Translations under genes and position numbers: made by a program | From: an uncultured Verrucomicrobiae bacterium | GTDB lineage: Bacteria; Verrucomicrobiota; Verrucomicrobiia; Chthoniobacterales; UBA10450 | Length of the DNA: 64,000 bases | Direction of reading: 5' to 3' | Assembly (NCBI GenBank): GCA_963756875.1 | Contig: CAVWPA010000003.1 | Location: 1,088,001-1,152,000, forward strand | The notes under the pieces: generated by a model | Told to the model about the DNA's origin: nothing | The model's database searches: none | Seen by the model: only the letters and a program-made list of their open reading frames with translations | Shown here: piece after piece, positions 1 to 64,000 of the stretch | How positions within the stretch are numbered: the first letter of the stretch is position 1 | Layout of the letters: each line of letters starts with the position of its first letter

Positions 1-317
1 GGGTTCGGTAGGGTCAGAATCGGAGCGGCCGACAGGCTCATCCCGAGGGTATCGATTTTGGCAACCAGAGCGTATTGGTCGTAAGACAATGTGCTATATC
101 CGGGCAGGATCGTGGAGCCGTCGGTCTGCTGCTGCACATTTTGCACTTCAACGCTGTATTGAGTGCCTGACGAAGCAAACGCGTTTGGAAGCCCCGCCAA
201 TGAGAGCAGAGCAATCAGCCTAACGAGTCCTGTCGAACGTGCTCGTGTCAGGAAAAGAAGAGAAGCGCTTGTCCCTTTAATACCAACATGAACCCTCCCA
301 AGCATGGCAAAAATCAT
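1..317 (-). CDS. 5' part of a putative secreted protein, truncated by the window edge
   Basis: Manual translation from ATG 317 (or 305) stays open to base 1: MIFAMLGRVH...VRLIALLSLAGLPNAFASSGTQYSVEVQNVQQQTDG; hydrophobic stretch ending AFA resembles a signal peptide. Confidence 0.55.
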   Translation of the reverse strand, partial: MIFAMLGRVHVGIKGTSASLLFLTRARSTGLVRLIALLSLAGLPNAFASSGTQYSVEVQNVQQQTDGSTILPGYSTLSYDQYALVAKIDTLGMSLSAAPILTLPN

Positions 318-480
318 GGAAAATTATGTGCTAAATGTCAATGTCGGACGTTGTAGTACGTTCCCTCGCGTCATTCTAATTCTATATTGGGTCCGGTACG
401 ACTACGCGTCGGCGCCGCGTCACAATCCACCATCGAGCCGATCGCGTTGCACCTGATGCGAGCTTGCGGTACAGGAAGAT

Positions 481-753
481 ATGGAGTGGCTGCGCAAAAT
501 TGCTCCCGGTCTTGCTCGTGCACCGAAAATGCGAAAGGTCATTGTCGCGGTGATCGGTGGTACCATCGTGCTGATCGGGATTGTGCTGCTCGTTTTGCCC
601 GGTCCGGCGCTGATTGTTATTCCAATCGGACTCGTAATTCTGGCGAGCGAGTTTGCATGGGCCCGGTACGTTTTGCGTCGCGGCGGGCGCGCATTTGAAA
701 ATGCGCGGCGTGGAAAATGGCGCGATCTCTTTTCGACCACTCGCGAACCATGA
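481..753 (+). CDS. PGPGW-family small membrane protein
   Basis: Two TM segments with LVLPGPALIVIP and LASEFAWAR motifs; ATGA overlap with nth. Confidence 0.8.
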   Translation: MEWLRKIAPGLARAPKMRKVIVAVIGGTIVLIGIVLLVLPGPALIVIPIGLVILASEFAWARYVLRRGGRAFENARRGKWRDLFSTTREP

Positions 754-1427
754 AGACTCAGCAGCGCGTAGCGCGACTCGTCGAAACGTTGCCAAAGGTT
801 TATCCCAACGCGCACACCGAGCTGAATTTCAAAGGTCCGCTCCAGTTGCTGGTCGCCACGATCCTTTCGGCGCAGTGCACCGACAAACGCGTCAACATGG
901 TCACGCCCGCTCTTTTTAAGAAATATCGGACGGCAAAAGATTACGCCGGCGCGTCGCAAGCCCAGCTCGAGAGCGCAATCAAATCGACCGGATTCTTTCG
1001 CAACAAGGCAAAAAGCATTCGAGCTGCGATGCGCGCAATCGCGGACGAACATGGTGGCAAGGTTCCTTCGACGATGGAGGAACTGCGCGAGCTGCCAGGG
1101 GTGGGACGAAAAACCGCGAACGTTGTTCTGGGTAACGCGTTCGGAAAAAACGAGGGGATTGTTGTGGACACGCACGTGGCGCGGTTGTCCCAGCGTCTCG
1201 GACTGACGAAGCACAAAGATCCGGAAAAGATCGAACGCGATTTGATGAAACTGGTGCCGCGCGAGTATTGGACGGATTGGAGCCACTGGCTGATCTGGCA
1301 CGGGCGCCGCCGGTGTTACGCTCGGAAACCGGACTGCACAAACTGCGAGATTTTTCAGCTTTGCCCGAGCGGGAAAATTCTTCTGCAGACCGGGGAAGCA
1401 CGAACGGTGGCGTCAAGCCGTAAATGA
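750..1427 (+). CDS. nth: Endonuclease III
   Basis: LLVATILSAQCTDKRVN, HhH LPGVGRKTANVV, VDTHV, Fe-S motif CYARKPDCTNCEIFQLC. Confidence 0.97.
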   Translation: MKTQQRVARLVETLPKVYPNAHTELNFKGPLQLLVATILSAQCTDKRVNMVTPALFKKYRTAKDYAGASQAQLESAIKSTGFFRNKAKSIRAAMRAIADEHGGKVPSTMEELRELPGVGRKTANVVLGNAFGKNEGIVVDTHVARLSQRLGLTKHKDPEKIERDLMKLVPREYWTDWSHWLIWHGRRRCYARKPDCTNCEIFQLCPSGKILLQTGEARTVASSRK

Positions 1428-1449
1428 ACCATTTGGCTTTTCCGCCGTG

Positions 1450-1881
1450 CTAGGATCCGCTCTCTTTGGATCCTTTGTGCAACCGCTTGAATTCCTCTTC
1501 GAGCTTTTTCAATTCCGCATCGGAAAGTTCTTCAAGATTGACCATGTGGTTGCGCGCGCCTTTCATCGCGCGGATCAGCTCGTCGAGCTTCAATTGAACG
1601 GCTTTCGAATCGCGGTTCTGAGTGTTTTGAATGACAAAAACCATCAGGAAGGTAACGATGGTGGTGCCGGTATTAATGACGAGCTGCCACGTATCGGAGT
1701 AGTGAAACTTCGGTCCGCTTGCGCCCCATATGAGGAGGGCCAGGATCGCAATTACGAATGCCCAGGCACTTCCCAGCATGATTGCCGCGCGCCGCGCGAC
1801 TACGCGAAATGCTTCGTTCACCAGGCCGAATGGATCCCGAGGCGCCTCTTGCTGCTTTACCTTTTTGCCTTGTGTAGTCAT
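1450..1881 (-). CDS. Low-affinity iron permease (Fet4-like) family protein
   Basis: YSDTWQLVINTGTTIVTFLMVFVIQNTQNRDSKAVQLKLDELIRA signature. Confidence 0.9.
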   Translation of the reverse strand: MTTQGKKVKQQEAPRDPFGLVNEAFRVVARRAAIMLGSAWAFVIAILALLIWGASGPKFHYSDTWQLVINTGTTIVTFLMVFVIQNTQNRDSKAVQLKLDELIRAMKGARNHMVNLEELSDAELKKLEEEFKRLHKGSKESGS

Positions 1882-1998
1882 AGGATCACACCCTCAATTC
1901 GCAGCACCTTCCTAATCTGCGTGTCACAGGATCGTCAACTGTCTCGGAAGTCGGCATTGATTTTCGCGGTGACTTGACGCAGACAATCCTCCGGATCC

Positions 1999-2862
1999 AT
2001 GCAGCACGCGACGAGCGCTCTTTCTCTTTTGCACCTTAATTTGGACGACGCCTGGCGCGACGAGCCGCTTCGCTTGCCGGTGCTCGATCTGCGCGCGTGG
2101 GGTCCGCAACTTCGGTTTTCCGCGCCGCCACGCTTGATCAACCGGTTCTACGACGAAGTTGAATCCCGGCTTGCACCATTTTTACTTTATGGCTCGGGCG
2201 ATTTTCATCATCTGAGCGCGCTCTGGGTCCGCCGCGTTGCCCGGCCACTGATGGTCGTTTCCTTCGACAATCATCCTGACTGGGACGTTCGCCCACCGAA
2301 ATGGTGCTGCGGCGGCTGGGTGAATCGCGCACTGGAACTGCCGCACGTTGAGCGGGTCAGCGTTTGGGGCTGTGGCAACTTCGAATGCTGGTGGCCAGGC
2401 CAGCTCTTCGGCAACCGTCGTGCCGAGCGAAGCGGAAAATTGGAAGTGCATCCGTGGGCTGACGAGCGGCCGGCGAAAGACCAGCAGCGGCGCGGCGCAA
2501 TTTTGCGTGATAATTGGCGCGAACGTTTCGAAAGCTTTCTCGACCGCGTGCGTGGCGCGGATGTTTATGTTACGATCGATCTCGATTGCATTCGAGCGGA
2601 AGAAGCGGTGACCAACTGGGAAAACGGGCGCTTTACAATTGTCGATCTTTCCTGGGCCTTGCAAAGATTGCGCGAGCATTGCCAAATCGTGGCCGGAGAT
2701 ATTTGCGGCGCATTTTCGCAACCATCCTACGCTCGGTGGAAGCAGCGGTTCGCTTCGGAAATGGACCATCCGAACCTTCCGCGACCGGCTGCGGACGAGA
2801 CCGCCAGAATTAATTTCACCGTTTTGGAGAAACTCTGGCGGGTTCTGGTTGGTGAATTGTAG
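1999..2862 (+). CDS. Arginase/ureohydrolase-fold protein
   Basis: Metal motifs GSGDFHHLS, SFDNHPDW, TIDLD, GDICG. Confidence 0.8.
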   Translation: MQHATSALSLLHLNLDDAWRDEPLRLPVLDLRAWGPQLRFSAPPRLINRFYDEVESRLAPFLLYGSGDFHHLSALWVRRVARPLMVVSFDNHPDWDVRPPKWCCGGWVNRALELPHVERVSVWGCGNFECWWPGQLFGNRRAERSGKLEVHPWADERPAKDQQRRGAILRDNWRERFESFLDRVRGADVYVTIDLDCIRAEEAVTNWENGRFTIVDLSWALQRLREHCQIVAGDICGAFSQPSYARWKQRFASEMDHPNLPRPAADETARINFTVLEKLWRVLVGEL

Positions 2863-2923
2863 GGCAAGCGCACCGCTTGCCGAATTTTTGGCCAGCCCGG
2901 CAAGCGAAGCGCTTGCCCTGCAA
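2857..2923. repeat. GTAG-type REP doublet
   Basis: TTGTAGGGCAAGCGCACCGCTTGCC...GGCAAGCGAAGCGCTTGCCCTGCAA; related copies at 20622, 29638 and 34428. Confidence 0.8.
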
Positions 2924-2941
2924 TCTATTTGCCGTGCGATG

Positions 2942-3286
2942 CTAGCTGAGCGAAACGAGCACGACACCGGCGGTGATGAGAAGCGCGCCGATCGTTAACT
3001 GCAGGGTCAATTTTTCCTTGAGCATCATCGCAGCCATCAAACTGATGATAATGACGCTGAGACCCTGGAACGGGTAGAGATAGCTCAGATCGAACTCCCG
3101 CAACAACCCCAGGGTGAGAAAGAACGAGATCGTCATCGAAACAATTCCGGCAGTGAGGGACCTGACGAAGTAGGCGCTGTGAAATCCGGACCTTGCCGAG
3201 AATTCCATCGCGTGCTTGAACCAAAGCTGGCCGGCGCAAAAAGACGTCAGCGCGCAAAAGATGAGAAAGAAAGGCACGATGCTCAC
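2942..3286 (-). CDS. SMR/EamA (ArnE/ArnF-like) 4-TM transporter subunit
   Basis: GTG start overlaps the upstream TGA (GTGA); GQLWFK, DLSYLYPF and LKEK motifs; 114 aa. Confidence 0.8.
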   Translation of the reverse strand: MSIVPFFLIFCALTSFCAGQLWFKHAMEFSARSGFHSAYFVRSLTAGIVSMTISFFLTLGLLREFDLSYLYPFQGLSVIIISLMAAMMLKEKLTLQLTIGALLITAGVVLVSLS

Positions 3287-3690
3287 AACTTCTCCTCGAT
3301 CCGTGCGAATGGCTTTGCCACGACCATGAGGCCGACGAGCACCAGCGCGATACCGAACCAGCGGCGGGTAGAGATCATTTCGCCAAGAAAAATCCAGCTG
3401 CTTAACGGCACCAACACGTGGCATACGTTCGAAAGCGGAAATGCGACAGTGAGCGGCATGTGCCGCAGCACGTAAAGCCAGCTGAAAAGGCTCAGAATTA
3501 CAAACACAATTCCGGACCAAACCCACGGTGAGAGCAACGCCGCGATCCCGGTCCATCCCCAGCGTGGTAACAGGTGCGCCGTGTCAGATGCCCCGAGCTT
3601 CAGGAAAAGTTCCGAGATGGTGACAAAGATTGCGCCGAGGGCAATTTGGAGCCAGGGATTACGGAGCCATCTAAAGAAACGGTTTCGCAT
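3283..3690 (-). CDS. SMR/EamA (ArnE/ArnF-like) 4-TM transporter subunit
   Basis: ELFLKLG, WLYVLRHMPLTVAFPL, FLGEMISTRRW. Confidence 0.85.
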   Translation of the reverse strand: MRNRFFRWLRNPWLQIALGAIFVTISELFLKLGASDTAHLLPRWGWTGIAALLSPWVWSGIVFVILSLFSWLYVLRHMPLTVAFPLSNVCHVLVPLSSWIFLGEMISTRRWFGIALVLVGLMVVAKPFARIEEKL

Positions 3691-4964
3691 CCGTCTTTCT
3701 TGGCGCGACTCGAGTGCTTACGCAAGACAGGATCGGATTTTGCGGGCGAAAAATACGGTGCCACGAATCGGAGGACCGTGTTCATCAAACGGGATGTGTG
3801 CCGCACATATAGATCGAGATCGACGAGGTCCAGACCGAGCCGCAGCTTTGGATCGTAGTTGAACGGCGCGCTGCAATAATATTTCAAGTCGTGGCGCAGG
3901 GCCCACTCGATCAGGTCGCGAAACGTCAGGTAATAAAGATTCAGATCGTGAGCGACATCGTAATCGAGACCGATGTCGTTATCGTAAAGCGTGTCCCCCC
4001 AGATCGTGCAGAAACTGAAAGCGATCGCTTTGCCGCCGCGGCGCCAGACGAAATAACGGAACCGTCCCGGCATGCGGCGTCCGGCTTCCAGGAAATAATC
4101 TTTCGTGAAAACTTCGAAGCTTATTTCGCTACGCTCTGTCACCTGCAAGTAGAGCGGATAGATTTCATCGACCACGCCACTGCAATCCTCCAATACTTCC
4201 AGTTGAATCGGAGGGGATGTTTTGTCAGACCTCCGAAGTTTTCGACGCAGGCCTTTTCGCGTGATTTTACTGAGGTGAGTCCGGAGATATTCGTCGAAAG
4301 AACTGAAATTGAGATGAAGGGCGAGCGAGGGGAACCCTGCCAGATGGGTGTAACCGGCTTCGATCAAAGGGACCAGGGTCTCCCGCAACTTTGCGCTAAA
4401 GTCTTTCGCCGCGATCAGACGGATTTTTTGCAAGCGCCCGTAAGTGATCAGGGCCTCGGCCAGAATCGCACTGGCCTGCTCCGGGGCGGCTGGCGCAATC
4501 ACTCCAAGTCTGCTTTCGCCCACCAGACAACCAGCCATCAATATGCGCGCTCGCAGAAACCGCGGCCGGAAGCACCGAATCCCGCCAACCAGGCGCGTCA
4601 AAACCGATTTTGCCGTTGCGGCGAGGTCCTGATCGACGAGGATCAACGGCTGCAGCGCAATTGCCCGGTCTTTATCATCGACCAGCACCATGTAACGAAA
4701 AGTAAAATCACTGGCCAGCGTCTCTTCGATCAGGCGGTAGTAATTGAAATCTTTTTGGTCGTCGCCGAACGCCGCTCGCCAGATTGCCGGATCGACATCG
4801 GCAGCTCGCTCAAAAATCTGGAAACCGCCGCTTTCGAGGAGGAGCGCCACGGAATTGCCGGGCGCAGCCGGCTCCCGCGGAGGAGCGCCGGCAGCATCCG
4901 GCACGGCCGGTTCATGTAAGACAGGCCTCGCCAGTTCCGGCTCGGTCGCGATTAGACAGTCCAA
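3600..4964 (-). CDS. FemAB-like/GNAT (Acetyltransf_6-type) protein
   Basis: Paralogue of the upstream gene: SFDEYL..LSKITRKGLRRKLR, IGLDYDVAHDLNLYY, NYDPKLRLG; start uncertain; overlaps the next gene by 91 nt. Confidence 0.8.
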   Translation of the reverse strand: MDCLIATEPELARPVLHEPAVPDAAGAPPREPAAPGNSVALLLESGGFQIFERAADVDPAIWRAAFGDDQKDFNYYRLIEETLASDFTFRYMVLVDDKDRAIALQPLILVDQDLAATAKSVLTRLVGGIRCFRPRFLRARILMAGCLVGESRLGVIAPAAPEQASAILAEALITYGRLQKIRLIAAKDFSAKLRETLVPLIEAGYTHLAGFPSLALHLNFSSFDEYLRTHLSKITRKGLRRKLRRSDKTSPPIQLEVLEDCSGVVDEIYPLYLQVTERSEISFEVFTKDYFLEAGRRMPGRFRYFVWRRGGKAIAFSFCTIWGDTLYDNDIGLDYDVAHDLNLYYLTFRDLIEWALRHDLKYYCSAPFNYDPKLRLGLDLVDLDLYVRHTSRLMNTVLRFVAPYFSPAKSDPVLRKHSSRAKKDGCETVSLDGSVIPGSKLPSAQSLSPSRNFS

Positions 4965-6124
4965 AGCTCGTTTGCGTTAGGGAATTGCCGCAGGATCGGA
5001 TCGTGGCGGGTCGGTTCCAGATATTTCAAGGCATGGCGAAAGATCGGATTAAGAAGTCCTCTCGTATGCGTGACATAAAGGTCGAGCGGCATCAGTTCGC
5101 AACCCAGATGCAACTTCGGATCGTAGTTCAACGGCCCGCTACAATATTCTTCGAGACCTTGCTTCATTGCCCAAGTCAGAACATCCCGCAGCGTATAGAA
5201 ATAGAGGTGCAGATCGAGCGCAACGTTGTAATCGAGGCCGAGGCATTCGTCGTAAAGCGTTCGATCGTGGATCAAACAACAACTGAAGGCGATCACCCGG
5301 CCTTCCTGCCGCCAGATGAAAAACCGGGCGCGCTCCGGCATTAGTTTTCCAAGATTACAAAAATAATCCCTGGTCAGGTGTTCGAACTGCATCCGCGAAC
5401 GCTCGTGGACCTGTAAATAGAGCGGATAAACCTGTTCGACGTACGGCGTGATATCGTTGGTGACTTCCATGTCGATCCTGGCGGCGCGTTCCGTCTTGCG
5501 AAATTTGCGGCGCAGACCTTTTCGCGTGATGTAGCCGAGCGTGGCGAGATAATCGTCGAAACTCTTGTGCTTGAGCGACAACCGCGTCATCGGCATACTG
5601 GGAACGCGTACATATCCGTTGGATGAAAAATGGTCGAGGGTCGGGCGGTATTTCGCCGGGAAATCTTTCAAGACAACGAGCGCGGCCTTGTTTTGGCGGG
5701 CGTACTTTCGAAGGCTGGCATGCAGTGCTTTTGCTACCCAGAGTTCGTCTTTGGCATCGCAGGCGCCGAGATGACCTTCACCCGCCGCGCAACCGACCAT
5801 CAGGATTCGCATGGTCAAGAAGCGCGGAAACCATCGCTGCACGGTTTCGATCGCCCGGCGAATCTTGCCCGGCACGCCTTCGACCAGACTTTGTCTGACA
5901 AAAAACAGCGGTTGAATGGCGCGCACTTTTCCGGCGGAGTCCTCGAGAACCCAGTAACGATGCTCGAAATCGTTGGCCAATGTTTGTTCGATGATCTCGT
6001 AGAAGCGGTGATCCTTGCACCGGCTCTCAAAGGCATGTTGCCAGTCTTCGGAGCATTGGAGTTCAGCGCGCGTGACAATTCTCGCGACGCCCTGAGGCAA
6101 GGGGATGGATTGGCTTTCTCGCAT
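4952..6124 (-). CDS. FemAB-like/GNAT (Acetyltransf_6-type) protein
   Basis: SFDDYLATLGYITRKGLRRKF, LGLDYNVALDLHLYF, GPLNYDPKLHLG. Confidence 0.85.
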   Translation of the reverse strand: MRESQSIPLPQGVARIVTRAELQCSEDWQHAFESRCKDHRFYEIIEQTLANDFEHRYWVLEDSAGKVRAIQPLFFVRQSLVEGVPGKIRRAIETVQRWFPRFLTMRILMVGCAAGEGHLGACDAKDELWVAKALHASLRKYARQNKAALVVLKDFPAKYRPTLDHFSSNGYVRVPSMPMTRLSLKHKSFDDYLATLGYITRKGLRRKFRKTERAARIDMEVTNDITPYVEQVYPLYLQVHERSRMQFEHLTRDYFCNLGKLMPERARFFIWRQEGRVIAFSCCLIHDRTLYDECLGLDYNVALDLHLYFYTLRDVLTWAMKQGLEEYCSGPLNYDPKLHLGCELMPLDLYVTHTRGLLNPIFRHALKYLEPTRHDPILRQFPNANELWTV

Positions 6125-6217
6125 TTTCCAAAGAAAAGGCTCCGTCGATCGGAAAACCGTGGGGGAGCTAGTATTAACAGCAACCGCGATTTTCTCAAGC
6201 TTTTGCGTAGGAGATAT

Positions 6218-7342
6218 CTAGGCTGTGCCTCTTCCGGAGCGCGCCTCTTTCCCGTCGACGTTTTCCACTTTCAGCACGCCGCTTCGAATATGGAGATCGC
6301 GCTGCGGGAAGGCGATTTCGATTCCAGCCTCACGGAACTTCCGTTCGATGGCGAAGTTGAGATCGCTCCGATAGTGACGCGGCCGGTAACTCATTTCGCT
6401 GCTCCAGACCACCAGTTCGAAATTAATGGAGTTGTCGCCGAATTCGTTCAGAAAAACGCCGGGCGCCGGGTCGCTCAGGGTGTTGCGATTTTCTCGCGCC
6501 ACCGCCAGCAACGCCTCGGTGACTTTCGCGATGTCGCTTCCATAGGCTACTCCAACGGGAATCCGGAAGCGCACCCGCGGATCGCTGTAAGTCCAGTTGG
6601 TCACCGGTGAATCGATAAACTTCGTGTTCGGCACGATCATCGTAATGTTGTCGTTGGTGCGAATCACGGTGCTCCGTGCGCGGATTTGGTGCACCTGCCC
6701 GGCGACGCCTGCTACTTCAACGCGGTCGCCGATGGTGATCGGCCTTTCCGCCAGGATCACCAGGCCGCTGATGAAGTTACTGGCGATATTTTGCAGGCCG
6801 AACCCAACGCCCACGCCGACCGCACCCGCGAAAACCGTCAGAGCCCCGAGATGAATGCCGGTGTTATCGAGGACAACGAAGATGCCCACGATCAGCACCA
6901 CGTTGCTGGCTATCTGGGCGATCGCGTATTGCAGCGAGCGGTCGAGGCCGCTGTTCACCAGAAAACGATTGAAAAGAAAATGCTTGGTCCGTGACGAAAA
7001 CCAAAAAACCAGGATCAAAAGCGCGATCAGCAAAAAGATCTGCACCAGGCTGAGCCGGATGCCGGGAAGCGGCGCGTTCCAAAGGAGCGGAACGCCGGCC
7101 GCGTTAACCGCTGTAACCGTAAAGAAGGCGAAAACCGAAAAACTTAAAATCGTTGTGAGAATCGCGGTCAGATTGCCCTCAATCTTGAAGCGGGCGAAGA
7201 GACGCCGCACCTGCTGGCTTTGCAGCTCCCTGGCCAACAGCAGGCCGGCCGAGAGCAGCACCACAAATGCAATCAGCCCGAGGGCTGAAATGTAATGCCC
7301 GCCGACGTAAAACAGCGGGCGCTCCAACAGACTCAGGTTCAT
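6218..7342 (-). CDS. MscS-family mechanosensitive channel
   Basis: GVGFGLQNIASNFISGLVILAERPITIGD, GVAYGSD, IEIAFPQRDLH. Confidence 0.95.
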   Translation of the reverse strand: MNLSLLERPLFYVGGHYISALGLIAFVVLLSAGLLLARELQSQQVRRLFARFKIEGNLTAILTTILSFSVFAFFTVTAVNAAGVPLLWNAPLPGIRLSLVQIFLLIALLILVFWFSSRTKHFLFNRFLVNSGLDRSLQYAIAQIASNVVLIVGIFVVLDNTGIHLGALTVFAGAVGVGVGFGLQNIASNFISGLVILAERPITIGDRVEVAGVAGQVHQIRARSTVIRTNDNITMIVPNTKFIDSPVTNWTYSDPRVRFRIPVGVAYGSDIAKVTEALLAVARENRNTLSDPAPGVFLNEFGDNSINFELVVWSSEMSYRPRHYRSDLNFAIERKFREAGIEIAFPQRDLHIRSGVLKVENVDGKEARSGRGTA

Positions 7343-7467
7343 GGCCCTTAGTCTGGGCGGGGTGCGGCCCTTCGCAACCCTCTAAAGCTTGCAGGCCGAC
7401 GGGTGGCGCGGGTCCAACTTAGCCGCGGAAAATGTGGGAGGCGCCTTGGCGCCCCGACTTTGTTCCC

Positions 7468-7737
7468 TTAGCTGGGCGTGCCGCCGCCGCCCTGCTGCTT
7501 CGCCCGCTCTTCGATGTATTTGGTGACATCGCCGACGGTTTGCAGTTTTTCGGCATCTTCGTCCGGCACTTCCACAGAAAATTCCTCCTCAAAGGCCATC
7601 ACCAATTCCACGATATCGAGCGAGTCCGCGCCCAGGTCTTCAATGAAGGATGCTTGCGGCGTAACTTGCTCGGGATTGACTCCGAGTTGTTCGACGATGA
7701 TGTCCTTGACCTTTTCCTCGATTGGTTTGTCTGCCAT
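7468..7737 (-). CDS. acpP: Acyl carrier protein
   Basis: [20 protein letters not shown] phosphopantetheine motif; start at [11 protein letters not shown]. Confidence 0.97.
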
Positions 7738-7930
7738 AAAAATTCCTGTTTGGTTTTTGTCCATGCTTAAAGGAGCGAGGACAGCATGGCAAGTAAATGA
7801 ATTAGCTCCGTTGTCAATCAATTTCCGGCCGGCTTGTCAGCCTGCTCGATCCGCAAGCATGCTCCGGAGAGTGCATGCCCCTCGCGCGTAGCGGGTCCGT
7901 CGCCCTCACGGACTTTTTTCATCCTGGCTC

Positions 7931-7963
7931 GCCCTCACCTTTATTCTCTCCCTCAGGGAGAGG
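7931..7963. repeat. CCCTCACC-type palindromic repeat (intergenic copy)
   Basis: GCCCTCACC...CTCTCCCTCAGGGAGAGG, shared with the in-frame copy at 15202-15257. Confidence 0.7.
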
Positions 7964-8041
7964 AGGACAAAGGCCGGTTGGGCGTTTGCTCTGGTCCCCC
8001 GGCAAAGTTTACTTCCGCTGGGCTTGGCGTAAAAGAGAAGG

Positions 8042-9574
8042 GTGGCGGCTCCCTCTATTGATCTGGGCGAATTACTCGATCTGAAAATATTGCCTGCATG
8101 GGTGAACGAACCCGAGCAAGGGGAGCGCTATGCACATGTCCAGGGTCCCGATGAACATCCGCGCGATCAGCGGTCGTTACGCGGCGAACACGGTGGCAGA
8201 AAACGCCGAACGCCCAACGCCCAACGCCCAACGCCCAACGCACGCAGGAACAGCACCGGGCGCGGCGGCGGTCCAAGCCGGATTCGCGACCGGCGGGATC
8301 AAGACCGACATAAACAAGGCCGGCCTCGTGAGGACCGACCTCAGCCAACCCGGCAAGCTCCGCTCAAAATCGCTGTACGTTTTTTGCCGCACGCGCATGC
8401 GCTGGAAAACGTCGTTGAACAAATAAAAACAAACTCGGTGACCTATTCGCTTTTTGCCCTGGCTCGCCTTTTCCTGGCAAAACCGGAGCGCTATGATGTG
8501 CGCCTGACTGCGTCAGCGGAATCCCCGCTCGTTCGCCTCGGTGAAAACGGGACCGTCTCGTCGGACCGCGACATTCTCGATCGGAACGCGTTTCATCTCG
8601 CGCAATCGGACTTCTACAACGTCGAGATTACGGAGTCGGAACCGATTAAGGGAAATTTTACGAACGTGGCGCGGTGCAGGTTAAGTGGGAAACTGTTCGG
8701 CCCGACGAATCATCACGATTACCAAAAACGGCTGCGCAGTTCGTACGAGCAACGCTTCAGCCGGCGGATGAGTTTCGCCGACTATCAGCGGCAGATCGAA
8801 ATCGTGACCGATCCGCAACTGGTCGAAAAATGGAAGGAAGACGCGCGCAAGATCGCGACGTTTTCGACGCTGCGGGAAGAAGCGCCTGCGACATTTTCAT
8901 CCGCGGCGGAAGCGGAACGGCATTTCCGGCAGCATTACTTGCCGGAGCTGATTCGAGACGTTCAGGAATTGACCATTGATGGGAACGCGAGCCGGCGATT
9001 GCCCGATCGCGCGCTGCACAATGCGATCGAGAGAGAGTGGACAAATGAAACGCGGTCGCCGTCGCATATGATGCAGGAACTGGCCGCGCAATTTCGTCAG
9101 GCCGGTCTCCACGTCTTCCGGCATCGCCGCGGGATGCTGTTTGTCTCGCCCATTCGGGCGCGGCCAATGGCTCAGAACGTCGCCATCTCCCTAACGGTGA
9201 AACGAATCATCGAGACGATTGCCGCCGCTCCGGGAATCAATCGCAAGGAGCTTGCCGACAAGCTGGTTGTCGACCTTGCCGGAGAAAATGGCAACCGCGC
9301 GAAATTGGCGCTCGCATCCGATCTGCGGTGGTTGATCAGCGAAGGTTACGTGATCGAATTCAACGATGGCACGCTCGACCTGCCGCGAGTAAAAACAAAA
9401 CCAGGCAAAGCTCCTGCAGAGGCCGCCGACTCGGCGGTGGTTACGCCAACCGCCGAAAATTGTGGGGCGTCTGTGTCAGACGCCGCTTCCGGCCAGGGGA
9501 CTTCTGTCACGGATTTGGACGGCGTTTCACAGAAACTCCCTACAATCGAAGAGGCGGAAATCGGCGGAAGCTAG
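8042..9574 (+). CDS. Hypothetical protein with low-complexity termini
   Basis: 510-aa ORF with a globular-looking core and a C-terminal HTH-like segment (PGINRKELADKL); no family recognised. Confidence 0.75.
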   Translation: MAAPSIDLGELLDLKILPAWVNEPEQGERYAHVQGPDEHPRDQRSLRGEHGGRKRRTPNAQRPTPNARRNSTGRGGGPSRIRDRRDQDRHKQGRPREDRPQPTRQAPLKIAVRFLPHAHALENVVEQIKTNSVTYSLFALARLFLAKPERYDVRLTASAESPLVRLGENGTVSSDRDILDRNAFHLAQSDFYNVEITESEPIKGNFTNVARCRLSGKLFGPTNHHDYQKRLRSSYEQRFSRRMSFADYQRQIEIVTDPQLVEKWKEDARKIATFSTLREEAPATFSSAAEAERHFRQHYLPELIRDVQELTIDGNASRRLPDRALHNAIEREWTNETRSPSHMMQELAAQFRQAGLHVFRHRRGMLFVSPIRARPMAQNVAISLTVKRIIETIAAAPGINRKELADKLVVDLAGENGNRAKLALASDLRWLISEGYVIEFNDGTLDLPRVKTKPGKAPAEAADSAVVTPTAENCGASVSDAASGQGTSVTDLDGVSQKLPTIEEAEIGGS

Positions 9575-9587
9575 CTGCCGCGCAGTT

Positions 9588-9693
9588 CTGTAGCGGCGGT
9601 CTATGGCCGTCGCACTATTTCCGGATTGCCGGCGTTGTGATGAGTGCTACCCGCGCAGGAGATTCTTGCGACGGTCGCAGACCGCCGCTACAG
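9588..9693. repeat. GTAG-type REP doublet
   Basis: CTGTAGCGGCGGTCTATGGCCGTCGCA...TGCGACGGTCGCAGACCGCCGCTACAG; similar copy at 59534-59605. Confidence 0.8.
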
Positions 9694-9703
9694 CGCTGCC
9701 GCG

Positions 9704-9967
9704 CTAGATTGCGCCGGCTTTTTTCAAGGTCTTGTATGCGCCGTTTTTGTTGATCGTCTTGAGCCCGCGCGCGGTGACGCGGATCCGCACAAACTTCTTC
9801 AGCTCAGGCACCCAGATGCGGTGCTGATGCAGATTTGGACCAAAAACGCGCGGTACATTCTTAGTCACATGACGGCCGACACCGCCTTTTTTCTTGGCCA
9901 TACCGCGACGGTGAATAACGCTCCCGCGTGTGGCTCTCGATCCGGTGATTTTGCAGACCCTTGACAT
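9704..9967 (-). CDS. rpmB: 50S ribosomal protein L28
   Basis: MSRVCKITG...PNL...IWVPELKKFVRIRVTARGLKTINKNG. Confidence 0.97.
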   Translation of the reverse strand: MSRVCKITGSRATRGSVIHRRGMAKKKGGVGRHVTKNVPRVFGPNLHQHRIWVPELKKFVRIRVTARGLKTINKNGAYKTLKKAGAI

Positions 9968-10027
9968 GATGTGACCTCAGAAGAGGCGCGTAAGCTGCCG
10001 TCCAACGGCGCGCAGGTCAAGCGATTC

Positions 10028-10150
10028 TTTGCCCGCGAACAGCGCGAATGTGCGCGAATAGAAAATTGAAAATGTAGGAACGCCGCGCCGCGGCGTCCGG
10101 ACGGCTCAAGTTCCGATTATTCGTGTTAATTCGTGGGATTCGCGGGCAAA
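10028..10150. repeat. Inverted CGCGAA/CACGAAT array pair (empty GxxExxY-type ends) enclosing a REP
   Basis: TTTGCCCGCGAACAGCGCGAATGTGCGCGAAT ... ATTCGTGTTAATTCGTGGGATTCGCGGGCAAA; the outer 12 bp form a perfect inverted repeat. Confidence 0.7.
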
Positions 10151-10250
10151 GAAGTTCTTCACGGCTTGAACAGTAACGACGTGGCGTGGTCAAACTTATC
10201 TCTCGCAAAACACAGACCGCGCCGGCAAAATTGCCAAACAGATTAAAATC

Positions 10251-11291
10251 ATGACGCAAAAAAATAATCGCAAGCTGCGGATGGGAATTGTCGGCGCCGG
10301 TGGGATCGTTAAATCGCGCCATCTGCCTGCTTTGAAGCGGCGTCCCGAGGTCGAGATTGTCGCCGTTTCCAATTCCACTTACGAAAGCAGCGAATCCTTT
10401 TGCCGGGAAAACACGCCGGAAGCCACTCCGATGCGAAACTGGGCGGACCTGCTGGCCATTCCCGATCTGGACATCATCTGGATCGGCGCCCCGCCGTACA
10501 TGCACTCGGCGGTGACGATTTCCGCGCTGGAGGCGGGTAAACACGTTTTTTGTCAGGCGCGGATGGCCATGGATCTGGCTGAAGCCGAAGAAATGCTCGC
10601 CGCGGCGAAACGTTATCCCGAACTGGTCACGATGCTTTGCCCGCCACCCTATGGAATGCGAGCGGATCTTCTCGTAAAAAAATTACTGGCTGAGAACCAG
10701 ATCGGCCGGCCGCATCACGTGCGACTGAAAAGCTTTAACGGCGCCTGGCTAAACCCGGACGCACCGGCGCATTGGCGGCAACGGGTTGAGATCAGCGGAT
10801 TGAACGTGCTTACGCTCGGGATTTACGTCGAAGTCATGCAACGCTGGCTCGGCGATATCACCGGTCTCTTTGCGCGCGGCAAAATCGTTACGCCGATCCG
10901 GCAAGGCTACGAAGTCGTTATTCCCGACCTGCTCAATGTGCTTTGCGTTTTTGAAAATGGCGCGGAAGGCGTGCTCGAGTTTAGCGGCATCGATGCATTT
11001 TCTCCCGGTGATCGCCTCGAGATCTACGGCGATCGCGGAACGCTGATCTACGATTTCGCCACCGACATCGTCCAGGTAGGCAAAGTCGGCGAAAAAGATT
11101 TGAGAGTGGTCGATCTTCCCCCGGATTTAACCAGGGAATGGCGGGTGGAAGACGATTTTCTTTCTGCCGTGAAATCGAAAGGCCAGGTCCGCCCGCGTCC
11201 CGATTTCGAAGAAGGGGTGCGCTACATGCGCGTCGTCCAGGCGGCCGCCGACTCCCGCGCCAGCAACGCCTGGGTCAGCATCAGGAGCTGA
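10251..11291 (+). CDS. Gfo/Idh/MocA-family oxidoreductase
   Basis: LRMGIVGAGGI Rossmann motif; ALEAGKHVFCQARMA. Confidence 0.92.
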   Translation: MTQKNNRKLRMGIVGAGGIVKSRHLPALKRRPEVEIVAVSNSTYESSESFCRENTPEATPMRNWADLLAIPDLDIIWIGAPPYMHSAVTISALEAGKHVFCQARMAMDLAEAEEMLAAAKRYPELVTMLCPPPYGMRADLLVKKLLAENQIGRPHHVRLKSFNGAWLNPDAPAHWRQRVEISGLNVLTLGIYVEVMQRWLGDITGLFARGKIVTPIRQGYEVVIPDLLNVLCVFENGAEGVLEFSGIDAFSPGDRLEIYGDRGTLIYDFATDIVQVGKVGEKDLRVVDLPPDLTREWRVEDDFLSAVKSKGQVRPRPDFEEGVRYMRVVQAAADSRASNAWVSIRS

Positions 11292-11357
11292 TGACCCAGC
11301 GAATCGCATTGTTGTAGCCGGTATCGGTAATCTCGATCTTGGGGAAAGCGAAAAAGA

Positions 11358-12404
11358 TCAGAGAGCAGTGGCGAGGCGGGCGAGTCCATAGCCGATCAGG
11401 CCGGTTGCGGGCAGCGTGAAAATCCATGCCCAGACAATTCGTTCCACCACGTTCCATCGCATACCGCTGAAGCGTTTCACCGTGCCGACGCCCATGATTG
11501 AAGTGGAGATGACATGCGTCGTCGAGAGCGGAATGCCGTAATAGCTCGCAGCTTGAATGATCAGCGCGGCAGTAGTTTCTGCGGCGAATCCGTGCACTGG
11601 TTGCAATTTCACCATGCGATGACCGAGCGTGCGAATGATGCGCCAGCCGCCGGCCGCCGTTCCAACCGCCATGGTTGCGGCGCAGAGAACAGTGACCCAG
11701 ACAGGCAGCGCGAAGGTTGGCGTTTTAAGAAAGGAGAGCCAGCCGGGCAAATGATCGAAGCGCCCGGCCCGCGTTCCTGTAAAGAGAGCGAGTGTGATAA
11801 TGCCCATCGTTTTCTGGGCGTCGTTGGTGCCGTGACTGTGCGCCATCCAGGCCGCGCTGAAGATTTGCAACTTGCCGAAGAGCGAATGCACAAAGTGAGG
11901 GGTGAAGCGGTGAAGAGCGACAAAAAGCAAGAACATCAACAACCCGCCAAAAATAAATCCCGCAACCGGCGAGCTGATCATGGGTAGAACCACTTTTGGC
12001 CACACGCCCGTGTTCCATTTGATGACCGACCACTTGCCGTGCGCTGTGGCCAGGGCAGCGCCGCAGAGTCCACCGATGAGGGCGTGGCTCGAGCTGGAAG
12101 GCAGACCGGACCACCACGTGGCAATATTCCAAGCGAAAGCGGCAACGATTGCGCAGAGGACGGTGGCCATCGTCACGACGTTTGTGTCAACCAGGCCCCT
12201 GCCGATGGTTGAGGCCACCGCGCCGCCGAGCAGTGCGCCTGTGAGATTAAAAAAGGCCGCCATGGCGATAGCCTGACGAGGCGTGAGGACCTTTGTCGAT
12301 ACGACGGTTGCGATCGCGTTTGCGGCGTCGTGGAAGCCGTTGCTGTATTCGAAAATGACCGCCGCGAGAACAACGAGGAAGAACGTCAGCATCGTCGCGG
12401 GCAA
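11358..12404 (-). CDS. Inorganic phosphate transporter (PiT family)
   Basis: NGFHDAANAIAT, PSSSSHALIGG, HGTNDAQKTMG, PLSTTH. Confidence 0.95.
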   Translation of the reverse strand: MPATMLTFFLVVLAAVIFEYSNGFHDAANAIATVVSTKVLTPRQAIAMAAFFNLTGALLGGAVASTIGRGLVDTNVVTMATVLCAIVAAFAWNIATWWSGLPSSSSHALIGGLCGAALATAHGKWSVIKWNTGVWPKVVLPMISSPVAGFIFGGLLMFLLFVALHRFTPHFVHSLFGKLQIFSAAWMAHSHGTNDAQKTMGIITLALFTGTRAGRFDHLPGWLSFLKTPTFALPVWVTVLCAATMAVGTAAGGWRIIRTLGHRMVKLQPVHGFAAETTAALIIQAASYYGIPLSTTHVISTSIMGVGTVKRFSGMRWNVVERIVWAWIFTLPATGLIGYGLARLATAL

Positions 12405-12411
12405 ACGTCGT

Positions 12412-13050
12412 CTACGAATATTTTAGCGCGACTTGCAGGATGATATTGCCCGCGTCGCGGCAGCGGTCGATTACCTTTTCGATCAGTTCGAAGAGGTCGC
12501 GCAGAAATAGCACCTGCCTCGGGTCGTAGTCGCCCTGGTAAAGATCGCGCAACAGATCGAGTTCCAGTTTATCGGCGTCTCCCTCGATCGATTGCAGCTT
12601 CGCGTTCATTTCGCGCGCGGTCGCCGTATCGGTGCCTTTGCGCAATTGTTTTACCATGGCCAACACGGTCTCGGCCGCTTGATCGAGAAACTCCACCTGC
12701 TTGCGAAAATCGCGGCCCTGCAGTTCGTGCGGAGAAATCAAAACGCGCTCGCCGATTTTCTCCACCGTCTTCGGTATTTTGTAGAGGGCGACTCCCAGCG
12801 CCTGGATATCTTCGCGCTCCAGCGGCGTAATGAATGTCTTGCACAACTGCTCAGTCAGCTCCTGGGTGATTTGTTTGTCTTTTCGACGGCTGCGAACGAA
12901 CTCTTCCAGGCTTTGCGGTGAATCCTTTTGCTCGAGCCGCTCGAGAAGCGCGATCAAATGATGCACGCTGGCATCCGCTTGCTGCGCGCTCGCTTCCAGC
13001 AAATCGAAAAACTTTTTATCGCGCCCAAGAATTCTTTGGATCGAAAACAT
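12412..13050 (-). CDS. DUF47 phosphate-transport regulator (PhoU-like)
   Basis: TFITPLEREDI motif; directly upstream of PiT. Confidence 0.9.
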   Translation of the reverse strand: MFSIQRILGRDKKFFDLLEASAQQADASVHHLIALLERLEQKDSPQSLEEFVRSRRKDKQITQELTEQLCKTFITPLEREDIQALGVALYKIPKTVEKIGERVLISPHELQGRDFRKQVEFLDQAAETVLAMVKQLRKGTDTATAREMNAKLQSIEGDADKLELDLLRDLYQGDYDPRQVLFLRDLFELIEKVIDRCRDAGNIILQVALKYS

Positions 13051-13063
13051 AGTCTACAAGCGG

Positions 13064-14446
13064 TTAAAGCAGCGTCCCGCGCAAGACGAGAAGCGCGACA
13101 TTAAAGTAAATCACCAGACCGGTGACATCGACAAGAGTGGCGACGAATGGCGCCGACGCCGCAGCTGGATCAAGCCCGCATCGTCGCAACACGAATGGAA
13201 GCATCGATCCAGCAATGCAGCCCCACAACACCACTCCGATCAACGCTATCGCGACTGTGGCCGCGATCAGCCAATGATACTTGCCGTAATCGAAGATGTG
13301 AAGCTGCTGCCAAAGTGAGATTCGAAAAAAACCGATGCAGCCCAGAATCACGCCGAGAGAAATTCCCGATGCGAGTTCCTTACGAACGACCCGAAACCAG
13401 TCGCGTAAGCGCAATTCGCCAATTGCCATCGCCCGGATGACCAGCGTAGTGGCCTGCGAACCGGAATTACCGCCGCTGGAGATGATCAGCGGCAAAAACA
13501 TCGCCAGAATCGACGCCTTTTCAATTTCGCTATTGTAACCTTGCATCGCAGTGGCGGTGAGCATTTCGCCAAGAAAAAGAATGATTAGCCAGGTCGCGCG
13601 CTTTTTTACCATTCGCCGAAGCGAGATGGTGGTGTACGGCTCGTCCAACGCTTCCATACCGCCGATCTTCTGGATGTCTTCGGTCGCTTCCTTTTCGGCG
13701 ACGTCGAGCATATCGTCGATGGTCACGATACCGACCAGCACGCCGTTGGAATCGACCACCGGCAGCGCGGTGCGATCGTATTTCCGGAAAACATTGAGCG
13801 CGTCCTGTTGCGAGTCGCCCACGTTTAAAGCAACGAAATTGCTGTTTCTGATTTCGCTTACTTTGACGTCGAGAGGCCGAAGGAGAAACTCGCGCATGCG
13901 CAGGTCGTCGATCAGCTTTCCGTTATCGTCGACCACGTAAATGACATTGAGCGTCTCGCTGTCCTGGCCGTTCTCGCGGACGTAATTGAGCACTTCCTTC
14001 ACGGTCCAATCTTCGCGCACGGCGATAAAATCCGGCGTCATCAAACGGCCCACGCTGCCTTCCGGATAACCAAGCAGCGACTGGGCGACCCGCCGTTCGT
14101 CCGGCGTGAGCAGCCGAATCAACTGCCGCGCGGCCGCGCTCGGCAATTCTTCCAGCAACGCCGTGCGATCGTCGGGCGACATTTCGTTGAGAATGCCGAC
14201 CACCTGCTCGTGCGCCATCGCGCGCAGCAATTGCTGCTGCGCCTCCACATCGAGATACTCAAAAACGTCCGCCGCGAGGGCATGAGGGAGAACGCGGAAA
14301 ACGATCACCCGATCGTCCTCTTCCATATCGAGAATCACTTCCGCCACGTCCGCCGGCGGCCATTCGCGAAACATCTCGCGCAGCGCTCCAAAATCGCGCG
14401 CCTCGATCAGGCTCTTAATTTCCGGGATAAGGATTTTGCCAACCAT
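13064..14446 (-). CDS. mgtE: Magnesium transporter MgtE
   Basis: MgtE N domain, CBS pair, SSGGNSGSQ, DPAAASAPFVATLVD. Confidence 0.96.
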   Translation of the reverse strand: MVGKILIPEIKSLIEARDFGALREMFREWPPADVAEVILDMEEDDRVIVFRVLPHALAADVFEYLDVEAQQQLLRAMAHEQVVGILNEMSPDDRTALLEELPSAAARQLIRLLTPDERRVAQSLLGYPEGSVGRLMTPDFIAVREDWTVKEVLNYVRENGQDSETLNVIYVVDDNGKLIDDLRMREFLLRPLDVKVSEIRNSNFVALNVGDSQQDALNVFRKYDRTALPVVDSNGVLVGIVTIDDMLDVAEKEATEDIQKIGGMEALDEPYTTISLRRMVKKRATWLIILFLGEMLTATAMQGYNSEIEKASILAMFLPLIISSGGNSGSQATTLVIRAMAIGELRLRDWFRVVRKELASGISLGVILGCIGFFRISLWQQLHIFDYGKYHWLIAATVAIALIGVVLWGCIAGSMLPFVLRRCGLDPAAASAPFVATLVDVTGLVIYFNVALLVLRGTLL

Positions 14447-14562
14447 AAAATCTAAAGGAGCGCCAGTCTCGGGCTGGCGCTCAGATTGTTAACGCAAGCC
14501 GGTCGCTTAGGCTAGATTCTTCTCCGCTTGGAATTTGCACGAAATTGGTGAAGATAACTTTG

Positions 14563-16719
14563 ATGCCTGCGACTCTTACCGGCCCATTGCTTCGCCGCGA
14601 CGTTGGCGACGACCGCGTTTGCGTGCTCACGTTCGATCGCCCGGAATCGGGCGCGAACATCTTCGACGCCGCCGCGCTGAACGAATTGAACGAGCATCTC
14701 GATTTTATCGAAGGCGAAACGTCGCTGCGCGGCTTGATCGTCGCCTCGGCCAAGAAATCGATCTTCATCGCCGGCGCGGACTTGAAAACGCTATTGAAAC
14801 AGGCGCAAACCGGGGAGTTGCGTGATTTTATCGCGGAAGGCCAGCGTACCTTCAATCGCGTCGCCGCGCTGAAAATTCCGACCGTGGCGGCGATCCATGG
14901 CGCGTGCGCGGGCGGTGGTTACGAGATCACGCTGGCGTGCGATTGGCGGGTGGCTTCGGACGATCCGGCGACGCGAATCGGTTTGCCGGAGACGACGCTC
15001 GGTTTGCTCCCGGCCTGGGGCGGCTGCACGCGTCTCCCGCGTTTGATCGGGTTCGAGCGCGCCAGCGAAGTGATTTTGAAAGGCAAACTTCATTCTGCGC
15101 AGGACGCGTTGAAGGTTGGATTGGTTGATGAAACTGCACCGCGCGACCAGCTTCTCGATCGCGCGCGCAAAAAACTGGGCGAGGGGAAACGAAAAGCCGG
15201 GCCCTCACCCCACCCTCTCCCTCAGGGAGAGGCGGACGGCAAAGCCGCCGGTGAGGGTAAATCGCCTAAACCGCCGCGCGTCATCGGTAACGAGGCGCCC
15301 GGGCGCGCGTCGGAAGTTATCAAGAAAGGCCTGACAACTTCGGTCGATGAGTCGCTCAAGCTCGAGTTGGACGGGATTGTCCATCTCGGCAAAACGGAGT
15401 CGACGCAAAACCTGATTCGCAATTTTTTCCTCGCTGAGAAGTATAAAAGAGGAAAGTCCAAAGCTCCGGCTGAAAAAGTTGTGCACGCAGCAGTGATCGG
15501 CGCCGGCGTGATGGGTTCTGGCATTGCGCAATGGCTCAGCTCGCACGGAGTCACGGTAATTTTGCGCGACGTCAGCCGGGAACAGATTGATCGCGGCCTG
15601 GCCAACATCGAGAAGACCTACGCGGACGCGGTCAAACGCGGCTTGATGAATGAGGAAAAGGCGAAGCAGGGTCGCGCGCGCGTCGTTGCTTCGATGGCGC
15701 CGATGGAGTTGCGCGACGTGCAGTTTGTCATCGAAGCGGCTTCGGAAAAAATCGAGGTCAAAAAAGAAATCTTTCGCGACCTCTCCATGAAAGTCGGACA
15801 AAAGACGATTGTCGCGACCAATACGTCTGCGCTCCCGATCTCTGAACTGGCTGCAGTTACAATTTTGGCCGACCGCGTCGTGGGGCTGCACTTTTTCAAT
15901 CCGGTTAGCCGGATGAAACTCGTCGAGGTGGTGATTGGAAAAGAGACCGCGGCAACGACCCGGGAGAGCGCTTTGGCGTTTGTCAGGCAAATTGGAAAGC
16001 TCCCGGTTGTCGTGCGCGATTGCCCCGGGTTTCTGGTGAATCGCGTTCTGTTTCCGTACCTGCTCGATGCGGCGGAGCTTTTTGAAGCCGGTCTGGAAGC
16101 TGAGAAGATCGACAATGCCCTGCTGACATGGGGAATGCCGATGGGCCCGCTGCGACTGATCGACGAAATCGGCGGTGATGTAACAGTAGATATTGCCGCC
16201 ACTCTGGAGAAGGCATTCGGCCATCGCGATCAGGCGCCAGCCGTTCTTCTCTGGTTGAGGGACGGTCAAATGTTCGGACGCAAATCAGGCAACGGCTTTT
16301 ACAAATACGAAGGCAAGGCGACTACGCCTAACGAATCGCTTGTGCAATGGCAACAGGGACTGCATGGGGAGCCAGAGGGCCCGGAAGGACCTAATATTCC
16401 GCCAGGGAGCCATGGCGATCCGCGACTGCATCTGAACGAAGAGGAAATCGCACAGCGCCTTATCTTCCTGATGGTTAACGAGGCGGCTCGTTGCCTGGAG
16501 GAAAATGTGGTGGAATCGCCCGAAGACGCCGATTACGGAATGATTCTCGGCACCGGCTTCGCGCCGTTTCGCGGAGGTCCGCTGAGGTTCGCCGAAAATT
16601 TTGGGCTGAAGAAAGTCGTCGAGGCTATGGAGCGGCTGTCGCAGATAGAGAAGAAGTTTGGGCCGTGCGAACTCCTCAAAAAACACGCACGCGATGGGAC
16701 AAAATTTTATGAATCGTAG
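14563..16719 (+). CDS. Enoyl-CoA hydratase/3-hydroxyacyl-CoA dehydrogenase (FadJ/FadB-like)
   Basis: FIAGADL, GACAGGGYE, GLPETTLG; VIGAGVMGSGIA, TNTSAL, GLHFFNP, PGFLVNR, GMPMGP. Confidence 0.93.
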   Translation: MPATLTGPLLRRDVGDDRVCVLTFDRPESGANIFDAAALNELNEHLDFIEGETSLRGLIVASAKKSIFIAGADLKTLLKQAQTGELRDFIAEGQRTFNRVAALKIPTVAAIHGACAGGGYEITLACDWRVASDDPATRIGLPETTLGLLPAWGGCTRLPRLIGFERASEVILKGKLHSAQDALKVGLVDETAPRDQLLDRARKKLGEGKRKAGPSPHPLPQGEADGKAAGEGKSPKPPRVIGNEAPGRASEVIKKGLTTSVDESLKLELDGIVHLGKTESTQNLIRNFFLAEKYKRGKSKAPAEKVVHAAVIGAGVMGSGIAQWLSSHGVTVILRDVSREQIDRGLANIEKTYADAVKRGLMNEEKAKQGRARVVASMAPMELRDVQFVIEAASEKIEVKKEIFRDLSMKVGQKTIVATNTSALPISELAAVTILADRVVGLHFFNPVSRMKLVEVVIGKETAATTRESALAFVRQIGKLPVVVRDCPGFLVNRVLFPYLLDAAELFEAGLEAEKIDNALLTWGMPMGPLRLIDEIGGDVTVDIAATLEKAFGHRDQAPAVLLWLRDGQMFGRKSGNGFYKYEGKATTPNESLVQWQQGLHGEPEGPEGPNIPPGSHGDPRLHLNEEEIAQRLIFLMVNEAARCLEENVVESPEDADYGMILGTGFAPFRGGPLRFAENFGLKKVVEAMERLSQIEKKFGPCELLKKHARDGTKFYES

Positions 16720-16839
16720 ACAGGTAGGGATGGCTAATGCCAGTCCGGCTCGGACCCGGGGGCGTCCGTCGAATCTTCATGCCGCGGCAAAAAGAAAATT
16801 AGTCGGCACGCTCGGAGATCGCGCCCTACCTTGAATAAA

Positions 16840-18771
16840 ATGAAATCCCCACCAGAAGCCCCTCAAAAGCAGGTCAGCGAAGAAACCAGCGCAAAACCGG
16901 AAAAAGTCGCCGGGTCGTCAGTAATCGACACGTCAAAAATGTCGAAGGGCAAGCGCGAAGCCCTTGAACTGGCCGAAGCGTCGCGCGACCCGTTGGACGA
17001 TCGCGGCAGTTTCGCCAGCAACTTGTTCGTGGGCCGGTACGATTTCGCCCGAATCCATCCATATCCCGCTCAAAGCGCCGAAGACCGCGCGGCCGGGGAG
17101 GAGTTTTTGACCAGCCTGAAAAAGTATCTTCGCGAGAACATCGACGCGGATGAAATCGACCGCACCGGTGAAATCCCGCAAAAGAACATCGAAGAGCTTT
17201 TCGCGATGGGCGCCTTCGGCGTGAAAATCCCGAAGCAGTACGGCGGTCTCGGTTTGTCCCAGGTGAACTACGGGCGCGCGGCGATGTTGCTCGGAAGCTG
17301 GGATGCAAATCTCACGGCGCTCGTCTCGGCGCATCAGTCGATTGGCGTTCCGCAGCCGTTGCTGCTTTTCGGAACGGAAGAACAGAAGAAAAAATACCTG
17401 CCGCGAGTTGCACGCAGCGAGATCTCCGCTTTCGCGCTCACGGAATGGAACGCCGGGTCGGATCCGGCGAACATGAGTTTGCGCGCCGATCCGACCGAAG
17501 ATGGTTCGGGGTTCATCCTGAACGGTGAAAAACTCTGGTGCACAAATTTGATTAAAGCCGGCGTGCTTGTGGTCATGGCGCAAACGGCGCCGAAAATTGT
17601 CAACGGCAGGGAGCGCAAGCAAATCACGGCCTTCATCGTCGACGTCGATTCGCCCGGCCTTGAGATCGCGTATCGCTGCCATTTCATGGGACTGCGCGCG
17701 CTTTACAACGGGATCGTGAAATTCACGAATGTGCGCGTGCCGCGCGAAAACATGATCTCGAAGGAAGGTGCGGGGTTAAAGGTCGCGCTCACGACGTTGA
17801 ACACCGGAAGGCTGACGATTCCGGCGGCATGCGTTGGTTTGTCGAAACGTTTGCTCGAGATCTGCCGCAAATGGGCGGGCGAGCGGATTCAGTGGGGCGT
17901 GCCGATTGGCCAGCACGCTGCCATTGCCGGGAAGATTGCGGAGATGGCGGGGAACGTTTTTGCCATGGAAGCGATGACGTTCCTGACTTCGTCCATGGTG
18001 GATCGCAAGGCAGGCGATCTGCGCATTGAAACCGCGATGTGCAAAATGTGGGCTACGGAAACGACATGGAAGATTGCCGATGACGCCATGCAGGTGCGCG
18101 GCGGCCGCGGTTACGAGACGGCGCAATCGCTCGCCGGTCGCGGCGAAGAACCGGTTCCGGTGGAACGTTTCCTGCGCGATTGCCGCATTAACCTGATCTT
18201 CGAAGGATCCAGCGAGATCATGCGGCTCTTCATCGCCCGCGAAGCGCTCGATCCGCATTTGAAAGTCGGCGGCGCGATTTTCAACACGCAATTGCCGATG
18301 TCCGAGCGCGCGAAAGCCGTTTTCACTTCCGGGAAATTTTATGCCGGCTGGTATCCGCGCCAGTGGATACCGGGCGACGCAGGCAAGATCGAGAACTTGC
18401 ATGAGACGTTGCGCGGCCACGTCAACTATGCGGCGCGGGCAAGCAAGCGACTCGCGCGTGGATTATTTCACGCCATGGCGCGGTTTGGTCCGAAGCTTGA
18501 TCGCCAGCAATTGTTGCTCTCGCGTTTCGTCGGAATCGCCACGGAACTTTTCGCCATCAGCGCCACCTGTTCCTTCGCCCAATCGAAAATCGATGGTGGC
18601 ATGGCTGCCGACGAGGTCCTTTCCGTCGCCGATTATTTCTGCCGGTCCGCGCGGATGCGGATCGATCAGCATTTTGCCGGCACAGCACGCAACGCCGACA
18701 AGCGTGGTTACCAACTCACGCAGGAGTTGCTGGCGGGAAAGCACGCGGACTTGCGTGAGGGGATCGTGTAA
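16840..18771 (+). CDS. Acyl-CoA dehydrogenase (ACAD9/VLCAD-like)
   Basis: SAHQSIG, AFALTE..AGSD, LNGEKLWCTN, QVRGGRGYE, IFEGSSEIMR; extended C-terminal domain. Confidence 0.93.
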   Translation: MKSPPEAPQKQVSEETSAKPEKVAGSSVIDTSKMSKGKREALELAEASRDPLDDRGSFASNLFVGRYDFARIHPYPAQSAEDRAAGEEFLTSLKKYLRENIDADEIDRTGEIPQKNIEELFAMGAFGVKIPKQYGGLGLSQVNYGRAAMLLGSWDANLTALVSAHQSIGVPQPLLLFGTEEQKKKYLPRVARSEISAFALTEWNAGSDPANMSLRADPTEDGSGFILNGEKLWCTNLIKAGVLVVMAQTAPKIVNGRERKQITAFIVDVDSPGLEIAYRCHFMGLRALYNGIVKFTNVRVPRENMISKEGAGLKVALTTLNTGRLTIPAACVGLSKRLLEICRKWAGERIQWGVPIGQHAAIAGKIAEMAGNVFAMEAMTFLTSSMVDRKAGDLRIETAMCKMWATETTWKIADDAMQVRGGRGYETAQSLAGRGEEPVPVERFLRDCRINLIFEGSSEIMRLFIAREALDPHLKVGGAIFNTQLPMSERAKAVFTSGKFYAGWYPRQWIPGDAGKIENLHETLRGHVNYAARASKRLARGLFHAMARFGPKLDRQQLLLSRFVGIATELFAISATCSFAQSKIDGGMAADEVLSVADYFCRSARMRIDQHFAGTARNADKRGYQLTQELLAGKHADLREGIV

Positions 18772-18783
18772 GGGGAGCGGAGC

Positions 18784-18907
18784 TCTGGGGAGCGCACGCG
18801 CCCTCGCGTGCCCGTTGCGGCGCCCTCGCCGCAATGCTCTGGAAGGCAAAAGTTCGCGATGGCGAGGGCGCCATCGCCAGCACGCGAGGGCGCGTGCGCT
18901 CCCCAGA
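18784..18907. repeat. REPIN/MITE-like palindromic element, family A
   Basis: 28-bp terminal inverted repeat TCTGGGGAGCGCACGCGCCCTCGCGTGC with internal hairpins. Confidence 0.85.
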
Positions 18908-19002
18908 AGGATTTCGTCGGCTCGACCGAGTCTCGCCCCACCAGCTGGCTCTTCCACCGCTACGTTGATTCGCTAAAGCGTTAGAGTCGTAGTTTCCCGT
19001 GA

Positions 19003-19090
19003 CGCTTGGTGCTTGGGCCTTGATGCTTCTCTGGTGCTTGGATGTTGGAGCTTGGAGCTTCCCTGGGATTTGGAACTTGGGCTTTGGGGT
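19003..19090. repeat. Degenerate short tandem repeat array (CTTGG-core units)
   Basis: gcttggt gcttggg ... cttggatgttggagcttggagctt ... tttggaacttgggctttggg. Confidence 0.6.
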
Positions 19091-19101
19091 TTTCTATTCG
19101 C

Positions 19102-20361
19102 CTAGCCTTCGAACCGTCGGAGCACTAGCGCGACGTTGGCGCCGCCGAACGCGCTGGAATTCTTTAGTACCATTTTCGGTGCGTGGTCGATTGGATGGGT
19201 AACGATGCGCGAGTCCGCGCAGGCCGGATCGAGCTCGGTGATGTTCATTGATACCGGTGTGAATTTTTCGCGAATCGCAAGCGAACACATTCCCAGCTCG
19301 AACGCGCCGGCCATGGAAAGACCGTGCCCGGTCTGACTTTTTGTGCTGCTGATCCAGGGCGAATTTTTCGTAAACACGCTTTGGATCCCGCGAACTTCGG
19401 CCACGTCGCCGATGGGAGTAGAAGTGGCGTGCGCGTGAATGTAGTCAATGTTCTCGAGCGAGACCTGCGCGTCGTCGAGTGCCAGGCGAATAGCGCGGGC
19501 CAGACCCTGGCCGTTCGGTTCGGGCGCCATGATGTTGTAGCCGTCGGAGGTCTGGCCCCAGCCCAGCGCTTCCGCGTAAATTTGCGCATTTCGCTTTTTG
19601 GCGTGTTCCAATTCCTCCAAAACGAGAACCGCAGATCCGCCGGTGCCCGCAAAACCGTCGCGTTTCACATCAAAAGCGCAGGGACTCGTCTTCGGATCGG
19701 TGGAACGTGTCAGGGCGCGCACGCCCGCAAAGGGCAAAAGCGTGTGTGCGTCTTCTTCTTCCGCACCCACCACGAAGACTCTGTCCTGCCGGTTTTGCCG
19801 GATCAGATCGAACCCGTACCCAAAGGCATGGGCTGAGGAAGAACAAGCGCTGACAAAACCAGTAGACGCTCCGCGGATTTTAAAGACTGCCACCAGGTTG
19901 AAGCTAAGGGTGCCCGCAATGCTCGCCGGCAAAGTAAACGGATGACATTTGAGAGGGCCGACCTCGAGCATTTTTTTCATGTTATTAAACGTGAGCCGGG
20001 CCGAGCCGGCCGAGGCACAAAGTAAACCCGTGCGCGGGTCGGAAACCGCCTCGGGAGTCAGACCTGCGTCGGCAATGGCCTCTCGCATCGCGCCAAATGC
20101 AAAAACCACGTGCGGGGCCATCGAACGCAATTGTTTGCGCGGAATTTCGATTCCCTTCGGAAAAGTCCATTTATCGGAATCTTCTCCGGGAAACTTGAAG
20201 CCCTTGATTGTTCCGGCGAGGCGTACCGGAGATTTCGGCCGGTCCAGGTCGGGATCGAGCTCGATGCCCGTGCGTTGATGCAGCAGACTGTCGAGCACTT
20301 CCGCCCGACTGTTTCCGATGCTGCTGATGAAACCCAGGCCTGTAACAACAACTCGTCTCAC
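19102..20361 (-). CDS. Beta-ketoacyl-ACP synthase (FabB/FabF family)
   Basis: MRRVVVTGLG, catalytic SACSSS, HAHATST, KSQTGH, AFGGAN. Confidence 0.93.
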   Translation of the reverse strand: MRRVVVTGLGFISSIGNSRAEVLDSLLHQRTGIELDPDLDRPKSPVRLAGTIKGFKFPGEDSDKWTFPKGIEIPRKQLRSMAPHVVFAFGAMREAIADAGLTPEAVSDPRTGLLCASAGSARLTFNNMKKMLEVGPLKCHPFTLPASIAGTLSFNLVAVFKIRGASTGFVSACSSSAHAFGYGFDLIRQNRQDRVFVVGAEEEDAHTLLPFAGVRALTRSTDPKTSPCAFDVKRDGFAGTGGSAVLVLEELEHAKKRNAQIYAEALGWGQTSDGYNIMAPEPNGQGLARAIRLALDDAQVSLENIDYIHAHATSTPIGDVAEVRGIQSVFTKNSPWISSTKSQTGHGLSMAGAFELGMCSLAIREKFTPVSMNITELDPACADSRIVTHPIDHAPKMVLKNSSAFGGANVALVLRRFEG

Positions 20362-20400
20362 GATTGGCGATTGGCTGGCTTGCGAGCCATTTTACAAATG

Positions 20401-20496
20401 TTGTAGCCACGCCCCTGCCTGCCACGACGCGGCGTTGCGAAGGCCGATGGAGCGTTTTCACCACTCTCCCTGACGGCGCACAGCGCCGTAGCTGCA
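20401..20496. repeat. GTAG-type REP doublet with a nested 30-bp insert
   Basis: TGTAGCCACGCCCCTG[30 bp]TGGAGCGT...GACGGCGCACAGCGCCGTAGCTGCA. Confidence 0.7.
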
Positions 20497-20621
20497 CCCA
20501 CCTGTATATTTATGGCACGACTTGTAGACATGGGGAGCAGATTGAAGGCGCTCACCATCGCTCAAAGTCTTGGATTCGCCACTAACAATTGCTGCCGCGC
20601 GGGATACAGCGGCCGGATCGG

Positions 20622-20691
20622 TTGCAGGGCAGGCGGTCGCCGCGGCGACCTTGCCGGTCTAACAGTTGGCAACCGATGCGGTTGCCTGCAA
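20622..20691. repeat. REP doublet related to 2857/29638/34428
   Basis: TTGCAGGGCAGGCG...GGCAACCGATGCGGTTGCCTGCAA. Confidence 0.65.
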
Positions 20692-20774
20692 TTGGCCCAT
20701 CAGCTTCGCTTTCCCTTGTAAGATCATAACCTGCGCCGTTTGACCACCTTGGGTGCTGCGACTACGATCATTAG

Positions 20775-22163
20775 ATGAGTATGCCTCCCGTGCTCACCGG
20801 GGCGGCGCGCACCCCTTCGCGACGCCGCATGAGCAGCAGCGAAGATCAATCAATTGGCGCCCCCGACGTTTTAAAAACGATCGAGCAGCACATTCTGCTC
20901 GACGGTTTCAAAATCGTCATCGACCTGGAAAAGAGTCGCGGCCCTTATCTATACAACGCCATTAGCGGACGGCCCCTGATCGATCTCTACGGATTTTTCG
21001 GGTCGATGCCGGTGGGGTTCAATCATCCATATTTCGAGCAGGCCGAGGTTCAACGCGATCTTCTACGCGCGGCAAAAGTGAAAATCGCAAACTCGGACGT
21101 TTACTCAGCGGGTTATGCGGAATTTGTTGAAGCATTTTCCAGAGTAATGGGATTGCCGCCGCTGGATCGTTATTTACTGATCGAAGGCGGCGCGCTCGCG
21201 GTCGAAAATTGTTTGAAAGCGGCGATGGATTGGAAGGTGCGAAAGAACATGGCGGCTGGCCACGGCGAGCGCGGCACCGAAATCTTGCATTTCCGCCGCG
21301 CCTTTCACGGCCGCAGCGGCTACACCATGAGCCTCACCAATACCGATCCGCGCAAGACCGACCTGTTTGCAAAGTTCGATTGGCCGCGTGTTTCCTGCCC
21401 GCACATTGATTTTTCGCTGCCGGAGTCGAAGCGCGAAGCCGATGTCATCGAGCGTGAGAAGAAATCCGAAGCGGAGATCCTGGCCTGCCTCGAAACGCGC
21501 AAGATCGATATTTGCGCCATCATTATTGAGCCGATCCAGGGCGAAGGTGGCGACAATTATTTTCGCGGCGAATGGTTAAAAAAGCTGCGCGAGATCTGCG
21601 ATGGCAACGACATCCTCCTCATTTTCGACGAGGTGCAGTGCGGCATGGGCGCAACCGGACGCAATTGGTGCTGCGAGCATTTCGGTGTGTTGCCAGACCT
21701 GCTTGCGTTCGGAAAAAAAGCGCAAGTTTGCGGAGTGATGGCCGGCCCGCGTCTTGATGAAGTGAAAGACAACGCGTTCCGCTTGCCGGGCCGGCTAAAC
21801 TCGACCTGGGGCGGCAATTTTACCGACATGGTTCGCTCCACGCATTACCTGCGCATCATCGAAGAGGAGCATCTCGTTGAGAATGCGGCAAAGGTCGGCG
21901 CGTATTTCCTCGATCAACTGCGCGAAGTGCAAAACGAATTTGACGTCATCAAGGGAGCGCGCGGACGCGGAATGCTTCTGGCGTTCGATTTGCCCGATCC
22001 CAAAACGCGCGAGGAAATGTGGAAGGGGCTATTCGATCTTGGCGTCCTGACATTGCGTTCCGGCGAGCGATCAATCCGTTTCCGTCCCGCGCTCGATATG
22101 ACGGCGGGCGTCGTCGACGAGGCGATCCAGCTGATGCGCAAATACTGCCGGGAGCGAAAATGA
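20775..22163 (+). CDS. lat: L-lysine 6-aminotransferase
   Basis: Class III PLP aminotransferase: HILLDG, NSDVYS, GGALAVENCLKAAMDWK, AFHGRSGYTMSLTNT, DEVQCG, FGKKAQVCG, STWGGN. Confidence 0.92.
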   Translation: MSMPPVLTGAARTPSRRRMSSSEDQSIGAPDVLKTIEQHILLDGFKIVIDLEKSRGPYLYNAISGRPLIDLYGFFGSMPVGFNHPYFEQAEVQRDLLRAAKVKIANSDVYSAGYAEFVEAFSRVMGLPPLDRYLLIEGGALAVENCLKAAMDWKVRKNMAAGHGERGTEILHFRRAFHGRSGYTMSLTNTDPRKTDLFAKFDWPRVSCPHIDFSLPESKREADVIEREKKSEAEILACLETRKIDICAIIIEPIQGEGGDNYFRGEWLKKLREICDGNDILLIFDEVQCGMGATGRNWCCEHFGVLPDLLAFGKKAQVCGVMAGPRLDEVKDNAFRLPGRLNSTWGGNFTDMVRSTHYLRIIEEEHLVENAAKVGAYFLDQLREVQNEFDVIKGARGRGMLLAFDLPDPKTREEMWKGLFDLGVLTLRSGERSIRFRPALDMTAGVVDEAIQLMRKYCRERK

Positions 22164-22173
22164 CGATAAACCG

Positions 22174-22227
22174 CTGCAGCCGCGGTCGCTGACCGCGGAG
22201 AAGCCGCAGCCAGCGGCAGCGGCTACA
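22174..22227. repeat. GTAG-type REP doublet between lat and pcd
   Basis: CTGCAGCCGCGGTCGCTGACCGCGG...GCAGCGGCTACA. Confidence 0.6.
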
Positions 22228-22233
22228 ACAATT

Positions 22234-23781
22234 ATGAAAACCACGCTCGAAAAACTCGGCATCGCCGACGAAAATCCCGGCGTCTTTTGCGGGGAATGGC
22301 GAGGAGGCGGTGCGAAGATCGACAAAATTTCGCCCATTGACGGCCGGAAACTCGCAAGCCTACATACGGCGTCCGGAGAGGATTACGACGCGGCAATAGG
22401 CCGTGCGCATGAAGCGTTTTTGAAGTGGCGCGTGACGCCCGGTCCTGTGCGTGGCGAAACGGTGCGCCGTCTCGGCAACGCGCTTCGCGAAATGAAACAT
22501 GAGCTGGGCCAGCTCGTGACGCTCGAGACAGGGAAGATCATTGCCGAAGGCGAAGGCGAAGTGCAGGAGATGATCGATATTTGCGATCTCGCCGTCGGCC
22601 AATCGCGGATGCTTTACGGCCTGACGATCCAGTCGGAACGCCCGAACCATCGCTTAATGGAGCAATGGCATCCGCTGGGTGTCGTCGCCGTGATCAGCGC
22701 ATTCAATTTTCCGGTGGCGGTTTGGTCGTGGAACGCCGCGCTCGCGGCGGTTTGCGGCGACGCGACCGTCTGGAAGCCGTCGGACAAGACACCGCTCACT
22801 GCGATCGCGGTCACAAAAATCGCGGAGCGCGTATGCCGCGACACCGATGCCGACCCGGCCATCTTTACTCTGCTCGCGGGCGACCGCAAAACGGTTGGAC
22901 AAAAACTGGCGGACGACGCGCGGATTCCGATGGTATCGGCTACGGGCTCGGTGAACATGGGGTTGAACGTGGCGAAAGCTGTCCATGGCCGGTTAGGCAG
23001 AACGATCATGGAACTCGGCGGCAATAATGCGCTGATCGTTACGCCGACCGCCGATATCGAGATGGCGACGCAATCGATCTTCTTCGGCGCGGTCGGTACC
23101 GCCGGGCAACGTTGCACTTCGACACGGCGCGTGATCATGCACGAATCGATTGCCGACAAGATTCGCAAGAAACTGTTGGCCGCTTACAAGAGTCTGCCCA
23201 TCGGGAACCCGCTCGACAGAAAGACGCTAATGGGTCCGTTGATCGACAAGGGCGCGGTCGACATGGTGCAGCAATCCGTCCAACGATTGAAAGACGAAGG
23301 CGGTGAAGTCCTTTACGGAGGCGAACGTTTGGAAGGTCCGCAATACCCGGGCGGCGCCTACATGACGCCGTGTCTGGCGAGTGCGACGCCCGATTTTGAG
23401 ATTGTATGTCACGAAACGTTCGGCCCGCTGCTTTATTTGATGACCTATCGCGATTTCGATGAAGCGATCGCGATCCAAAACGGCGTGCCGCAGGGATTGA
23501 CGTCGTCGATCTTCACCAACGACGCGCGCGAGGCGGAGAAGTTCATGAGCGCAGCCGGGAGCGATTGTGGAATCGCGAACGTGAACACCGGCACCAGCGG
23601 CGCGGAAATCGGCGGCGCGTTTGGCGGCGAGAAGCAAACCGGCGGCGGCCGCGAAAGCGGAAGCGATTGCTGGAAGCAGTACATGCGCCGGCAGACGAAC
23701 ACGATCAATTTTTCGAGCGAGCTGCCGCTCGCACAGGGCATTCATTTCGGCGGCCCGGACGAAGGCAGCTCGACCGCGTAG
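22234..23781 (+). CDS. pcd: Piperideine-6-carboxylate/2-aminoadipate-semialdehyde dehydrogenase (ALDH7 family)
   Basis: GEVQEMIDICD, SERPNHRLMEQWHPLG, GTAGQRCTS, SGAEIGGAFGGEKQTGGGRESGSD; follows lat. Confidence 0.9.
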   Translation: MKTTLEKLGIADENPGVFCGEWRGGGAKIDKISPIDGRKLASLHTASGEDYDAAIGRAHEAFLKWRVTPGPVRGETVRRLGNALREMKHELGQLVTLETGKIIAEGEGEVQEMIDICDLAVGQSRMLYGLTIQSERPNHRLMEQWHPLGVVAVISAFNFPVAVWSWNAALAAVCGDATVWKPSDKTPLTAIAVTKIAERVCRDTDADPAIFTLLAGDRKTVGQKLADDARIPMVSATGSVNMGLNVAKAVHGRLGRTIMELGGNNALIVTPTADIEMATQSIFFGAVGTAGQRCTSTRRVIMHESIADKIRKKLLAAYKSLPIGNPLDRKTLMGPLIDKGAVDMVQQSVQRLKDEGGEVLYGGERLEGPQYPGGAYMTPCLASATPDFEIVCHETFGPLLYLMTYRDFDEAIAIQNGVPQGLTSSIFTNDAREAEKFMSAAGSDCGIANVNTGTSGAEIGGAFGGEKQTGGGRESGSDCWKQYMRRQTNTINFSSELPLAQGIHFGGPDEGSSTA

Positions 23782-23832
23782 TTACAGAGTAACAGCGCGC
23801 GGACCTGTAGCCACGGCCCTGCGGGCCGTTTC

Positions 23833-24005
23833 TCTCCGGGTAGCGCACGCGTCTCGCGTGCTGGCGATGGCGTCTCGCCATCGTGAACTTTTCTAAAGCA
23901 TCCTATCTCTTAAAACGCCTTTTAACCGAGACCGCGCGTTGGAAAGGAAGATTGTTTCGGCGAGGCGCCGAAACCAGCACGCGAGACGCGTGCGCTACCC
24001 GGAGA
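23833..24005. repeat. REPIN/MITE-like palindromic element, family A
   Basis: TCTCCGGGTAGCGCACGCGTCTCGCGTGCTGG...CCAGCACGCGAGACGCGTGCGCTACCCGGAGA between the convergent pcd and prpD-like genes. Confidence 0.85.
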
Positions 24006-24017
24006 ATCCGCCCTCCA

Positions 24018-25453
24018 TCAGCGTGCGATCGTCAGCCCGAGAAGTTCGTCGACTTTCTTCGCGGCATCGAGATTCATGATGGCCTTCTGCAACTTCTTGC
24101 ATCGGTCCTTGCCGATCACGTCGCCGCCCAGCGCGTTGAATTTCACCGCGATTTCGTCCTCGGTCATGGGATCGCGCGGATCGCCTTTTGGAACATCGAC
24201 ACGCGTGGAGTGCGATTTGCCGTCATTCGTGGTGATCGTCACACGGCTCGGCTGAAACTTCGGAAACAGCGCTTCGAATTCTTCGTTAGGCACTACCTTG
24301 ACCTTGTCCATAATCGGAATGAGCGCCTTGTCGCGCACGCGTTCCTCCTTGAACTGCAACGGCGTTACCATGCCATCGACCAAACCGGCGGCCATGCAGT
24401 AGGGGAGGGAATGATCCGCAGTTTCCTTGGAATCCGGCCGATACTTGTGCGGGTCGCCCAGAATGTCCGCGGCACGCGCGATCACTTCCACTTTGATTTC
24501 CTTCACGTCACCGGCCTTGATGTTGTGTTCTTTTACGGTCTTCATCATGGCGGTGAGCGGCGAATGACTGAGCGCTTCGATCGGGAAACTCTTCATCCCG
24601 CAATCGAGAATCCGGTAATGAGACTTCGGTCGAGTCGGGAAGGTCTGTGACCAAGCGCTTCGCCATCGAAAGTTGCGGGCTCGCCCTTGTATTGCACATG
24701 ATGGAAGACCGCGAACAAGCCTTCCTTCCCGTCAATGATGTGTTCGGGGCCCGAAAATCCATCGAGTGCCAGGAGCGCGCTCTCGACGCCCATGCGTCCG
24801 GCCCATGGATCGACTGTGTTTTTCATGTTGGTCAGTTTGCCCGCGGTTACCGCGCCCGGACAAAACGTTCGAGACGCGCTGATGCCGATCGCGGAAACCA
24901 TCTGCGCCGGCGTCAGGTTGAGCATGCGGCCGGCAGCGACCGGCGCCGCAAACGCGCTCAAGGTTGCGTGATGCCAACCGTACTCGCGCACACCCGGACG
25001 TCCGATTTCGCAAAGCCGCATCTCGATTTCGTAGGCGATGATCGTGGCGAGGATCAGATCCTTGCCGCTCAGTCCTTCACTCTCGCAAAGCGCAAGTGGC
25101 GCCGCGATGAGATCGCTCGGATGACACGGATCGGCTTTCCAATAAATGTCGTTGTAATCCATGGAACGGATCATGTGACCGTTGAGAAACGCAGCATCGA
25201 CCGGGTTGGTCTTGAATCCGGAGACGAACGCGGTGGCCTTGCCGCTGCCGCTCCCCATCGCGCGGTAATGCTTCATTAAAATTATCGCATCTTCCTGCTG
25301 ACTCCCGCCAAGCGCGCAGCCGATGGAATCGAACCAAAATAATTTCGCGGCTTGAATCGCCTCCGGCGAAAGATGCTCGTATTTTAGCGAGCAAGCCCAG
25401 TCGGCGATGGTGTAGGATAAAAGGTGCTTTGAATCAGTCGATTGCTTTGTCAT
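24018..25453 (-). CDS. MmgE/PrpD-family dehydratase (frameshifted near 24625-24655 as sequenced)
   Basis: FDSIGCALGG, MDYND, CHPSD in the 5' ORF; GMKSFP, ETADHSLPY, PKGDPRDP in the 3' ORF; span is 3n+2. Confidence 0.88.
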
Positions 25454-25496
25454 ATGATCTTCATGGTTACGATTGGGCTGGAATTGTGAGTTTCTG

Positions 25497-25590
25497 GCCC
25501 GCGAATCACACGAATCACGCTAAAATGTCGAGCCAGCAAATCGAATCTAAGAATTCCTATCAGTTCGCGTCAATTCCAGTTATTCGCGGG
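25497..25590. repeat. Inverted CACGAAT-type array pair (empty)
   Basis: GCCCGCGAATCACACGAATCACGCTAAA ... TTCGCGTCAATTCCAGTTATTCGCGGG. Confidence 0.65.
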
Positions 25591-25610
25591 TGTCTTTTCC
25601 TTGCTCCGTC

Positions 25611-27410
25611 ATGAATCTTAAGAATGTTTTTGGCGAACTAAAGCGGCGCAATGTTTACAAGGTGGCGGTCGCGTATGCCGTGGTTGGCTGGCTCTTGGTC
25701 CAAGTCGCAACCCAGGTCTTTCCGTTTTTTGAAGTTCCGAATTGGGCGGTGCGACTGGTCGTCCTTCTCATCATTGTTGGATTTCCAATTGCGCTTGTGA
25801 TTGCGTGGGCTTTCGAGCTCACGCCGGAAGGAATTAAGCGCACGGAAGATGTCGATCTTACAGCCTCGGCGCGACAACCACGAAAGCATGCCTGGATTCA
25901 TGTCGTGATCGTTGGAGCTGCGCTCTCAGTTGGTTTGTTTTTCATTGGACGCTACACGGCTCGGAACAATGACGGTTCGTCTTCCACCGAGTTGTCAGCG
26001 AAATCGATCGCGGTGCTGCCGTTCGATAATCTGAGTCGGGACCCCGACAATGCCTTTTTCGCCGAGGGCGTACAGGACGAAATCCTGACTCGCTTGGCCA
26101 AGGTCGCGGACTTGAAAGTTATTGCGCGGACATCGACACAACGATTCAAGAGCGCGCCTACCGATTTGTCCGAGATCGCAAGGCAACTCGGCGTCGCGAA
26201 TATTTTGGAAGGAAGCGTGCAGAAATCAGGCGACCAGGTGCGCGTCAACGTCCAGCTCATTAACGCGATGACCAATGCGCATCTCTGGGCAGAAATCTAC
26301 GATCGCAAGTTGAGCGATATTTTTGCGGTGCAAAGCGATATCGCCAAAACGGTGGCCGACACGTTGCAGGCGAAGCTTACCGGCTCAGAGAAGCAAATGA
26401 TGGCTACGCAAGAGACGACCGACACGACCGCGTATGAGCTTTATCACAAAGGCCGGTCGTTTTGGGACAAGCGGTCGGGCGACAACATTCCGAGAGCGAT
26501 CGCGTTCTATGAACAGGCGATCGCGCGCGATCCGAACTACGCGCTGGCTTACGCCGGTCTGGCTAGCGCCCATATTCTGTCCTCCTTTTACACGGACGCG
26601 GACCGGCGTGAGTCGAATTCGAAGGCGAAAGAGGCAGCCCTCAAAGCTCTTTCGCTCGATCCCAATCTCGCGGAGGCGCATTCTGCGCTCGGGAAAATTC
26701 TCTTCTGGGCTGAACTCGATATCGCCGGAGCGATGCGCGAATATGAACGGGCGATCGAGCTCAAGCCCAACGACGCGTTCGCGCATCATTGGTTGGGCAA
26801 CGACGCCCTGGCCAGCCTCGGACGGTTCGAGGAAGCCATTGCCGAGAGCAAGCGCGCGGTCGCGTTGGATCCGCTCTCGCCCATTATTAACACGGACTTG
26901 GGGGTGACCTTTTTATACGCCCGTCGCTACGACGAAGCCGCTGCGCATTTACGGAAGACGCTCGCGATCGACCCGACCTTTTTCTACGCGCACTTTAATC
27001 TCGGCATTGCCCTTCAAGTGAAGGGCGACCTGTCTGGCGCGATCGCGGAATACGAAAAAGCAAAGCAATTAGCCGGCGACAACTTGTTAGTTTTGGCGGC
27101 GTGCGCTGCTGCCAAAGCTCAGGCTGGTGACAAGGATGCCGCGCGGCGAATGCTCAGCGAGCTCGATGAGATAAGTAAGAACCGCGAGGTGGTTGGTTAC
27201 TTCCGCGCTTTGCTTTATCTCAGCCTGAACAATAAAGATGAAGCACTCCGCTGGCTCGAACAGGGCTACGAAGAACGCGACGGCTCCAACATTTGCTGGA
27301 TCAAGGTTGATCCCCTCCTCGATTCATTGCACGGCGATCCGCGTTTCGAGGCGCTCGCCAACAAAATTGTTCCAGCCGCGAAATTCAAATCAGCGACCAC
27401 TTCAAAATGA
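25611..27410 (+). CDS. Membrane-anchored TolB-like/TPR-repeat protein
   Basis: ELKRRNVYKVAVAY N-terminus, three TM segments, KSIAVLPFDNLS TolB-N-like domain, multiple TPRs, DPLLDSLHGDPRF end. Confidence 0.9.
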   Translation: MNLKNVFGELKRRNVYKVAVAYAVVGWLLVQVATQVFPFFEVPNWAVRLVVLLIIVGFPIALVIAWAFELTPEGIKRTEDVDLTASARQPRKHAWIHVVIVGAALSVGLFFIGRYTARNNDGSSSTELSAKSIAVLPFDNLSRDPDNAFFAEGVQDEILTRLAKVADLKVIARTSTQRFKSAPTDLSEIARQLGVANILEGSVQKSGDQVRVNVQLINAMTNAHLWAEIYDRKLSDIFAVQSDIAKTVADTLQAKLTGSEKQMMATQETTDTTAYELYHKGRSFWDKRSGDNIPRAIAFYEQAIARDPNYALAYAGLASAHILSSFYTDADRRESNSKAKEAALKALSLDPNLAEAHSALGKILFWAELDIAGAMREYERAIELKPNDAFAHHWLGNDALASLGRFEEAIAESKRAVALDPLSPIINTDLGVTFLYARRYDEAAAHLRKTLAIDPTFFYAHFNLGIALQVKGDLSGAIAEYEKAKQLAGDNLLVLAACAAAKAQAGDKDAARRMLSELDEISKNREVVGYFRALLYLSLNNKDEALRWLEQGYEERDGSNICWIKVDPLLDSLHGDPRFEALANKIVPAAKFKSATTSK

Positions 27411-27458
27411 AGATCGAAAACTTCTTCGCCGAGCTGAAACGGCGCAACGTTTATAAAG
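27407..27458 (+). pseudogene. Orphan 5' stub of a second TolB/TPR paralogue
   Basis: ATGA-coupled MKIENFFAELKRRNVYK, after which similarity stops. Confidence 0.75.
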
Positions 27459-27830
27459 GAGCACTCGCCGTGAACCTATTGAGAAACTCAAGAGGCGCGT
27501 CCCTCGCTGCTCTTTAGGTACAGCTTTCCACGGCCCAAAGGAAAAGCATTAGAATAGCGCACATCCAAAGCATGTTCATTACGCCAGAAGCGATCCCAAA
27601 ACCGAAGTGCGCAATCGATCCAGCCGACAAACAACGCTACCGCGACCAAAAGCAGGAGCCATTTCATCTCCACTGAATATCGCGCGACGATAACACTTTG
27701 GGATTTAACTCGTTTCGGCAATTCAGCATGTCCAAACTCGGAACATCCACATTCGTGCATTTTGCGTGAATTGGCGGAAGTCTGACTTTTGATCTGTGAA
27801 TCAGTGGAATATGTGGCTGACTCGCAGCAA

Positions 27831-27885
27831 AGTCGTGACGGCGAGGGCGCCGTAACCAGCACGCGAGGCGCGTGCGCTCCCCAGA
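27831..27885. repeat. Half copy of family A palindromic element
   Basis: GGCGAGGGCGCC...CCAGCACGCGAGGCGCGTGCGCTCCCCAGA. Confidence 0.7.
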
Positions 27886-28033
27886 TCAAGACTTCGCATG
27901 CGCTGCCTCCACCTGCGGATCGTGGGCAGACGCCTTCTCGTTCGGTGTAACGATCAACGAATCTAACGGAGCAACCGAGCCTTTGCTCAAGGCTACGACT
28001 TGGACAGGCGCGGCGTCGAGCGTTCAGCACATC

Positions 28034-28600
28034 CTACGCTTTGTCGTAAACGGCCTTGGATTTGAACTTCTTCCCGTTCGCATCCGTGCCATTGATCGTG
28101 ATCGTCCGCGATTTGCCGTCTTTGGCGACAGTGATCCGGCCCGACCAGACCAACTTCCTATTCTTCCAGGTCGAGATATCGTTGGTCCGATCGTTGACGA
28201 TTTTGTAAGCGGCGTGGTCCCAGCCCACATTTCCTTTCGTCGGATAGGCTTTTCCATCCCATTTGCCGACCCAGACGCTGTGCGTCGGTTTCCCATCCTT
28301 GTCGACGCCATCCACTGTTATCTTAATCTTGTCCCCCTTCTGCGCGTAAACGACGGTTGTATTCTTGCCCATCCCCGGGTTGAGCTTTGACTTTGCCTCG
28401 TTAAGTTTCCACGTGCCGATTTGAGGGCTCATCGCTGTTACCGTCTTGGCGGCGGCTTCTTTTTTCGGCGCCATTGCCTTTGCCGTTTTTGCGGGTGCTG
28501 GGCTTGCCGCCGGCTTGGTCGTTTTCGTTTGACCGAAACAAACTGCTGCAGCCATAACCGACAGAGCCACCGCCACTACTGTAATTCGAAAGTTCTTCAT
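28034..28600 (-). CDS. Secreted hypothetical protein (lipocalin-like beta fold)
   Basis: Signal peptide, Ala/Pro/Lys linker, GTWKLNEAKS, DGKAYP, DGKSRTIT. Confidence 0.8.
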   Translation of the reverse strand: MKNFRITVVAVALSVMAAAVCFGQTKTTKPAASPAPAKTAKAMAPKKEAAAKTVTAMSPQIGTWKLNEAKSKLNPGMGKNTTVVYAQKGDKIKITVDGVDKDGKPTHSVWVGKWDGKAYPTKGNVGWDHAAYKIVNDRTNDISTWKNRKLVWSGRITVAKDGKSRTITINGTDANGKKFKSKAVYDKA

Positions 28601-28746
28601 GCGACGATTGGCTCAGAACCGTCGTTAGACGTCAATAACAATCACCTAAACAGCGGATTACGCGGATTAACACGGATTGACGTTCAATCGAGCATCTGGA
28701 ATCTAGTTATCGAATCCTAAGTCCCGCGAGTGCGGTCGATGATGTC

Positions 28747-29222
28747 ATGAAAACAGAGAGCACTGGTAATCACTCTTACGCTGGGTTTTGCAACGGCAGC
28801 GGTCTGCCTGGCCGGGGACCCAAAGATCGAACAAGCTCTCCGGAAACTCGACGCCCAATGGTCGAAGGCGGCCGGCAACTAAGGATGTCGATAAAACTGT
28901 CTCCTATTATTCCGACGACGCCATCGTGTTGCCGCCAAATACAAAGGCCGCGACAACGAAAGCAGCGATCCGCGCGCAGTGGAAAGGGGACCTCGATAGC
29001 ATGATCAAAGGAAGCTGGAAATCGACCCGGGTGGAAGTGGCCAAGTCCGGCGATATGGCTTACGTGAGCGGCACTTACGACTGGACCTCCAAGGATCCGA
29101 GCGGCAAAACGGTCAAGGACCACGGCAAATATCTCGAGGTTTTCGAAAAACAGGCCGACGGCAGCTGGAAATGCGGAGCCGATTGCTGGAATTCCGATCT
29201 GCCCGCGACGCCACAGAAGTGA
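28747..29222 (+). CDS. Secreted DUF4440/SnoaL-like NTF2-fold protein (two frameshifts as sequenced)
   Basis: Reconstructed MKT/RALVITLTLGFATAAVCLAGDPKIEQALRKLDAQWSKAA/ATKDVDKTVSYYSDDA...SGDMAY...GKYLEVFEKQADGSWKC. Confidence 0.8.
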
Positions 29223-29232
29223 TATGTGATCA

Positions 29233-29643
29233 GTGACGAGTGACAAGCAGCTAATCGATTTCGCAACACGCTACGCCACGGCGTGGTGCAGTCAGAATCC
29301 TGAAAGCGTCGCAGCGTTCTTTGCCGAGAACGGTTCGCTGGGCGTGAACGAGAGCCCGCCCGCTGTGGGGCGCGCGGCAATTGCTGATGCGGCACGCAGC
29401 TTCATGACAACATTTCCGGACATGATCGTGACCATGGACGAGGTCGCGCACGACGATGAGGGCACAAAGTTCCATTGGACGTTAACGGGAACCAACACCG
29501 GCCCGGGTGGTACGGACAAACGCGTTCGAATCAGCGGTTGCGAACTCTGGCAATTTAATGACGACGGACTCATCGAGAACTCAAAAGGCCGTTTCGACAC
29601 TGCGGAGTACGAACGCCAGCTAAAAGGAACAGGCGAATTGTAG
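29233..29643 (+). CDS. SnoaL-like/ester cyclase NTF2-family protein
   Basis: YATAWCSQNPESVAAFF, FMTTFPD, HWTLTGTNTGPGG, RISGCELW. Confidence 0.85.
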   Translation: MTSDKQLIDFATRYATAWCSQNPESVAAFFAENGSLGVNESPPAVGRAAIADAARSFMTTFPDMIVTMDEVAHDDEGTKFHWTLTGTNTGPGGTDKRVRISGCELWQFNDDGLIENSKGRFDTAEYERQLKGTGEL

Positions 29644-29737
29644 GGCAACCGCATCGGTTGCCGTTTTTTGGCTGTAGGCGCAGGCGCATCGCCTGCCATT
29701 TGTTTTCAATTCAGCAAGCGGTGCGCTTGCCCTACAA
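29638..29737. repeat. GTAG-type REP cluster
   Basis: TTGTAGGGCAACCGCATCGGTTGCC...GCAAGCGGTGCGCTTGCCCTACAA. Confidence 0.8.
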
Positions 29738-29750
29738 CGGGGAATCATGC

Positions 29751-29858
29751 GTAAGGGCACGGACCTTCTACAAACAACTTCTCGATGTTGCCAAAGGCGA
29801 AACCCGCCAGGAAGTCGTAACAGAGGCGAAAAACTATCTCGCTCAGCGGGCAGATTGA
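29751..29858 (+). pseudogene. Orphan 3' gene fragment (TPR-protein-like C-terminus)
   Basis: VRARTFYKQLLDVAKGETRQEVVTEAKNYLAQRAD* has no credible start and begins just after a REP. Confidence 0.45.
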
Positions 29859-29879
29859 TCAACTCGCACATTCGATCCT

Positions 29880-30803
29880 TCAGAATCCGACGAAAAGGGA
29901 GGCCATGCGCTGTCGAGTTTTGGCGTCGGGGAGCCGGCCAACTCCGGCCGCCATGTTATCTTCGAGGTGTTGGGGATTATTTGTGGCAGGGATCACACAA
30001 GTGACTGCTGGGTGAGCCACGATCCATTTCAACAAGAATTGAGCCCAGGAGTGACAATCGAATTCGGCAGCCCAAGCCGGCAGCGGCTTGGAGGAGAGTG
30101 CCTTTAGTACGCCGCCACCGCCAAACGGACGGTTAACAATGACTCCCATGTGAAGTTCCTGGGCCAGAGGCAAGATACGCTGAGCCGCATCCCGATCGAC
30201 CAATGAATAATTAATCTGGACGAAATCCGGCTTCTGCGCCTTCATCATCCCTTCTACCAGGCTGTGGCCGCGATCCTCGGAATGAGTGATTCCGGTATAG
30301 CGAATCCTCCCATTCGACTTCCATTCACGCAGTGTGCGCATCTGGGTTTCGACGTCGGCCAGGTTATGCACCTGCATCAGGTCAATCGTTTTGGTTCGAA
30401 AACGATCCAGGGATTGTTCCATCTGGGCAATTCCCTTTTGCTTACCGATAGTCCAGACCTTTGTTGCGATGAAAAGTGAATTGCGCAAGTGAGCTTTACC
30501 CGCGAGATCGCCAATCACGCTCTCGGCATTGCCATACATCGGGGAGGAATCGATTAATTTGCCGCCGCGTTTTGCAAAAAGCTCTAGCACCTGACCGAGC
30601 GTTCCAAGTTCGGGGGACCCGAACCGGACATCGAATGTGTTGGCGCTTCCGAGCCCGATAACTGGAATCTTTTCGCCTGTGGATGGGACCGGACGAGTCA
30701 ACATGGACCGACCGGCCGCGAAGGTGCGCGATGTTCCAAACGGAAGAAACGCGCCGGCAAAACCGGCACCGATTAACTTTGCTGCTCGCCGGCGTGAAAG
30801 CAT
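29880..30803 (-). CDS. Aldo/keto reductase with Tat-like leader
   Basis: MLSRRRAAKL leader; IPVIGLG, IDSSPMYG, IATKVW, IDLMQVHN, VIPATNN. Confidence 0.9.
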   Translation of the reverse strand: MLSRRRAAKLIGAGFAGAFLPFGTSRTFAAGRSMLTRPVPSTGEKIPVIGLGSANTFDVRFGSPELGTLGQVLELFAKRGGKLIDSSPMYGNAESVIGDLAGKAHLRNSLFIATKVWTIGKQKGIAQMEQSLDRFRTKTIDLMQVHNLADVETQMRTLREWKSNGRIRYTGITHSEDRGHSLVEGMMKAQKPDFVQINYSLVDRDAAQRILPLAQELHMGVIVNRPFGGGGVLKALSSKPLPAWAAEFDCHSWAQFLLKWIVAHPAVTCVIPATNNPQHLEDNMAAGVGRLPDAKTRQRMASLFVGF

Positions 30804-30883
30804 TGTTTGAAATTGGAACTCCAAAGCTGCCCGCAATATTTATTGATCAGGCTTTGCGGTCAACACCGCGCTCGTCTTAATTT

Positions 30884-32043
30884 TCAAGAACTCGCGTAAT
30901 TGGCAATGGCCTTGGCCACTTCTAACGTCGAATTTTTGCCGCCCATGTCGTAGGTGCGGACTTTGCCTTCGGCGATGACGCGGGCAATCGCGGTTTCCAG
31001 CCGCGTCGCCAATTCGGTTTCCTTGAGCCAATCGAGCATGAGCTTGGAAGTCAGGAGCATGGCAATCGGATTCACCTTGTACTGACCAGCGTATTTCGGC
31101 GCCGAGCCGTGGGTCGGCTCGAACACGGCGTAGTTGTCGCCGAGGTTTGCGCTGGGCGCGAAGCCCAGTCCGCCGACCAGGCCGGCGCATAGAGTCGCTC
31201 ACGATGTCGCCGAACATGTTTTCCGCGACGAGCACGGAATAATCCTGCGGGTTTTTAAACATCCACATGCAAATGGCGTCGATGTTCGCTTCGTCGGCCC
31301 GGATGTCCGGATAATTTTTGGCCACGTCGTTGAAACAACGCATCATCAACCCGCCTGTTTCGCGGAGCACGTTTGGTTTCTCGATCAGCGTGACGCGTTT
31401 GCGCCCGGTTTTCTTGGCGAACTCGAAGGCTTGTTTGCAGATGTTGGTGCAACCCTGTTTGCTCATGATGCGGGTCGAGAGCGCGATGTTCTCCAGGCCC
31501 GCTTTGTCTTTCCACTTTTTCATCTTCGGGTTTGCGCAAAGCGCCGTGTAAACCGGTTCAGGCAACGGGAAAAACTCGACGCCGCCGTACATGCCTTCGG
31601 TGTTTTCCCGGAACACGACCTGATCGATCGGGACGTCTTCGCCGCTCGGGTTCGTGATCTTTGTGCCGCGATAATTCAGCGGATTGCCGGGATAACTTTT
31701 GCACGGCCGCATGTTCGTGTGGAGGTTGAACATCTGGCGGAGGCCCACGATGGGAGAGAAATAAACCAGGCCCTTGCCCTGAAGTTCCGGAGCCAGTTCC
31801 TGTTTGGCTTTGTCCTGCGGTTTGCTGGTGATCGCGCCGAACAGGCCGCAAGTCGTTTCCTTCAGGTACTTTTACGGTGCGATCGGGAAGCGCGTTGCCT
31901 TCCTTGCACCAAAATTCCCAGCCGATGTCGCACGGCACATATTCGGCATCGAGTTTTAGACGATCCAAAACGAGGCGCGCAGCCTCCATGACATCGTGAC
32001 CGACGCCATCGCCGGGCATCCACGCAATTTTGTATTTAGCCAT
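30884..32043 (-). CDS. Homoisocitrate-dehydrogenase-like beta-decarboxylating dehydrogenase (frameshifts near 31866 and 31193 as sequenced)
   Basis: [54 protein letters not shown] distributed over three frames. Confidence 0.85.
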
Positions 32044-32125
32044 AGAAAAGCGATTCTAGCGGTGCGCGTGACGACCGCAAGCGAGAGCGAAAGATCCTGC
32101 GGAACCGCGGATTACGCGGATCAAT

Positions 32126-32351
32126 TCCGGGGAGCGCACGCGCCTCGCGTGCTGCGTTCGGCGCCTCGCCGAATGATCTGCATCAGAGATTGGGTCCGCT
32201 AAATACGCCAAAGAACGCGAAAGATCGGAGGTCAGAGATCAACTTTCCCTTTTTAGCGTCGTTTCGCGTGTTTCGCGGATCGTCTTTTAGGTAAAAGTTC
32301 GCGAAGGCGGGGCGCCTTCGCCAGCACGCGAGGGCGCGTGCGCTCCCCGGA
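32126..32351. repeat. Family A palindromic element with a nested inverted array pair (32195-32279)
   Basis: TCCGGGGAGCGCACGCGCCTCGCGTGCTG...CAGCACGCGAGGGCGCGTGCGCTCCCCGGA. Confidence 0.8.
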
Positions 32352-32375
32352 TGGCACGGCGACAGAGCGCCGTGG

Positions 32376-34360
32376 CTACAGCTTCGCCTTTGCGCGGAGG
32401 CGGCTGCCCACGAGATTTTCGGCGCCGCCGGCAACGATCAATTCCTGGGCGGCGGGACTGAGCGGCGGGAAGGGGAACGATTTGCCGTCCACGGTCAGGA
32501 TCGACTTGGCGTAGTCGATCGTGATTTCTGGTCCGACCGTGGTCGGCTTGCGGTCCTTGAGCGTTTCGCGCAGATACGCCACCAGCTCCGGGCATTCAAA
32601 TACCACGAAGCCGTTGTTGAACGCGTTGCGTTTGTAGGTCTCGGAAAAGCTGGCGGCGATGACGCAGGGGATGCCTTTGAATTTCAATGCGGTCGCGGCC
32701 TGCTCACGGCTCGAGCCGGTCCCAAAATTCAGGCCGCCCACCACGACGTCGCCTTTTTGATAAAGCGTGTTGAAGTTCGGATCGAAGTTTTCAAACGTGA
32801 CCGCCGCCATCTGTTCGGGCGTCATGTCGTCGCGATACGTGTGTTTGCCGGCGTAAATGCCGTCGGTGTTCAAGTTATCCTGATCCACAAAAAGAACGCG
32901 GCCGCGCACGCTCGGCGGGAAACCATCGATGATCTCCACCGATGACGAGGGCTTCGATTTGGCTTGTGCGCGTCGAACAGCGGTGCCGGCAGGGCGGTCG
33001 GCAAAATCTTTTGGAGCGCAAATGAATCCGGCCAGCGCACTGGCTGCGACGACTGCGGGCGAACCCAGATACACGAACGCATCTCGATCGCCCATGCGGC
33101 CCTTGAAATTGCGGTTGGTGGCGCTGATCGCGGTTTCACCCTTTTGCACCAGGCCGCGGCCCAGACCGATGCACGTCCCGCAACCGGGTGGCAACGGAAT
33201 CGCACCCGCGTCCACGAGTGCCTGCCAATCGCCCACCGATTGGGACTTGGATTGCACTTCGGCGCTCGCGGCCGCCAGATAAAACTCGACGCCATTGGCA
33301 ACGTGTCCGCCCTGCGCGCGCACAACGTCCGCGGCATCGTGCAAATCTTCGAAGCGCGCGTTCACGCACGACAACAAATAGGCTTTCTGAATGGACACAT
33401 GCTTGCGCTGCATTTCGGGAAGCGACACCATCGTTTTCACTTCGTTAGGTCCCGAGACATGCGGAACCACGGTCGCAAGATCGAGCTCCAGTTCGATGGC
33501 GTACTCCGCGTCCGCGTCGGCGGCGATCTCGTTCCGATCTTCCCACCACTCGTCGATGTCGGCGTTGGTATAACCGGACCGGCTCTTTCGGACCGCGCGT
33601 TCCCGGCCGATTGGGATTAGTGAACGTGGGGACGCGCGAACGCAGATAACGCACCGTGACCGCATCGAACGGGAACACGCCCGCGAGCGCGCCCCACTCG
33701 GTTGTCATGTTGGCGACGGTCATGCGCGCGTCCATGGAAAGGGTTGCCACGCCGTCGCCTGCAAATTCCACGGCATGATTGAGCACCTCATCCTTATTAA
33801 AGAGACCGCACAACGCGATGATGACGTCCTTGCCGGTAACGCCGGGCGAAAGTTTTCCTTTGAGCACCACCTTTGCCACTTTCGGGACCTGCCACCATGT
33901 GACGCCGGTGGCCCAAATACTCGCGGCATCGGTCCGCACTACCGGTGTCCCGAGCGCCGCGACGGCGCCGTATAAATTAGAGTGCGAATCGCTGGCCACC
34001 ACGAGCGCGCCGGGAACAACGTAGCCTTGTTCCACCATTACCTGGTGCGAGATACCCGTGCCGGCCGGGTAGAAATCGACTCCTTGTTCGGCCGCGAACT
34101 TCTGGATGTTCGCGTACTTCTCCAGATTCTTCGGAGACGTATTTTGAATGTCGTGATCGATGGCGAACACCGGTTGCCCCGGGTCCGCGATCGCGGTCGC
34201 GCCGATCTGCTTGAACTTCGGGATGACGGCGGCGGTGTTGTCGTGCGTCATCACATGCCGCGGGCGAATGGAAATAAAATCGCCCGAACGTACGATCGTC
34301 GCCGGGGGCGAGTCCATCAGCGTGCCGAGTCGCGATCTTTTCTACGAGCGTGAGTCCCAT
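32376..34360 (-). CDS. lysF: Single-chain homoaconitase, fungal Lys4/LysF type (frameshifts near 34300 and 33588 as sequenced)
   Basis: HVMTHDN, DHDIQN, ASDSHSN, GTPVVRTDAASIWATG.TWWQVP, ANMTTEWGAL, SCVNAR, CGTCIGLG, SATNRNFKGRMG, DNLNTDGIY, NFGTGSSREQAATAL. Confidence 0.88.
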
Positions 34361-34427
34361 ATCAATTATTCTAAATAAAGATCGCAAGAACCATAGCCGT
34401 CAATTTGTTCTGATGCGAGGCACGCTG

Positions 34428-34490
34428 TTGTAGGGCAAGCGCGTCGCTTGCCAGATCAGAACAGAGGCAAGCGGAGCGCTCGCCCTACAA
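34428..34490. repeat. GTAG-type REP doublet
   Basis: TTGTAGGGCAAGCGCGTCGCTTGCC...GGCAAGCGGAGCGCTCGCCCTACAA. Confidence 0.8.
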
Positions 34491-34530
34491 TTTCATCGGC
34501 GGTGTGATTCGTGTGATTTGCGGGCAGGAA

Positions 34531-34578
34531 TTATTTCTTGGCAGCACGTTTGCCGAAAAGCTTGGTGATATCGAAATC
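34531..34578 (-). pseudogene. Duplicated 3' end of the HD-like gene
   Basis: Encodes DFDITKLFGKRAAKK* versus DFDIAKLLGKRAAKKL* at 36562-36612. Confidence 0.85.
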
Positions 34579-34755
34579 CGGGTGACCCGAGGGCCGGGAT
34601 GTTAGACATTATCCTACATCCTGTGTCTTTTGCTGGTTATTTGTTAGGGAATAGGTATATCATCATCACCAATCCGAATAGGCGAGCCGTTCCGGCGCAA
34701 GCGCAGCGGGGCAACCGCTGAATGACTTCTCTCATCGGTTCGAAGGGAAACTACT

Positions 34756-35706
34756 ATGAATCTTACTATCAATATCCGACTAATTATTACTGGCTTGGCT
34801 GTCTGTATCGCGCTTTGGACAATCCCCGAACCCGCTCGTGGGCAAATCTATGTATCGAACGAGGGCAACACCACGATCGGCGAATACACAACATCGGGCG
34901 CAACGGTCAACAGCTCCTTTATTTCTTCGGGGCTGAATATCCCGAAATACATGGTGGTGTCCGGAGGGAATTTGTATGTGGTGAACAATGGCAACGGCAC
35001 GATTGGCGAATACGACGCCACCACCGGGGCAACGATCAACAGCTCCTTTATTTCGGGATTGAGTGGCCCGATAGGCATCGCGTTGTCCGGAGGGAATTTG
35101 TATGTGGTGAACAATGGCAACGGCGGCATCGGCGAATACAACGCCACCACCGGGGCGACAATCAACGCGTCGCTGGTCTCGGGATTGAATGACCCATACG
35201 ATGTCGCGGTATCGGGAGGAAATCTGTATGTCGACCTCAGTCAGCCCGGCACGATTGGCGAATACAACGCCACGACCGGGGCGACGATTAACGCCTCGCG
35301 GGTCTCGGGGTTGAGCAGCGGCCTGACAGGCATCGTGGTGTCCGGAGGGAATTTGTTTGTAGCGAATCAGCCCAACGGCACGATTGGCGAATACGACGCC
35401 GCGACCGGGGCGACGGTAAACGGCTCGCTGGTCTCGGGGTTGTCTGCCCCGGCTGGCCTCGCTTCGTTCGAAGGAAATCTGTATGTAGTCAACCAGAGCA
35501 TCAACACGATTGGCGAATACGACGGCACCACTGGGACGGCGATTAACGCCTCGTTGGTCTCGGGGTTGAATACTCCAACTGACGTCGAGGTAGTGCCTGA
35601 GCCCTCCACCTGGGCCGCCGGTCTCCTTACGGCAGGCACACTGTCGTGTACGATTATCTGGCGCAGGCGGGCCGGATGGCTCCGACGCAGAACACACGCT
35701 TGCTAA
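34756..35706 (+). CDS. PEP-CTERM surface protein with six ~42-aa beta-propeller-like repeats
   Basis: Signal peptide; IGEY..TTGATIN.S..SGL repeats at 126-129 bp spacing; VPEPSTW followed by a TM segment and RRR. Confidence 0.9.
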   Translation: MNLTINIRLIITGLAVCIALWTIPEPARGQIYVSNEGNTTIGEYTTSGATVNSSFISSGLNIPKYMVVSGGNLYVVNNGNGTIGEYDATTGATINSSFISGLSGPIGIALSGGNLYVVNNGNGGIGEYNATTGATINASLVSGLNDPYDVAVSGGNLYVDLSQPGTIGEYNATTGATINASRVSGLSSGLTGIVVSGGNLFVANQPNGTIGEYDAATGATVNGSLVSGLSAPAGLASFEGNLYVVNQSINTIGEYDGTTGTAINASLVSGLNTPTDVEVVPEPSTWAAGLLTAGTLSCTIIWRRRAGWLRRRTHAC

Positions 35707-35793
35707 ACAAGCTGGCCAACAAGGCTACGAGGCGCTCGACTTGAAGAAGCGCAGCGCGCCGCGTCTCCCCAACCAGCGTGAGGCCCATATCGC

Positions 35794-36000
35794 TTATCCT
35801 ATGTTGATTTCCTTTCCGTAAAGACGTTTGAACAGTTGCTTTCGCTGCTCCGATTCCGATAACCCCCGTGGCAGCGACGCTTTTACCATTTCCCTCGCGC
35901 TATCGAACATTTGCGCGCCCATCACAAAGCGTTCTTCGCCGGAAAGAGCCATTAATTTTTCGCGCATCACTCGTTCGATGTTGGGCGCAGTATCGGTCAT
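35794..36000 (-). CDS. Small helical protein, putative antitoxin (Rv0078B/MenA1-like)
   Basis: 68 aa, MTDT...LMALSGEERFVMG; ATGA-coupled to the nucleotidyltransferase gene. Confidence 0.6.
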   Translation of the reverse strand: MTDTAPNIERVMREKLMALSGEERFVMGAQMFDSAREMVKASLPRGLSESEQRKQLFKRLYGKEINIG

Positions 36001-36533
36001 GCCAGGCACTCCTTCAGTAAGGTATCCAGGCCCAGTTCACGCGTCCAGCGTCGCAGATAGGGCGCGTCATATCCGGTGGCGAGCAGATTCCGGACATCGC
36101 CCAGTTGCAACTCGGAGTGCGAATCCTTCGCCCAGAAAAGCTTCGATATGATAAGGTCTTCCTTGCTCACGATAAATGTCGTGAAATCAAGAATTGAAAT
36201 CCTTTGTCTCCGTTCAAACTCCGCCTGGCGATACTCGTTTTTTTTGCGGAGGATGCAGTCCACTTTGATCACGCTTTGCTGGTGAATGACATTGAAAATC
36301 GACTCATTAGCGATCGATTCGCGAACATTGTCCTCGCTTACATAGTAGTCCGGCCGAAATAGGGCAGCTACGCGGGTAGCGTCTTCCGGTTCAATCGCGA
36401 TCACGACATCGATATCGCGGGTCATGCGCGGTTGCGCATAGTAGTTCATCGCCATGGAACCGGTGAGCATGTACGGGATGCCGGCCTCGTCGAATCTGTG
36501 AGAAATGTCGCGCACAATGTCGATCTCATTCAT
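35997..36533 (-). CDS. Pol-beta-superfamily nucleotidyltransferase (DUF6036/AbiEii/MenT-like), putative toxin
   Basis: YMLTGSMA...PRMTRDIDVV (GS and DxD), SKEDLIISKL, YLRRWTRELG. Confidence 0.78.
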   Translation of the reverse strand: MNEIDIVRDISHRFDEAGIPYMLTGSMAMNYYAQPRMTRDIDVVIAIEPEDATRVAALFRPDYYVSEDNVRESIANESIFNVIHQQSVIKVDCILRKKNEYRQAEFERRQRISILDFTTFIVSKEDLIISKLFWAKDSHSELQLGDVRNLLATGYDAPYLRRWTRELGLDTLLKECLA

Positions 36534-36561
36534 CGAACCGGCTGGGATCAGCGATCCCCGG

Positions 36562-37173
36562 CTACAGCTTCTTCGCCGCGCGTTTGCCGAGGAGTTTGGC
36601 GATATCGAAGTCCACGAAGTCGGCGTGATGAAAAATGATCGACTCGATGGAGCGTTCGACTTTGTCACCTTCATGGCTGTGCGTGGCGATGATGTGCATG
36701 ACTTCGCCGGGAATCCCGTGTTTGTACGCGAGCGCAACACCGCTGAACGGATGCCGCAGTTGTTGCCCGAGTTTTCCCTGGACTACTTTGCCGGATGCGT
36801 CCTTGTCGTACTCCAACGGCTTCCCCACGTCGGCCAGAAGCGCACCCGCGATGAGATAGTCTCGCTGGACCGGAATGCCGCAGCGGAACGATTTTTCGAG
36901 CACATCGGCGATGGCGATGCATTGCAACGCGCAGGAATTCAGATGCTCGACGAACGTCATGTCGATGTCGCCGGCGAGGAGCGTGAACTTGACCGCCCGC
37001 AGTTCGTCAAAGGTCCAACCTTTCCCACCGCAGCCGGTTGTAATGGCTTCGTTCCAGACCGCCGCCACTTTTTCGCGCAGCGACTTGTCGCTGATCTTTA
37101 GCAAGCTGGGGAAGAGGTCCGCGATTTCGTTAACGCCGTAATTGGTTCTTTGGGTCGTAGTCATAATGATCAC
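36562..37173 (-). CDS. HD-domain-like phosphohydrolase (HDIG family)
   Basis: FVEH, GALLADVGK, LRHPFSG, HIIATHSHEG, FHHADFVD. Confidence 0.82.
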   Translation of the reverse strand: MIIMTTTQRTNYGVNEIADLFPSLLKISDKSLREKVAAVWNEAITTGCGGKGWTFDELRAVKFTLLAGDIDMTFVEHLNSCALQCIAIADVLEKSFRCGIPVQRDYLIAGALLADVGKPLEYDKDASGKVVQGKLGQQLRHPFSGVALAYKHGIPGEVMHIIATHSHEGDKVERSIESIIFHHADFVDFDIAKLLGKRAAKKL

Positions 37174-37463
37174 GCGGCTTTCCGCCGATATTTTTGAGGC
37201 TTTGAAGAAGTTCGTTCTATTATTTTTCTAGCTTCCAGATCGAGTTTAACCGTTTCTGCATACCAACTGATACTTCCTGAAAATCTGTTCTTCAGGCTCT
37301 TGTTAACCTTTTCGGATAATTGGGTGTGGGTAAGCTGCTTATTTTGCAAGGCGGACAAGATGGCTTTCTTAAGCGTCTCGTATTTCCCCTTGTCGATATT
37401 TTTCCCGCTCTTACCCAATGGGTGTTTGGTGAGTATTTTTTCTTCTGTCATTTGCCTCTCCAT
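37170..37463 (-). CDS. DUF6958-like small basic protein
   Basis: HPLGKSGKNIDKGKYE, FSGSISWYAETVKLDLEARKIIER; visibly more AT-rich than its neighbours. Confidence 0.7.
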   Translation of the reverse strand: MERQMTEEKILTKHPLGKSGKNIDKGKYETLKKAILSALQNKQLTHTQLSEKVNKSLKNRFSGSISWYAETVKLDLEARKIIERTSSKPQKYRRKAA

Positions 37464-37479
37464 TCATGATTGACGACTA

Positions 37480-38448
37480 ATGAACACGAATCACACGAAT
37501 AGCGGAATGACTTTTTGCCGATGGATTGGGGTTTCGATGGTATGTGCAGGAACGATACTTGCGCGGCCGCCGGGCGGCCCAGGCGGGCCTCCCAACAATA
37601 GCCGTGTGAAAATGGATCTTCCATCGCGGGTGTCGATCCGCACCGAAGGCGAACGCCGGATCATCGAGAGCAATGGGATTCCCGACCATGAAACGGGGAC
37701 GTTTCCCGGCCCGGGAAATCCCAATGCGATCATGGCGCAAAATTATCACTTTGAAACCACAACGCATCCCACGAAAGCGGCCCATCCCATGTCGATCCGG
37801 AGGTGGCTTTTTGGCGTCGCCATCGACGGCGTGGTGTTCGATCCCGGGACTGCGGATTACTGGCGCAACGACCGCAATTCCGTCTGGAACGTGGAAGGAA
37901 TCATCGACGGACGGCGCACGTTGGGGATCGATTGGAGCGACGCGCACGTGCAACCAAACGGCGCCTATCATTACCACGGCGTCCCCTGGGGCATCCTGCA
38001 AAAACATCATGCGGAAAAAAAGATGTTCCTGGTTGGGTGGGCGGCGGACGGGTTTCCGATCTACGGACCGTACGCCTACAAGGATCCGAATAATGCTTCG
38101 AGTCCGGTGGTTGAAATGAAATCGTCGTACCGGCTGAAGAGCGGAATGAGGCCCGCGGGGAACGAGGGACCGGGAGGACGTTACGACGGAACGTATACCG
38201 GCGATTACGAATATGTAGCAGGGGCGGGAGATTTGGATGAATGCAACGGACGCACGGGAGTGACGCCGGAGTTTCCAGGAGGGACGTATTATTATGTGGT
38301 GACCGAAACCTTCCCGATCGTGTCCCGTTATTTCCGTGGGACACCCGACCCGAGTTTTCGGCATCCGTTCGATCCCGCGCGCGGACGCGGCCCGGGCGGA
38401 CCAGGAGCACCGGGCGGTCGGCCGCCACCGCCATTCCGTAACCACTAA
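37480..38448 (+). CDS. YHYH-domain secreted protein
   Basis: SNGIPDH, FGVAIDGVVFDP, AHVQPNGAYHYHG, GWAADGFPIYG, DLDECNGR; start 37480 or 37507. Confidence 0.9.
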   Translation: MNTNHTNSGMTFCRWIGVSMVCAGTILARPPGGPGGPPNNSRVKMDLPSRVSIRTEGERRIIESNGIPDHETGTFPGPGNPNAIMAQNYHFETTTHPTKAAHPMSIRRWLFGVAIDGVVFDPGTADYWRNDRNSVWNVEGIIDGRRTLGIDWSDAHVQPNGAYHYHGVPWGILQKHHAEKKMFLVGWAADGFPIYGPYAYKDPNNASSPVVEMKSSYRLKSGMRPAGNEGPGGRYDGTYTGDYEYVAGAGDLDECNGRTGVTPEFPGGTYYYVVTETFPIVSRYFRGTPDPSFRHPFDPARGRGPGGPGAPGGRPPPPFRNH

Positions 38449-38871
38449 TAAACACGAATGGACACGAATGACGGAAAGCTGGTGGCCAAAGAAGAGGTGT
38501 TTCGCATTGTCGGCTGTGCGATCGAGGTTCTTAACGCGCTTGGGCACGGCTTGGTTGAAAAGCCATACGAAAATGCGTTAGCGGTAGAGTTTGGTCTGCA
38601 AAATATGCCTTTTCGGCAGCAGCCTTCGTTCGACGTTTTTTATAAGGAGCATAAGGTAGGTCTCTTCATTCCCGACTTAATCGCATTCGACACCGTTGTG
38701 GTGGACACAAAGGTGATTGATCGAATCACCGATCATGAGCGTGGATTGATGCTGAACTACCTTCGAATCACGAATCTGCGCGTTGGAGTTGTCCTGAATT
38801 TCAAACGTCCCAAACTAGAGTGGGAGAGAATTATTTTATGAATTTGTGTTCATTCGTGTCCATTCGTGGTT
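38440..38871. mobile_element. Candidate element: GxxExxY gene flanked by 30-bp imperfect inverted repeats
   Basis: 38440-38469 AACCACTAATAAACACGAATGGACACGAAT versus reverse complement of 38842-38871 AACCACGAATGGACACGAATGAACACAAAT (25/30 by eye). Confidence 0.55.
38458..38841 (+). CDS. GxxExxY protein (PD-(D/E)xK nuclease superfamily)
   Basis: GLVEKPYENAL, IPDL...VVVDTK, LNYL, GVVLNF. Confidence 0.92.
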   Translation: MDTNDGKLVAKEEVFRIVGCAIEVLNALGHGLVEKPYENALAVEFGLQNMPFRQQPSFDVFYKEHKVGLFIPDLIAFDTVVVDTKVIDRITDHERGLMLNYLRITNLRVGVVLNFKRPKLEWERIIL

Positions 38872-40574
38872 AGAGATCTAGGCGGCGGGCCGTCGTAGCC
38901 ATGCTTGACCGGATCGATTCGCCGCATCGGTTTCTCGCGGGTTTGTTCTTCGATCACGTGTGCCACAAGTCCGGGAGTTCGCGCGATCATGAAGATTCCG
39001 TTGAACGCCGCCGGGTCCATTCCCAGATCGGCAAGGATGGCGCCGATCGCGCCGTCTACGTTGATCGGCAGCGCTTTTTTCGCATCGGCGAACGATTTCT
39101 CGACGGCTCGCGCCGCTTTCATGTGCGCTCCGTCGACGCCGGCCTTCCGCGCCAGCTCGAACAAACGTGCCGTGCGCGGGTCCCTGGTGTGATAGCGATG
39201 GCCAAAACCCGGCATGCGGTCGCCGCTCTCTCTCATCTCCGCCAGAGTGCGTGTAGCCGCTTCATCCATTGAAATGGATTCGCACGTGGCGCGGTCCGCG
39301 ATCTTTTTTAGTTGTCGGGCGCAATCTTCGATCGCGCCGCCATGATGACGATTGATCGACATGATTCCGGCGGCGACCGACGCGCTGAGCGACGCGCCGG
39401 TGGACGCAACCGTTCGCGCGGCCAACGCGCTCGGCGGCGTCGCGCCATGATCGATCGACGATACCAGGATCGCATCCATCAATTGTCCGATCGCGGGCGA
39501 CGGCAGTTCGCCGGTCAAAATTAAATACACCGCTGCGCCAAATGAAACGCGTCCCATCAGATCGGCGATGTCATATCCGCGCACGGCGACCCGGTTCGGT
39601 TCGATTTGCGTTACTGCGGTGTTCCAGACCGCATTCTTGTCAGTTTCGCTCATAAGACTCTGTCCTTTCATTTGCTTGAGAATTTCAACCACGGCATCCG
39701 GCAGGTCGCCGAACGCATCGACTACGGTGGCGCCTGCTTCGCGCAGCGCTTTCACTTTGCCAGCGTGCGTGCCCCGACCGCCTTCAATGATCGCTCCCGC
39801 GTGACTGAAACGCGTGCCTTCGCGTGCCGCTTTACCGCCGATATACGCAATCACCGGCTTCGTCATTTTTCGATCGCGAATCAGTTGCGCCAGTTCCTCT
39901 TCCTGTGACGAACCAATTTCGCCAAAGATGACGACGGCTTCGGTGAGCGGGTCGGCTTCAAACATCAGAGCCGCGTCGGGGATACGAATTCCAAGAACGG
40001 CGTCGCCGCCAATGTGCGCGATGGTTGAAATGCGCACGCCGGCTTGCCCGAGATAGTAGCCGGTGCTCGAAGCCATCCCGCCGGATCGACTGATCACGCC
40101 AACACCTTTCGGAATGCCCGGCTTGAACCATTGCTTCGCACTTTCGGCGCGACCGCCGATCATGCCGGCCACGGCCTTGCCCGGGCTCAACACTCCAAGC
40201 GTGTTCGGTCCCAGAAAAATCGCGCCATTCGCTTTGGCCGCGGCGGCGATCTCCATGGCGTCCCATACTGGAACGCGATCGGGCACGAGCACGGTCAGCT
40301 TGATTCCCGCGTCGATGGCGGAAATTGCCGCTTCCTTCACACCCGCGGCGGGCACAAAGATTACGGAGATGTCGATTTGGCCGAGAGCCTTTACCGCGTC
40401 CTGCGGCGTATTGAACACGGGCACGCCGAAGACGGCCTGTCCGCCTTTACCCGGTGTGACGCCGGCGACCACGTTGGTTCCGTACTCGCGCATGAGGCGC
40501 GTGCGCGCCCGGCCTTCGCGGCCAGTGATTCCCTGCACCAGGACGCGCTTGGTTTCGTCGATTAAAATTGCCAT
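38850..40574 (-). CDS. SucD-like CoA-ligase alpha domain fused to a citryl-CoA-lyase/citrate-synthase-like domain (AclA-like)
   Basis: VLVQGITG, GVTPGKGG, GPNTLG, SRSGG, phospho-His FSHAGA; C-terminal DHGATPPS, HHGGAI, PGFGHR, INVDGAI. Confidence 0.9.
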   Translation of the reverse strand: MAILIDETKRVLVQGITGREGRARTRLMREYGTNVVAGVTPGKGGQAVFGVPVFNTPQDAVKALGQIDISVIFVPAAGVKEAAISAIDAGIKLTVLVPDRVPVWDAMEIAAAAKANGAIFLGPNTLGVLSPGKAVAGMIGGRAESAKQWFKPGIPKGVGVISRSGGMASSTGYYLGQAGVRISTIAHIGGDAVLGIRIPDAALMFEADPLTEAVVIFGEIGSSQEEELAQLIRDRKMTKPVIAYIGGKAAREGTRFSHAGAIIEGGRGTHAGKVKALREAGATVVDAFGDLPDAVVEILKQMKGQSLMSETDKNAVWNTAVTQIEPNRVAVRGYDIADLMGRVSFGAAVYLILTGELPSPAIGQLMDAILVSSIDHGATPPSALAARTVASTGASLSASVAAGIMSINRHHGGAIEDCARQLKKIADRATCESISMDEAATRTLAEMRESGDRMPGFGHRYHTRDPRTARLFELARKAGVDGAHMKAARAVEKSFADAKKALPINVDGAIGAILADLGMDPAAFNGIFMIARTPGLVAHVIEEQTREKPMRRIDPVKHGYDGPPPRSLTTNGHE

Positions 40575-42143
40575 TTAGCGCGTGCCTTCCGCTGTTTGAC
40601 GACCCCGAAAGCTTTCGGGGCCAATCAACTTGTCGAGACTTGGAATCTCAAGTTCGAGATAAAATCCGTCGACTCCAGCAAGCCGACACTCAACATCGCA
40701 TGCGAGCAACTCGGAATCTTTTGTAGCGAACTCTTCGCTCGGCAATGCAGCCGCAGGCACGCCTTTCCGATCCACGATCAACCCACCCGAGTGGGTCTCG
40801 ACGGCCGCGCGAATTTCGTTCCACTTCGAGGCATCGATCCATACCTGGCCGCCTTTTACTGAAAATTTGGTAGCCGATGAATTTTTGACGAACTTCGGCA
40901 TACGCGGAGCGCGTGGTTTCCATTTCGTGCCGTCTGCGCTGGCGACGAGATCCGCAAAACGCTCGGCGATGAAGGCTGGAGTGTCGGTTTTGCGATAGCC
41001 CTCAAGCGGCGCGCGAAGTAGTTTCGACATTCGCTGCAAAATATCCACGGCGCGATCTTCGGCGTTGCCGCCTAACCGAATTACCGCGGGAATATTCAGG
41101 TCAAGTTCCCAAAACGCCTTGGCCAGTCCGTAAGCGGACCAATATTGTTCCTGGCTCGCGACGCCCGAGCCCGACCCGAAATATCCGACGAGATCAGGTT
41201 GAGCCAGAATGATTCGGCTGGCGCGATACACTTTGGACGCGGATGGATTGCCGCTGGTGTCGGTGAAATTGGCAATGGTGAATCCCGCGTTCACGATGGC
41301 GTCCATCGACATCATCGACCCGCCACCGCCGGCGCCGTGAAACCCGGCAAGCCCTTTGGAACCCTTTGGGCATTCCGTCGCCAACTGCGCAAAATAAAAT
41401 GTGCCGCGATGATCGCTTTGTTCCACGGCGTAAGCCACGCGCTCAAGAGCCGTGGGCGGATGATCGAATTCTCTGGCAATTTCAATTCCAAGATCAGGAT
41501 GTCGCGCCACCGCGTAATCGTCGATCGTGATCCGACAATCGGCGGCGACGAACTCGTCATTTTTCGTCAGCACCAGCGGGTTGATCTCCAGCGACCTGGC
41601 TTCAACGCTACGGGCGGCGGCAAATAATTTTCGGATTGAATCGGCCAGTTTGGCCGCTTGCGCCGTGGAAAGTTTGCACGAAGCGACAGTTTCGCTGACG
41701 GCCGAATCGAGTGGGCCGCTATTCACGTCGCAGGGAATACGCCGCGTCGAAGCTGCGCGTTCTTCGATTCCAGTGCCTCCTCCGCCGGCAAAAATAATTA
41801 CCGGAGCGCGGGCGGCATCATCGATCGCTAACGAAAGAAAGAATTCCCGGTCGATGTCGAGCTTCTCTTCCACAAGAACGGCATCGACCGGAAACTGTCC
41901 AACCTTCATCGCCAGCATCCGCGCGGCGTGATCGCGAATGTCGTTTGGCTTTTTGGCGAACGCGACCCCGCCGATGCCGGCGCGTCCGGTGGTCCAGGCC
42001 TGAATCTTGACGACTACTTCGCCGCCGAGTTCCTTCGCCGCCGTCACGGCGTCATCAGCGGCAAAAGCCGCCCGGCCGCGCGGAATCTTGAATCCGCTCC
42101 GCGCAAGAATGGCTTTGCCTTGATATTCGTGAAGTCGGGCCAT
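40575..42143 (-). CDS. ATP-grasp CoA-ligase beta subunit (SucC/AclB-like) with C-terminal extension
   Basis: MARLHEYQGK, VVKIQAWTTGR, LEINPL, GAGGGGSM, ANFTDTSGNP, VIRLGG; abuts the alpha gene. Confidence 0.88.
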   Translation of the reverse strand: MARLHEYQGKAILARSGFKIPRGRAAFAADDAVTAAKELGGEVVVKIQAWTTGRAGIGGVAFAKKPNDIRDHAARMLAMKVGQFPVDAVLVEEKLDIDREFFLSLAIDDAARAPVIIFAGGGGTGIEERAASTRRIPCDVNSGPLDSAVSETVASCKLSTAQAAKLADSIRKLFAAARSVEARSLEINPLVLTKNDEFVAADCRITIDDYAVARHPDLGIEIAREFDHPPTALERVAYAVEQSDHRGTFYFAQLATECPKGSKGLAGFHGAGGGGSMMSMDAIVNAGFTIANFTDTSGNPSASKVYRASRIILAQPDLVGYFGSGSGVASQEQYWSAYGLAKAFWELDLNIPAVIRLGGNAEDRAVDILQRMSKLLRAPLEGYRKTDTPAFIAERFADLVASADGTKWKPRAPRMPKFVKNSSATKFSVKGGQVWIDASKWNEIRAAVETHSGGLIVDRKGVPAAALPSEEFATKDSELLACDVECRLAGVDGFYLELEIPSLDKLIGPESFRGRQTAEGTR

Positions 42144-42180
42144 GATTGGAAGGTATTTGGATGATCCTAGCGGAATTTTC

Positions 42181-42329
42181 GGGTAGCGCACGCGTCTCGC
42201 GTGCTGGCGAGCGCGTCCTCGCGATCGCGAACTTTTTCCAGTAATCATTATTGGTCACTTCAGTCCAATCAAAGAAAAGACTGTTTCGGCGAGACGCCAA
42301 AACCAGCACGCGAGACGCGTGCGCTACCC
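42181..42329. repeat. REPIN/MITE-like palindromic element, family A
   Basis: GGGTAGCGCACGCGTCTCGCGTGCTGG...CCAGCACGCGAGACGCGTGCGCTACCC in the divergent intergenic region. Confidence 0.85.
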
Positions 42330-42409
42330 AGACACCTGACCTTGCGGCTTGATCTTATTGATCGCGGATGGCGGGCGTAATAGTGTCGATCCAACCGAAG
42401 GCGCGCTGC

Positions 42410-43585
42410 ATGACCTCAACCTCGCTCGATTATTACGGCATTGAAGAGCTTTTGAGCGACGAAGAACGCGCGGCGCGCGATCGGGCGCGGCGTTTTGTGC
42501 AGGATGAAGTAATGGATCAAGTCGTGCCGTATCATCGGGCGGGCAAGTTTCCCGAACATCTTACGCCGCGCATGGGCGCGTTACGTTTCTATGCGCCGTA
42601 CTTAAAAGAACACGGCTGCGCGGGGCTGAGCTACACGGCCTACGGCTTGATCATGCAGGAGCTGGAACGAGCTGACTCTGGCCTTCGTTCACTGGCATCG
42701 GTGCAGGGCGCGCTTGTCATCCACGCAATTCATTCCTTCGGCACGCCGGAACAGCACGCGCAGTGGCTGCCGGGACTGGTGTCGGGCGAACGCGTTGGTT
42801 GTTTCGCGCTGACCGAACACGGACACGGCTCGGACCCTGGCGGGATGGAAACCCAGGCCAAACGCGATGGCGATCATTATGTTTTGAACGGCAGTAAGTG
42901 CTGGATCGGTAACGCATCCATCGCGGACGTGAAAGTCGTGTGGGCGAAGGACGACGACGGACGCGTGGGCGGATTCATTGTGGAGAAGGATGCTCCCGGA
43001 TTCCGCGGGCAGGACATCGAGGGAAAGTTCAGCTTGCGCATGTCGCGCACGTCGGAGTGCTGGTTCGAAAACTGTCGCATACCAGCGGAAAGCCGGCTGC
43101 CGAAGGCGAAGGGACTGCGCGCACCGCTGTCGTGTCTTTCACAGGCGCGGGTGGGCGTGGCGTGGGGAGTGATTGGCGCGGCCATCGATTGTTACGAAAC
43201 GGCGCTGGCGTATGCGAAATCGAGAGAACAGTTCGGCCGTCCAATTGCCGGGTTTCAACTGGTACAGGAAAAACTTGTCTGGATGGTGCAGGAGATTACC
43301 AAGGCGCAATTGTTAGCGCTCCGTCTTACTCGCATGATGGAAAAAGGCACGGCACGTCCCGCCCAGATTTCGCTGGCGAAGCGGAACAACGTGTGGATGG
43401 CGCTGGAATGCGCGCGAAAGGCGCGCGACATCCTAGGCGCCGCGGGTATCACGGATCGCTATTCGGTGATTCGCCACCTCATGAACCTTGAGAGTGTCTA
43501 CACGTATGAAGGGACGCACGACGTCCACGCGTTGGTGATCGGCCACGACATCACAGGGCTCGACGCCTTTGGCGGCTCTTCATGA
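42410..43585 (+). CDS. gcdH: Glutaryl-CoA dehydrogenase-like acyl-CoA dehydrogenase
   Basis: ELERADSGLRS..SVQGAL, GCFALTE..HGSDPGGM, KFSLRMS, AKRNNV, HLMNLESVYTYEGTHDVH. Confidence 0.82.
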   Translation: MTSTSLDYYGIEELLSDEERAARDRARRFVQDEVMDQVVPYHRAGKFPEHLTPRMGALRFYAPYLKEHGCAGLSYTAYGLIMQELERADSGLRSLASVQGALVIHAIHSFGTPEQHAQWLPGLVSGERVGCFALTEHGHGSDPGGMETQAKRDGDHYVLNGSKCWIGNASIADVKVVWAKDDDGRVGGFIVEKDAPGFRGQDIEGKFSLRMSRTSECWFENCRIPAESRLPKAKGLRAPLSCLSQARVGVAWGVIGAAIDCYETALAYAKSREQFGRPIAGFQLVQEKLVWMVQEITKAQLLALRLTRMMEKGTARPAQISLAKRNNVWMALECARKARDILGAAGITDRYSVIRHLMNLESVYTYEGTHDVHALVIGHDITGLDAFGGSS

Positions 43586-43598
43586 TAGACTGCGCGAT

Positions 43599-44111
43599 AT
43601 GAGTCACATGGATTGGGACGCGATCAGCGCAATCTCGCAAATGATTGGCTCGGTTGCGGTAGTTCTCTCCGTCCTTTATCTCGCCTTTCAAGTGCATCAA
43701 AGCACGCGCGTAGCAAAGTTGGCCGCGCAGGATGCTGCGGCAACGTCACTCCGTGAGGTGACGAGACCGTTTGCTGAGAATGCCGATCTGGCTCGGGTTT
43801 GGCGAATAGGGCTTGAGGATTTGCAATCGTTGTCGGCGGAGGAACAGGCGCGTTTCTTCCATTCCACTTATCAATTTCTCAAGGCATTCGAAACGATTCA
43901 CTTTCACCATATCCATGGAGTGATGGACGAGCAGATCTGGCAAGGATGGTCCGGCCTTCTTCAGCACTACATTGCGTCTCCCGGGATGGATCATTACTGG
44001 CAGCTGCGTCACGATCTTTTCTCAGTTCGGTTTCAGCAGTTTATCCATTCGCTCGAGCGTCCGACTGAGCGCCGCACGGTTGGTAATCTGTTGGGGCAAG
44101 AGAATCGGTGA
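43599..44111 (+). CDS. Hypothetical membrane-anchored protein
   Basis: MDWDAISAISQMIGSVAVVLSVLYLAFQV N-terminal TM followed by a helical domain. Confidence 0.7.
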   Translation: MSHMDWDAISAISQMIGSVAVVLSVLYLAFQVHQSTRVAKLAAQDAAATSLREVTRPFAENADLARVWRIGLEDLQSLSAEEQARFFHSTYQFLKAFETIHFHHIHGVMDEQIWQGWSGLLQHYIASPGMDHYWQLRHDLFSVRFQQFIHSLERPTERRTVGNLLGQENR

Positions 44112-44181
44112 GTCAGGAAAAGGTTTGTCGAACTCCTTCCCATATCACAGCGCTGGATGCCTTCGGCGGCTGACGATTGAA

Positions 44182-44256
44182 TTGTAGCCGCGGCGCTCTG
44201 TCGCCGCGTTGAGAATAAGCTGAGGATTACGCCTCGACACAGCGAGGCGGCTACAG
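44182..44256. repeat. GTAG-type REP doublet
   Basis: TTGTAGCCGCGGCGCTCTGTCGCCGCG...CGCCTCGACACAGCGAGGCGGCTACAG. Confidence 0.75.
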
Positions 44257-44301
44257 GAGTTGGATGACAGCGCGGGAAGATTCGTTAAGTTATTTGGAGC
44301 T

Positions 44302-45537
44302 ATGAACCCAGTTTATATTCTCGGCGGCGGGCGCACGGATTTTAAGCGCAACCTGAAGAAGGAAGGCAAAGCCATCCGGCACGTGATTGTCGAGGCCGGA
44401 AAAAAGGCGATCGACGATGCGAAGATCGATCCCGGGGAAATTCAGGCGGGCGCGGTTGGAAACTTCAACTCCGGGCAGTTCACCAAACAGCTGCACCTTG
44501 GCGCGTTTATTCCGGAGATCGACCCGAAGCTGCGCGGGATTCCCACCATGCACACCGAAGCGGCCTGCGCTTCCGGCGCGCTTTCCGTTTTGCTTGGCGC
44601 GGAATGGATCATGGGCGGTATTTACGACGTAGTGCTGGTGGTCGGCGCGGAACAGCAAAAAACGATGTCGGCGCTCGATGGCTCCGATGTCCTCGGCGCG
44701 GCGGCCGATTATCACAACGAAAGACCGGAATACGGCGATTTCATGTTTCCGAAATTGTTCGGGAAGATCGCGCAGATTTATATCGAAAAGTACGGCGCAT
44801 CCGCAGCGGACCTCGCGACGGTGGCGTGGAAGAACTACGCGCACGCCAAATTGAACCCGCTCGCCCAAATGCGCGACGCCGATGTGACTCTCGATTATGC
44901 ATCGCAGGTCTCCGATAAGAACCCGTGCGTGGCGGCGCCGCTGAAGGTTTCCGATTGTTCGCAGATCACCGACGGCTCCGCGTCGGTCGTCCTCGTTTCC
45001 GGGAAATACATGGAGAAGATCGGGCGCGACAAAAAGAAAACCGCGCGTCTGCTCGGCTTCGGTCACACCACCGATTATCTGGCGCTTGATAAAAAGGATG
45101 CGCCGACTTTTTCGATTGCGCGGAAGGCGGCTGAGAAAGCGCTCTTAATGGCGAACTTGAAACCACGCGACATGAATGGTGTGGAAGTGCACGATTGTTT
45201 CTCGATTACCGAAATTGTTGCTTATGAACTCCTCGGTCTGGCCGAGCCGGGGAAAGGGGCAGAGCTGGCCCGGAGCGGCGCGACGGCGTTGCCGCAAGTG
45301 CGCAATGAAAAGATGCGCGGCAAGTTTGCGTTTGAAATTCCGGTGAACGCGGGCGGCGGATTAATCGGTGATGGTCATCCGGTCGGAGCGACCGGGGTTC
45401 GACAGGTTGTGGAAGCCTATCAGCATCTCACCGGGCAGGCCGGTGCCCGGCAGATCCCGAACGCGAAGCGTTTCCTGACCTTCAACATGGGCGGCAGTCT
45501 TACGACTTCGGTGGCCATGGTCTGGGGACGTGAGTAA
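44302..45537 (+). CDS. Thiolase (acetyl-CoA C-acyltransferase, SCP2-type)
   Basis: EAACASG, DCSQITDG, EVHDCF, GHPVGATG. Confidence 0.9.
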   Translation: MNPVYILGGGRTDFKRNLKKEGKAIRHVIVEAGKKAIDDAKIDPGEIQAGAVGNFNSGQFTKQLHLGAFIPEIDPKLRGIPTMHTEAACASGALSVLLGAEWIMGGIYDVVLVVGAEQQKTMSALDGSDVLGAAADYHNERPEYGDFMFPKLFGKIAQIYIEKYGASAADLATVAWKNYAHAKLNPLAQMRDADVTLDYASQVSDKNPCVAAPLKVSDCSQITDGSASVVLVSGKYMEKIGRDKKKTARLLGFGHTTDYLALDKKDAPTFSIARKAAEKALLMANLKPRDMNGVEVHDCFSITEIVAYELLGLAEPGKGAELARSGATALPQVRNEKMRGKFAFEIPVNAGGGLIGDGHPVGATGVRQVVEAYQHLTGQAGARQIPNAKRFLTFNMGGSLTTSVAMVWGRE

Positions 45538-45567
45538 AGCAAAGAGGGCGCTGCCGGCGGCAGGAGG

Positions 45568-45900
45568 CTATAGGGAAGCTTGGGCGCGGAGTTTGGTGAC
45601 GCGATGCTTGACGACTTCGCAGCGTTTCCGCTCGCGGGCCGCCTCTGATTCGGGGAGGCACTGAGCCTGATACGGCGACCGTGCGGGCTTCAAGCAGCTC
45701 TGCACGAACTCATTTGCCACCGTCACGCTGTCCAGCTTGGCCTTTGCTTTGGATTTCTCGGCTTCGGCCAACAAATTGTCCCGGATGGCTATGAACGCCC
45801 GGATTTCGGTGATCGCCCGGCTGGGCTCCTTGCGTTCAACAGTTTTTGGTACGCGAGTTTTGGATCGGAAGACTGGTGCGGTTGAGGTGGCGAGAGGCAT
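45568..45900 (-). CDS. Hypothetical protein
   Basis: 110-aa ORF filling the intergenic space; no family recognised. Confidence 0.5.
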   Translation of the reverse strand: MPLATSTAPVFRSKTRVPKTVERKEPSRAITEIRAFIAIRDNLLAEAEKSKAKAKLDSVTVANEFVQSCLKPARSPYQAQCLPESEAARERKRCEVVKHRVTKLRAQASL

Positions 45901-45994
45901 GCCTGCCAAAAAGCAGTTTCCGTGCTGACTTTAGGTCGTGCCCCGCGCCCTTGAGTCGCCGTCTCAGAGCTGCGAAGTCAGATTGCCTCTGACG

Positions 45995-47017
45995 TCATTT
46001 CATCCCGTAAACGAGGAGATGAAATGTGCCGGAAACATACGTCGGCCAACGATGTTCGGCCGGCGATGCGTCGGGTCGTTTCGGTTCAATCGTCGCCGTC
46101 GCGGTATAAATACAATGCGTCGATGGGTCGAGCGCCATCGTCCGCGCGCCGCGTTCGGTCGGGAGCGTTTGAACAACCGAGAGTTTGCCGGGCGTTTCCT
46201 CTTTCGCGATCGTTATCGTGCCATCGCCGCAGGATGCAAACGCGAGCTGCGTTGCGTCGTCAAACGCGCATGCGTCCACGCCGGCGCCAATCGGAACGGT
46301 TGCCACAATTTTCCCCGTGTCGCTATCCAGCATCGCCATCAGTTTGTTGTGGCAGCCGACAAACAAGCGATGATGCGTCCGGTCGATTGCCATGCCAGTA
46401 GGTTCCTCGCCTGGCGCCAGCGGCCAGGTTGCAGTCACGGTGTGGCTCCGTGTATCGATGACGGCGACCTCGCTCTTGTCTTCGATATTGCAAAAAACCC
46501 GGCCGCTTGTCGGTTCCGCCACCGCGAATTCCGGTTTCCCAGCCAGTGGGATCGTTGCCACGACCTTCGCAGTTTCGGCGTTAATGACGGTCGCCGACTG
46601 GCCGCGCCCGTTGAATGTATAAACTTCCGCGTGGCCGGGTTCATATAAGATTGCGTCCGGATTCTTACCGGTTTCGACTTGCGTGATCGTCTTGAGCGTT
46701 TTCAGGTCGACCACGGATACCCGCGCCTCAGCGCCATTGCTCGAAAACCCCCGGGCAAACTGCGGGGCAATTGCAAACCCGTGCACGCCCGGCGTATCAC
46801 GAATTTCACCGGCCACTGCATCGTGCACGAGGTCCATGACTACGATCCTGTCGGAATGCGCCACATAGAGTTTCTTCGCCGCGGCATCGATCGACAAGTA
46901 ATCCCAGCCACCTTCGCCTCCTAACGGGATACTTTTGAGAAACTTATATTCACTTTGCGGCTGGGCGGCTTCGACTACGGCAAGGAACAACAGCCCGATC
47001 ATCCAATGCGGTTTCAT
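45995..47017 (-). CDS. YncE/YVTN beta-propeller secreted protein
   Basis: Signal peptide; GGEGGWDYL, TPGVHG, NPDAILY, GKPEFA, GARTMALD. Confidence 0.88.
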   Translation of the reverse strand: MKPHWMIGLLFLAVVEAAQPQSEYKFLKSIPLGGEGGWDYLSIDAAAKKLYVAHSDRIVVMDLVHDAVAGEIRDTPGVHGFAIAPQFARGFSSNGAEARVSVVDLKTLKTITQVETGKNPDAILYEPGHAEVYTFNGRGQSATVINAETAKVVATIPLAGKPEFAVAEPTSGRVFCNIEDKSEVAVIDTRSHTVTATWPLAPGEEPTGMAIDRTHHRLFVGCHNKLMAMLDSDTGKIVATVPIGAGVDACAFDDATQLAFASCGDGTITIAKEETPGKLSVVQTLPTERGARTMALDPSTHCIYTATATIEPKRPDASPAEHRWPTYVSGTFHLLVYGMK

Positions 47018-47208
47018 GTGTGTCTGCTAACCTCGGTCTGGCCAAATGCGCAATCAAATTCAGACGGCCTGCCAGTTTTTGGTTTCTCAAAGCAGCTTCG
47101 AGGAGCCTTAGCTCGCAGCGCGTCGCCCTGTTCACTTTTCAAACGGTGTAGCCATGCAACCATGTAACCATGTAAGTATGTGGCGGTGTAACGATTCAAT
47201 CTCTTGCA

Positions 47209-47598
47209 ATGAAGGTTCCATTTAAGCTCGGCGTGGTCGGTCACTTCGGTTTGGCCGTGCGCGATCCGAAAGCGAGCGCGAAATGGTTCGAACGCGTTCT
47301 GGGATTGCGCAAGGAATTCGAGTTTGGCGACGGCGTGGCGATCGGAAATGAAAACGTCACGATCGCCTTGTTCAAGGGCAAGCCGTCGCCGGATACGATT
47401 GATCACATGTCGTTTCATCTTCCGAACATGTCGACTCTTCGAAAAGCACTCGCGCATTTAAAAAAACTCAACGTCGATATTGAAGATCCCGGCGATGAGA
47501 TCGGACCGGAAGGACCCGGTTCAAAAAACATGGGCCTGTGGTTTTACGACCCTGACGGCTACCGCTGGGAGCTGAGCGTGCTGGGTGGCCGGCGCTGA
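47209..47598 (+). CDS. VOC/glyoxalase-family protein
   Basis: GHFGLAVRD, IDHMSF, FYDPDGYRWEL. Confidence 0.9.
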   Translation: MKVPFKLGVVGHFGLAVRDPKASAKWFERVLGLRKEFEFGDGVAIGNENVTIALFKGKPSPDTIDHMSFHLPNMSTLRKALAHLKKLNVDIEDPGDEIGPEGPGSKNMGLWFYDPDGYRWELSVLGGRR

Positions 47599-47626
47599 GA
47601 CAGGCGCGGCCGTCCCCGGAGGAATT

Positions 47627-48127
47627 TTAACCGGGGTGCGGGGGAAGAAGAATAAATCGCGCAAATTGCACCATAGCGACCATGAGCTGGAATACGATGG
47701 CGGCGTAGAACGGCCAAAAGACATTCAAGATCGCAACGTTATAAAGTTGGAACAGCATCATCGCGGCCCCTAAAACGGCGACCGGGTAAAATATCCGCCG
47801 ACTCGCGTCCTTGGCTTTCAGTTGTTCAGGGAGAAAGCGAAACCCTCCTTGCGTCGCGCCCGCGAACGCAAAGAGAAAAAGCAGAGTAAACCCGCTGCAC
47901 CAGCGCCAGATCGCGACCGGCGGCGGATTAATCGCAAGAAGCACCGATCCAAACATGCAGAAAACGAGCGGAAAAATCGAGTTGGCCAGCAAAAACCGCA
48001 GGCGGAGTTTATCGATGGCCGACCAATCGTGCACGGATCCACGGCGAAAAACGACTACCACCCCGGCGAAACCCGCCAACGTCACGGCGACCTGCGCCGC
48101 GGTGCCGAGTGCTTCGCCCGGGTCCAT
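47627..48127 (-). CDS. Hypothetical multi-pass membrane protein
   Basis: AQVAVTLAGFAGVVVVF and four further hydrophobic segments. Confidence 0.7.
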   Translation of the reverse strand: MDPGEALGTAAQVAVTLAGFAGVVVVFRRGSVHDWSAIDKLRLRFLLANSIFPLVFCMFGSVLLAINPPPVAIWRWCSGFTLLFLFAFAGATQGGFRFLPEQLKAKDASRRIFYPVAVLGAAMMLFQLYNVAILNVFWPFYAAIVFQLMVAMVQFARFILLPPHPG

Positions 48128-48138
48128 GGACGATGCCG

Positions 48139-51100
48139 CTAGCTATTCTTGGCCGGATTCCGATTCGGGAACGGGGGAACCGGGGGCAACTCGTAACCTT
48201 TGGTCTTCATTTCCTTCTGAATCTCCTGAATCGCCCGGTCGAGCTGCTGATCTTCTCCGCGAAATTCTTTCGCCGGATCGTTGTCCACCATGATATCGGG
48301 GTCAACTCCATGACCTTCGATGATCCATTCCTTCCCTTTTTTCGAATACGGCGCGAATTCCGGCTTGAAGAATTGCCCGCCATCGGTCAACGGCAACGGA
48401 TTGCGAATGCCGATGACGCCGCCCCAGGTCCGTTTACCGATCAGTTTGCCCAGGCCGAGCGACTTGAAGCGGTAAGGAAAGATGTCGCCATCGGACGCTG
48501 AAAATTCGTCGATCAAGGCAACCATCGGGCCAATGAATGTCTGTGGCGGGTTCGTTTGAGGCACGCCGTTTCGCGCGATTTCCACCATTATAAGCGCGCG
48601 GCGCAACCGCTCGATGACTAGCGGCGAAACAAAGCCGCCGCCGTTGCCGCGTACGTCGACGATGAGCCCTTTCTTGTGGATTTGCGGAAAATAAAGCTTG
48701 GTGAATTCGTCCAGGCCCGGCTGTCCCATATCGGGGATGTGAACATAGCCGACCTCGCCGCCGGTCTTTTTATTTACTTCGTCGATATTTTTGCGCACCC
48801 AGGCCAGGTAGTAGAGGGGCGATTCATCATCGATCGGCACAACTGTAACGTCGCGTGCGCCCGCCTCGGTCGGCTTGGAATTCACACGCAGGATTACCTG
48901 CTTGCCGGCTGTATCGATGAGCGCGTCGTATATATTAGGCAACGTGGAAACCGGGATCCCATTGATCGCCAGGATGTAGTCGCCCACCTTCACGTTTACG
49001 CCGATTGCCGTAAGAGGAGAACGCGTATGTTCGTCCCAGTTTTCTCCCGGTAAAATCCGATCGATCCGGTAAGCGCGAGTGGATTGGTCGCGGGAGAATT
49101 CCGCCCCGAGCAATCCGAGTTTGACCCGCGGCGCTTTGGGTCGTTCGCCGCCGACGACATAAGTGTGGCTGTTGTTCAGTTCGCCGATCAATTCGCCCAG
49201 TAAATAGGTGAGATCGTTGCGATGATTCACGAAGGGAAGCAGCGCGGCGTATTTGTCCCGCATTGCCTTCCAATCGACGCCATTCATGGTCGGCGAATAG
49301 AAGAAATCGCGCATTTGCCGCCAGGCCTCGAAATAGATCTGCTTCCATTCGGCGTGCCGATCGAGCTGCATATCGAGGCCGGAGAGCTTGAGCTCGTGAT
49401 CTTTTGTCTCGAGTTTGTCCTTGGGCAAATCGATTATGGAATAATCCTTTTTGATCTTTAGCAGCATCTTCTTGCCGTCAGCTGTGATCTCGTAGCCGTT
49501 CACGTCGCCGAGGACGGCTTCTTTCCTGTCCTCCAGGTTGTACACGCAAAGATGCTGTTTCTCTTCCTGGCCGAATAGGTCTTCCTGGTTTTCACCAGTC
49601 TCGTCTCCCACGGTGTGGCGCAGATAGAAGATCCGGTCGTCGACCATCCTGATGTCCTTGTAATTTCCCGGTGTGATTTCCAGGCCCACGATCCGGTCTT
49701 GAACGCCGTCGGTGTCCACCTTAACGACTACGGGCTTCTTTTGTTCGGTCTCTTTCTTTTCCGTTTTTTTCTTATCAGCCGTCGCCTTTTTCTCTCCCGT
49801 CTTCTTCTCCGTTTTCTGTTCCTCGGCTTTTTTCTCTTGTTCCTTCTTCTTTTCCGCCTTGCCGACTTCATCGCTGCGCGGCCCCAGCGGCGACTCGGTC
49901 TCTTTAGCGAGCGTGACGAGATAGACACGTTCCATGTCGCGATAAACGTTCTCAAATTCCTCTTCGCCGAACGTCGGTTTGAAATCGCGCGCCGAACTCA
50001 ATAGCAAATATTTCCCATCATCACTAAAGACGGGATTGCTTGCGTCGTACCAGGTGTCGGTCACCGGGACCTGTTGTTTGGTGCCAGTCGAGTAGAGATA
50101 AACCCTGTTCAGATTGTTTTCCTCAGGGCGCGCCCATGTGATCCACTGACTGTCCGGCGACCATGCGTAGGCCTGGATCTCGCCGTATTTGTCGTGATCG
50201 ACATCGGTCACGGCTTTGGATGCAATGTCCACATAACGCAGCCGTTGCAACCGATCGCTCCAAAGCAGCTTTTTGCTGTCCGGCGACCAGACCGCATAAT
50301 AATAGTAGGTGTTCGCTCCGCTGGTCACCTGCTGCGGCTCGCCCTTGCCGTCCTGCGACCGGATGTATAATTCATTCTCGCCGGTCGCGTCCGAATTGTA
50401 GGCAATCCATTTTCCGTCCGGCGACCAGATTGCGTCCCGTTCGTGGGCATTTGATGTCCTGGTCAGGTCGCGGGGAGTGCCATGTTTTGCGGGAACGGAA
50501 AAAAGATCTCCCCGGGCTACCACAATCACACGCTCGCCGTCCGGTGCCGGATGAACCGATTCGATATGCTTTGACGCATCGACCAATTCCGAGCGTCCGG
50601 AGGCAAAATCCTCTTCGATCTTGATCGGCAGTACGGTTGTTTGTCCATTGGCCAGGTCATAACGCCAGATGTAGCCGGCTTGTTCGAACACGATGGAGTC
50701 TTTACCGATCGAGGGAAACTTGATGTCGAAGTCCTTGAAGGTGGTGAGCTGCTTCGTGGCTTTGTTCTTGAGATCGATCGAGAACAGGTTCATTCGCCCA
50801 TCGCGGTCGGAGAGAAAGTAGACGTGGTTATCGGGGCCCCACATCGGGCAGATGTCCTGGGCGGGATCATTTGTGAGATTTTCAGTGGCAGCCGTTTTGA
50901 AATCGTAGATCCATACGTCGTCGGTCATGCCGCCGCGATAATGCTTCCAGGTACGGAACTCGCGGAAAACGCGGTTGAACGCCATCTTGGAATCATCGGG
51001 CGAGAACGAAACAAAGCCTCCGCGCGGCACGGGAAGCTGCTGCGGCAGGTCGCTGTCCATGCCGACCGTATAAAGCTGGCCGTTGAAATCGTTGAACGAT

Positions 51101-51555
51101 ATCATACGCGAGCGGAAAACAACCCTTGGCCTCGTATTTTCCCACGTCATCACGAGGTTGTTCGGTCCCATGCGATCCGAGATGTCGTCGCGATGAAGAG
51201 TAGCCGAGGTGGTCAGGCGTTTTGGCGGGCCGCCTTCCGCCGGCATGACGTAAACTTCTGTGTTGCCGTCATAATGCGACGTGAACGCGAGCTGCGTTCC
51301 GTCGGGTGAGAAACGTGGGAATGAAGCGTAGCCGGGGCCGCTGGTTAACCTGCGCGCGGTGCCGCCATCCTTGCCAACTGTATAAAGCTGGCCCGCATAA
51401 CAAAAAACGATTTGGCGCCCATTGGTCGTGGGAAACCGGAGCAGACGCGTGGTGTCGGGCAGTTTTTGCGCGGACACAGTTGCAAAGGGCAAAAGGCTTG
51501 ATGCAAGCAGCGAAAAGACGAGCGCGACGCATGGTCGAGAAGGCAAGGTAATCAT
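48139..51555 (-). CDS. Tricorn protease homologue (S41 family)
   Basis: Signal peptide, PD40-like propeller repeats, ELNNSH, PDZ, GYVHIPDM, DVRGNGGG, catalytic SASDGD, GKRTWGG. Confidence 0.95.
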   Translation of the reverse strand: MITLPSRPCVALVFSLLASSLLPFATVSAQKLPDTTRLLRFPTTNGRQIVFCYAGQLYTVGKDGGTARRLTSGPGYASFPRFSPDGTQLAFTSHYDGNTEVYVMPAEGGPPKRLTTSATLHRDDISDRMGPNNLVMTWENTRPRVVFRSRMISFNDFNGQLYTVGMDSDLPQQLPVPRGGFVSFSPDDSKMAFNRVFREFRTWKHYRGGMTDDVWIYDFKTAATENLTNDPAQDICPMWGPDNHVYFLSDRDGRMNLFSIDLKNKATKQLTTFKDFDIKFPSIGKDSIVFEQAGYIWRYDLANGQTTVLPIKIEEDFASGRSELVDASKHIESVHPAPDGERVIVVARGDLFSVPAKHGTPRDLTRTSNAHERDAIWSPDGKWIAYNSDATGENELYIRSQDGKGEPQQVTSGANTYYYYAVWSPDSKKLLWSDRLQRLRYVDIASKAVTDVDHDKYGEIQAYAWSPDSQWITWARPEENNLNRVYLYSTGTKQQVPVTDTWYDASNPVFSDDGKYLLLSSARDFKPTFGEEEFENVYRDMERVYLVTLAKETESPLGPRSDEVGKAEKKKEQEKKAEEQKTEKKTGEKKATADKKKTEKKETEQKKPVVVKVDTDGVQDRIVGLEITPGNYKDIRMVDDRIFYLRHTVGDETGENQEDLFGQEEKQHLCVYNLEDRKEAVLGDVNGYEITADGKKMLLKIKKDYSIIDLPKDKLETKDHELKLSGLDMQLDRHAEWKQIYFEAWRQMRDFFYSPTMNGVDWKAMRDKYAALLPFVNHRNDLTYLLGELIGELNNSHTYVVGGERPKAPRVKLGLLGAEFSRDQSTRAYRIDRILPGENWDEHTRSPLTAIGVNVKVGDYILAINGIPVSTLPNIYDALIDTAGKQVILRVNSKPTEAGARDVTVVPIDDESPLYYLAWVRKNIDEVNKKTGGEVGYVHIPDMGQPGLDEFTKLYFPQIHKKGLIVDVRGNGGGFVSPLVIERLRRALIMVEIARNGVPQTNPPQTFIGPMVALIDEFSASDGDIFPYRFKSLGLGKLIGKRTWGGVIGIRNPLPLTDGGQFFKPEFAPYSKKGKEWIIEGHGVDPDIMVDNDPAKEFRGEDQQLDRAIQEIQKEMKTKGYELPPVPPFPNRNPAKNS

Positions 51556-51729
51556 GGAGAAAAGCAAGCTGATGTTCATTGTGCCGGATGCAAGATCGAA
51601 ATTATCGTGTGCCACACGTTAGATGTCAGACATCCATCGTTCGATTGTCGTTTAATCCCTTTATGGTCTCAAGCCTCCAGCGAATCAGGAGCGTGAAATC
51701 CGGAAAGCGATTATAGTGTTTTTCCCTGG

Positions 51730-52602
51730 ATGAAAAGGACGCACAAACCGATTTCCCTTCGTTCTGGTCAGATCGAGTTTCTCAAGGTCAACACCGAGTG
51801 GGAATGGCGCGACATGTACCAATGGCTGCTGGGGTTGAGTTGGCCGCAATTCGCTGCGTTCGTTGCCGGTATTTACATTGCGCTGAACCTGGTTTTCGCC
51901 GCCCTCTACACTCTGGGCGGAGATTGCGTGGCGGGGATGACCCGCGGCTCTTTTTCGGACGCCTTCTTCTTCAGCGTGCAAACTCTGGCCACTGTCGGCT
52001 ACGGCCACATGTACCCGAGTAATCTTTACGGTCACATTGTTACTACCGTCGAAATCATGAGCGGCCTGTTTTTGCTCGCCGTCATGACCGGACTCATTTT
52101 CGTTCGCTTTTCGCGGCCGACCGCAAGGATTTTGTTCAGCCGATCGGCTGTGATCGCGCCATTGAACGGACGGCCTACCCTGATGGTGCGCATTGGCAAC
52201 CTGCGCCAGCAGAGCATGGTCGAGTCCGAATTCCGAATCATGTTCATGCGCGATGAGCCGTTGCTGGAAGGCGGCGATTTCAGGCACTTTTACAACCTAA
52301 AACTTCAGTTCGATCGGTTGATCACGTTTCCGGCCGCGCTCACGCTCCGGCACGTTATTGACGAGCAAAGCCCGTTTTATGGCGCGACGCCAGAATTGCT
52401 GGAGAGCAGTCGTGCCGTACTCGTCGCTTCAGTCGTCGGCACCGATCCGGTGATCCCTGCATCAGTGCAGACGCAACAGGATTATACGTGGCGCGATATT
52501 CGCTGGGGCGAGCGCTTCGTCGAAATTTACACGGAGCATGGCGACGGGAGGCTTACCGTCGATTACGGTCGCCTTCACGATACGGAACCCGCGGAGTTGT
52601 AA
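51730..52602 (+). CDS. Inward-rectifier K+ channel (KirBac-like)
   Basis: FFFSVQTLATVGYG filter, FSRPTARILFS, RHVIDEQSP. Confidence 0.93.
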   Translation: MKRTHKPISLRSGQIEFLKVNTEWEWRDMYQWLLGLSWPQFAAFVAGIYIALNLVFAALYTLGGDCVAGMTRGSFSDAFFFSVQTLATVGYGHMYPSNLYGHIVTTVEIMSGLFLLAVMTGLIFVRFSRPTARILFSRSAVIAPLNGRPTLMVRIGNLRQQSMVESEFRIMFMRDEPLLEGGDFRHFYNLKLQFDRLITFPAALTLRHVIDEQSPFYGATPELLESSRAVLVASVVGTDPVIPASVQTQQDYTWRDIRWGERFVEIYTEHGDGRLTVDYGRLHDTEPAEL

Positions 52603-52704
52603 AAGATCCATATTCGTCGCGGCTCCGATTCGGATTTCCCGTCCGGGATTCGACGACGAGAACGATGTTGAATCCGTACGCCGCGTTAGCGCATCCTACT
52701 GGAT

Positions 52705-53367
52705 ATGAGCGATCAACCCGCAGTTCGCCCCAAAATTTCACCGATCACGTGGCTCGGTCTTTTCATTGCACTGTTTGGAATGCTGGTTGCCCGGCAGGCG
52801 GTTTCCTATTTTCTGCCGGCGCTGACGTTTACTTCCTCGCTTTGGAAAGAGTTGCCTATGTGGCTGCTCGCTATCGCCTTGTTGTTCATTATCCGGCGCG
52901 GCGAACGTCTGCCGTTGAGTTCGGTTGGCATCGGCACATCGAAGTGGTGGAAATCGATTTTGTGGGGATTGGTTATCACTGCTGTTTGCTTTCTCCTGGG
53001 CGGCGTGATCATCCATTTCACGCATTTCAATGGCGGTCCCCTGGGAAAAGCATTCGCAAAGCTGCCACTTTGGCTAATCACGCTGATTGTGGTCCGCGCC
53101 GGCGTGGTCGAGGAATTATTTTATCGCGGATATTCCATCGAGCGGCTTCAGGCCCTCGGACTCAATCGCTATCTGGCCGCCGGCATTCCGTTACTTATCT
53201 TCGGCTTCGGACATTGGACCGGCGGCTGGACAAACGTTCTCATTGCGCTCGTGCTCGGGGCCGTGTTTTGCGTGTTCTACCTTTGGCGCCGCGATCTGGT
53301 TTCCAACATAATCGCCCATTTCCTCGTCGATTTTATCAGCAACGTGGTACCGCGACTGTTCTCATAG
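52705..53367 (+). CDS. CPBP (Abi/CAAX) intramembrane metalloprotease
   Basis: VEELFYRG, FGFGH, NIIAHFLVD. Confidence 0.9.
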   Translation: MSDQPAVRPKISPITWLGLFIALFGMLVARQAVSYFLPALTFTSSLWKELPMWLLAIALLFIIRRGERLPLSSVGIGTSKWWKSILWGLVITAVCFLLGGVIIHFTHFNGGPLGKAFAKLPLWLITLIVVRAGVVEELFYRGYSIERLQALGLNRYLAAGIPLLIFGFGHWTGGWTNVLIALVLGAVFCVFYLWRRDLVSNIIAHFLVDFISNVVPRLFS

Positions 53368-53440
53368 CACTCGTTGTCGGAATCGGGACGCCCGCCTTCG
53401 CCCGGCCACGGCGCCGCAGGCTGAGGCCCCCACATTTCGT

Positions 53441-54820
53441 TCACGACGCAGCCGCGCTGCCCGGGACCAGTGTTTCCATTTCTTCGAACGCGAGCTTTAA
53501 ACGCAACTCGCGCCGGAGCAGCCAAAGATTGATACAGGCCTGAAGAACCTGTGACGCGACCGACAGATACCAGACATATTTGATCTCGAATCCGGGCGTG
53601 CGCGCAAGCAGCAAGGCTGGCAAGGCAAAGAGGAACAAGCGGGTCATCGAGCTGAGAAGCGGCGGCAAAGTATTGCCAATTCCCTGGAACACGCTCGAAC
53701 TGGTAAACACAACTCCAGCGGCCACGAAATTGAATGCCACGATCCTGAGATAATCGCTGCCGAAGGCAATGACTCGCGGGTCGCGTGAAAAACCGCGAAT
53801 CATCAGCGGCGCCGCGAACCAGGTGATCACCGTGAGCACGAACATCGTCAGCGATGCAATCCCGATCGCCGAATACACGGAACGACGAACGCGATCGCCA
53901 TGGCGTCCGCCGAAGTTTTGGCCAACTACCGGAGAAACGGCAAAGCTGAGTGCCACAATCGGTAGAAACGCTGCCTGCATCACGCGCGCTCCGATGCCGA
54001 ATCCCGCCTGGGCCGCTGGGCCAAACCCGCGAATAATCCCGTAAACGATCATGATGTAAACGAAGAGGAGCACAAACTCCGCACCCGCCGGCACTCCGAT
54101 GCGCAGCATCGCCCACCAGATTTTTGGTCGCGGAGAAAAAAGCAGAAAGCGAAACCGCAGATAATGATATTTTCTCTCGAAGTAGATCACCATCAGCACG
54201 TCCGCGACCAGGATGGAAATGAAAGTGGCGAGCGCCGCTCCGGTCACTCCCATTCTGGGCCACGGCCCAATCCCGAAGATTAAGAACGGAGCCAGCACCA
54301 TGTTGAGCACCACGCTGAGCACCTGAAAACCGACGGCCGGCTTGATGATTCCCGTCGCACGCAACGCCGATCCCAGTGCGATCAATGGAAACTGCAGGAC
54401 CATAGCCGGAATGAACCAAAGCAGATAACTCTTCGCTAGCGCCGCTGTGAGCGCGTCTGCGCTCAACGATTCGCAATACGGATTCCGCGCGAGAAATCCC
54501 AAAAATCCCAGAGCCAATCCCACCAGGATGGACATGACGAAGGATTGGTTGAAGACCAACTCGGCGCGAGGTTGGTCCTTTTTCCCGGTAGCATGCGAGA
54601 TCAGCGTCGTCGTTCCTACGCCCAGCATTTGCGTTAGCGCCAGGACGATCATGGTCAGGCTGCCGGCCACGCCGACCGCCGCGATCGCCTCCTTCCCAAG
54701 ATGCCCAACCCAGAAAAGGTCGGCCAGGAGGTAGAGCGTTTGCACCAGCATGCTCGCAGCCAGGAACGCCGACATGTGCAGAAGGTGTTTCGTTACCGAT
54801 CCCTGCGTCAGGTCTTTCAT
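53441..54820 (-). CDS. MATE-family efflux transporter
   Basis: MKDLTQGSV, LADLFWVGHLG, MGVTGAALAT, GQNFGG; about 12 TM segments. Confidence 0.93.
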   Translation of the reverse strand: MKDLTQGSVTKHLLHMSAFLAASMLVQTLYLLADLFWVGHLGKEAIAAVGVAGSLTMIVLALTQMLGVGTTTLISHATGKKDQPRAELVFNQSFVMSILVGLALGFLGFLARNPYCESLSADALTAALAKSYLLWFIPAMVLQFPLIALGSALRATGIIKPAVGFQVLSVVLNMVLAPFLIFGIGPWPRMGVTGAALATFISILVADVLMVIYFERKYHYLRFRFLLFSPRPKIWWAMLRIGVPAGAEFVLLFVYIMIVYGIIRGFGPAAQAGFGIGARVMQAAFLPIVALSFAVSPVVGQNFGGRHGDRVRRSVYSAIGIASLTMFVLTVITWFAAPLMIRGFSRDPRVIAFGSDYLRIVAFNFVAAGVVFTSSSVFQGIGNTLPPLLSSMTRLFLFALPALLLARTPGFEIKYVWYLSVASQVLQACINLWLLRRELRLKLAFEEMETLVPGSAAAS

Positions 54821-54877
54821 GTGCGCTCCGCGTTTGGCGTCGGATGTTCGCCGGTTGGCCGGTGTCCCGTCAACCCC

Positions 54878-55828
54878 TCAAGTTGCTTCCTGTGCAACGG
54901 CCTGCGCCCTTTGCACCATTGCCACCGCCGCCATCAAAACGATTCCCGCGGCGACCTGATGCGGTTGAAGTGTGGCGTGGAAAAAACCCCAGGTGATGCA
55001 CACGGCCGCAAGCGTTTGCATCATTTCGAAGTAACCCGCCGTCGAGGCGCGTGTGAGCCGTAGTCCCTCAAAATAAATCAAAAGTGGAACACCGCCCGAA
55101 ATCGAAGCAAGCAGGAGCAAGGCGATAATAGCAGTGCCGGGGTGTGCCTGCGCGGTTGCCGGCCAAAGCGCGCTCGACCGAAAATTCCCGTAGACCAGGA
55201 GAATAACCGTCATGCAAACGAGCCCCACCACAATACGCAGACTCGAGGCCAGCCGCAGCGACATGCCGGTCATCACACCGCGGCCGGCGACAGTCGAAAG
55301 TCCCCAAAAGAGCGCGCAGATCAGCGCGTAGCCGGTTCCGAGGTTCAATCCCGCCTTCTGAAACGAAACGCCGATCAATGTCGGGTGTTCCACGGACAGA
55401 AAAATACCGGCGACGATCGCAATGCTTGCGTAGAGAAAAAAGCGGGGGGTTAAACGGTCGCCGAAAAGCAGGAACGCGCCCAGGGTGGAGATCACCGGTT
55501 GAATGTTCAGGATGACGTTTACGACTGTCGGGTTGCCGTTTTTCAGGGCCAGGGTAAAGAAAACCGTCCCAACGGCAGAGCCCGCGAAGCCCGAGAACAA
55601 CAGGTAACCCCATGTGGACGGTGCAATCCTGCGCACTTCTCCGAGTCGCGGAATCAGGAGCGGAAGAAACATCAGCAGAATCAGCACGTGCTCCCAGAAC
55701 ACGATCACTTGCGCATCGAAAAGTTTGTTGAGCGGAATACGCCATGCGCTTTCCGTTCCCCAGAGGGCGGCGCCGAGTCCGACCAGCCATGGCCCGTAGC
55801 TTGCGCGGGCCTCGTCGCCTTTTGTCAT
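54878..55828 (-). CDS. DMT/EamA-family transporter
   Basis: GAALWG, LNIQPV, CALFWGLSTVAGR, YFEGL; two EamA halves; start 55828 or 55849. Confidence 0.88.
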   Translation of the reverse strand: MTKGDEARASYGPWLVGLGAALWGTESAWRIPLNKLFDAQVIVFWEHVLILLMFLPLLIPRLGEVRRIAPSTWGYLLFSGFAGSAVGTVFFTLALKNGNPTVVNVILNIQPVISTLGAFLLFGDRLTPRFFLYASIAIVAGIFLSVEHPTLIGVSFQKAGLNLGTGYALICALFWGLSTVAGRGVMTGMSLRLASSLRIVVGLVCMTVILLVYGNFRSSALWPATAQAHPGTAIIALLLLASISGGVPLLIYFEGLRLTRASTAGYFEMMQTLAAVCITWGFFHATLQPHQVAAGIVLMAAVAMVQRAQAVAQEAT

Positions 55829-55840
55829 GCGAACGGTCTT

Positions 55841-56018
55841 AGAAGCCATCCCATAAATAGGAGTTGGTCGCGCTCTTTGGGTGGCGTCACTTTTGGGCTT
55901 GAATTGCGTCGCTCCTCGGTCACAGATCCATTCGGATATGCTTTGTCGTCGCGCCTTGTTCAAACCAAAAATCGAACAGCCGCGTGGCCCAACCCCATCT
56001 ATTTATGAGATGGCTTCT
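55841..56018. mobile_element. MITE (178 bp) with 20-bp terminal inverted repeats
   Basis: AGAAGCCATCCCATAAATAG / CTATTTATGAGATGGCTTCT (19/20); non-coding interior. Confidence 0.7.
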
Positions 56019-56078
56019 GGCGTTCGCATGGCGCTACGCCAACAACGTAATCGCGCTGGGTGGCCGGCGACCCGCGAT

Positions 56079-56561
56079 TTACTTCGTGGCCACGTCGGCT
56101 GCGCAGATCTCCCGGGCGAGCCCGCGGGCTTCCTCTTCGAGGCCGCCGAATGTGAACTTGGCGCAGGTGCGACGGTCTCGGAGATATTGCTGCACCCACT
56201 GCTCGAGGCCGCCGCTTCGTTCGCATTGGGCCACATGCACAAACTGATGCAGGAGCAGCTCACGGTCTCCCCAGCAATCGGCACGGATGATGATTGCATG
56301 ACCGACAGCGACGCCGCGGGAAGCGTCTGTGATGATTTGCGCGCGGCGCGCGGCGTTCGCAAGGTCCTTGTTCTCAGGCAGCGAAATTCGATCGACAACC
56401 AGCACCCTGATCCGGGCGCAATCCCGAACCCCGGCCAGGCAGGCGTCGGTAAAGTGTTGAGGCCCTAATGACGCGCCGGTGGCCAGGACGAATTCCTCCT
56501 GCGCCCTGGCCCATTGGTAAGCAAGCGGCAAAAGGTGTTCGAATGTCTCCGGATCGATCAT
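56079..56561 (-). CDS. Hypothetical protein, DUF4157/zincin-like
   Basis: LLLHQFVHVAQCER and LEEEAR resemble an HExxH...E zincin pattern. Confidence 0.6.
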   Translation of the reverse strand: MIDPETFEHLLPLAYQWARAQEEFVLATGASLGPQHFTDACLAGVRDCARIRVLVVDRISLPENKDLANAARRAQIITDASRGVAVGHAIIIRADCWGDRELLLHQFVHVAQCERSGGLEQWVQQYLRDRRTCAKFTFGGLEEEARGLAREICAADVATK

Positions 56562-56668
56562 CGCGGCGGGAAGGGAAAACTGATAACGACCAAAAATAGC
56601 AAAAGCCGTGCAAAACCGGATAACAGATACCTGGTAAAATTAAATCCCCGGCGGGTGCCCGATACCTG

Positions 56669-56890
56669 TCATGGCCGCCCGGGAAAACGCTTCATCAGTT
56701 CCTGACGAATCTCCATGGCGAGCTTGGGAGTCAGGCGGCTGAGGGTCAATTCCCGGCGCTCGGGGTTCATGGCCGCCAACTCGCGCACAATCTTGTCGCG
56801 GGTTTTCATTTTTGCGTGCTGACTCCACCCGATGCCGATCGCGATCAGCGCGGAGATGGTCCATACGGCGATATCGACGCCCGTGATCAT
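56669..56890 (-). CDS. Small single-TM hypothetical protein
   Basis: 73 aa, N-terminal TM followed by a basic helical tail. Confidence 0.55.
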   Translation of the reverse strand: MITGVDIAVWTISALIAIGIGWSQHAKMKTRDKIVRELAAMNPERRELTLSRLTPKLAMEIRQELMKRFPGRP

Positions 56891-56945
56891 GTTGATTCGT
56901 TAAGCCATTAGACTGTTAAATCATTAAAGCGAAGGGTGGAAGACA

Positions 56946-57845
56946 TTAGAGCGCTTCGGGATGGTATTTTTTCCAGTAACGCAGCGAAGCGGTGACAGCC
57001 ATGTGGCTCGGGTCGGCTGCCTCGTAGCCTTGCACTTCGTCGTTGGTCGCTCCGCCTGCGCGAAGTTCGGCATGTTCGTATTCGGCAAATTCAGGAATTA
57101 ATCCGGCTTCGTCTCGGCCGGCCTGTATTTTTTGTCGGAACCATTCCGACCAGCGCCTTACGCATTCGTCCAAGGCATCGAGATGATCGGCAACTGAGTC
57201 TTTGATTGTTCCGAAGTGCGGAAGGTAAAGGGTCGCCGCATTTAGCGCGCGCATTTTTGCAATCGACTCGAGCCACGATTCGATGTGCAGCTCGGGCGGG
57301 ACAAATGGCGGAATGGGCGGACCATTGCCGATGCGGACACCGGCGATGTCGCCACCGAACAGGTTTTCCTCCCAGTGATAGACGTGATGATGACTGGCGT
57401 GGCCAGGGGTGGCGATGGCGCGGATTTCAAACGGCGGAACGCGGATGACATCGTTGTCCTGCAGAATTTTGACGTGCTCTTCGGAGACCGGCGCAATCGT
57501 GCCCCAAAGGCGTTGCATGTCGTTGCCAAAAATTCGGGTGGCGGATTCAATCAGTTTTGAGGGATCGATGAGGTGCGGGGCGCCGCGGGGATGCACGTAG
57601 ATTGTCGCGTTCAATTTCGCAAAACGCCATGCGGCGCCGGCGTGATCGAAATGAATGTGACTGAGAAACACGTGGCGCACGTCTTCGGGTGCGCGTCCAA
57701 TTTCGCGGAGTGCGTTGGCAACGTTGTCGAAGGTCGATTCCGGGCCGGTATCGAAAAGGGCGATACCGTCATTCGTTTCCAGCGCGGTGGCGGCAACGAT
57801 GCCGGCCCGGTCGAGCTGAAGCGTATCCAGAATGTGAATCTTCAA
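56946..57845 (-). CDS. MBL-fold metallo-hydrolase
   Basis: FDTGP, SHIHFDHAG, TPGHASHH, GGDIAG, PHFG; probable TTG start at 57845. Confidence 0.9.
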   Translation of the reverse strand: MKIHILDTLQLDRAGIVAATALETNDGIALFDTGPESTFDNVANALREIGRAPEDVRHVFLSHIHFDHAGAAWRFAKLNATIYVHPRGAPHLIDPSKLIESATRIFGNDMQRLWGTIAPVSEEHVKILQDNDVIRVPPFEIRAIATPGHASHHHVYHWEENLFGGDIAGVRIGNGPPIPPFVPPELHIESWLESIAKMRALNAATLYLPHFGTIKDSVADHLDALDECVRRWSEWFRQKIQAGRDEAGLIPEFAEYEHAELRAGGATNDEVQGYEAADPSHMAVTASLRYWKKYHPEAL

Positions 57846-57957
57846 GTTGAACGGCCTTTCGAGATTGCCACCATGTGAGTTCCTTTGGGAATGACGAAGC
57901 CGTCGCCTTTGGGGTAACGACGCAAAGGCGTCGTCCATCGGCAAAAACGCTTGCCCG

Positions 57958-58554
57958 TCACCTGCGCGCCGGCAGCAGCGTTTTTCGTAACACCAGCGCG
58001 GTGACGAGCCCGACGCACAAGAATCCGATGAGCTGGATGGAAATGTAACTCGCGGTGTAAATGCCCGGGAAACCGTACCAGTTCCAGTAGGGAATGTTTG
58101 TCGCAATAGAGGCGAGGATTCCCGTCACAAAAATAAAACCGACCCGGCCGCCGAAACCGCCGATCGTGGTTTGAGCAAGCAGCCAGACTGCAAGGATTGC
58201 CTCGATCAGCTCGGTAACAAATTCGATCCCTAAAAAGCGGCCCATGGCGAATTGTCGTCCCGGTGGGTGATACATAAGCAACCCGGACGGGTTCGCTCCG
58301 ATTTTTTCGCCCATTTGCTTCATTGCTTCGCTCTTTTGCTGCCGGGTTGGGTTCGGTCCGACGCCGAGACCCGGGAAATAGTAAAGCCCAGGGGCGTTGC
58401 CGATGCTGGATTGCATCGCTGAAAGGACGGCAGATTCGTTTGGAATCTCTTTGATACCGGCATCGCCCAATGGAAGCACCATGTGCGCGATCGAGGTCCA
58501 GATAAACATAACGATTCCGCCGAGAACGCCTGCGAAGAAAATGCGTGTGGTCAT
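57958..58554 (-). CDS. Hypothetical 4-TM membrane protein
   Basis: GVLGGIVMFIW..IAHMVLPLG, GLYYFPG, IPYWNWYGFP. Confidence 0.75.
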   Translation of the reverse strand: MTTRIFFAGVLGGIVMFIWTSIAHMVLPLGDAGIKEIPNESAVLSAMQSSIGNAPGLYYFPGLGVGPNPTRQQKSEAMKQMGEKIGANPSGLLMYHPPGRQFAMGRFLGIEFVTELIEAILAVWLLAQTTIGGFGGRVGFIFVTGILASIATNIPYWNWYGFPGIYTASYISIQLIGFLCVGLVTALVLRKTLLPARR

Positions 58555-58649
58555 ACGCCGAATTACAAACGAAACCGGCTGAGCACGGAAGCTAAAACGG
58601 AACCGCTGCGCTGAAGCTCCAAATCAACACTGCTATGAGCGCCCGCGCA

Positions 58650-59405
58650 TCAGCCCATGAAGAAGCCGCCGTTCACGTTCAAGACGTGGCCGGTGATGTA
58701 GCTTGCCATGGGCGAGGTGAGAAAAAGCGCGGCATCGACGATCTCGTTTACGTCGCCGAGCCGGCCGAGCGGGATCTGCTTGATGAAATTCTGCGTTACT
58801 TCGTCCGGCATACCCTTGCTCATACCGACGTCGATGAATCCGGGCGCGATCGCGTTCACGGTGATGTTTTGGCGCGCAAACTCGCGCGCCGACACTTTGG
58901 TCAGGGCGATGATCGCCGCTTTGCTCGATGAATAATTTGCCTGGCCGAACAGGCCCATTTGTCCGCTGACCGAGGAGAGGTTCACGATCCGTCCTCCACC
59001 GCGCAGTATCGCGCCCGCTTTTTGGGTCACGTTGAATGTGCCGATGAGATTTACGCGCACCACGCTTTCGAATTCCTCCAGTGACATCTTTTTGATCGTG
59101 CGATCGCGGATGACGCCCGAGTTGTTGACGAGAATATCGAGGCCGCCGTGCCGCTCCTGGATTTGTTTCATCATCGATTCGACTTGCGCGGGCTGCGTCA
59201 CATCGCACTCGATGACCAGCGGATCCTTCAACTCTTTCGCCACGCGCTCGGCGTCCGCTTTGTTTTGGTTTTGCGGGTCGGCGACGTAATTGACGACACA
59301 CTGGGCGCCGCGCTGGTTGAATGCCTTGATTATTTCCGCACCGATGCCGCGTGAGCTTCCGGTGACGAGGACGATCTTGCCGCTAAAATCGAGAGGGTTG
59401 GTCAT
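58650..59405 (-). CDS. SDR oxidoreductase (FabG/acetoacetyl-CoA reductase-like)
   Basis: TGSSRGIG, LVNNSG, GQANYSSSK, VNAIAPGFI. Confidence 0.92.
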   Translation of the reverse strand: MTNPLDFSGKIVLVTGSSRGIGAEIIKAFNQRGAQCVVNYVADPQNQNKADAERVAKELKDPLVIECDVTQPAQVESMMKQIQERHGGLDILVNNSGVIRDRTIKKMSLEEFESVVRVNLIGTFNVTQKAGAILRGGGRIVNLSSVSGQMGLFGQANYSSSKAAIIALTKVSAREFARQNITVNAIAPGFIDVGMSKGMPDEVTQNFIKQIPLGRLGDVNEIVDAALFLTSPMASYITGHVLNVNGGFFMG

Positions 59406-59533
59406 TTTGCGATTTAACGATTTAACGATTCGCTGATTCAAATCATTTTAAAGCTAAATCACCAAATTGGTGGATTACCCAATAGCTTCGTGATTGCCGG
59501 CTAATAGAACGTGGTAGGATTTTTGGCGTTTTT

Positions 59534-59605
59534 CTGTAGCGGCGCTCTATGAGCGTCGCATAAGCTTTCTTATAAGTTTGCGACGGTCATAGACCGCCGC
59601 TACAA
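59534..59605. repeat. GTAG-type REP doublet
   Basis: CTGTAGCGGCGCTCTATGAGCGTCGCA...TGCGACGGTCATAGACCGCCGCTACA. Confidence 0.8.
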
Positions 59606-59613
59606 GATTCTGA

Positions 59614-60810
59614 ATGGCTTCACCGACGCGTATCCTGACCGCCGTTCCCATCTGTGATGGGCACGATAGCGCGATCAATACGATCAATCTCGAATTTATT
59701 CGACACGGCATCGAGGTTGTTTATCTCGGCTATCACCGTTCCGTCGGCGATATCGTCCGTGCCGCAATCCAGGAAGATGTGCGCGCCATCGGCATTTCCA
59801 GTTATAACGGCGGCCATATCGAGTTTTTCGCCGAGGTCGTGAAACAACTGCGCAAACAGGGCGCGTCCGATATCAGAGTTTTCGGCGGCGGCGGTGGCAC
59901 CATTACGCTGGAGGACTCCAAGGCCATGAAACAGAGAGGCGTGGACAAGATTTTCTTTGCCGGGACATCGCTTGCGGAGATGACGGATTATGTTCGCAAA
60001 CATTATGGAAAGCCGCGGAAGAAAAGACCGCGCCCGAAGACGCGCGACATCGCGCTGGCGCATAAACTGAGCGAGATCGAAGACCGATATAGCAGAAGCA
60101 AACGCCGAACGCCCAACCCGCCTTCACGAGGCTACGGCGCGGCAGGCGCCCAACGCCCAACGTCGAAGTCAGCGAGCCGCGTCATAGGGTTTACTGGGCC
60201 TGGCGGAGCGGGTAAGACGACGCTGATTGACGAGCTGGTTCTGCGGTTCCTAACAAAGAAGCCGAAGGCGCGCGTCGCGATCTTGTCGCACGACCCAAGC
60301 GTTGTGGGCGAAGGCGCGCTGTTGGGAGACCGCGCGACAATGATTAATTCCCAAAACGATCGCGTGTTCATGCGCAGCATGGCCACGCGCGGACAAACGG
60401 GCGGACTTTCGCCGGCGACGCAGGATTGTCTCACGCTGCTTGCGCAATCGGGTTTCGATTACCTGATCATCGAAACGGTCGGCACCGGCCAGGAAGCGAT
60501 GCCGTTCAAGAAGAGTGGAATTGTCGATCAAATGGTGCTGGTAATGAATCCGGATTACGGCAGCAGATTGCAATTGCAGAAGATTGTGATGCTCGATCTC
60601 GCCGATATCGTGGTCGTGAACAAGAGCGATCTGCAACGCGCCAAGACGGCGCACACCGAAATCGAGCAGCGCCTCGATCAGAATCGCCGTCAGCAACGCC
60701 TGGTGGACACGGTCGCGAAACGCCACCGCGACGCTGGCGTTGATCGGTTGTTCGATTTAATTTCCGGGAGCGCCAGACCCGAACGCACGAAAGAACGGAG
60801 GAAGAAATGA
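59614..60810 (+). CDS. Cobalamin-binding domain fused to MeaB-type GTPase (IcmF N-terminal half)
   Basis: DGHDSAIN B12 motif, SSYNGGH, FGGGGGTI; TGPGGAGKTT, GALLGDR, RSMATR, IETVGTGQ, VVNKSD. Confidence 0.9.
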   Translation: MASPTRILTAVPICDGHDSAINTINLEFIRHGIEVVYLGYHRSVGDIVRAAIQEDVRAIGISSYNGGHIEFFAEVVKQLRKQGASDIRVFGGGGGTITLEDSKAMKQRGVDKIFFAGTSLAEMTDYVRKHYGKPRKKRPRPKTRDIALAHKLSEIEDRYSRSKRRTPNPPSRGYGAAGAQRPTSKSASRVIGFTGPGGAGKTTLIDELVLRFLTKKPKARVAILSHDPSVVGEGALLGDRATMINSQNDRVFMRSMATRGQTGGLSPATQDCLTLLAQSGFDYLIIETVGTGQEAMPFKKSGIVDQMVLVMNPDYGSRLQLQKIVMLDLADIVVVNKSDLQRAKTAHTEIEQRLDQNRRQQRLVDTVAKRHRDAGVDRLFDLISGSARPERTKERRKK

Positions 60811-62615
60811 GCAAACTCGGACAGGTGGTTGAGTCGGTGGAGAAGTACAACAAGTTCGTGCTCGATCAGGTAAAACGCGCGCGCTCCGACCAGGAATTCG
60901 GGCGCGATCTGCTCGGGCGTTGGAACGGCATCAAAGCGAAAATCCCGACCACCCGGACGCCGACCGGAATTCCGTTGCCGCGTCTCGCGTTGCCGGAGAT
61001 CGATGACCCGGGAGAGATCGCGCGCTATTTGTTTAGCGAAGGACTTCCGGGCGAGTTTCCTTATTTGAACGGCGCGTATCGCGAAATGTATCTCGAGCCG
61101 ATTCGCGAAGTTGAAAGTCTGGAGAAGAACGGCCAGGCGAAAAATGGAAAGACCGCCAAGAAAGTGACGCCGACCGAGGAACCGACGCGATTGTTTTCCG
61201 GTTTGATGCTGGCAGAGGACACGAACGAACGGTTCCATTTTCTTACCGCGCATCAACGGACACACCGGCTGAGCACGGCGTTCGATGGGCCGACTCTTTA
61301 CGGTATCGACAGCGACGCGGACGGTGTTTTTGGAAAAATCGGCGAGGGGGGTGTGGCCATCGACACGGTCGAAGACATGGTCCGGCTCTATGACGGATTC
61401 GATCTCGGCTCGCCGAATTTCTCCGCGTCGATGACCATCAGCGGCCCGGCGCCGATCATCATGGCAATGTATATCGCGGCGGCCAAACGGCGGTTTGGTC
61501 CAAAAGTGGTTGCGAAACTGCGCGGCACGATTCAGGCCGACATTTTCAAGGAAGTGCAGGCGCAGAACGAAACGATTTTCCCAATCGAAGCATCACTGCG
61601 CTTTTTGACGGACATGGTCGAGTTCACCACGCGCGAAATGCAGCGCTGGTATCCGATTTCGATCAGCGGTTATCATATTGGCGAAGCCGGCTCGACACCG
61701 GTGCAGCAGGCTGCTTACACGCTCTCCAATGGTTTTGCCTATGCGGAGATGTTCGTCGCGCGAGGCATCCCGGTGGATCGATTCGGCCCTCGGCTTTCGT
61801 TCTTCCTCGATTGCGGACTGGATGTGGAATACATCGCGTTGGCTCGCGTTTCGCGCCGGATCTGGGCAATTGGAATGCGGGAGATATTCGGGGCGGGCCC
61901 GCGCGCTCAGCTTTACAAGTTGCACACGCAAACGAGCGGACGCTCGTTGATCGCCGCTGAGTTCAAGAACAATCTCACGCGCACCGCCGCGGAATTGATG
62001 CTCGCGTATATGAACGCAACGAATTCATGCCACTCCAACAGCGCGGACGAGCCGTTTACTACGCCAAGCGAAGAATGGATCCGGCTGGCCGCAAATGGCC
62101 AGGCAATCCTGCTGGAGGAATCCGGGATCTTCAAACACACAATGAACATGTTGAGCGGTTCGCCCGGAATGAAAGCCGTCGAGCGCGCCGTGGAAGCTGC
62201 GATTCTCGATGAATTCCGCGAGATCGAGCGGCTGGGCGGTGTTCTCGCGGCAGTGGAAGACCGTTATCAGCGCAGCCAGATTCAGAACGCCGCGCATCGT
62301 TACGAGCAACAGATCTACAACGGCATACGGCCGATTATCGGACTTAATCGGTATCGCAACGGCACCGACGACGTTCCGGAGGTGAAGCTGGCGCGCACGC
62401 CGCGAAAGAAGCAGCAGCTTCAAGTCGATCGGCTCGCCAAATTCAAAAGGAAAAACGCGGAGAAGGCGAAACGGGCGCTCGATAAGCTTGCGGAAGTGGT
62501 GGAACGCCGCGTCAATTGTTTTCCGGCGCTGCTCGACGCCGTTGAGGTTTGTTCGTTAGGCCAGATTACCAGCCGCTTGCAAGAAGTGGTGGGGCGGTTT
62601 CGGCCCATGGTGTAA
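60807..62615 (+). CDS. AdoCbl-dependent acyl-CoA mutase catalytic subunit (IcmF C-terminal half)
   Basis: PGEFPY, EPTRLFSG, RLSTAFD, RGTIQADIFKE, SISGYHIGEAG, HTQTSGRSL; ATGA-coupled. Confidence 0.9.
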   Translation: MSKLGQVVESVEKYNKFVLDQVKRARSDQEFGRDLLGRWNGIKAKIPTTRTPTGIPLPRLALPEIDDPGEIARYLFSEGLPGEFPYLNGAYREMYLEPIREVESLEKNGQAKNGKTAKKVTPTEEPTRLFSGLMLAEDTNERFHFLTAHQRTHRLSTAFDGPTLYGIDSDADGVFGKIGEGGVAIDTVEDMVRLYDGFDLGSPNFSASMTISGPAPIIMAMYIAAAKRRFGPKVVAKLRGTIQADIFKEVQAQNETIFPIEASLRFLTDMVEFTTREMQRWYPISISGYHIGEAGSTPVQQAAYTLSNGFAYAEMFVARGIPVDRFGPRLSFFLDCGLDVEYIALARVSRRIWAIGMREIFGAGPRAQLYKLHTQTSGRSLIAAEFKNNLTRTAAELMLAYMNATNSCHSNSADEPFTTPSEEWIRLAANGQAILLEESGIFKHTMNMLSGSPGMKAVERAVEAAILDEFREIERLGGVLAAVEDRYQRSQIQNAAHRYEQQIYNGIRPIIGLNRYRNGTDDVPEVKLARTPRKKQQLQVDRLAKFKRKNAEKAKRALDKLAEVVERRVNCFPALLDAVEVCSLGQITSRLQEVVGRFRPMV

Positions 62616-62636
62616 CGAGCGATCGCCCCACCGGCT

Positions 62637-63053
62637 TTATTTCTTCACTCGCTTCAAGCGGATGTTTTCCCCGTAAAAGGCGACGCATCGAGAATCGACC
62701 ACGCGGGTCATCTTAAGTGACACGATAACGTCCTGGCTGGACCGCACGATGGTCCCGGTGCCGGTGTTGCTGAAGCTGTCCTCGAACTTGAACTCGACCG
62801 TGCCTTTGCTGGTTACTTTCCCAGGTCCCTCGGCTTCTGGCCCTGCGCCATGGCCATCGTTGTAACCGGCGCTGAACCAGACCGACAGGGTGTTTCCGTT
62901 TTGTTCCAGGCTCATTTGAAACACAGCCTGGCCGTTCAGGAAATTCTTGTTTGCGTACTCGCCGGCAAAATTCGGCGCGTCGGCGCCAGACGCGCTCGAC
63001 GTAACCGCAATTAAAGCAGTCGCGACAATGAGAACAGATAAGATCGGTTTGAT
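62637..63053 (-). CDS. Secreted hypothetical protein (start codon appears to be ATC)
   Basis: Frame open upstream of the track ORF: IKPILSVLIVATALIAVTSSASGADAPNFAGEY... Confidence 0.55.
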   Translation of the reverse strand: MKPILSVLIVATALIAVTSSASGADAPNFAGEYANKNFLNGQAVFQMSLEQNGNTLSVWFSAGYNDGHGAGPEAEGPGKVTSKGTVEFKFEDSFSNTGTGTIVRSSQDVIVSLKMTRVVDSRCVAFYGENIRLKRVKK

Positions 63054-63226
63054 GCGGCCAGACTAAGGATTTGCGCGATGCGCGACAAGCGAACAAGAGC
63101 GCCCTGAGATGTCGTGGGGTGAAGTCTTCGCCCAAAATGCGCGGGTCGAGGGATTCGAATTGTGAGCGTTATGGAGGGCGGTATGATGGGCGGAACCATC
63201 AGGGTGCTGAGGCTTTGCCATTTATT

Positions 63227-64000
63227 ATGAATTCTTTGCAACCAGACGTCGGCGAAAGTGCCCGCGCGAGGATTGCATGGCGACTTCTTCCGTTTCTCTT
63301 CCTGCTTTACGTCGCGAATTATCTCGATCGCACCAACATCGCGTACGCGACGCTCGGGATGAAAGGGGACCTGGGTCTGAGCGATTCGGTCTTTGGAACG
63401 GCCAGCGGAATTTTCTTTATCGGCTATCTTGGGCTGCAGATTCCCGGCGCGCTTCTGGTGGAGCGCTGGAGCGCCAAGCGCTTACTGGCGCTAACGCTGA
63501 TTACCTGGGGCGGACTCACAACGCTGACAGGTTTCGTCCGTACTCCGATGCAGCTTTACGGCGCGCGTTTTTTGCTGGGTGCGGCCGAGGCGGGGTTCTT
63601 TCCCGGCGTCATTGTTTATCTTTCTCACTGGTTCGTCGTCCAGGATCGGGCAAAGGCCGTGGCGCGGTTTATGTCGGCCATACCGATTGCCTATATTGTT
63701 GGCGGACCTCTTGCCGGTGCGATTCTAGGCGTCCACTGGCTTGGCACTCCCGGGTGGCGCTGGCTGTTTCTGCTGGAAGGGGTGCCCGCCGTTGTTTTGG
63801 GAACGGCGACGCTGTTCGTGCTGCCCGATCGGCCTAACGAGGTGCGATGGTTGCGCACACCCGAACGCGATTGGCTGACTGCCCGCCTTGCCGGGGAGCG
63901 GCAGACCAAAGCGCACGTCGAACACGTCACGGTTTGGCAGGCGCTTCGCCATCCCGCAGTTCTGTTGCTTACCGCCGGGCTGTTCTTTTGTTACACGGGC
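63227..64000 (+). CDS. MFS transporter, ACS family (TtuB/tartrate-like), truncated by the window edge
   Basis: MNSLQPD...RLLPFLFLLYVANYLDRTNIAYA, RFLLGAAEAGFFPGVI.YLSHWF, GWRWLFLLEGVP. Confidence 0.9.
   Translation, partial: MNSLQPDVGESARARIAWRLLPFLFLLYVANYLDRTNIAYATLGMKGDLGLSDSVFGTASGIFFIGYLGLQIPGALLVERWSAKRLLALTLITWGGLTTLTGFVRTPMQLYGARFLLGAAEAGFFPGVIVYLSHWFVVQDRAKAVARFMSAIPIAYIVGGPLAGAILGVHWLGTPGWRWLFLLEGVPAVVLGTATLFVLPDRPNEVRWLRTPERDWLTARLAGERQTKAHVEHVTVWQALRHPAVLLLTAGLFFCYTG

Follow-up and report, generated by a model that had tools for sequence, protein, structure and literature searches.

ATP-citrate lyases such as AclAB of Chlorobium (6hxj) and human ACLY combine an ATP-grasp beta-type chain with an alpha-type chain fused to a lyase domain of the citrate-synthase family, and turn acid, ATP and CoA into an acyl-CoA that is split into acetyl-CoA and an oxoacid. 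In Hydrogenobacter thermophilus, the ligase (CCS, 6hxq) and the citryl-CoA lyase (CCL, 6hxp) are not fused. The window, by which we mean the whole 64,000-nucleotide stretch of a soil genome of the Udaeobacter family analyzed here, codes for an enzyme of the fused layout and presumably of the same chemistry. Its AclB-like subunit (40575..42248, minus strand) comprises a SucC-like ATP-grasp/CoA-ligase beta chain (residues 38-408; Pfam ATP-grasp_2, 127.5 bits, with a weak Citrate_bind match) and, unlike AclB, a C-terminal extension of about 150 residues of no known family, for which no Pfam match was found at E 0.5. The AclA-like subunit (38850..40574, minus strand; Pfam CoA_binding, Ligase_CoA and Citrate_synt) consists of a SucD-like alpha chain (residues 1 to about 305, with the SHAGA histidine motif) fused to a citryl-CoA-lyase-type domain (about 307-574). 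In contrast to AclAB, these chains are closer to SucC (3ufx_B, 8.6e-46, versus 9.8e-26 for CcsA, 6hxq_B, and 1.1e-23 for AclB) and to SucD (2yv2, 5e-74, versus 1.5e-51 for AclA, 6hxj_B), and are also not CcsAB-like (6hxq_A, 1.6e-46). The whole AclA-like chain matches 6hxp at 1.7e-58, and its lyase domain alone is far closer to this free-standing CCL, its closest solved relative (2.4e-59), than to the AclA module (about 2e-17), and the motifs compared look unchanged. The SHAGA histidine and the citrate-synthase catalytic motifs DH, HGGA, GFGHR..DPR, NVDG and AR.PG are invariant, as are H258, H376, H411, H459, D507, R467 and R532 in alignment A1. The chain scores above the cut-offs of two NCBIfam subfamily models for citryl-CoA lyase (268.6 versus 212 and 262.9 versus 245 bits) and below that of the citryl-CoA lyase equivalog NF004864 (219 versus 261). 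Judged by sequence, the "ACL" joins a ligase of the SucCD kind to a domain that most resembles the Hydrogenobacter citryl-CoA lyase.

Unlike AclAB, this enzyme is accompanied by homoaconitase-type rather than TCA-type genes, and it stands in a locus for lysine and glutaryl-CoA metabolism. Divergent from the AclB-like gene is gcdH, a 'type 1' glutaryl-CoA dehydrogenase (42368..43585, plus strand; best PDB matches Thermus 2eba at 1.1e-132, 3sf6 at 4.7e-125 and human 1siq at 2.8e-110), followed by a conserved 180-aa ORF (43569..44111, plus strand), which has no Pfam match or family and is 83-86% identical to counterparts adjoining gcdH in genomes G021 and G017, and by a PRK06289-type thiolase (44260..45537, plus strand; Pfam Thiolase_N and Thiolase_C; 362 bits on NF004936, below its cut-off of 375). 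On the other flank lie lat, coding for L-lysine 6-transaminase (20775..22163, plus strand; TIGR03251, 553.7 bits versus a cut-off of 520.8), and pcd, coding for L-piperideine-6-carboxylate dehydrogenase (22234..23781, plus strand; NF050084, 778.2 versus 730). Upstream of lat, a FadB-like enoyl-CoA hydratase/3-hydroxyacyl-CoA dehydrogenase and a long ACAD (14449..18771, plus strand; Pfam matches) form a lower beta-oxidation part that module-negative genomes keep too, with the same gene order in G021, G125, G041, G017 and G113. Between the flanks, four further minus-strand genes code for an HD-domain protein (36562..37173), a Lys4-type homoaconitase with fused large and small domains (32376..34341), a HICDH/AksF-like beta-decarboxylating dehydrogenase (30840..32043) and a PrpD/MmgE-family protein of the module type (24018..25453; Pfam MmgE_PrpD_N). 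Since lat and pcd run toward the PrpD-like gene, which is on the opposite strand, they do not share a transcript with it. All the genes named in the original prediction are thus present on the strands claimed, including gcdH, lat and pcd, as is the layout convergent on lat-pcd and divergent from gcdH and the thiolase. The six-gene set likewise has its co-oriented members; however, that prediction missed that they are non-adjacent and that three are frame-broken. The separating ORFs are a 366-aa ORF without assignment, an NHL/PEP-CTERM ORF (plus strand) and, at 25590..30836, a TPR gene (plus strand), four small ORFs of no family (minus strand) and an aldo-keto reductase (minus strand). Because the module is contiguous in G113, we do not count these interposed genes as its parts.

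The two homoaconitase pieces, in frames -2 and -3 and joining at residue 222, have TIGR00139 scores of 356.3 and 373.7 bits; the G021 orthologue (622 aa, read from an internal ATG) reaches 702.9 against a cut-off of 529.9, which is exceeded in 53 of 151 family genomes and none of 14 control genomes. The dehydrogenase is spread over three frames in the window (Pfam Iso_dh). Its best matches are methanogen homoisocitrate dehydrogenases, and the intact G021 orthologue passes no curated homoisocitrate-dehydrogenase cut-off (AksF2, 329 bits versus 540; AksF, 284 versus 500; NF040855, 152 versus 680). All 12 module dehydrogenases compared have the SPIV motif, with Ile at the position equivalent to ICDH Asn115 and Val at that of Thermus HICDH Arg85. 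Among solved structures matched at E <= 1e-10, the PrpD-like protein, whose intact G021 orthologue contains both family domains, is nearer to IDS epimerase (8e-30) and cis-aconitate decarboxylase (about 1e-23) than to any PrpD. The HD protein (199 aa aligned; Pfam HD, 30.5 bits) has structure matches to generic HD folds only, and its dyad His is replaced by Ala in Udaeobacter and KSB1.

Comparison with the intact G021 orthologues traces the frame breaks to five 1-base insertions: near 33585 in the homoaconitase, near 31863 and 31194 in the dehydrogenase, and near 24657 and 24630 in the PrpD-like gene. The HD gene is intact, at 92% identity to its G021 orthologue. Since lysA of this genome (G000) has likewise been split by a 1-base insertion, these breaks are probably long-read assembly errors rather than decay. 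The module could instead be a decaying relic here, with three real pseudogenes and the pathway off. The five insertions are confined to three module genes (4.5 kb), while nine neighboring genes (13.5 kb) compared with their orthologues have none, a pattern to which uniform errors would give a probability of about 0.001, or (0.25)^5; the cluster has taken up unrelated genes; and the module is patchily distributed, with PrpD-like remnants in G001 and G132. Against this, every one of the five events adds a single base, and neither deletions nor stop codons accompany them; identity is still 87-93% in the broken genes, similar to intact ones; and an HMGL-like and an IcmF-like gene appear split too in this assembly, which has 3 contigs yet a completeness of only 87.6%. 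Other few-contig assemblies also have broken module genes (AclA in G008, AclB in G021), whereas the module of the 70-contig G113 is intact. We hold decay to be less likely than assembly error.

A survey of 151 family genomes found the AclA-like gene in 61, the Lys4-type homoaconitase (TIGR00139) in 56, both in 54 and neither in 88; the module-type PrpD-like gene is present in 65, and all three occur together in 52. In G113, AclB, AclA, HD, homoaconitase, dehydrogenase and PrpD-like genes form a contiguous same-strand block between gcdH-thiolase and pcd-lat, and in G017, G056, G075 and G020 the module parts are far apart or on separate contigs, with all retained. The gene grouping, recurring across the family and contiguous in G113, is more than chance. 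The six-gene set is hence conserved and embedded in a lysine/glutaryl-CoA locus, as a synteny search bore out. Its predicted co-occurrence with lat and pcd holds as proximity within the family, the AclA-like gene lying within 25 kb of lat in 20 of the 26 genomes with both on one contig (hand tally); however, lat is core (131/151) while the module is accessory, so that lat and pcd are not dependent on it, and neither was found beside the module in KSB1, TA06 or 80 metagenome loci. Type 1 gcdH is found in 48 of 61 module-positive versus 17 of 90 module-negative genomes, and gcdH of either type in 56/61 versus 45/90. The suggestion that the module offers an alternative to the glutaryl-CoA branch is weakened by this pattern: it is co-inherited with a gcdH type and does not replace gcdH. 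Outside the family, the module was found in none of the 398 genomes sampled from the phylum, and this absence points to acquisition by transfer.

Related modules were recovered from KSB1, TA06 and numerous metagenome contigs, in every case with the HD protein. Those of KSB1 and TA06 comprise SucC-like, SucD-like, CCL, HD and dehydrogenase genes with PrpD-like or HacAB-like ones, the HD gene adjoining that for CCL; no lat, pcd or gcdH lies near them, and no Lat over the cut-off was found in these genomes. Among 80 metagenome loci, CCL was found in 27, the dehydrogenase in 27, a Lys4-type homoaconitase in 12, a PrpD-like gene in 7, and lat, pcd or gcdH at >=35% identity in none. Loci L133 and L134 have a single hydro-lyase within about 8-10 kb. 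In L123 and L124, where no SucCD-like gene was found, a homologue of CitF (490-509 bits), the citrate CoA-transferase that serves as alpha subunit of citrate lyase, stands divergently upstream of CCL-HD-dehydrogenase-PrpD-like genes in the place of the ligase genes of other loci, which fits a logic of acid to acyl-CoA to lyase. Unlike in citrate lyase, CitD and CitE were not seen in these two loci, and CitF is absent from the window.

Taking these observations together, we tentatively propose an accessory, horizontally acquired six-gene module for citrate-synthase-type one-carbon elongation or shortening of 2-oxoacids, set in a lysine to 2-aminoadipate to glutaryl-CoA locus, with 2-oxoglutarate/2-oxoadipate as the likeliest pair. 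The SucC-like and SucD-like chains would produce or consume a citrate-like tricarboxylate as its CoA thioester, via a phospho-histidine, and the fused lyase domain would split this thioester into acetyl-CoA and a 2-oxoacid, or join the two. The PrpD-family dehydratase and the homoaconitase may jointly shift the hydroxyl across the acetyl-derived arm, the AksF/HICDH-like dehydrogenase would catalyze the (de)carboxylating redox step, and the HD protein would be the constant companion of the lyase. The most likely sequence would link acetyl-CoA and 2-oxoglutarate reversibly, via homocitryl-CoA, homocitrate, cis-homoaconitate and homoisocitrate, to 2-oxoadipate and CO2. We infer homocitrate as the substrate, the direction of the pathway and the split of work between the two hydro-lyases. 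For the direction, we lean slightly toward cleavage of 2-oxoadipate plus CO2 to 2-oxoglutarate and acetyl-CoA, which, if true, would make the route anaplerotic for lysine; the opposite direction, a synthesis that supplies GcdH with 2-oxoadipate and gains ATP, has a little less than an even chance. The original prediction had named both directions. We found nothing in the print literature on homocitryl-CoA, a homocitrate lyase or such a module; interconversion of 2-oxoadipate with 2-oxoglutarate and acetyl-CoA by a citrate-lyase-style machine would, if true, be a route for which we found no prior description. The homocitrate route is favored by the gene identities and their conservation and weakened by a lyase near genuine citryl-CoA lyase, a SucCD-like ligase, and a dehydrogenase that is below cut-offs and lacks Arg85. 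Also against it count the affinity of the PrpD-like protein to IDS epimerase and cis-aconitate decarboxylase, the core lat next to an accessory module, the convergent lat and pcd, the missing lat, pcd and gcdH at the 80 metagenome loci, the single hydro-lyase of L133 and L134 and the three frame-broken genes of the window.

One competing reading grants the module a self-contained role, placing it beside lat, pcd and gcdH by ancestral insertion with no metabolic link to lysine. It gains from the accessory module next to a core lat, from convergent transcription, from surroundings free of lysine genes in KSB1, TA06 and the 80 metagenome loci, and from the implied transfer; however, the PrpD-like gene stays beside pcd-lat where the remainder of the module has moved (G017, G020, G016, G075), the gcdH divergent from AclB is of the type strongly enriched in module-positive genomes, and 2-oxoadipate is a node common to both gene sets, for which reasons we doubt it.

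Lower still we place like chemistry on another 2-oxoacid pair, such as pyruvate/2-oxobutyrate (citramalate), 2-oxoisovalerate/2-oxoisocaproate (isopropylmalate) or 2-oxoadipate/2-oxopimelate, substituting in some lineages for a missing LeuA-family enzyme. AksF enzymes, the best matches of the dehydrogenase, also accept longer homologues of homoisocitrate, and its Ile-Val pair puts hydrophobic residues at the gamma-group positions. Outside Udaeobacter the contexts are housekeeping ones without lysine genes, and in the module-bearing TA06 genome no LeuA/HCS-type gene or PF00682 match was found, yet two HacAB/LeuCD-like pairs adjoin the module. Against these points stand the Udaeobacter hydratase passing the homoaconitase equivalog and the siting of the module between pcd-lat and gcdH. 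Moreover, Ca. U. copiosus reportedly lacks branched-chain amino-acid synthesis (preprint 10.1101/053942).

A citrate enzyme unrelated to homocitrate, i.e., a new fused citryl-CoA synthetase/lyase that amounts to an ATP-citrate lyase, forming with aconitase-like and ICDH-like partners a citrate to 2-oxoglutarate arm, rTCA-like or for ATP-conserving citrate synthesis, is the least probable reading: the proximity to Hydrogenobacter CCL, which leaves citrate or another analogue a possible substrate, the two subfamily cut-offs passed, the weak Citrate_bind match and the replacement of the ligase by CitF in L123 and L124 speak for it, but the aconitase-family partner is of the Lys4 or HacAB type and never AcnA/AcnB, Ile replaces the ICDH Asn115, no PrpD-type dehydratase would be needed, the module is accessory although the family already has citrate synthase genes, the ligase chains resemble SucCD more closely than they do CcsAB or AclAB, and the equivalog cut-off is missed.

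Returning to the homocitrate route and the known systems, the split modules of KSB1 and TA06 share with Hydrogenobacter CCS and CCL the layout SucC-like, SucD-like, CCL; the differences are the fusion in Udaeobacter and the constant company of an HD protein and homoaconitase/AksF-like partners. With the upper alpha-aminoadipate pathway the module shares a Lys4-type homoaconitase over the TIGR00139 cut-off, a HICDH/AksF-like dehydrogenase and the proposed intermediates. It differs in that an ACL-like enzyme replaces the LeuA-family homocitrate synthase and a PrpD-family member is added. The original prediction had noted no LeuA-type or LysWXZY genes, and none is among the window ORFs scanned; LysX and LeuA/HCS-type synthases were likewise not found in five family genomes, which have only HMGL-like matches of about 100 bits. 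The DAP pathway is represented by DapA in all five and by LysA, which is common across the family; as most module-positive genomes have LysA, lysine synthesis does not depend on the module.

Enzymes of the si-type citrate-synthase family position the acyl-derived arm out of reach of dehydration by aconitase-family enzymes, and for this reason the methylcitrate cycle (PrpC, PrpD, aconitase) requires both PrpD and aconitase. The module is unlike that cycle in that its PrpD-like protein scores 97 bits against the PrpD equivalog cut-off of 950, the genome has, apart from the module, a core prpD-prpB-citrate-synthase cluster immediately beyond the window, and a decarboxylating dehydrogenase takes the place of methylisocitrate lyase. 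It is like it in joining a citrate-synthase-family enzyme to a PrpD-family dehydratase and an aconitase-family hydratase, and by this analogy the pairing of the PrpD-like protein with homoaconitase may be the same as that of the methylcitrate cycle.

Judging from sequence, the six genes coding for AclB-like, AclA-like, HD, Lys4-type homoaconitase, AksF-like dehydrogenase and PrpD-like proteins form a real and widespread module, the novelty of which would lie in joining ATP-citrate lyase/citryl-CoA lyase (CCL) chemistry to isomerase and dehydrogenase steps of the α-aminoadipate (AAA) type. ORF listing together with HMM scans recovered every gene named in the original prediction, on the strands given there. 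The plus strand carries the L-lysine 6-transaminase gene lat (20775-22163) and the L-piperideine-6-carboxylate dehydrogenase gene pcd (22234-23781), both identities being borne out by NCBIfam equivalog models that were passed with scores of 553.7 against a cut-off of 520.8 and 778.2 against 730, respectively. A plus-strand gene of the acyl-CoA dehydrogenase family (42368-43585) is likewise confirmed as gcdH, as its closest solved relatives are glutaryl-CoA dehydrogenases: nine of its top ten PDB matches (1e-132 to 1e-103) bear that name, the tenth being a generic acyl-CoA dehydrogenase, and the next-best group of matches reaches only 2e-78. Downstream of it lie a conserved 180-aa ORF and then a thiolase gene. 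HMM scans placed on the minus strand a PrpD/MmgE-family gene (24018-25453), an Iso_dh-family dehydrogenase (30840-32043), a Lys4-type homoaconitase (32376-34341), the HD protein (36568-37164), the AclA-like protein (38850-40574) and the AclB-like protein (40575-42248). The six-gene set therefore stands as to its strand; however, unrelated ORFs interrupt it, and the first three of these genes are frame-broken rather than open.

The interposed ORFs are a 366-aa ORF without a family, a plus-strand NHL/PEP-CTERM gene, an aldo-keto reductase gene, four small ORFs without a family and a plus-strand TPR gene; in a search run to E 0.5, neither the family-less ORFs nor the C-terminal extension of the AclB-like protein had a Pfam match at E ≤ 0.01. 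The 366-aa ORF (37477-38577, minus strand) is an insertion between the AclA-like and HD genes that is not present in the relatives G021, G113 and G020, and a 261-aa open frame without a family that overlaps the HD gene (36000-36782, minus strand) is probably not a gene. Elsewhere in the window, a 1159-aa tricorn-type protease with PD40, Tricorn C1/PDZ and S41 domains (48142-51618, minus strand) is in keeping with the proposal that Udaeobacter lives by scavenging peptides.

In G113, the gene order is thiolase and gcdH on the minus strand, a contiguous plus-strand run of AclB-like, AclA-like, HD, homoaconitase, dehydrogenase and PrpD-like genes, and then pcd, lat and a long acyl-CoA dehydrogenase gene on the minus strand; G021 and the window show it in a looser arrangement. 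The PrpD-like gene still stands beside pcd-lat in G017, G020 and G016, where the AclBA-HD part lies elsewhere, and module parts are retained together even when dispersed (G017, G056, G075 and G020). At one G021 locus a PIN-domain ORF (L012:7118-7567) separates the AclB-like and AclA-like genes. By a hand tally, the AclA-like gene lies within 25 kb of lat in 20 of the 26 genomes having both on one contig. The module-negative G125 has a gcdH paralogue followed by pcd, lat, the long acyl-CoA dehydrogenase and FadB genes. Two types of gcdH exist in the family, at least 80% and 50–59% identical to that of the window, which do not co-occur at E ≤ 1e-90. Type 1, that of the window, is found in 48 of 61 module-positive versus 17 of 90 module-negative genomes, and 8 of these 17 have PrpD-like or homoaconitase genes; for either type the figures are 56 of 61 versus 45 of 90. 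At E ≤ 1e-90, gcdH was not found in 45 of the 90 module-negative genomes, though lat is nearly universal. The synteny and the gcdH tallies indicate that the module lies within the glutaryl-CoA branch and is inherited along with it instead of replacing it, which fits the idea of an alternative to that branch less well.

A closely related Candidatus Udaeobacter sp. has an AclA-like gene 86% identical to that of the window, and the public DNA datasets, sharing at most 0.09 of the window's words, are all labelled soil, sediment or permafrost. Among 151 genomes of the Udaeobacter family, 61 have the AclA-like gene (86–93% identity for rows spanning essentially the whole protein), 56 a TIGR00139 homoaconitase (53 over the cut-off) and 65 the module-type PrpD-like gene, three partial remnants included. 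AclA-like and homoaconitase genes occur together in 54 genomes, the former alone in 7, the latter alone in 2 and neither in 88, the nine genomes with just one of them including several fragmented or incomplete assemblies; 52 genomes have all three genes. These tallies count the unpublished G002, G007, G014 and G151 as single rows, on which no conclusion rests, and we place no weight on any test statistic for co-occurrence because the relatives are not independent. Thus, the set does recur jointly in the family, but its expected tie to lat/pcd is one-sided, lat being core (131 of 151) and the module accessory. Outside the family, a sample of 398 genomes from the phylum yielded no CCL domain, and 16 genomes from 15 other families of the order yielded no fused form, which suggests that the module was acquired once and then patchily lost. 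A broad scan for the fused AclA-like form was dominated by ordinary SucD, with the full fused length covered in 3 of the 80 loci kept from at least 600 matches.

A split form of the module is found in one MAG each of the uncultured phyla KSB1 and TA06. The former has HacA-like, E3 and LipB genes followed by SucC-like (514 aa), SucD-like, CCL, HD, dehydrogenase and PrpD-like genes, and the latter has HacAB-like, HD, SucC-like, SucD-like, CCL and again HacAB-like genes. Neither MAG has a Lat over the cut-off, and PF00682 has no match in the TA06 genome. A metagenome scan seeded with two HD proteins yielded 80 loci that were kept, of which 44 have at least one module partner: CCL and the module dehydrogenase (27 loci each), a SucD-like gene (13), the Lys4-type homoaconitase (12), the PrpD-like gene (7) and a HacA-like gene (5). 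A partner is present in 12 of the 27 loci of at least 8 kb; 14 of the 36 partnerless loci are shorter than 4 kb, so that absence there says little. Weaker HD homologues (44–48% identity) occur in other contexts. With identity set at 35% or above, lat, pcd and gcdH are absent from all 80 loci, and the anticipated co-occurrence with lat/pcd does not extend beyond the family in this set. In L123 (6104-7690) and L124 (6495-8054), a CitF homologue (490 and 509 bits) stands divergently upstream of CCL, HD, dehydrogenase and PrpD-like genes; no SucCD-like genes are found in these two loci, which may represent a transferase-type variant of the module. In L121 (2297-6649) and L120 (1709-4011), an HD homologue 72–73% identical to the KSB1 module protein comes right after TctCBA tricarboxylate-transporter genes, with no further module gene in view, and L133, L134 and L145 are flanked by housekeeping genes. 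The module is constantly partnered by hydro-lyases of the homoaconitase or IPMI type and by an AksF-like dehydrogenase, and never by AcnA, AcnB or a canonical isocitrate dehydrogenase; to the constant partners is added a PrpD-family protein in Udaeobacter and KSB1, and a second HacAB pair in TA06 and L145.

The homoaconitase of G021 (622 aa from an internal ATG), with large and small domains fused, scores 702.9 on the fungal-type equivalog TIGR00139 (cut-off 529.9); the split window gene gives 356.3 and 373.7 bits, each piece alone below the cut-off. The specificity loop in the small domain of this enzyme family follows a YLRT/YLVY rule, and the module loops, reading K-H/L-T-Y-R, match neither form. 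The dehydrogenase is nearest to methanogen AksF enzymes, yet falls below each curated cut-off (AksF2, 329.3 of 540; AksF, 283.6 of 500; iso_homocit_dh, 151.7 of 680). In HMMER alignments it shows Ser-Pro-Ile-Val, kept in all 12 module dehydrogenases compared from diverse loci, against Ser-x-Asn-Val in the isocitrate dehydrogenase 6ltf and Gly-Ala-Ile-Arg85 in the Thermus homoisocitrate dehydrogenase (HICDH) 1x0l, with Val opposite Arg85. We take Ser-x-Asn (S113/N115 in E. coli) to bind the gamma-carboxylate in isocitrate dehydrogenase and Arg85 to be the substrate determinant of the Thermus enzyme, in which R85V is said to abolish the use of isocitrate and keep that of homoisocitrate (reportedly the work of Miyazaki et al. 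in 2003); if so, the SPIV motif makes isocitrate less likely as the substrate and would allow homoisocitrate. The PrpD-like protein of G021 has MmgE/PrpD N- and C-terminal domains (218 and 144 bits), and the nearest solved structures are IDS epimerase and cis-aconitate decarboxylase; the PrpD equivalogs are not reached by it (97.3 against 950) or by the window pieces (50 against 575 and 38 against 458). A methylcitrate-type cluster present in most family genomes lies about 3.5–7 kb past the window end (G000:C3:1155488-1158878), with a PrpB-like lyase, a citrate-synthase-like gene and a core prpD about 34–35% identical to the module gene product. In an alignment of the HD proteins the dyad reads Ala-Asp in five Udaeobacter-family sequences and KSB1 and His-Asp in TA06, while five further His residues and several Asp do not vary; the metal site may have changed. 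The HD protein has no PDB sequence match at E ≤ 0.01, and its AF2 model (pLDDT 84.5) has an HD-like fold that matches generic HD folds only (best YhaM, E 6e-4).

The ligase-lyase fusion and the apparent exchange of ligase for CoA-transferase point to the conversion of a citrate-like acid to a CoA thioester followed by cleavage, or the reverse. Si-type enzymes of the citrate-synthase family position the acyl-derived arm where aconitase-family enzymes cannot dehydrate, and for this reason the methylcitrate cycle needs both PrpD and aconitase. By the same logic, a PrpD-type dehydratase and a separate hydratase should be needed whenever a citrate-synthase-family enzyme elongates a 2-oxoacid, and 2-oxoglutarate should yield (S)-homocitrate, whereas LeuA-type synthases make the (R) form. 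We infer that 2-oxoglutarate and 2-oxoadipate are the module's pair in Udaeobacter, since the Lys4-type equivalog is passed there, since the module sits between pcd-lat and gcdH, and since no LeuA-type gene was found in five genomes and branched-chain synthesis is reported absent in a preprint (10.1101/053942). The main counter-argument is that the lyase domain closely resembles a true CCL.

We put forward, as a tentative and rather doubtful proposal, an undescribed route between 2-oxoadipate and 2-oxoglutarate plus acetyl-CoA. An ATP-coupled homocitrate lyase/synthase of the citrate-synthase family would make or split homocitrate of the ‘wrong’ hand, the (S) form; a homocitrate dehydratase of the PrpD family and the Lys4-type homoaconitase would link this to homoisocitrate, and the (de)carboxylation would fall to the AksF-like enzyme. 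In the backward direction, the route would fix CO2 and turn lysine into TCA carbon; in uncultured phyla such as KSB1 and TA06, the module with its dedicated HD protein may replace LeuA-family synthases. Full-text literature searches turned up neither ‘homocitryl-CoA’ nor ‘homocitrate lyase’ in any paper. The available parts of two Udaeobacter genome papers (10.1101/053942, PMC7343977) do not mention the module; ATP-citrate lyase is stated there as not identified (10.1101/053942) and a lysine synthesis pathway as not identifiable (PMC7343977).

As to direction, the module may run as cleavage, the backward course of the original prediction, or as synthesis. ACL-type enzymes usually cleave, the CitF-type variant would have no driving force for synthesis, and 2-oxoglutarate as a product would restore the amino acceptor of Lat and make lysine anaplerotic. 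For synthesis it can be said that all steps would be downhill with ATP gained, that the co-inherited gcdH and thiolase would carry 2-oxoadipate onward, and that the module's surroundings in other phyla have a biosynthetic look. Two gene-content checks favour neither course: G000 (the genome of the window) and G020 have a full ICL, with PrpB-like matches alone in G113, G125 and G041, and the 2-oxoacid dehydrogenase E1 has one copy in each of five genomes, module-positive and -negative alike.

Relative to the intact G021 orthologues, the frame changes once in the homoaconitase, twice in the dehydrogenase and once in the PrpD-like gene of G000, and DNA alignment resolves five 1-base insertions near 33585, 31863, 31194, 24657 and 24630. 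These breaks are likely to be assembly errors: all five events are +1 insertions, and completeness is just 87.6% in an assembly of only 3 contigs. The lysA gene of G000 (L105, C3:309052-310339, outside the window) is also split in two (283 and 218 bits) by a 1-base insertion relative to G021, and an HMGL-like gene looks split as well; the comparison of the latter with G021 was set aside, as the two are 45% identical and not orthologous. Two plus-strand ORFs with a 64-base overlap in different frames, 59614-60807 (B12-binding and MeaB GTPase domains) and 60744-62612 (methylmalonyl-CoA-mutase domain), look like pieces of a single fused mutase of the IcmF type interrupted by a frameshift and add to the evidence of indel errors in this assembly. 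Breaks also affect the same genes of other few-contig assemblies (AclA in three pieces in G008, AclB in two frames in G021), whereas G113, with 70 contigs, has all six module genes intact; identity to G021 is 87–93% in the broken genes, as in intact neighbours. The G021 AclB-like frame change lies near the 5' end. Real decay of the three genes may nonetheless be argued from the clustering of the insertions, 5 in 4.5 kb of module genes versus 0 in 13.5 kb of nine comparable neighbours, for which uniform error gives a probability of about 0.001 by our own arithmetic, and from the repeated loss of the module across the family. Forward AAA lysine synthesis in place of the DAP pathway is rejected: the originally suggested search for DAP-pathway genes found DapA in all five genomes, LysX was found in none of the five, and LysA is over the cut-off in 117 of 151 genomes with no complementarity to the module (7 module-positive and 13 module-negative among 20 listed genomes without a match).

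Udaeobacter is a dominant soil lineage, among the most abundant soil bacteria, with a metabolism known from genomes alone, and lysine is a purely ketogenic amino acid. If the proposed route is true, lysine breakdown in Udaeobacter would gain an anaplerotic, CO2-using exit, and in the backward run lysine would become a source of TCA-cycle carbon with CO2 fixed. Homoaconitases of the Lys4/LysTU type would acquire a candidate for their long-missing partner, a homocitrate dehydratase, and the module, widespread and equipped with a conserved HD protein, could be tested directly by means of five or six recombinant enzymes. In uncultured phyla, calling a ‘missing pathway’ from LeuA-family markers may mislead; were the proposal correct, the citrate-synthase/ACL type would be a second, unrelated enzyme family doing the job of the LeuA-type homocitrate synthase.

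Set against known systems, the module dehydrogenase keeps the Ser of the isocitrate dehydrogenase Ser-x-Asn and replaces its Asn by Ile. Both ACL-like chains have the domain architecture of AclA/AclB: by Pfam, the AclA-like protein fuses CoA-binding and CoA-ligase domains to a C-terminal citrate-synthase-like lyase domain, and the beta chain is an ATP-grasp protein with a 150-aa C-terminal tail of no known family. The N-terminal half of the AclA-like protein is, however, nearer to SucD (2yv2, 5e-74) than to AclA (1.5e-51), with Hydrogenobacter CcsB behind both (1.6e-46), and the AclB-like protein is nearer to SucC (8.6e-46) than to AclB (1.1e-23); the citrate-binding domain PF16114 reaches 23.9 bits in it, below the cut-off of 26.8 and over 45 residues only. 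An alignment of five homologues, down to 37% identity, shows no variation in the SHAGA histidine or in the citrate-synthase motifs, and the DH, HGGA, GFGHR..DPR, NVDG and AR.PG motifs align with 6hxp and citrate synthases, where we take them to hold the catalytic His/His/Asp and the oxaloacetate-binding Arg. The lyase domain passes the CCL subfamily models NF004869 (268.6 against 212) and NF004866 (262.9 against 245) and stays below the equivalog NF004864 (219.1 against 261). It is closest to the free-standing Hydrogenobacter CCL (6hxp, 2.4e-59), with the AclA lyase module (about 2e-17) and the citrate synthases far behind.

Follow-up and report, generated by a model that had tools for sequence, protein, structure and literature searches.

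A gene for a small GxxExxY protein in the genome of an uncultured Verrucomicrobiae bacterium is closely bracketed by inverted arrays of short repeats, which raises the question of what the gene and the arrays are to each other. The original prediction, made from the letters of a 64,000-nucleotide stretch of this genome (here called the window), had read the locus as an autonomous element accompanied by empty derivatives, analogous to RAYT/REP but using a restriction-fold nuclease. The focal locus comprises the following features.

37471..37500, + strand: outer array, which repeats the left array in direct orientation, odd ACTAAT first unit included
37480..38448, + strand: YHYH-family gene (PF14240), between the two direct array copies
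38440..38471, + strand: left (gene-start side) array, three units in 10-nt phase
38458..38841, + strand: GxxExxY gene, 127 aa, with TIGR04256 and PF13366 profile matches
38842..38872, - strand: right array, on the gene-stop side, with the left array in reverse complement

The proposed architecture of a GxxExxY gene bracketed by arms of three ~10-bp units was confirmed at 38440-38471 and 38842-38872, and the 127-aa nuclease is the sole ORF within the inverted array pair. The left array opens with the ACTAAT variant, followed by two ACACGAAT units. As had been described, it contains both the YHYH stop codon (38446-38448) and the GxxExxY start codon ATG (38458), and the right array encodes the final residues TTNGHE and the stop of an AclA-like ORF; AclA orthologues in relatives stop 3-6 residues sooner than the AclA-like ORF of the window. 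The cassette is placed between the YHYH and AclA-like genes, i.e., between protein genes and not in rRNA. The outer array contains the YHYH start codon and, judging from empty sites in relatives, delimits the insert on its distal side. It repeats the left array in direct orientation, a point that the original prediction had missed, so that the YHYH gene falls within the array-bounded insert as its apparent cargo. The YHYH gene was found in none of 24 same-family genomes and was absent from all 30 metagenome loci with the AclA context. No sense promoter was predicted for the GxxExxY gene, and the locus leaves no space for one of its own.

A chance origin of the arrays is ruled out by four controls. 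The window contains 9 copies of ACACGAAT versus 2.5 expected, a count reached in 1 of 100 shuffles. The focal inverted arms gave a local alignment score of 41; of 2000 340-bp intervals drawn at random from this genome, only 4 scored at least 32. The other two controls, with shifted intervals and with a genome-wide count of a three-unit pattern, are given below.

The assignment of the protein to the GxxExxY family and the PD-(D/E)xK fold held up in profile searches, in which TIGR04256 scored 114.8 bits (cut-off 35) and PF13366 (PDDEXK_3) 108.1 bits (cut-off 22). These were the only profiles matched; neither an HUH/Y1 transposase profile nor the S23p/four-helix-bundle family gave a match to the focal protein. 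The G-x-x-E-x-x-Y motif and the D...(D/E)-x-K catalytic core are both present, with E34, Y37, D73 and D83-x-K85. In the family alignment E34, Y37, D73 and K85 are invariant, and position 83 is a nearly invariant E that is replaced by D in the focal protein. An AF2 model (pLDDT 94.7) had as its nearest solved folds lambda exonuclease, Cas4 SSO0001, 3ijm and Hjc, i.e., generic PD-(D/E)xK folds, with all matches being weak (E 1.8e-3 or worse). Searching solved structures by sequence returned nothing below E 0.4, with T7 endonuclease I at E 0.8. The family is large, amounting to 38,945 clusters at 50% identity in a profile search (E <=0.001), and includes two-domain proteins formed by tandem fusion. 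In the available text of the 2012 survey of the PD-(D/E)xK superfamily, the function of PF13366 is listed as 'Unknown' and multiple transfers are recorded for it (PMC3424549).

The prediction was to be refuted if GxxExxY genes elsewhere went without such flanks, and this test did not refute it. All five GxxExxY paralogs of this genome carry them. In relatives, an arm score of at least 32 was found at 28 of 34 loci, or at 26 of 32 when two loci from the unpublished genomes G002 and G007 are left aside. Across ~25 phyla including Archaea, 59 of 79 loci reached an arm score of at least 28, in a sample drawn from a 7-sequence alignment and covering the PGLLE[ST][VA]YE sub-family only; the same score was reached by 1 of 151 shifted control intervals. 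Arrays were undetected at the other 20 of the 79 loci, about a quarter. Three units on each side are the usual arrangement, seen at 44 of the 70 loci whose arrays were defined by regex. The gene itself is patchily distributed in relatives, being present in 29 of 41 genomes at 1-11 copies per genome, and cross-phylum protein identity is 52-64%.

Protein clade and unit type co-diverge: when unit class was mapped onto the protein tree, 11 changes were needed versus 16-23 in 300 label shuffles. The unit period itself differs between clades (8-11 bp), and helical phasing therefore does not hold throughout. At the level of single residues, a covariation test found that all 38 cases of threonine in one column have G at core position 5; these reduce to four independent tree pairs (sign test not significant). 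Mutual information was 0.51 for the column tracking core base 5, where shuffles went no higher than 0.44. The best columns for core bases 2 and 4 reached 0.32 and 0.54, with label shuffles giving 95th percentiles of 0.34 and 0.52 and maxima of 0.37 and 0.64, respectively. The covariation between this column and core base 5 is suggestive only.

To follow a single lineage, we used a set of 80 metagenome loci whose proteins share 79-91% aa identity with the focal protein. The GxxExxY gene has a median dN/dS of 0.048 at a dS >1, which is saturated, and is under strong purifying selection. For 61 of the 80 close relatives the consensus arm reads AACCAC-N-AAT-nn-ACAC-N-AAT-nn-ACAC-N-AAT. Purifying selection is seen here at the level of the motif, with 23 of 31 arm positions conserved to at least 85% and an arm-to-arm identity of 0.96 at those positions. 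At the eight variable positions arm-to-arm identity was 0.43, versus 0.52 expected for independent arms. As the variable bases do not covary from arm to arm, the phased motif and not hairpin pairing is what is conserved, and from these alignments the arrays are probably a phased protein-binding motif.

Among the 80 loci, identical cassette ends occur in at least 12 flank contexts, with 30 loci in the AclA context. Filled and empty alleles, whose comparison the original prediction had proposed, both exist: the AclA site lacks the cassette in 12 relatives, and this genome (G000) has cassette-free orthologous sites for two others. In the AclA context the gene is inverted in 4 of 28 loci, and three of these four keep the flank-specific outer units. 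Together with the position of the YHYH gene between direct array copies, this speaks for recombination at the arrays. Target duplication was seen in none of three filled-versus-empty comparisons of gene-bearing cassettes. Exact 5-nt repeats flanked 11 of 78 gene-bearing loci versus 5 of 78 controls, which is not significant. Contigs from sequencing runs contained no empty allele; one soil DNA run carries 21% of the words sampled from the sequence, and no RNA run was listed as carrying them. The spread of the cassette over many sites and ~25 phyla points to a kind of selfish or mobile DNA. The cassette has also stayed at one site over long vertical descent while under purifying selection, which would suit a mobile element no less than a gene that is useful to the host or addictive.

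Beyond the focal cassette, the window holds further arrays that enclose no GxxExxY gene.

10026..10151, no strand: gene-less inverted pair of CGCGAAT/CACGAAT units with a 59-nt spacer
25498..25590, no strand: degenerate gene-less inverted pair of CGCGAAT, CACGAAT and CGCTAAA units
28649..28680, + strand: solo array of three CGGATT-type units
32103: solo arm
32197..32277, no strand: gene-less inverted pair of the CGCYAAA/CGCGAAA sub-type with a 29-nt spacer
34497..34524, - strand: solo array of CCGCAAAT and CACACGAAT units

All three additional inverted pairs that had been pointed out (~10026-10151, 25498-25590 and 32197-32277) are thus real, the second in degenerate form, as are the solo arms near 28649, 32103, 34502 and 37472. 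Genome-wide, a threefold CRCNRAD pattern occurs 68 times versus once in each of three shuffles, and the array sub-types correspond to the units beside the resident paralogs. The gene-less pairs are insertions as well: in G015, G008, G006, G013 and G012 the intergenic site orthologous to 10026-10151 is 140-170 nt shorter and has no pair. Deletion derivatives they are not, as far as their spacers tell. None of 24 spacers resembled the inside of the cognate gene-bearing copy at p<0.05, so the pairs are not recognisable as 'empty derivatives'. The idea of an autonomous element with empty derivatives is therefore supported in part: gene-bearing cassettes occupy many contexts and a gene-less pair is missing from orthologous sites, but the empty derivatives are not supported. 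The sequencing-run contigs of a second sample showed only array pairs of other organisms, their spacers being 7 or 19 nt long.

The expected link between array abundance and gene presence was likewise borne out in part. Over 41 genomes, whose kin are not independent, array number rose with gene copy number (Spearman 0.61). Arrays are also numerous in genomes in which the gene was not found: 11 of 12 genomes without a TIGR04256 match contain them (counts 0-57, median 12.5), and PF13366 was likewise not found in the five of these 12 that were checked. In one genome, G035, five copies of a 164-bp gene-less element share at least 99% identity and were recently amplified. Members of this family have 5-bp target duplications, exact in four of six copies. 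As none were evident at gene-bearing cassettes, the two kinds of element may move differently. Neither a GxxExxY nor a PF13366 gene was found in G035, whose assembly is 93% complete in 280 contigs and thus leaves absence of the gene unproven.

We give about an even chance to the reading that the focal locus is a single copy of a gene-plus-repeat cassette that is compact, ancient and widespread, and in which the arrays are sequence-specific binding sites for the encoded protein. A gene of ~125 aa encoding a GxxExxY PD-(D/E)xK protein would fill the space between inverted arrays, usually of 3+3 phased units, in a partnership of nuclease and terminal sites akin to transposase/TIR or RAYT/REP. The cassettes would insert between genes or where genes end. 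Their termini, TAACCAC...GTGGTTA, place a stop inside or just past the array in every frame, and the gene, having no promoter of its own, would be expressed by read-through from its neighbour. As the most likely route of spread, the nuclease may break DNA at cognate arrays, with repair by recombination or gene conversion in a homing-like manner. Array pairs could then receive a copy of the gene in either orientation, and the arrays could capture adjoining DNA such as the YHYH gene. What the sequences themselves show is the anatomy, its generality, the purifying selection on the motif, the joint divergence of protein clade and unit type, and the presence or absence of cassettes at orthologous sites; binding, cleavage and the route of movement are inferred from these.

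Three other explanations have to be weighed against this one. The arrays may be independent miniature elements moved in trans by an unrelated transposase, with GxxExxY as a passenger or a homing-type parasite of array pairs. The G035 family, with its near-identical copies, 5-bp duplications and no gene found, speaks for this explanation, as do the 11 of 12 array-containing genomes without the gene and the gene-less spacers unrelated to it. The same architecture is moreover found in a four-helix-bundle class that has no nuclease motif, so a mobility enzyme need not be encoded inside the cassette. However, no larger transposase-bearing element with these ends was found in a genome-wide inverted-repeat scan of G000 or in G035, the array type is specific to each gene family with unit type following protein clades, and the gene-side array cores have been kept over saturated dS, which is hard to square with a mere passenger. 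We consider movement in trans rather unlikely on balance. Host domestication is improbable; under this explanation the nuclease would serve the cell, for instance in defence, repair or addiction, its arrays would act as operators, other regulatory sites or protective decoys, and mobility would lie in the past. It would agree with strong purifying selection over saturated dS, with persistence of the cassette at the AclA site, as seen in 30 of 80 related loci, and with the low copy number of 1-11 per genome. A single lineage in at least 12 contexts, the patchy occurrence in 29 of 41 genomes, identities of 52-64% across phyla alongside the PF13366 transfers recorded in the available survey text (PMC3424549), and dozens of gene-less arrays located far from any GxxExxY gene stand against it.

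An element acting at the RNA level, like the intervening sequence (IVS) of 23S rRNA, has an equally low probability in our judgement. Here the arrays would form a long transcript stem, and excision of the ORF-bearing RNA by RNase III would limit harm to the host and control translation. In the predicted RNA fold (dG -158 kcal/mol, z -4.2) the arrays are indeed the closing stem and sequester the ATG, the gene lacks a promoter of its own, and the Coxiella IVS, according to the part of its description that is available, has tandem heptamers beside the S23p ORF, with RNase III cutting at the first heptamer (PMC4990558). A stem, however, needs just a simple inverted repeat and not tandem motif units. 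Variable positions lack the arm covariation expected of pairing (0.43 versus 0.52), and linkers match between arms at 53% of positions versus 94% for cores. G:U-compatible mismatches in the sense RNA are not in excess (66 versus 90, with 163 transversions), and Rfam gave no match across 37300-39000.

Returning to the cassette whose arrays would be sites for its own protein, its closest parallel in architecture is RAYT/REP. REP/REPIN elements go with RAYT genes, which encode TnpA-REP, a Y1 HUH transposase. In both systems a lone small gene lies between inverted copies of a cognate repeat that is dispersed in the genome, inverted doublets with short spacers are scattered together with solo copies in one genome, several gene/repeat sub-types occur per genome, and vertical persistence is long. 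The cassette protein, in contrast, is a PD-(D/E)xK nuclease and not an HUH tyrosine transposase, and its repeats are 2-4 tandem 8-10-bp units, whereas a REP is a single imperfect palindrome. Only the cassette array pair as a whole is inverted, its conserved feature being a phased motif without arm covariation. The analogy drawn in the original prediction is thus apt in architecture, given the gene-array association, the many genomic contexts, the orthologous sites without cassette or gene-less pair, the copy-number correlation and the sub-type match, and does not extend to the REP palindrome or the HUH transposase. RAYT-like genes between REP-like palindromes are also present in G000.

Transposons with terminal inverted repeats and MITEs with multi-site ends share with the cassettes their repeated-site inverted ends, short gene-less copies and presence/absence polymorphism, and the one gene-less family of G035 also has 5-bp target duplications. 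The cassette differs in having no DDE, serine or tyrosine recombinase, in gene-bearing copies at which no significant target duplication was seen and in gene-less spacers unrelated to the gene. Free-standing homing endonuclease genes include members with the PD-(D/E)xK fold. Like them, the cassette involves a small nuclease gene that would spread without target duplication and could end up in either orientation; indirect hints of this are that no target duplication was evident, that a single site holds the gene in both orientations and that the outer units are retained. Unlike them, its proposed target is a dispersed repeat and not one conserved host gene.

In the available text on the 428-nt Coxiella 23S rRNA IVS, the latter is a selfish element of unknown mobility with an S23p ORF (PMC4990558). 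It resembles the cassette in having a small ORF closely flanked by inverted tandem short repeats and in its sporadic distribution. Its protein (TIGR02436) is, however, not a nuclease and its unit period is 7 instead of 8-10; the focal cassette lies between protein genes, and an RNA-pairing signature was looked for and not found. In the same genomes as the cassettes, four-helix-bundle (S23p) genes carry period-7 (heptamer) arrays at 26 of 30 loci. We regard these S23p/heptamer-array cassettes, including the published 23S rRNA IVS, as a sister class.

Our searches of the literature, subscription journals being outside their scope, found no published description of the array-bracketed nuclease cassette, which is apparently undescribed. 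A bolder proposal, which we advance tentatively and hold to be somewhat doubtful, is that GxxExxY cassettes constitute a new class of mobile element in prokaryotes, with a sole ~125-aa nuclease, phased end arrays and break-induced copying into cognate arrays, and that they form one superfamily of array-bracketed mini-cassettes with the S23p/heptamer-array cassettes including the 23S IVS.

The architecture gives a large orphan family a testable role, namely the predicted binding and cutting of its own flanking arrays. If this is confirmed, a restriction-fold nuclease would join the few enzymes that maintain dispersed repeats in bacteria, and the odd peptide tails and heads of annotated genes, thousands in all (...TTNGHE* and MNTN... 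among them), would find an explanation. Clade-specific pairs of phased motif and protein could yield small programmable DNA-binding modules. Confirmation would also bear on the old question of where the intervening sequences of 23S rRNA come from, and the superfamily, if it is real, would account for their origin as well.

In the window, the GxxExxY nuclease gene is enclosed by two arrays of short phased units and lies next to the YHYH gene:

37471-38448: YHYH region, with a direct copy of the ACTAAT-type array on either side in the source genome G000
38440-38471: left array, three units at 10-nt spacing, the outermost being the ACTAAT variant
38458-38841, + strand: GxxExxY nuclease open reading frame, 127 aa
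38842-38872: right array, inverted copy of the left array

The gene takes up the whole space between the arrays, with its ATG located within the inner units of the left array and its stop codon abutting the right array. The left array also contains the stop codon at which the upstream YHYH gene ends, and the convergent AclA-like gene takes its final six residues and its stop from the right array. No sense-strand promoter-like sites were found when scanning the cassette interior, and an Rfam search of the cassette region gave no match. Profile searches assigned the 127-aa product to the GxxExxY family (TIGR04256, 114.8 bits; PF13366, 108.1 bits), which comprises 38,945 clusters at 50% identity (E ≤ 0.001). 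The AF2 model of the protein is confident (pLDDT 94.7). Among solved structures, the nearest in fold are lambda exonuclease, Cas4, 3ijm and Hjc, generic PD-(D/E)xK nucleases that each match weakly, and a sequence search for a solved relative found none. Across 30 sequences there is no variation at E34, D73 or K85. Many of the top family matches (among proteins P0001-P0034) are 250-295 aa long and contain two GxxExxY domains in tandem, which hints that a dimer is the working unit of the protein.

The two arms of the window cassette align with a score of 41; among 2000 random 340-bp intervals from the G000 genome, just four scored 32 or more. All five GxxExxY genes of this genome (2.69 Mb) lie between inverted arrays, each paralog with a unit type of its own (CACGAAT, CACGGAT, CACAGAT, CGCCAAA or ACGAAGG). 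The family was found in 28 of 40 related genomes (29 of 41 including G000). An arm score of at least 32 was obtained at 28 of the 34 loci examined, five of them from G000 and the others being the best one or two of every one of the 28 relatives, and at 26 of 32 when the two loci of the unpublished genomes G002 and G007 were omitted. A broader sample of one genome per species, retrieved with the motif PGLLE[ST][VA]YE, yielded 80 loci from about 25 phyla, two archaeal lineages among them; 79 could be scored, one flank being too short. Scores were at least 28 at 59 and at least 32 at 51 of these 79 loci, compared to 1 and 0, respectively, of 151 control intervals shifted by 750 bp, and convincing flanks were missing at 20 of the 79. 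The units in this sample are mainly CRCRRAG with a period of 8-10, and 44 of the 70 loci with unit-regex arrays on both sides have three units on each. At loci L092 (approx. 1001-1200 and 1549-1750), L071 and L026, each 85-90-nt arm beside the gene consists of a full gene-less inverted pair or a double array, representing nested or clustered elements.

Comparison of the window gene with 22 chosen relatives gave dN values of 0.05-0.13 and dS above 1, with a median dN/dS of 0.048 for the 15 pairs with computable dS, the other seven being saturated. Arm conservation was assessed in 61 of the 80 metagenome loci that are close relatives of the window gene (79-91% aa identity), those with AACCAC at both ends. 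At 23 of 31 arm positions conservation is at least 85%, with an arm-to-arm identity of 0.96. Variation is confined to the other eight, namely the central base of every unit and the linker bases; agreement between arms is 0.43 there, not above the 0.52 expected from independent arms. Across the broad sample, the arms match at 94% in the cores and 53% in the linkers. A G:U bias of arm mismatches in the sense transcript was not found (66 vs 90, plus 163 transversions). Conserved cores, variable positions lacking arm agreement and the missing G:U bias argue that the conserved entity is a phased sequence motif resembling a protein-binding site, and not complementarity. According to the predicted fold, the arms are still able to pair in a transcript.

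A metagenome scan using the window's protein as query returned 80 loci (79-91% aa identity) in at least 12 flank contexts (30, 20, 7, 6, 4, 4, 3, 2, 1, 1, 1 and 1 loci), and the cassette ends TAACCAC...GTGGTTA are identical across all contexts inspected. Thirty loci share the HD/DUF6958/AclA neighbourhood and none of these has YHYH; the cassette is therefore old at the AclA site and YHYH a later arrival. YHYH was likewise found in none of 24 same-family genomes, and would seem to have been taken up as cargo at an array. The AclA site is free of the cassette in seven relatives (G016, G019, G004, G015, G020, G022 and the unpublished G014), where the AclA 3' end leads directly into DUF6958 or HD, and this end is followed by other short inserts in G021, G017, G024, G009 and G008. 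G000 itself has no cassette at the orthologous sites of two other flank contexts. In one, the filled allele starts within the upstream gene's stop codon (GAT T/AACCAC vs GAT TAG in G000); in the second, a REP-type pair stands in place of the cassette. Among the 28 loci where AclA was matched, four have the GxxExxY gene reversed relative to AclA:

L188, 1501-1881: reversed gene
L189, 1501-1881: reversed gene
L222, 278-658: reversed gene
L225, 250-630: reversed gene

Outer array units with a flank-specific form are kept at three of these four. Flipped genes together with kept outer units indicate that exchange took place within the arrays at the AclA site.

Arrays are also frequent without the gene. 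The three-unit pattern occurs 68 times in the G000 genome and once in each shuffle. Inverted pairs number about 32, of which four enclose the gene and a few are false, and there are 22 solo arrays, including some coding false positives. The gene-less unit types are those flanking the resident GxxExxY genes. In 24 gene-less pairs, the spacer shows no relationship to what lies inside the cognate gene-bearing element. Two gene-less elements were compared in detail:

Window ~10026-10151: intergenic inverted pair that at least five relatives lack at the orthologous site
L145:139-302: 164-bp array-pair element of relative G035 (copies L146, L147, L149, L150 and L153)

Further relatives have other small repeats at the site orthologous to the window pair. 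At this intergenic site, GTCAAGCGATT^CTTGAAC (window ~10020-10030; orthologous sites in L267, L271, L272 and L275), differing small repeats are present in G000, G010, G011, G009 and G003, and five other relatives are bare; the site is apparently a hot spot for insertions. The G035 element has five copies at ≥99% identity, and its arrays are 26/30 identical to the right arm of the window cassette. Its ends reach 5-22 nt past the arrays and bear 5-bp direct repeats in four of six copies examined, one more being a single mismatch off. Searches of G035 found neither a GxxExxY nor a PF13366 gene. Array count and GxxExxY copy number correlate over 41 genomes, related to each other and three of them unpublished (Spearman 0.61). 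In the 12 genomes without a family match, the median array count is 12.5 and the maximum 57; PF13366 was sought in five of them and not found.

Other repeat families populate G000 as well. Gene-less inverted pairs built from 8-bp-unit arrays (AAGCWCCA and AACGYCSA types; e.g., C1:107311-107570 and C3:785049-785143) are very numerous genome-wide, and no gene was identified in association with them. Many gene-less REP-type pairs are present as well (e.g., window 32126-32351). RAYT-like genes (IS200-like with an HxH motif, family assigned by eye) lie between REP-like palindromes on contig C3 (1385475-1386073, 1591734-1592413, 1596619-1597150, 1631617-1632209 and 1641493-1642032).

Four-helix-bundle genes (TIGR02436, S23p family), present in 34 of the 41 genomes examined, are also located between inverted tandem arrays, scoring at least 28 at 26 of 30 loci (25 of 28 once the loci of G007 and G014 are set aside). 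The array period of these genes is 7, in comparison to 8-10 for GxxExxY arrays. All three such genes in G000 are enclosed by arrays of 6- or 7-bp units (CTCWTG, CAGAGGA):

C1:485516-486005: four-helix-bundle locus
C3:103861-104319: four-helix-bundle locus
C1:687878-688478 (L170:1355-1956): four-helix-bundle locus

In a published Coxiella 23S rRNA intervening sequence (PMC4990558), three tandem GACAGAT heptamers stand ahead of an S23p ORF, and RNase III cuts at the first of them. Given these heptamers, the element would seem to belong to this sister class. Small GIY-YIG-like genes (motif by eye) lie between inverted repeats at C1:528466-528846, C1:541467-541805 and C3:436696-437042 of G000, and seem to be a third type of small nuclease gene in a repeat bracket. 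Within GxxExxY, the array unit class follows the protein clade, with 11 changes on a 32-protein tree vs 16-23 (mean 20.8) in 300 label shuffles; labels were set by eye, one locus is unlabelled, and L015 and L033 were excluded as broken or partial. Since kin share labels, this tracking reflects co-inheritance or co-evolution and does not demonstrate recognition.

A literature search for the GxxExxY gene-plus-array cassette found no description, and a 2012 superfamily survey has PF13366 entered as 'Unknown' (PMC3424549). The mobility route would be break-induced recombination at the arrays, favoured because gene-bearing copies lack target duplications, both gene orientations occur at one site, outer array units are retained, and YHYH was apparently captured between duplicated arrays. 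A further route, or a further enzyme, for moving array pairs is suggested by the 5-bp duplications in the gene-less G035 family and by how common arrays are without the gene. The best-supported reading is that the cassette is a nuclease/binding-site unit with many past moves, analogous in design to RAYT/REP and to S23p intervening sequences but differing from both in enzyme and repeat grammar, and conserved because protein and arrays work together.

Follow-up and report, generated by a model that had tools for sequence, protein, structure and literature searches.

Described relatives of the ligase and its partner genes

The described systems closest to the ligase genes studied here are CcsAB (CCS) with Ccl of Hydrogenobacter thermophilus (6hxq and 6hxp), in which an ATP-grasp beta subunit and a SucD-like alpha subunit work with a lyase of the stand-alone citrate synthase (CS)-fold type; the ATP-citrate lyase (ACL) AclBA of Chlorobium limicola (6hxj) and Sulfurovum mangrovi (WP_229937659/60); and SucCD and MtkAB. 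Closest to the partner genes are the front half of the fungal and Thermus alpha-aminoadipate pathway (homocitrate synthase, Aco2/AcoA, Lys4/LysF, and Lys12) and the 2-methylcitrate cycle (PrpC, PrpD, AcnB/AcnD, and PrpB). As described in parts of PMC3556520, homoaconitases interconvert only homoaconitate and homoisocitrate, PrpD carries out a syn elimination on (2S,3S)-methylcitrate, and isomerization of (R)-homocitrate likewise takes two enzymes. A literature search found no description of the operon reported here.

The beta subunit lacks the citrate motifs of ACL and CCS

The window (the whole 64,000-nucleotide stretch of DNA analyzed) contains two open, adjoining frames on the minus strand: a beta subunit of 522 amino acids (aa) with an ATP-grasp domain, a substrate-binding domain, and a C-terminal tail (40575 to 42143) and an alpha-lyase fusion of 574 aa (38850 to 40574). 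A longer beta start in the open reading frame list, at 42248, would cross a repeated palindrome; homologue matches begin at the 42143-side start chosen in the original prediction, not at 42248. Pfam identified ATP-grasp_2 in beta, with Citrate_bind below threshold (23.5 versus 26.8 bits), and CoA_binding, Ligase_CoA, and Citrate_synt in the alpha-lyase protein. An AlphaFold model of beta (pLDDT, 94) matched the folds of SCS, CCS, and ACL.

The substrate loop, FGSGSGVASQEQ (41145 to 41180, minus strand; beta residues 322 to 333), aligns with GGAIANFT of Chlorobium ACL (6hxj), GGTANNT of Hydrogenobacter CCS (6hxq; an alignment partly bridged via an intermediate protein, P0264), and NIFGGI of SucC; the motifs of Sulfurovum ACL and E. 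coli SucC were also compared with beta. The ACL-type pair of frames had been predicted to carry a non-canonical loop, and this holds across the family: ASQEQ occurs in 154 of the 157 loci covering the loop, and the ANFT/ANNT and RRxGP motifs of ACL and CCS occur in none of the 157. Where ACL and CCS have VRRGGP and VRRNGP, beta has IRLGGN (41064 to 41081, minus strand; residues 355 to 360), so that the second Arg, which we take to have a role in citrate binding, is Leu, as in SucC. Relative to CcsAB, GGTANNT and RRNGP are thus replaced by GSGVASQEQ and RLGGN. Retained in beta, and shared with CCS, are the DHRG insert and the GGGGS and SGNP (GNP) motifs, the last within an ANFTD-GNP match. The Glu of the loop and the lost Arg are not obviously suited to a tricarboxylate.

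The substrate-binding domain had CCS as its top PDB match, while the best sequence and fold matches of whole beta were to SucC (3ufx). Neither protein reached any SucC, SucD, or MtkA cutoff of NCBIfam (197.9 versus 370; 150.1 versus 604), and the NIFGGI and GAGLAM motifs of succinyl-CoA synthetase and malate-CoA ligase are not present in beta.

In agreement with the original prediction of an enzyme apart from canonical ACL, maximum-likelihood trees placed the beta family in its own clade (support, 100/98), separate from ACL/CCS and outside the SucC clade (100/100). ACL and the CCS-like group stood across a 100/100 branch from it, in a tree with a single ACL sequence, on a long branch, and with stand-ins such as P0264 (E value of 5e-70 to 6hxq) for Hydrogenobacter CCS, itself absent. 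An AU test did not reject the family as sister to this lone, long-branched ACL (P = 0.15). Canonical citrate ACL was rejected on the separate beta clade and the citrate motifs missing from 157/157 loci, and CcsAB membership on the absent GGTANNT loop and RRNGP and the lack of grouping with CCS-like proteins (stand-ins only). SucC or malate-CoA ligase membership was rejected on scores under the equivalog cutoffs, missing motifs, and a position outside the clade.

The alpha-lyase protein joins a SucD-like half to a Ccl-like half

The alpha half (residues 1 to 300) is SucD-like, with the phospho-His motif FSHAG and the loop GMIGGR, and is nearer to archaeal SucD (E value of 5e-74) than to AclA (1.5e-51). 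The lyase half (about residues 317 to 574) has a Ccl-like citrate synthase fold in which DHG, HHGG, GFGHR, DPR, NVDG, ART, and PMRR are kept, and it matches Ccl (6hxp; 2e-59) far better than AclA (2e-17). A new Arg in GMIGGR, presumably positioned near the substrate, is present in 108 of 109 proteins among the rows listed. The lyase is adjacent or fused to the ligase in 106 loci and forms a separate frame in 42 of these, a few of which may be frameshifts. The AclB/AclA organization originally proposed describes the domain layout and the predicted chemistry. Both parts have nearer relatives than AclA, however, and fusion depends on lineage; the ACL-like arrangement seems to be a fusion in its own right, of SucD-like with Ccl-like proteins. 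Relative to CcsAB and Ccl, the differences extend to the fused lyase, the separate clade, an Fe-S-type tail, and the operon partners; SucCD and MtkAB differ in that beta here is tied to a lyase. Part of PMC13147460 (Table 2) gives a catalytic His and Asp as the criterion for the ACL lyase; these are kept in the lyase half (GFGHR and NVDG), and the phospho-His is present in alpha. The SRSGG and phospho-His motifs are shared with AclBA.

The lyase half also passed two NCBIfam PRK06224 subfamily cutoffs (268.6 versus 212 and 262.9 versus 245) and fell below the equivalog model NF004864 (219 versus 261). The predicted risk of misannotation as a reverse tricarboxylic acid (rTCA) cycle marker lies, in this case, in this half, whereas the betas bear the JGI product name "succinyl-CoA synthetase beta subunit." Surveys of the rTCA cycle that count ccl or acl can be misled, because the lyase passes citryl-CoA lyase models and beta is labeled a succinyl-CoA synthetase. 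Presence of the pair probably does not mark a genome as fixing CO2 through the reverse citric acid cycle.

The ligase pair lies in a conserved operon with a LYS4-type homoaconitase

The ligase pair is in a conserved operon with an HD-family protein, a LYS4-type homoaconitase, a fungal-type enzyme resembling homoisocitrate dehydrogenase, and PrpD, the last replaced elsewhere by a second aconitase. In this assembly, five single-base insertions interrupt three of the partner genes, all on the minus strand: two in the single-chain homoaconitase (32376 to 34360; near 34296 and 33588), two in the homoisocitrate dehydrogenase-like enzyme (30884 to 32043, 3′ end approximate; near 31866 and 31194), and one in the PrpD/MmgE-family dehydratase (24018 to 25453; near 24630 to 24654). 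The HD protein (36562 to 37173, minus strand) has AD in place of HD, and no characterized relative of it was found. The window homoaconitase being frameshifted, TIGR00139 was passed by intact orthologues at loci L022 (720 versus 529.9 bits) and L124 and in 26 genomes.

The substrate helix of the dehydrogenase reads SPIVxLR in 39 of 40 loci, like YSSPIVALR of the Schizosaccharomyces pombe homoisocitrate dehydrogenase (HICDH; Lys12) and unlike Thermus GAIRYLR and SSLNVALR of the genome's own isocitrate dehydrogenase (IDH). Val versus Arg in this helix probably separates strict from dual-substrate enzymes; a literature search for this distinction found nothing. The cofactor motif is of the NADP type (APKY/APRY in 39/39), in contrast to APDI of Thermus HICDH; the NAD-type APDI motif was absent, the score was below the NCBIfam HICDH cutoff (317 versus 540), and the best NCBIfam match was methanogen AksF, also below threshold. 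The operon PrpD is distinct from the copy in the genome's prpDBC, to which the L022 orthologue is 34% identical. In nine distant loci, a second aconitase has RD in place of HD, with no PrpD in the stretch fetched.

The operon thus shares with the alpha-aminoadipate front half a LYS4-type homoaconitase, an SPIVxLR dehydrogenase, and two-enzyme isomerization (as set out in part of PMC3556520). It differs in that homocitrate synthase and LysX are missing from the five genomes tested, the C-C step belongs to an ADP-forming ligase plus lyase, PrpD or an altered HacAB replaces the housekeeping aconitase, KY replaces DI, and diaminopimelate (DAP) genes are kept. With the 2-methylcitrate cycle it has in common a CS-fold C-C enzyme, PrpD, an aconitase-family enzyme, and S carbinol geometry; a decarboxylating dehydrogenase replaces PrpB, and prpDBC forms an operon of its own elsewhere in the genome.

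Genes for lysine 6-transaminase (lat) and piperideine-6-carboxylate dehydrogenase (pcd) (20775 to 23781, plus strand) are convergent with the operon and pass their NCBIfam cutoffs. Divergent from the ligase genes are an acyl-CoA dehydrogenase and a thiolase (42368 to 45537, plus strand); we take the former to be glutaryl-CoA dehydrogenase-like by its motifs, a name given by no tool.

The homoaconitase tracks the ligase across genomes

Beta is present in 27 of 49 genomes of the family, and the LYS4-type homoaconitase occurs in 26 of these 27 and in 0/22 beta-negative genomes, including cases in which the genes lie far apart. HD protein, homoaconitase, and dehydrogenase accompany the ligase in 39, 30, and 28 of 79 loci of close relatives, many of them truncated, and in 19, 18, and 14 of 69 loci of relatives with 45 to 50% identity; 12 of 29 distant loci with downstream room have no HD gene. 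Homocitrate synthase and LysX (of the LysX/LysW back half of alpha-aminoadipate lysine biosynthesis) were found in none of five genomes, two of them rated 100% complete. Since lysA (25/27) and dapB (23/27) are present in most beta-positive genomes, the operon is unneeded for making lysine. Nor does it replace the glyoxylate shunt, because isocitrate lyase is found in 20/27 beta-positive and 14/22 beta-negative genomes. The link to lysine is local: lat is present regardless of the operon (46/49 family genomes) and absent from distant loci (lat, 0/69; pcd, 1/69). Citrate-related roles are already taken in this genome by gltA, prpDBC, acnA, and IDH; canonical sucC co-occurs in relatives, and none was found in this 88%-complete genome.

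A candidate route from 2-oxoadipate through (S)-homocitrate

The pair likely splits homocitrate with ATP, because the citrate-gripping residues are missing and homoaconitase-, homoisocitrate dehydrogenase-, and PrpD-type genes travel along. It is quite possible, judging from sequence, that beta and the alpha-lyase protein form an ATP-dependent (S)-homocitrate ligase/lyase acting as the last step of a predicted route from 2-oxoadipate. We favor (S)-homocitrate as the substrate; the direction, from 2-oxoadipate plus CO2 to 2-oxoglutarate plus acetyl-CoA, is proposed tentatively. Of the original proposal of a homocitrate or other tricarboxylate enzyme, the departure from canonical citrate ACL stands, and homocitrate is the best guess from context and the dehydrogenase motif; substrate and direction are candidates.

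In this route, lysine would yield 2-aminoadipate via Lat and Pcd (both assigned by family), and a transaminase would convert this to 2-oxoadipate. The dehydrogenase, going by its motifs, would catalyze NADPH-driven carboxylation to homoisocitrate, from which the LYS4-type enzyme, as its family suggests, would form cis-homoaconitate; the PrpD-like enzyme, or the altered second aconitase of other lineages, may then produce (S)-homocitrate. By the chemistry of its family, the ligase would convert this presumed substrate to homocitryl-CoA via phospho-His, and the lyase, with its catalytic residues in place, would perform a retro-Claisen cleavage. The S form would follow if the lyase retains the Si-face geometry of its fold, as we assume; in a geometry check, Si attack on 2-oxoglutarate gave S. 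That geometry is the one handled by PrpD in 2-methylcitrate, which would explain the presence of PrpD. The direction is not strongly set: for the analogous citrate steps the sum is only -3.1 kJ/mol, and NADP enzymes run oxidatively too. NADPH use favors the reductive direction in rTCA organisms, according to part of PMC13147460.

These near-equilibrium energetics would also permit the opposite direction, in which acetyl-CoA, 2-oxoglutarate, ADP, and Pi give (S)-homocitrate and ATP, and then 2-oxoadipate, CO2, and NADPH, and finally glutaryl-CoA. Run this way, the enzymes would act as a homocitrate synthase route that yields ATP and NADPH and serves to break down 2-oxoglutarate or to supply 2-oxoadipate. 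We consider this unlikely, although no other homocitrate synthase was found in the genomes tested, 2-oxoglutarate dehydrogenase E1 and 2-oxoacid:ferredoxin oxidoreductases are present, and the isomerization equilibrium lies far toward homocitrate only until the dehydrogenase pulls. A glutaryl-CoA dehydrogenase-like gene is enriched as well (26/27 operon-positive versus 10/22 negative genomes), which implies another exit for 2-oxoadipate and fits this direction too. Against it, known homocitrate synthases use irreversible CoA hydrolysis; routes that cleave and carboxylate are the ones built from an ADP-forming ligase and an NADP-type dehydrogenase; LysX is absent (5/5 genomes tested); and DAP genes are present. 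An equally unlikely reading keeps the ligase and changes its hydroxy acid, to a longer (homo)n-citrate, another 3-substituted tricarboxylate, or a malate-type acid; the HD protein would then supply or rescue an intermediate. The S-Q-E of the Arg-less loop, the HD protein with no characterized relative found, and the subthreshold AksF match are compatible with it, as are the HacAB-type aconitases of distant loci and the neighboring clades in which the ligase is accompanied by CitE (L144) or by other dehydrogenases (L136); the homoaconitase passing its equivalog cutoff and the fungal HICDH-like dehydrogenase motif argue against it.

A divergent citrate-cleaving enzyme of the CCS/CCL type, forming a second reversible TCA module with aconitase and an isocitrate-using dehydrogenase, is less probable still. 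It would account for the CCS match of the substrate domain, the Ccl-like lyase with all catalytic residues kept, the 2-oxoacid:ferredoxin oxidoreductases in 5/5 genomes, the AU result for the family with ACL, and loci L130 and L135, where the ligase lies beside fumarate reductase, fumarase, aconitase, and dehydrogenase genes. Against it, the citrate motifs are missing in 157/157 loci, ACL and the CCS-like proteins lie beyond a 100/100 branch, the dehydrogenase does not have the S-x-N of the genome's IDH, and, with acnA present, citrate turnover has no need of PrpD or homoaconitase. Very improbable is a dicarboxylate-CoA ligase (for succinate, glutarate, or adipate) with a separately acting lyase domain: whole beta is closest to SucC, alpha is nearest archaeal SucD, RL is as in SucC, and the genome yielded no sucC, but the pair scores below all SucC, SucD, and MtkA cutoffs, beta lies outside the SucC clade (100/100), canonical sucC lies beside it in relatives, and the lyase is adjacent or fused in 106 loci.

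If the (S)-homocitrate assignment is right, the pair would represent a third tricarboxylate-type specificity class in the SCS/CCS/ACL superfamily, (S)-homocitrate would have a natural role, and about half of the family's genomes (27/49), from common soil bacteria, would carry an undescribed lysine-to-TCA route with CO2 uptake; the enzyme could be useful for engineering adipate-related pathways. A broader proposal is more doubtful: that abundant soil Chthoniobacterales, and many unrelated bacteria with an Fe-S-bearing form, run a homologue of the rTCA carboxylation-cleavage sequence one carbon longer. In it, NADPH would drive carboxylation of 2-oxoadipate, PrpD or an altered aconitase would lead to the mirror-image (S)-homocitrate, and the first ATP-homocitrate lyase would cleave this, as a new CO2-fixing branch of lysine breakdown.

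The beta tail is a probable decayed Fe-S-type domain

The original prediction put the C-terminal extension of beta at about 130 residues, and beta exceeds SucC (388 to 397 aa) by 125 to 135. This tail (residues about 405 to 510; 40614 to 40931, minus strand) probably derives by decay from a 2x[4Fe-4S] ferredoxin-type domain, which has eight Cys residues in two clusters. With the window's own tail, Pfam gave no match and Foldseek returned nothing at an E value of 0.001 or better, and a profile match to an OorD-type subunit had an E value of 0.019. Fer4_9 was detected in 32 of 48 aligned tails and not in that of the window, which retains 2 Cys residues; at least 8 are present in 58 of 59 relatives. 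The 8-Cys tail, which distant relatives have kept whole and which has decayed here, suggests that a CoA ligase is under redox control.

Sequence relationships of the ligase-lyase pair

The pair consists of two abutting open reading frames on the minus strand, encoding a 522-aa beta subunit (40575 to 42143; Pfam ATP-grasp_2, with Citrate_bind matching only below the cutoff) and a 574-aa alpha-lyase (38850 to 40574; Pfam CoA_binding, Ligase_CoA, and Citrate_synt). An AlphaFold model of beta (pLDDT 94) agreed in fold with structures of succinyl-CoA synthetase (SCS), citryl-CoA synthetase (CCS), and ATP-citrate lyase (ACL). The nearest relatives of beta (~75 to 86% identity) came mainly from metagenome-assembled genomes titled Chthoniobacterales, "Ca. 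Udaeobacter," or Verrucomicrobia, and those from Planctomycetota shared 59 to 76% identity. No relatives were found in viral contigs, and the matches listed from a plasmid collection were SucC, MtkA, or ACL (24 to 45% identity), with no family member among them.

The original prediction that the substrate loop is noncanonical held across the family. Beta residues 322 to 333 read FGSGSGVASQEQ. In alignments with PDB structures, Chlorobium ACL carries GGAIANFT...VRRGGP and Hydrogenobacter CCS carries GGTANNT...VRRNGP, whereas the window beta has GSGVASQEQ...IRLGGN, differing from either enzyme at both motifs; Sulfurovum AclB was consistent with Chlorobium ACL. ASQEQ formed the loop in 154 of the 157 loci covering it, and neither ANFT/ANNT nor the second Arg occurred in any of them. 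We take Asn346, Thr348, and Arg379 of human ACLY, the equivalents of the lost residues, to be those that grip citrate. In its accessible portions, a review (PMC13670275) names these residues in docking passages only. The alpha loop reads GMIGGR in the family, compared with GIMPG in SucD and NVGGT in ACL; its Arg, present in 108 of 109 rows among the matches listed, is a candidate substitute for the lost beta Arg. The phospho-His and catalytic motifs of the lyase were retained.

With its substrate domain alone, beta best matched CCS in the PDB, and both share a DHRG insert and GGGGS and GNP motifs. In a 33-row LG+G4 tree (a 71-row set minus 38 rows) that included a single, long-branched ACL, a 100/98 branch set the beta family apart, and branches with 100/100 support did so for ACL together with CCS-like proteins and for SucC/MtkA. 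A quick tree of all 71 rows gave the same grouping. ACL sampling was this thin because a search in the phylum of genome G051 yielded one weak match among 41 genomes, and an AU test with that one ACL forced as sister of the family did not reject the placement (P = 0.15).

The predicted likeness to ACL architecture stood for the overall beta/alpha-lyase layout but not for its parts. The alpha half was closer to archaeal SucD (E = 5e-74) than to AclA (1.5e-51), the lyase half was closer to stand-alone Ccl (2e-59) than to AclA (2e-17), and alpha and lyase were fused in 64 of 106 loci and separate in 42 (a few of the latter may be frameshifts), which suggests that the ACL-like layout probably arose as a separate fusion. 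Judged by its sequence, the enzyme is not an ACL. The pair represents a new family of a known kind of enzyme, probably with a new substrate. A literature search, with most subscription papers and supplements outside its scope, found no description of the enzyme or route, and the matches listed for Udaeobacter were unrelated papers only.

The C-terminal tail of beta

The extra C-terminal residues noted in beta are present and correspond to a cysteine-rich tail in relatives. At 45 to 50% identity, this tail reads CxxCx4CxxxC...CxECLxC(E/D/Q)xxC, and at least 8 Cys were present in 58 of 59 full-length betas from metagenome loci; the remaining one is closely related to the window type. Fer4_9 matched 32 of 48 aligned tails (E ≤ 0.01) and did not match that of the window; tails of close relatives have 1 to 4 Cys left, mostly 2. 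We read the tail as a decayed domain of the 2x[4Fe-4S] type. The tail model was confident (pLDDT 92), and a Foldseek search with it gave no match and thus did not confirm the fold. In a sister clade (L144:1031-4396), a tailless beta is accompanied by a separate 98-aa gene with 8 Cys, an alpha subunit, and a CitE-type lyase replacing the citrate-synthase-fold lyase.

Operon structure and co-occurrence

Downstream of the pair, on the same strand, lie genes for an HD-family protein, an aconitase, a decarboxylating dehydrogenase, and PrpD, interrupted by unrelated inserted genes. The genes lat and pcd converge on the operon from the left, and acyl-CoA dehydrogenase and thiolase genes diverge on the right. 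Among 79 genome loci, many of them truncated, we found HD in 39, aconitase in 30, dehydrogenase in 28, PrpD in 15, and pcd in 6; the corresponding counts for the first four in 69 distant loci were 19, 18, 14, and 1. At ~20 close loci, the pair adjoins mfd/surA/pdxA without partner genes. Beta was present in 27 of 49 family genomes (G006 left out). LYS4-type homoaconitase occurred in 26 of the 27 beta-positive genomes (the miss has 200 contigs) and in none of the 22 beta-negative ones, an association that a Fisher test overstates, since kin genomes are not independent. In a class-wide sample around genome G052, only that central genome of 61 had beta, which is thus sporadic there. Two copies of beta and alpha-lyase (L169 and L170) are carried by genome G043, on C1 and C10, with HD, homoaconitase, and dehydrogenase genes separate on C5.

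The intact aconitase passed the homoaconitase equivalog (720; cutoff, 529.9). The dehydrogenase scored below every homoisocitrate dehydrogenase (HICDH) cutoff; its SPIVxLR motif (39 of 40 loci) is shared with Schizosaccharomyces pombe HICDH, whereas Thermus HICDH and the genome's own isocitrate dehydrogenase (IDH) lack it. Within this motif, Val versus Arg (Arg85 in the Thermus enzyme) separates strict from dual-substrate dehydrogenases. The cofactor motif was APKY or APRY in 39 of 39 loci, in contrast to APDI in Thermus HICDH; we take KY as a sign of NADP use from E. coli IDH (Lys344/Tyr345). An analogous RH-to-DI switch is shown, in the accessible part of PMC4813160, for type II IDH only.

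The HD protein (36562 to 37173) has AD in all aligned Chthoniobacterales and Planctomycetota copies and in some distant ones, and HD in others. Sequence and profile searches for PDB relatives of it found none, and the Atlas returned unnamed HD clusters only. Where PrpD is missing, nine distant loci have in place a second, two-subunit aconitase with RD for HD. This HacAB-type enzyme (L132:17010-18814; also L092, L112, L117, L118, L123, L138, L140, and L141) has RDFGG replacing HDNSA and an unusual small subunit, and it belongs to an uncharacterized aconitase subfamily. At L136 (3682 to 10932) and L111, a TPP enzyme and Ldh_2-type and 2-hydroxyacid dehydrogenases precede the ligase trio and may mark another substrate.

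Proposed reaction and direction

Several central roles are already filled. The window's own genome (87.6% complete) contains gltA, a separate prpDBC operon, acnA, IDH, 2-oxoglutarate dehydrogenase, and isocitrate lyase; sucC was not found in it. In relatives' genomes, sucC co-occurs with family members, and replacement of SucCD by the operon was rejected because relatives carry both. Substitution for the glyoxylate shunt was rejected as well, isocitrate lyase (20 of 27 positives, 14 of 22 negatives) showing no anticorrelation. A role in lysine biosynthesis was unsupported: of the 27 beta-positive genomes, 25 carry lysA and 23 carry dapB, and neither LysX nor homocitrate synthase was found in any of five genomes. 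Homoaconitase and the HICDH-like enzyme thus have no homocitrate synthase as partner in those five and adjoin the sole candidate for the carbon-carbon step.

We consider homocitrate a rather likely substrate; cleavage, which takes the larger share of that expectation, is tentatively preferred as the direction. Homocitrate synthase forms (R)-homocitrate, and citrate-synthase-fold lyases have Si-face geometry. If the lyase keeps this geometry, its products 2-oxoglutarate and acetyl-CoA would match (S)-homocitrate, whose geometry in a check equaled that at C3 of (2S,3S)-methylcitrate. The ligase would convert the substrate acid to a CoA ester via phospho-His and an acyl-phosphate, and the lyase would then cleave the ester in a retro-Claisen step; the accessible portions of PMC13670275 cover this chemistry of the family. 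According to the accessible part of PMC3556520, fungal homoaconitases interconvert homoaconitate and homoisocitrate only, natural homocitrate is handled by housekeeping aconitases, and PrpD performs a syn elimination beyond the aconitases' ability. The S form would thus call for a dedicated PrpD, whereas the R form would make such an enzyme redundant; the presence of PrpD would fit (S)-homocitrate, with two enzymes needed for the R form as well.

Citrate analogue steps of +11.7, -6.8, and -8.0 kJ/mol (PMC13147460, Table 1) sum to -3.1 kJ/mol, so that the route is reversible. Carboxylation and cleavage are favored by the NADP-type motif and by the nearby lat and pcd genes. Against this direction, lat occurs in 46 of 49 genomes irrespective of the operon and is absent from distant loci, isocitrate lyase shows no anticorrelation, and a glutaryl-CoA-dehydrogenase-like gene is more frequent in genomes with the operon (26 of 27) than in those without it (10 of 22); we assume this name for the acyl-CoA dehydrogenase gene, for which the search gave a family name only. 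A citrate role is improbable, and we keep it in view beside homocitrate because 2-oxoacid:ferredoxin oxidoreductases are present and because of the context at L130 (2075 to 13248) and L135, where the same ligase and lyase accompany a fumarate-reductase-like flavoprotein/Fe-S pair, a split fumarase, an aconitase, and an SPIV-type dehydrogenase.

Gene integrity, inserted genes, and repeats

Beta, alpha-lyase, and HD are intact in the window's genome. Relative to related sequences, homoaconitase, dehydrogenase, and PrpD contain five single-base insertions, reflecting assembly error or decay; the same comparison of other genes gave one clear split gene (near C3:1175198), and lysA is likewise in two pieces. 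The sequencing runs listed included no RNA run. A heavily frameshifted region of this genome (C1:6000-16000), which may be foreign or unpolished, holds its only HMGL-family match, by our reading citramalate-synthase-like, and PFOR pieces.

Directly after the lyase, a GxxExxY/PD-(D/E)XK gene (38458 to 38841, plus strand) opposes the operon. Its position and orientation vary in L020, L021, and L043, and contigs of two runs skip it; it is a mobile cassette. The insertions between lyase, HD, and homoaconitase (34756 to 38448) encode a YHYH protein, DUF6958, an AbiEii-like nucleotidyltransferase (a weak assignment, E = 0.002), and a PEP-CTERM NHL-repeat protein. A 23-base palindromic, REP-like element occurs in six copies in the window (23838 to 24000, 27860 to 27882, 32129 to 32151, and 42181 to 42329), including two inverted pairs, versus none expected; genome-wide, a core of 21 bases matched 75 times. 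In four DNA runs of other strains, the element marks joints of rearrangement among related strains.
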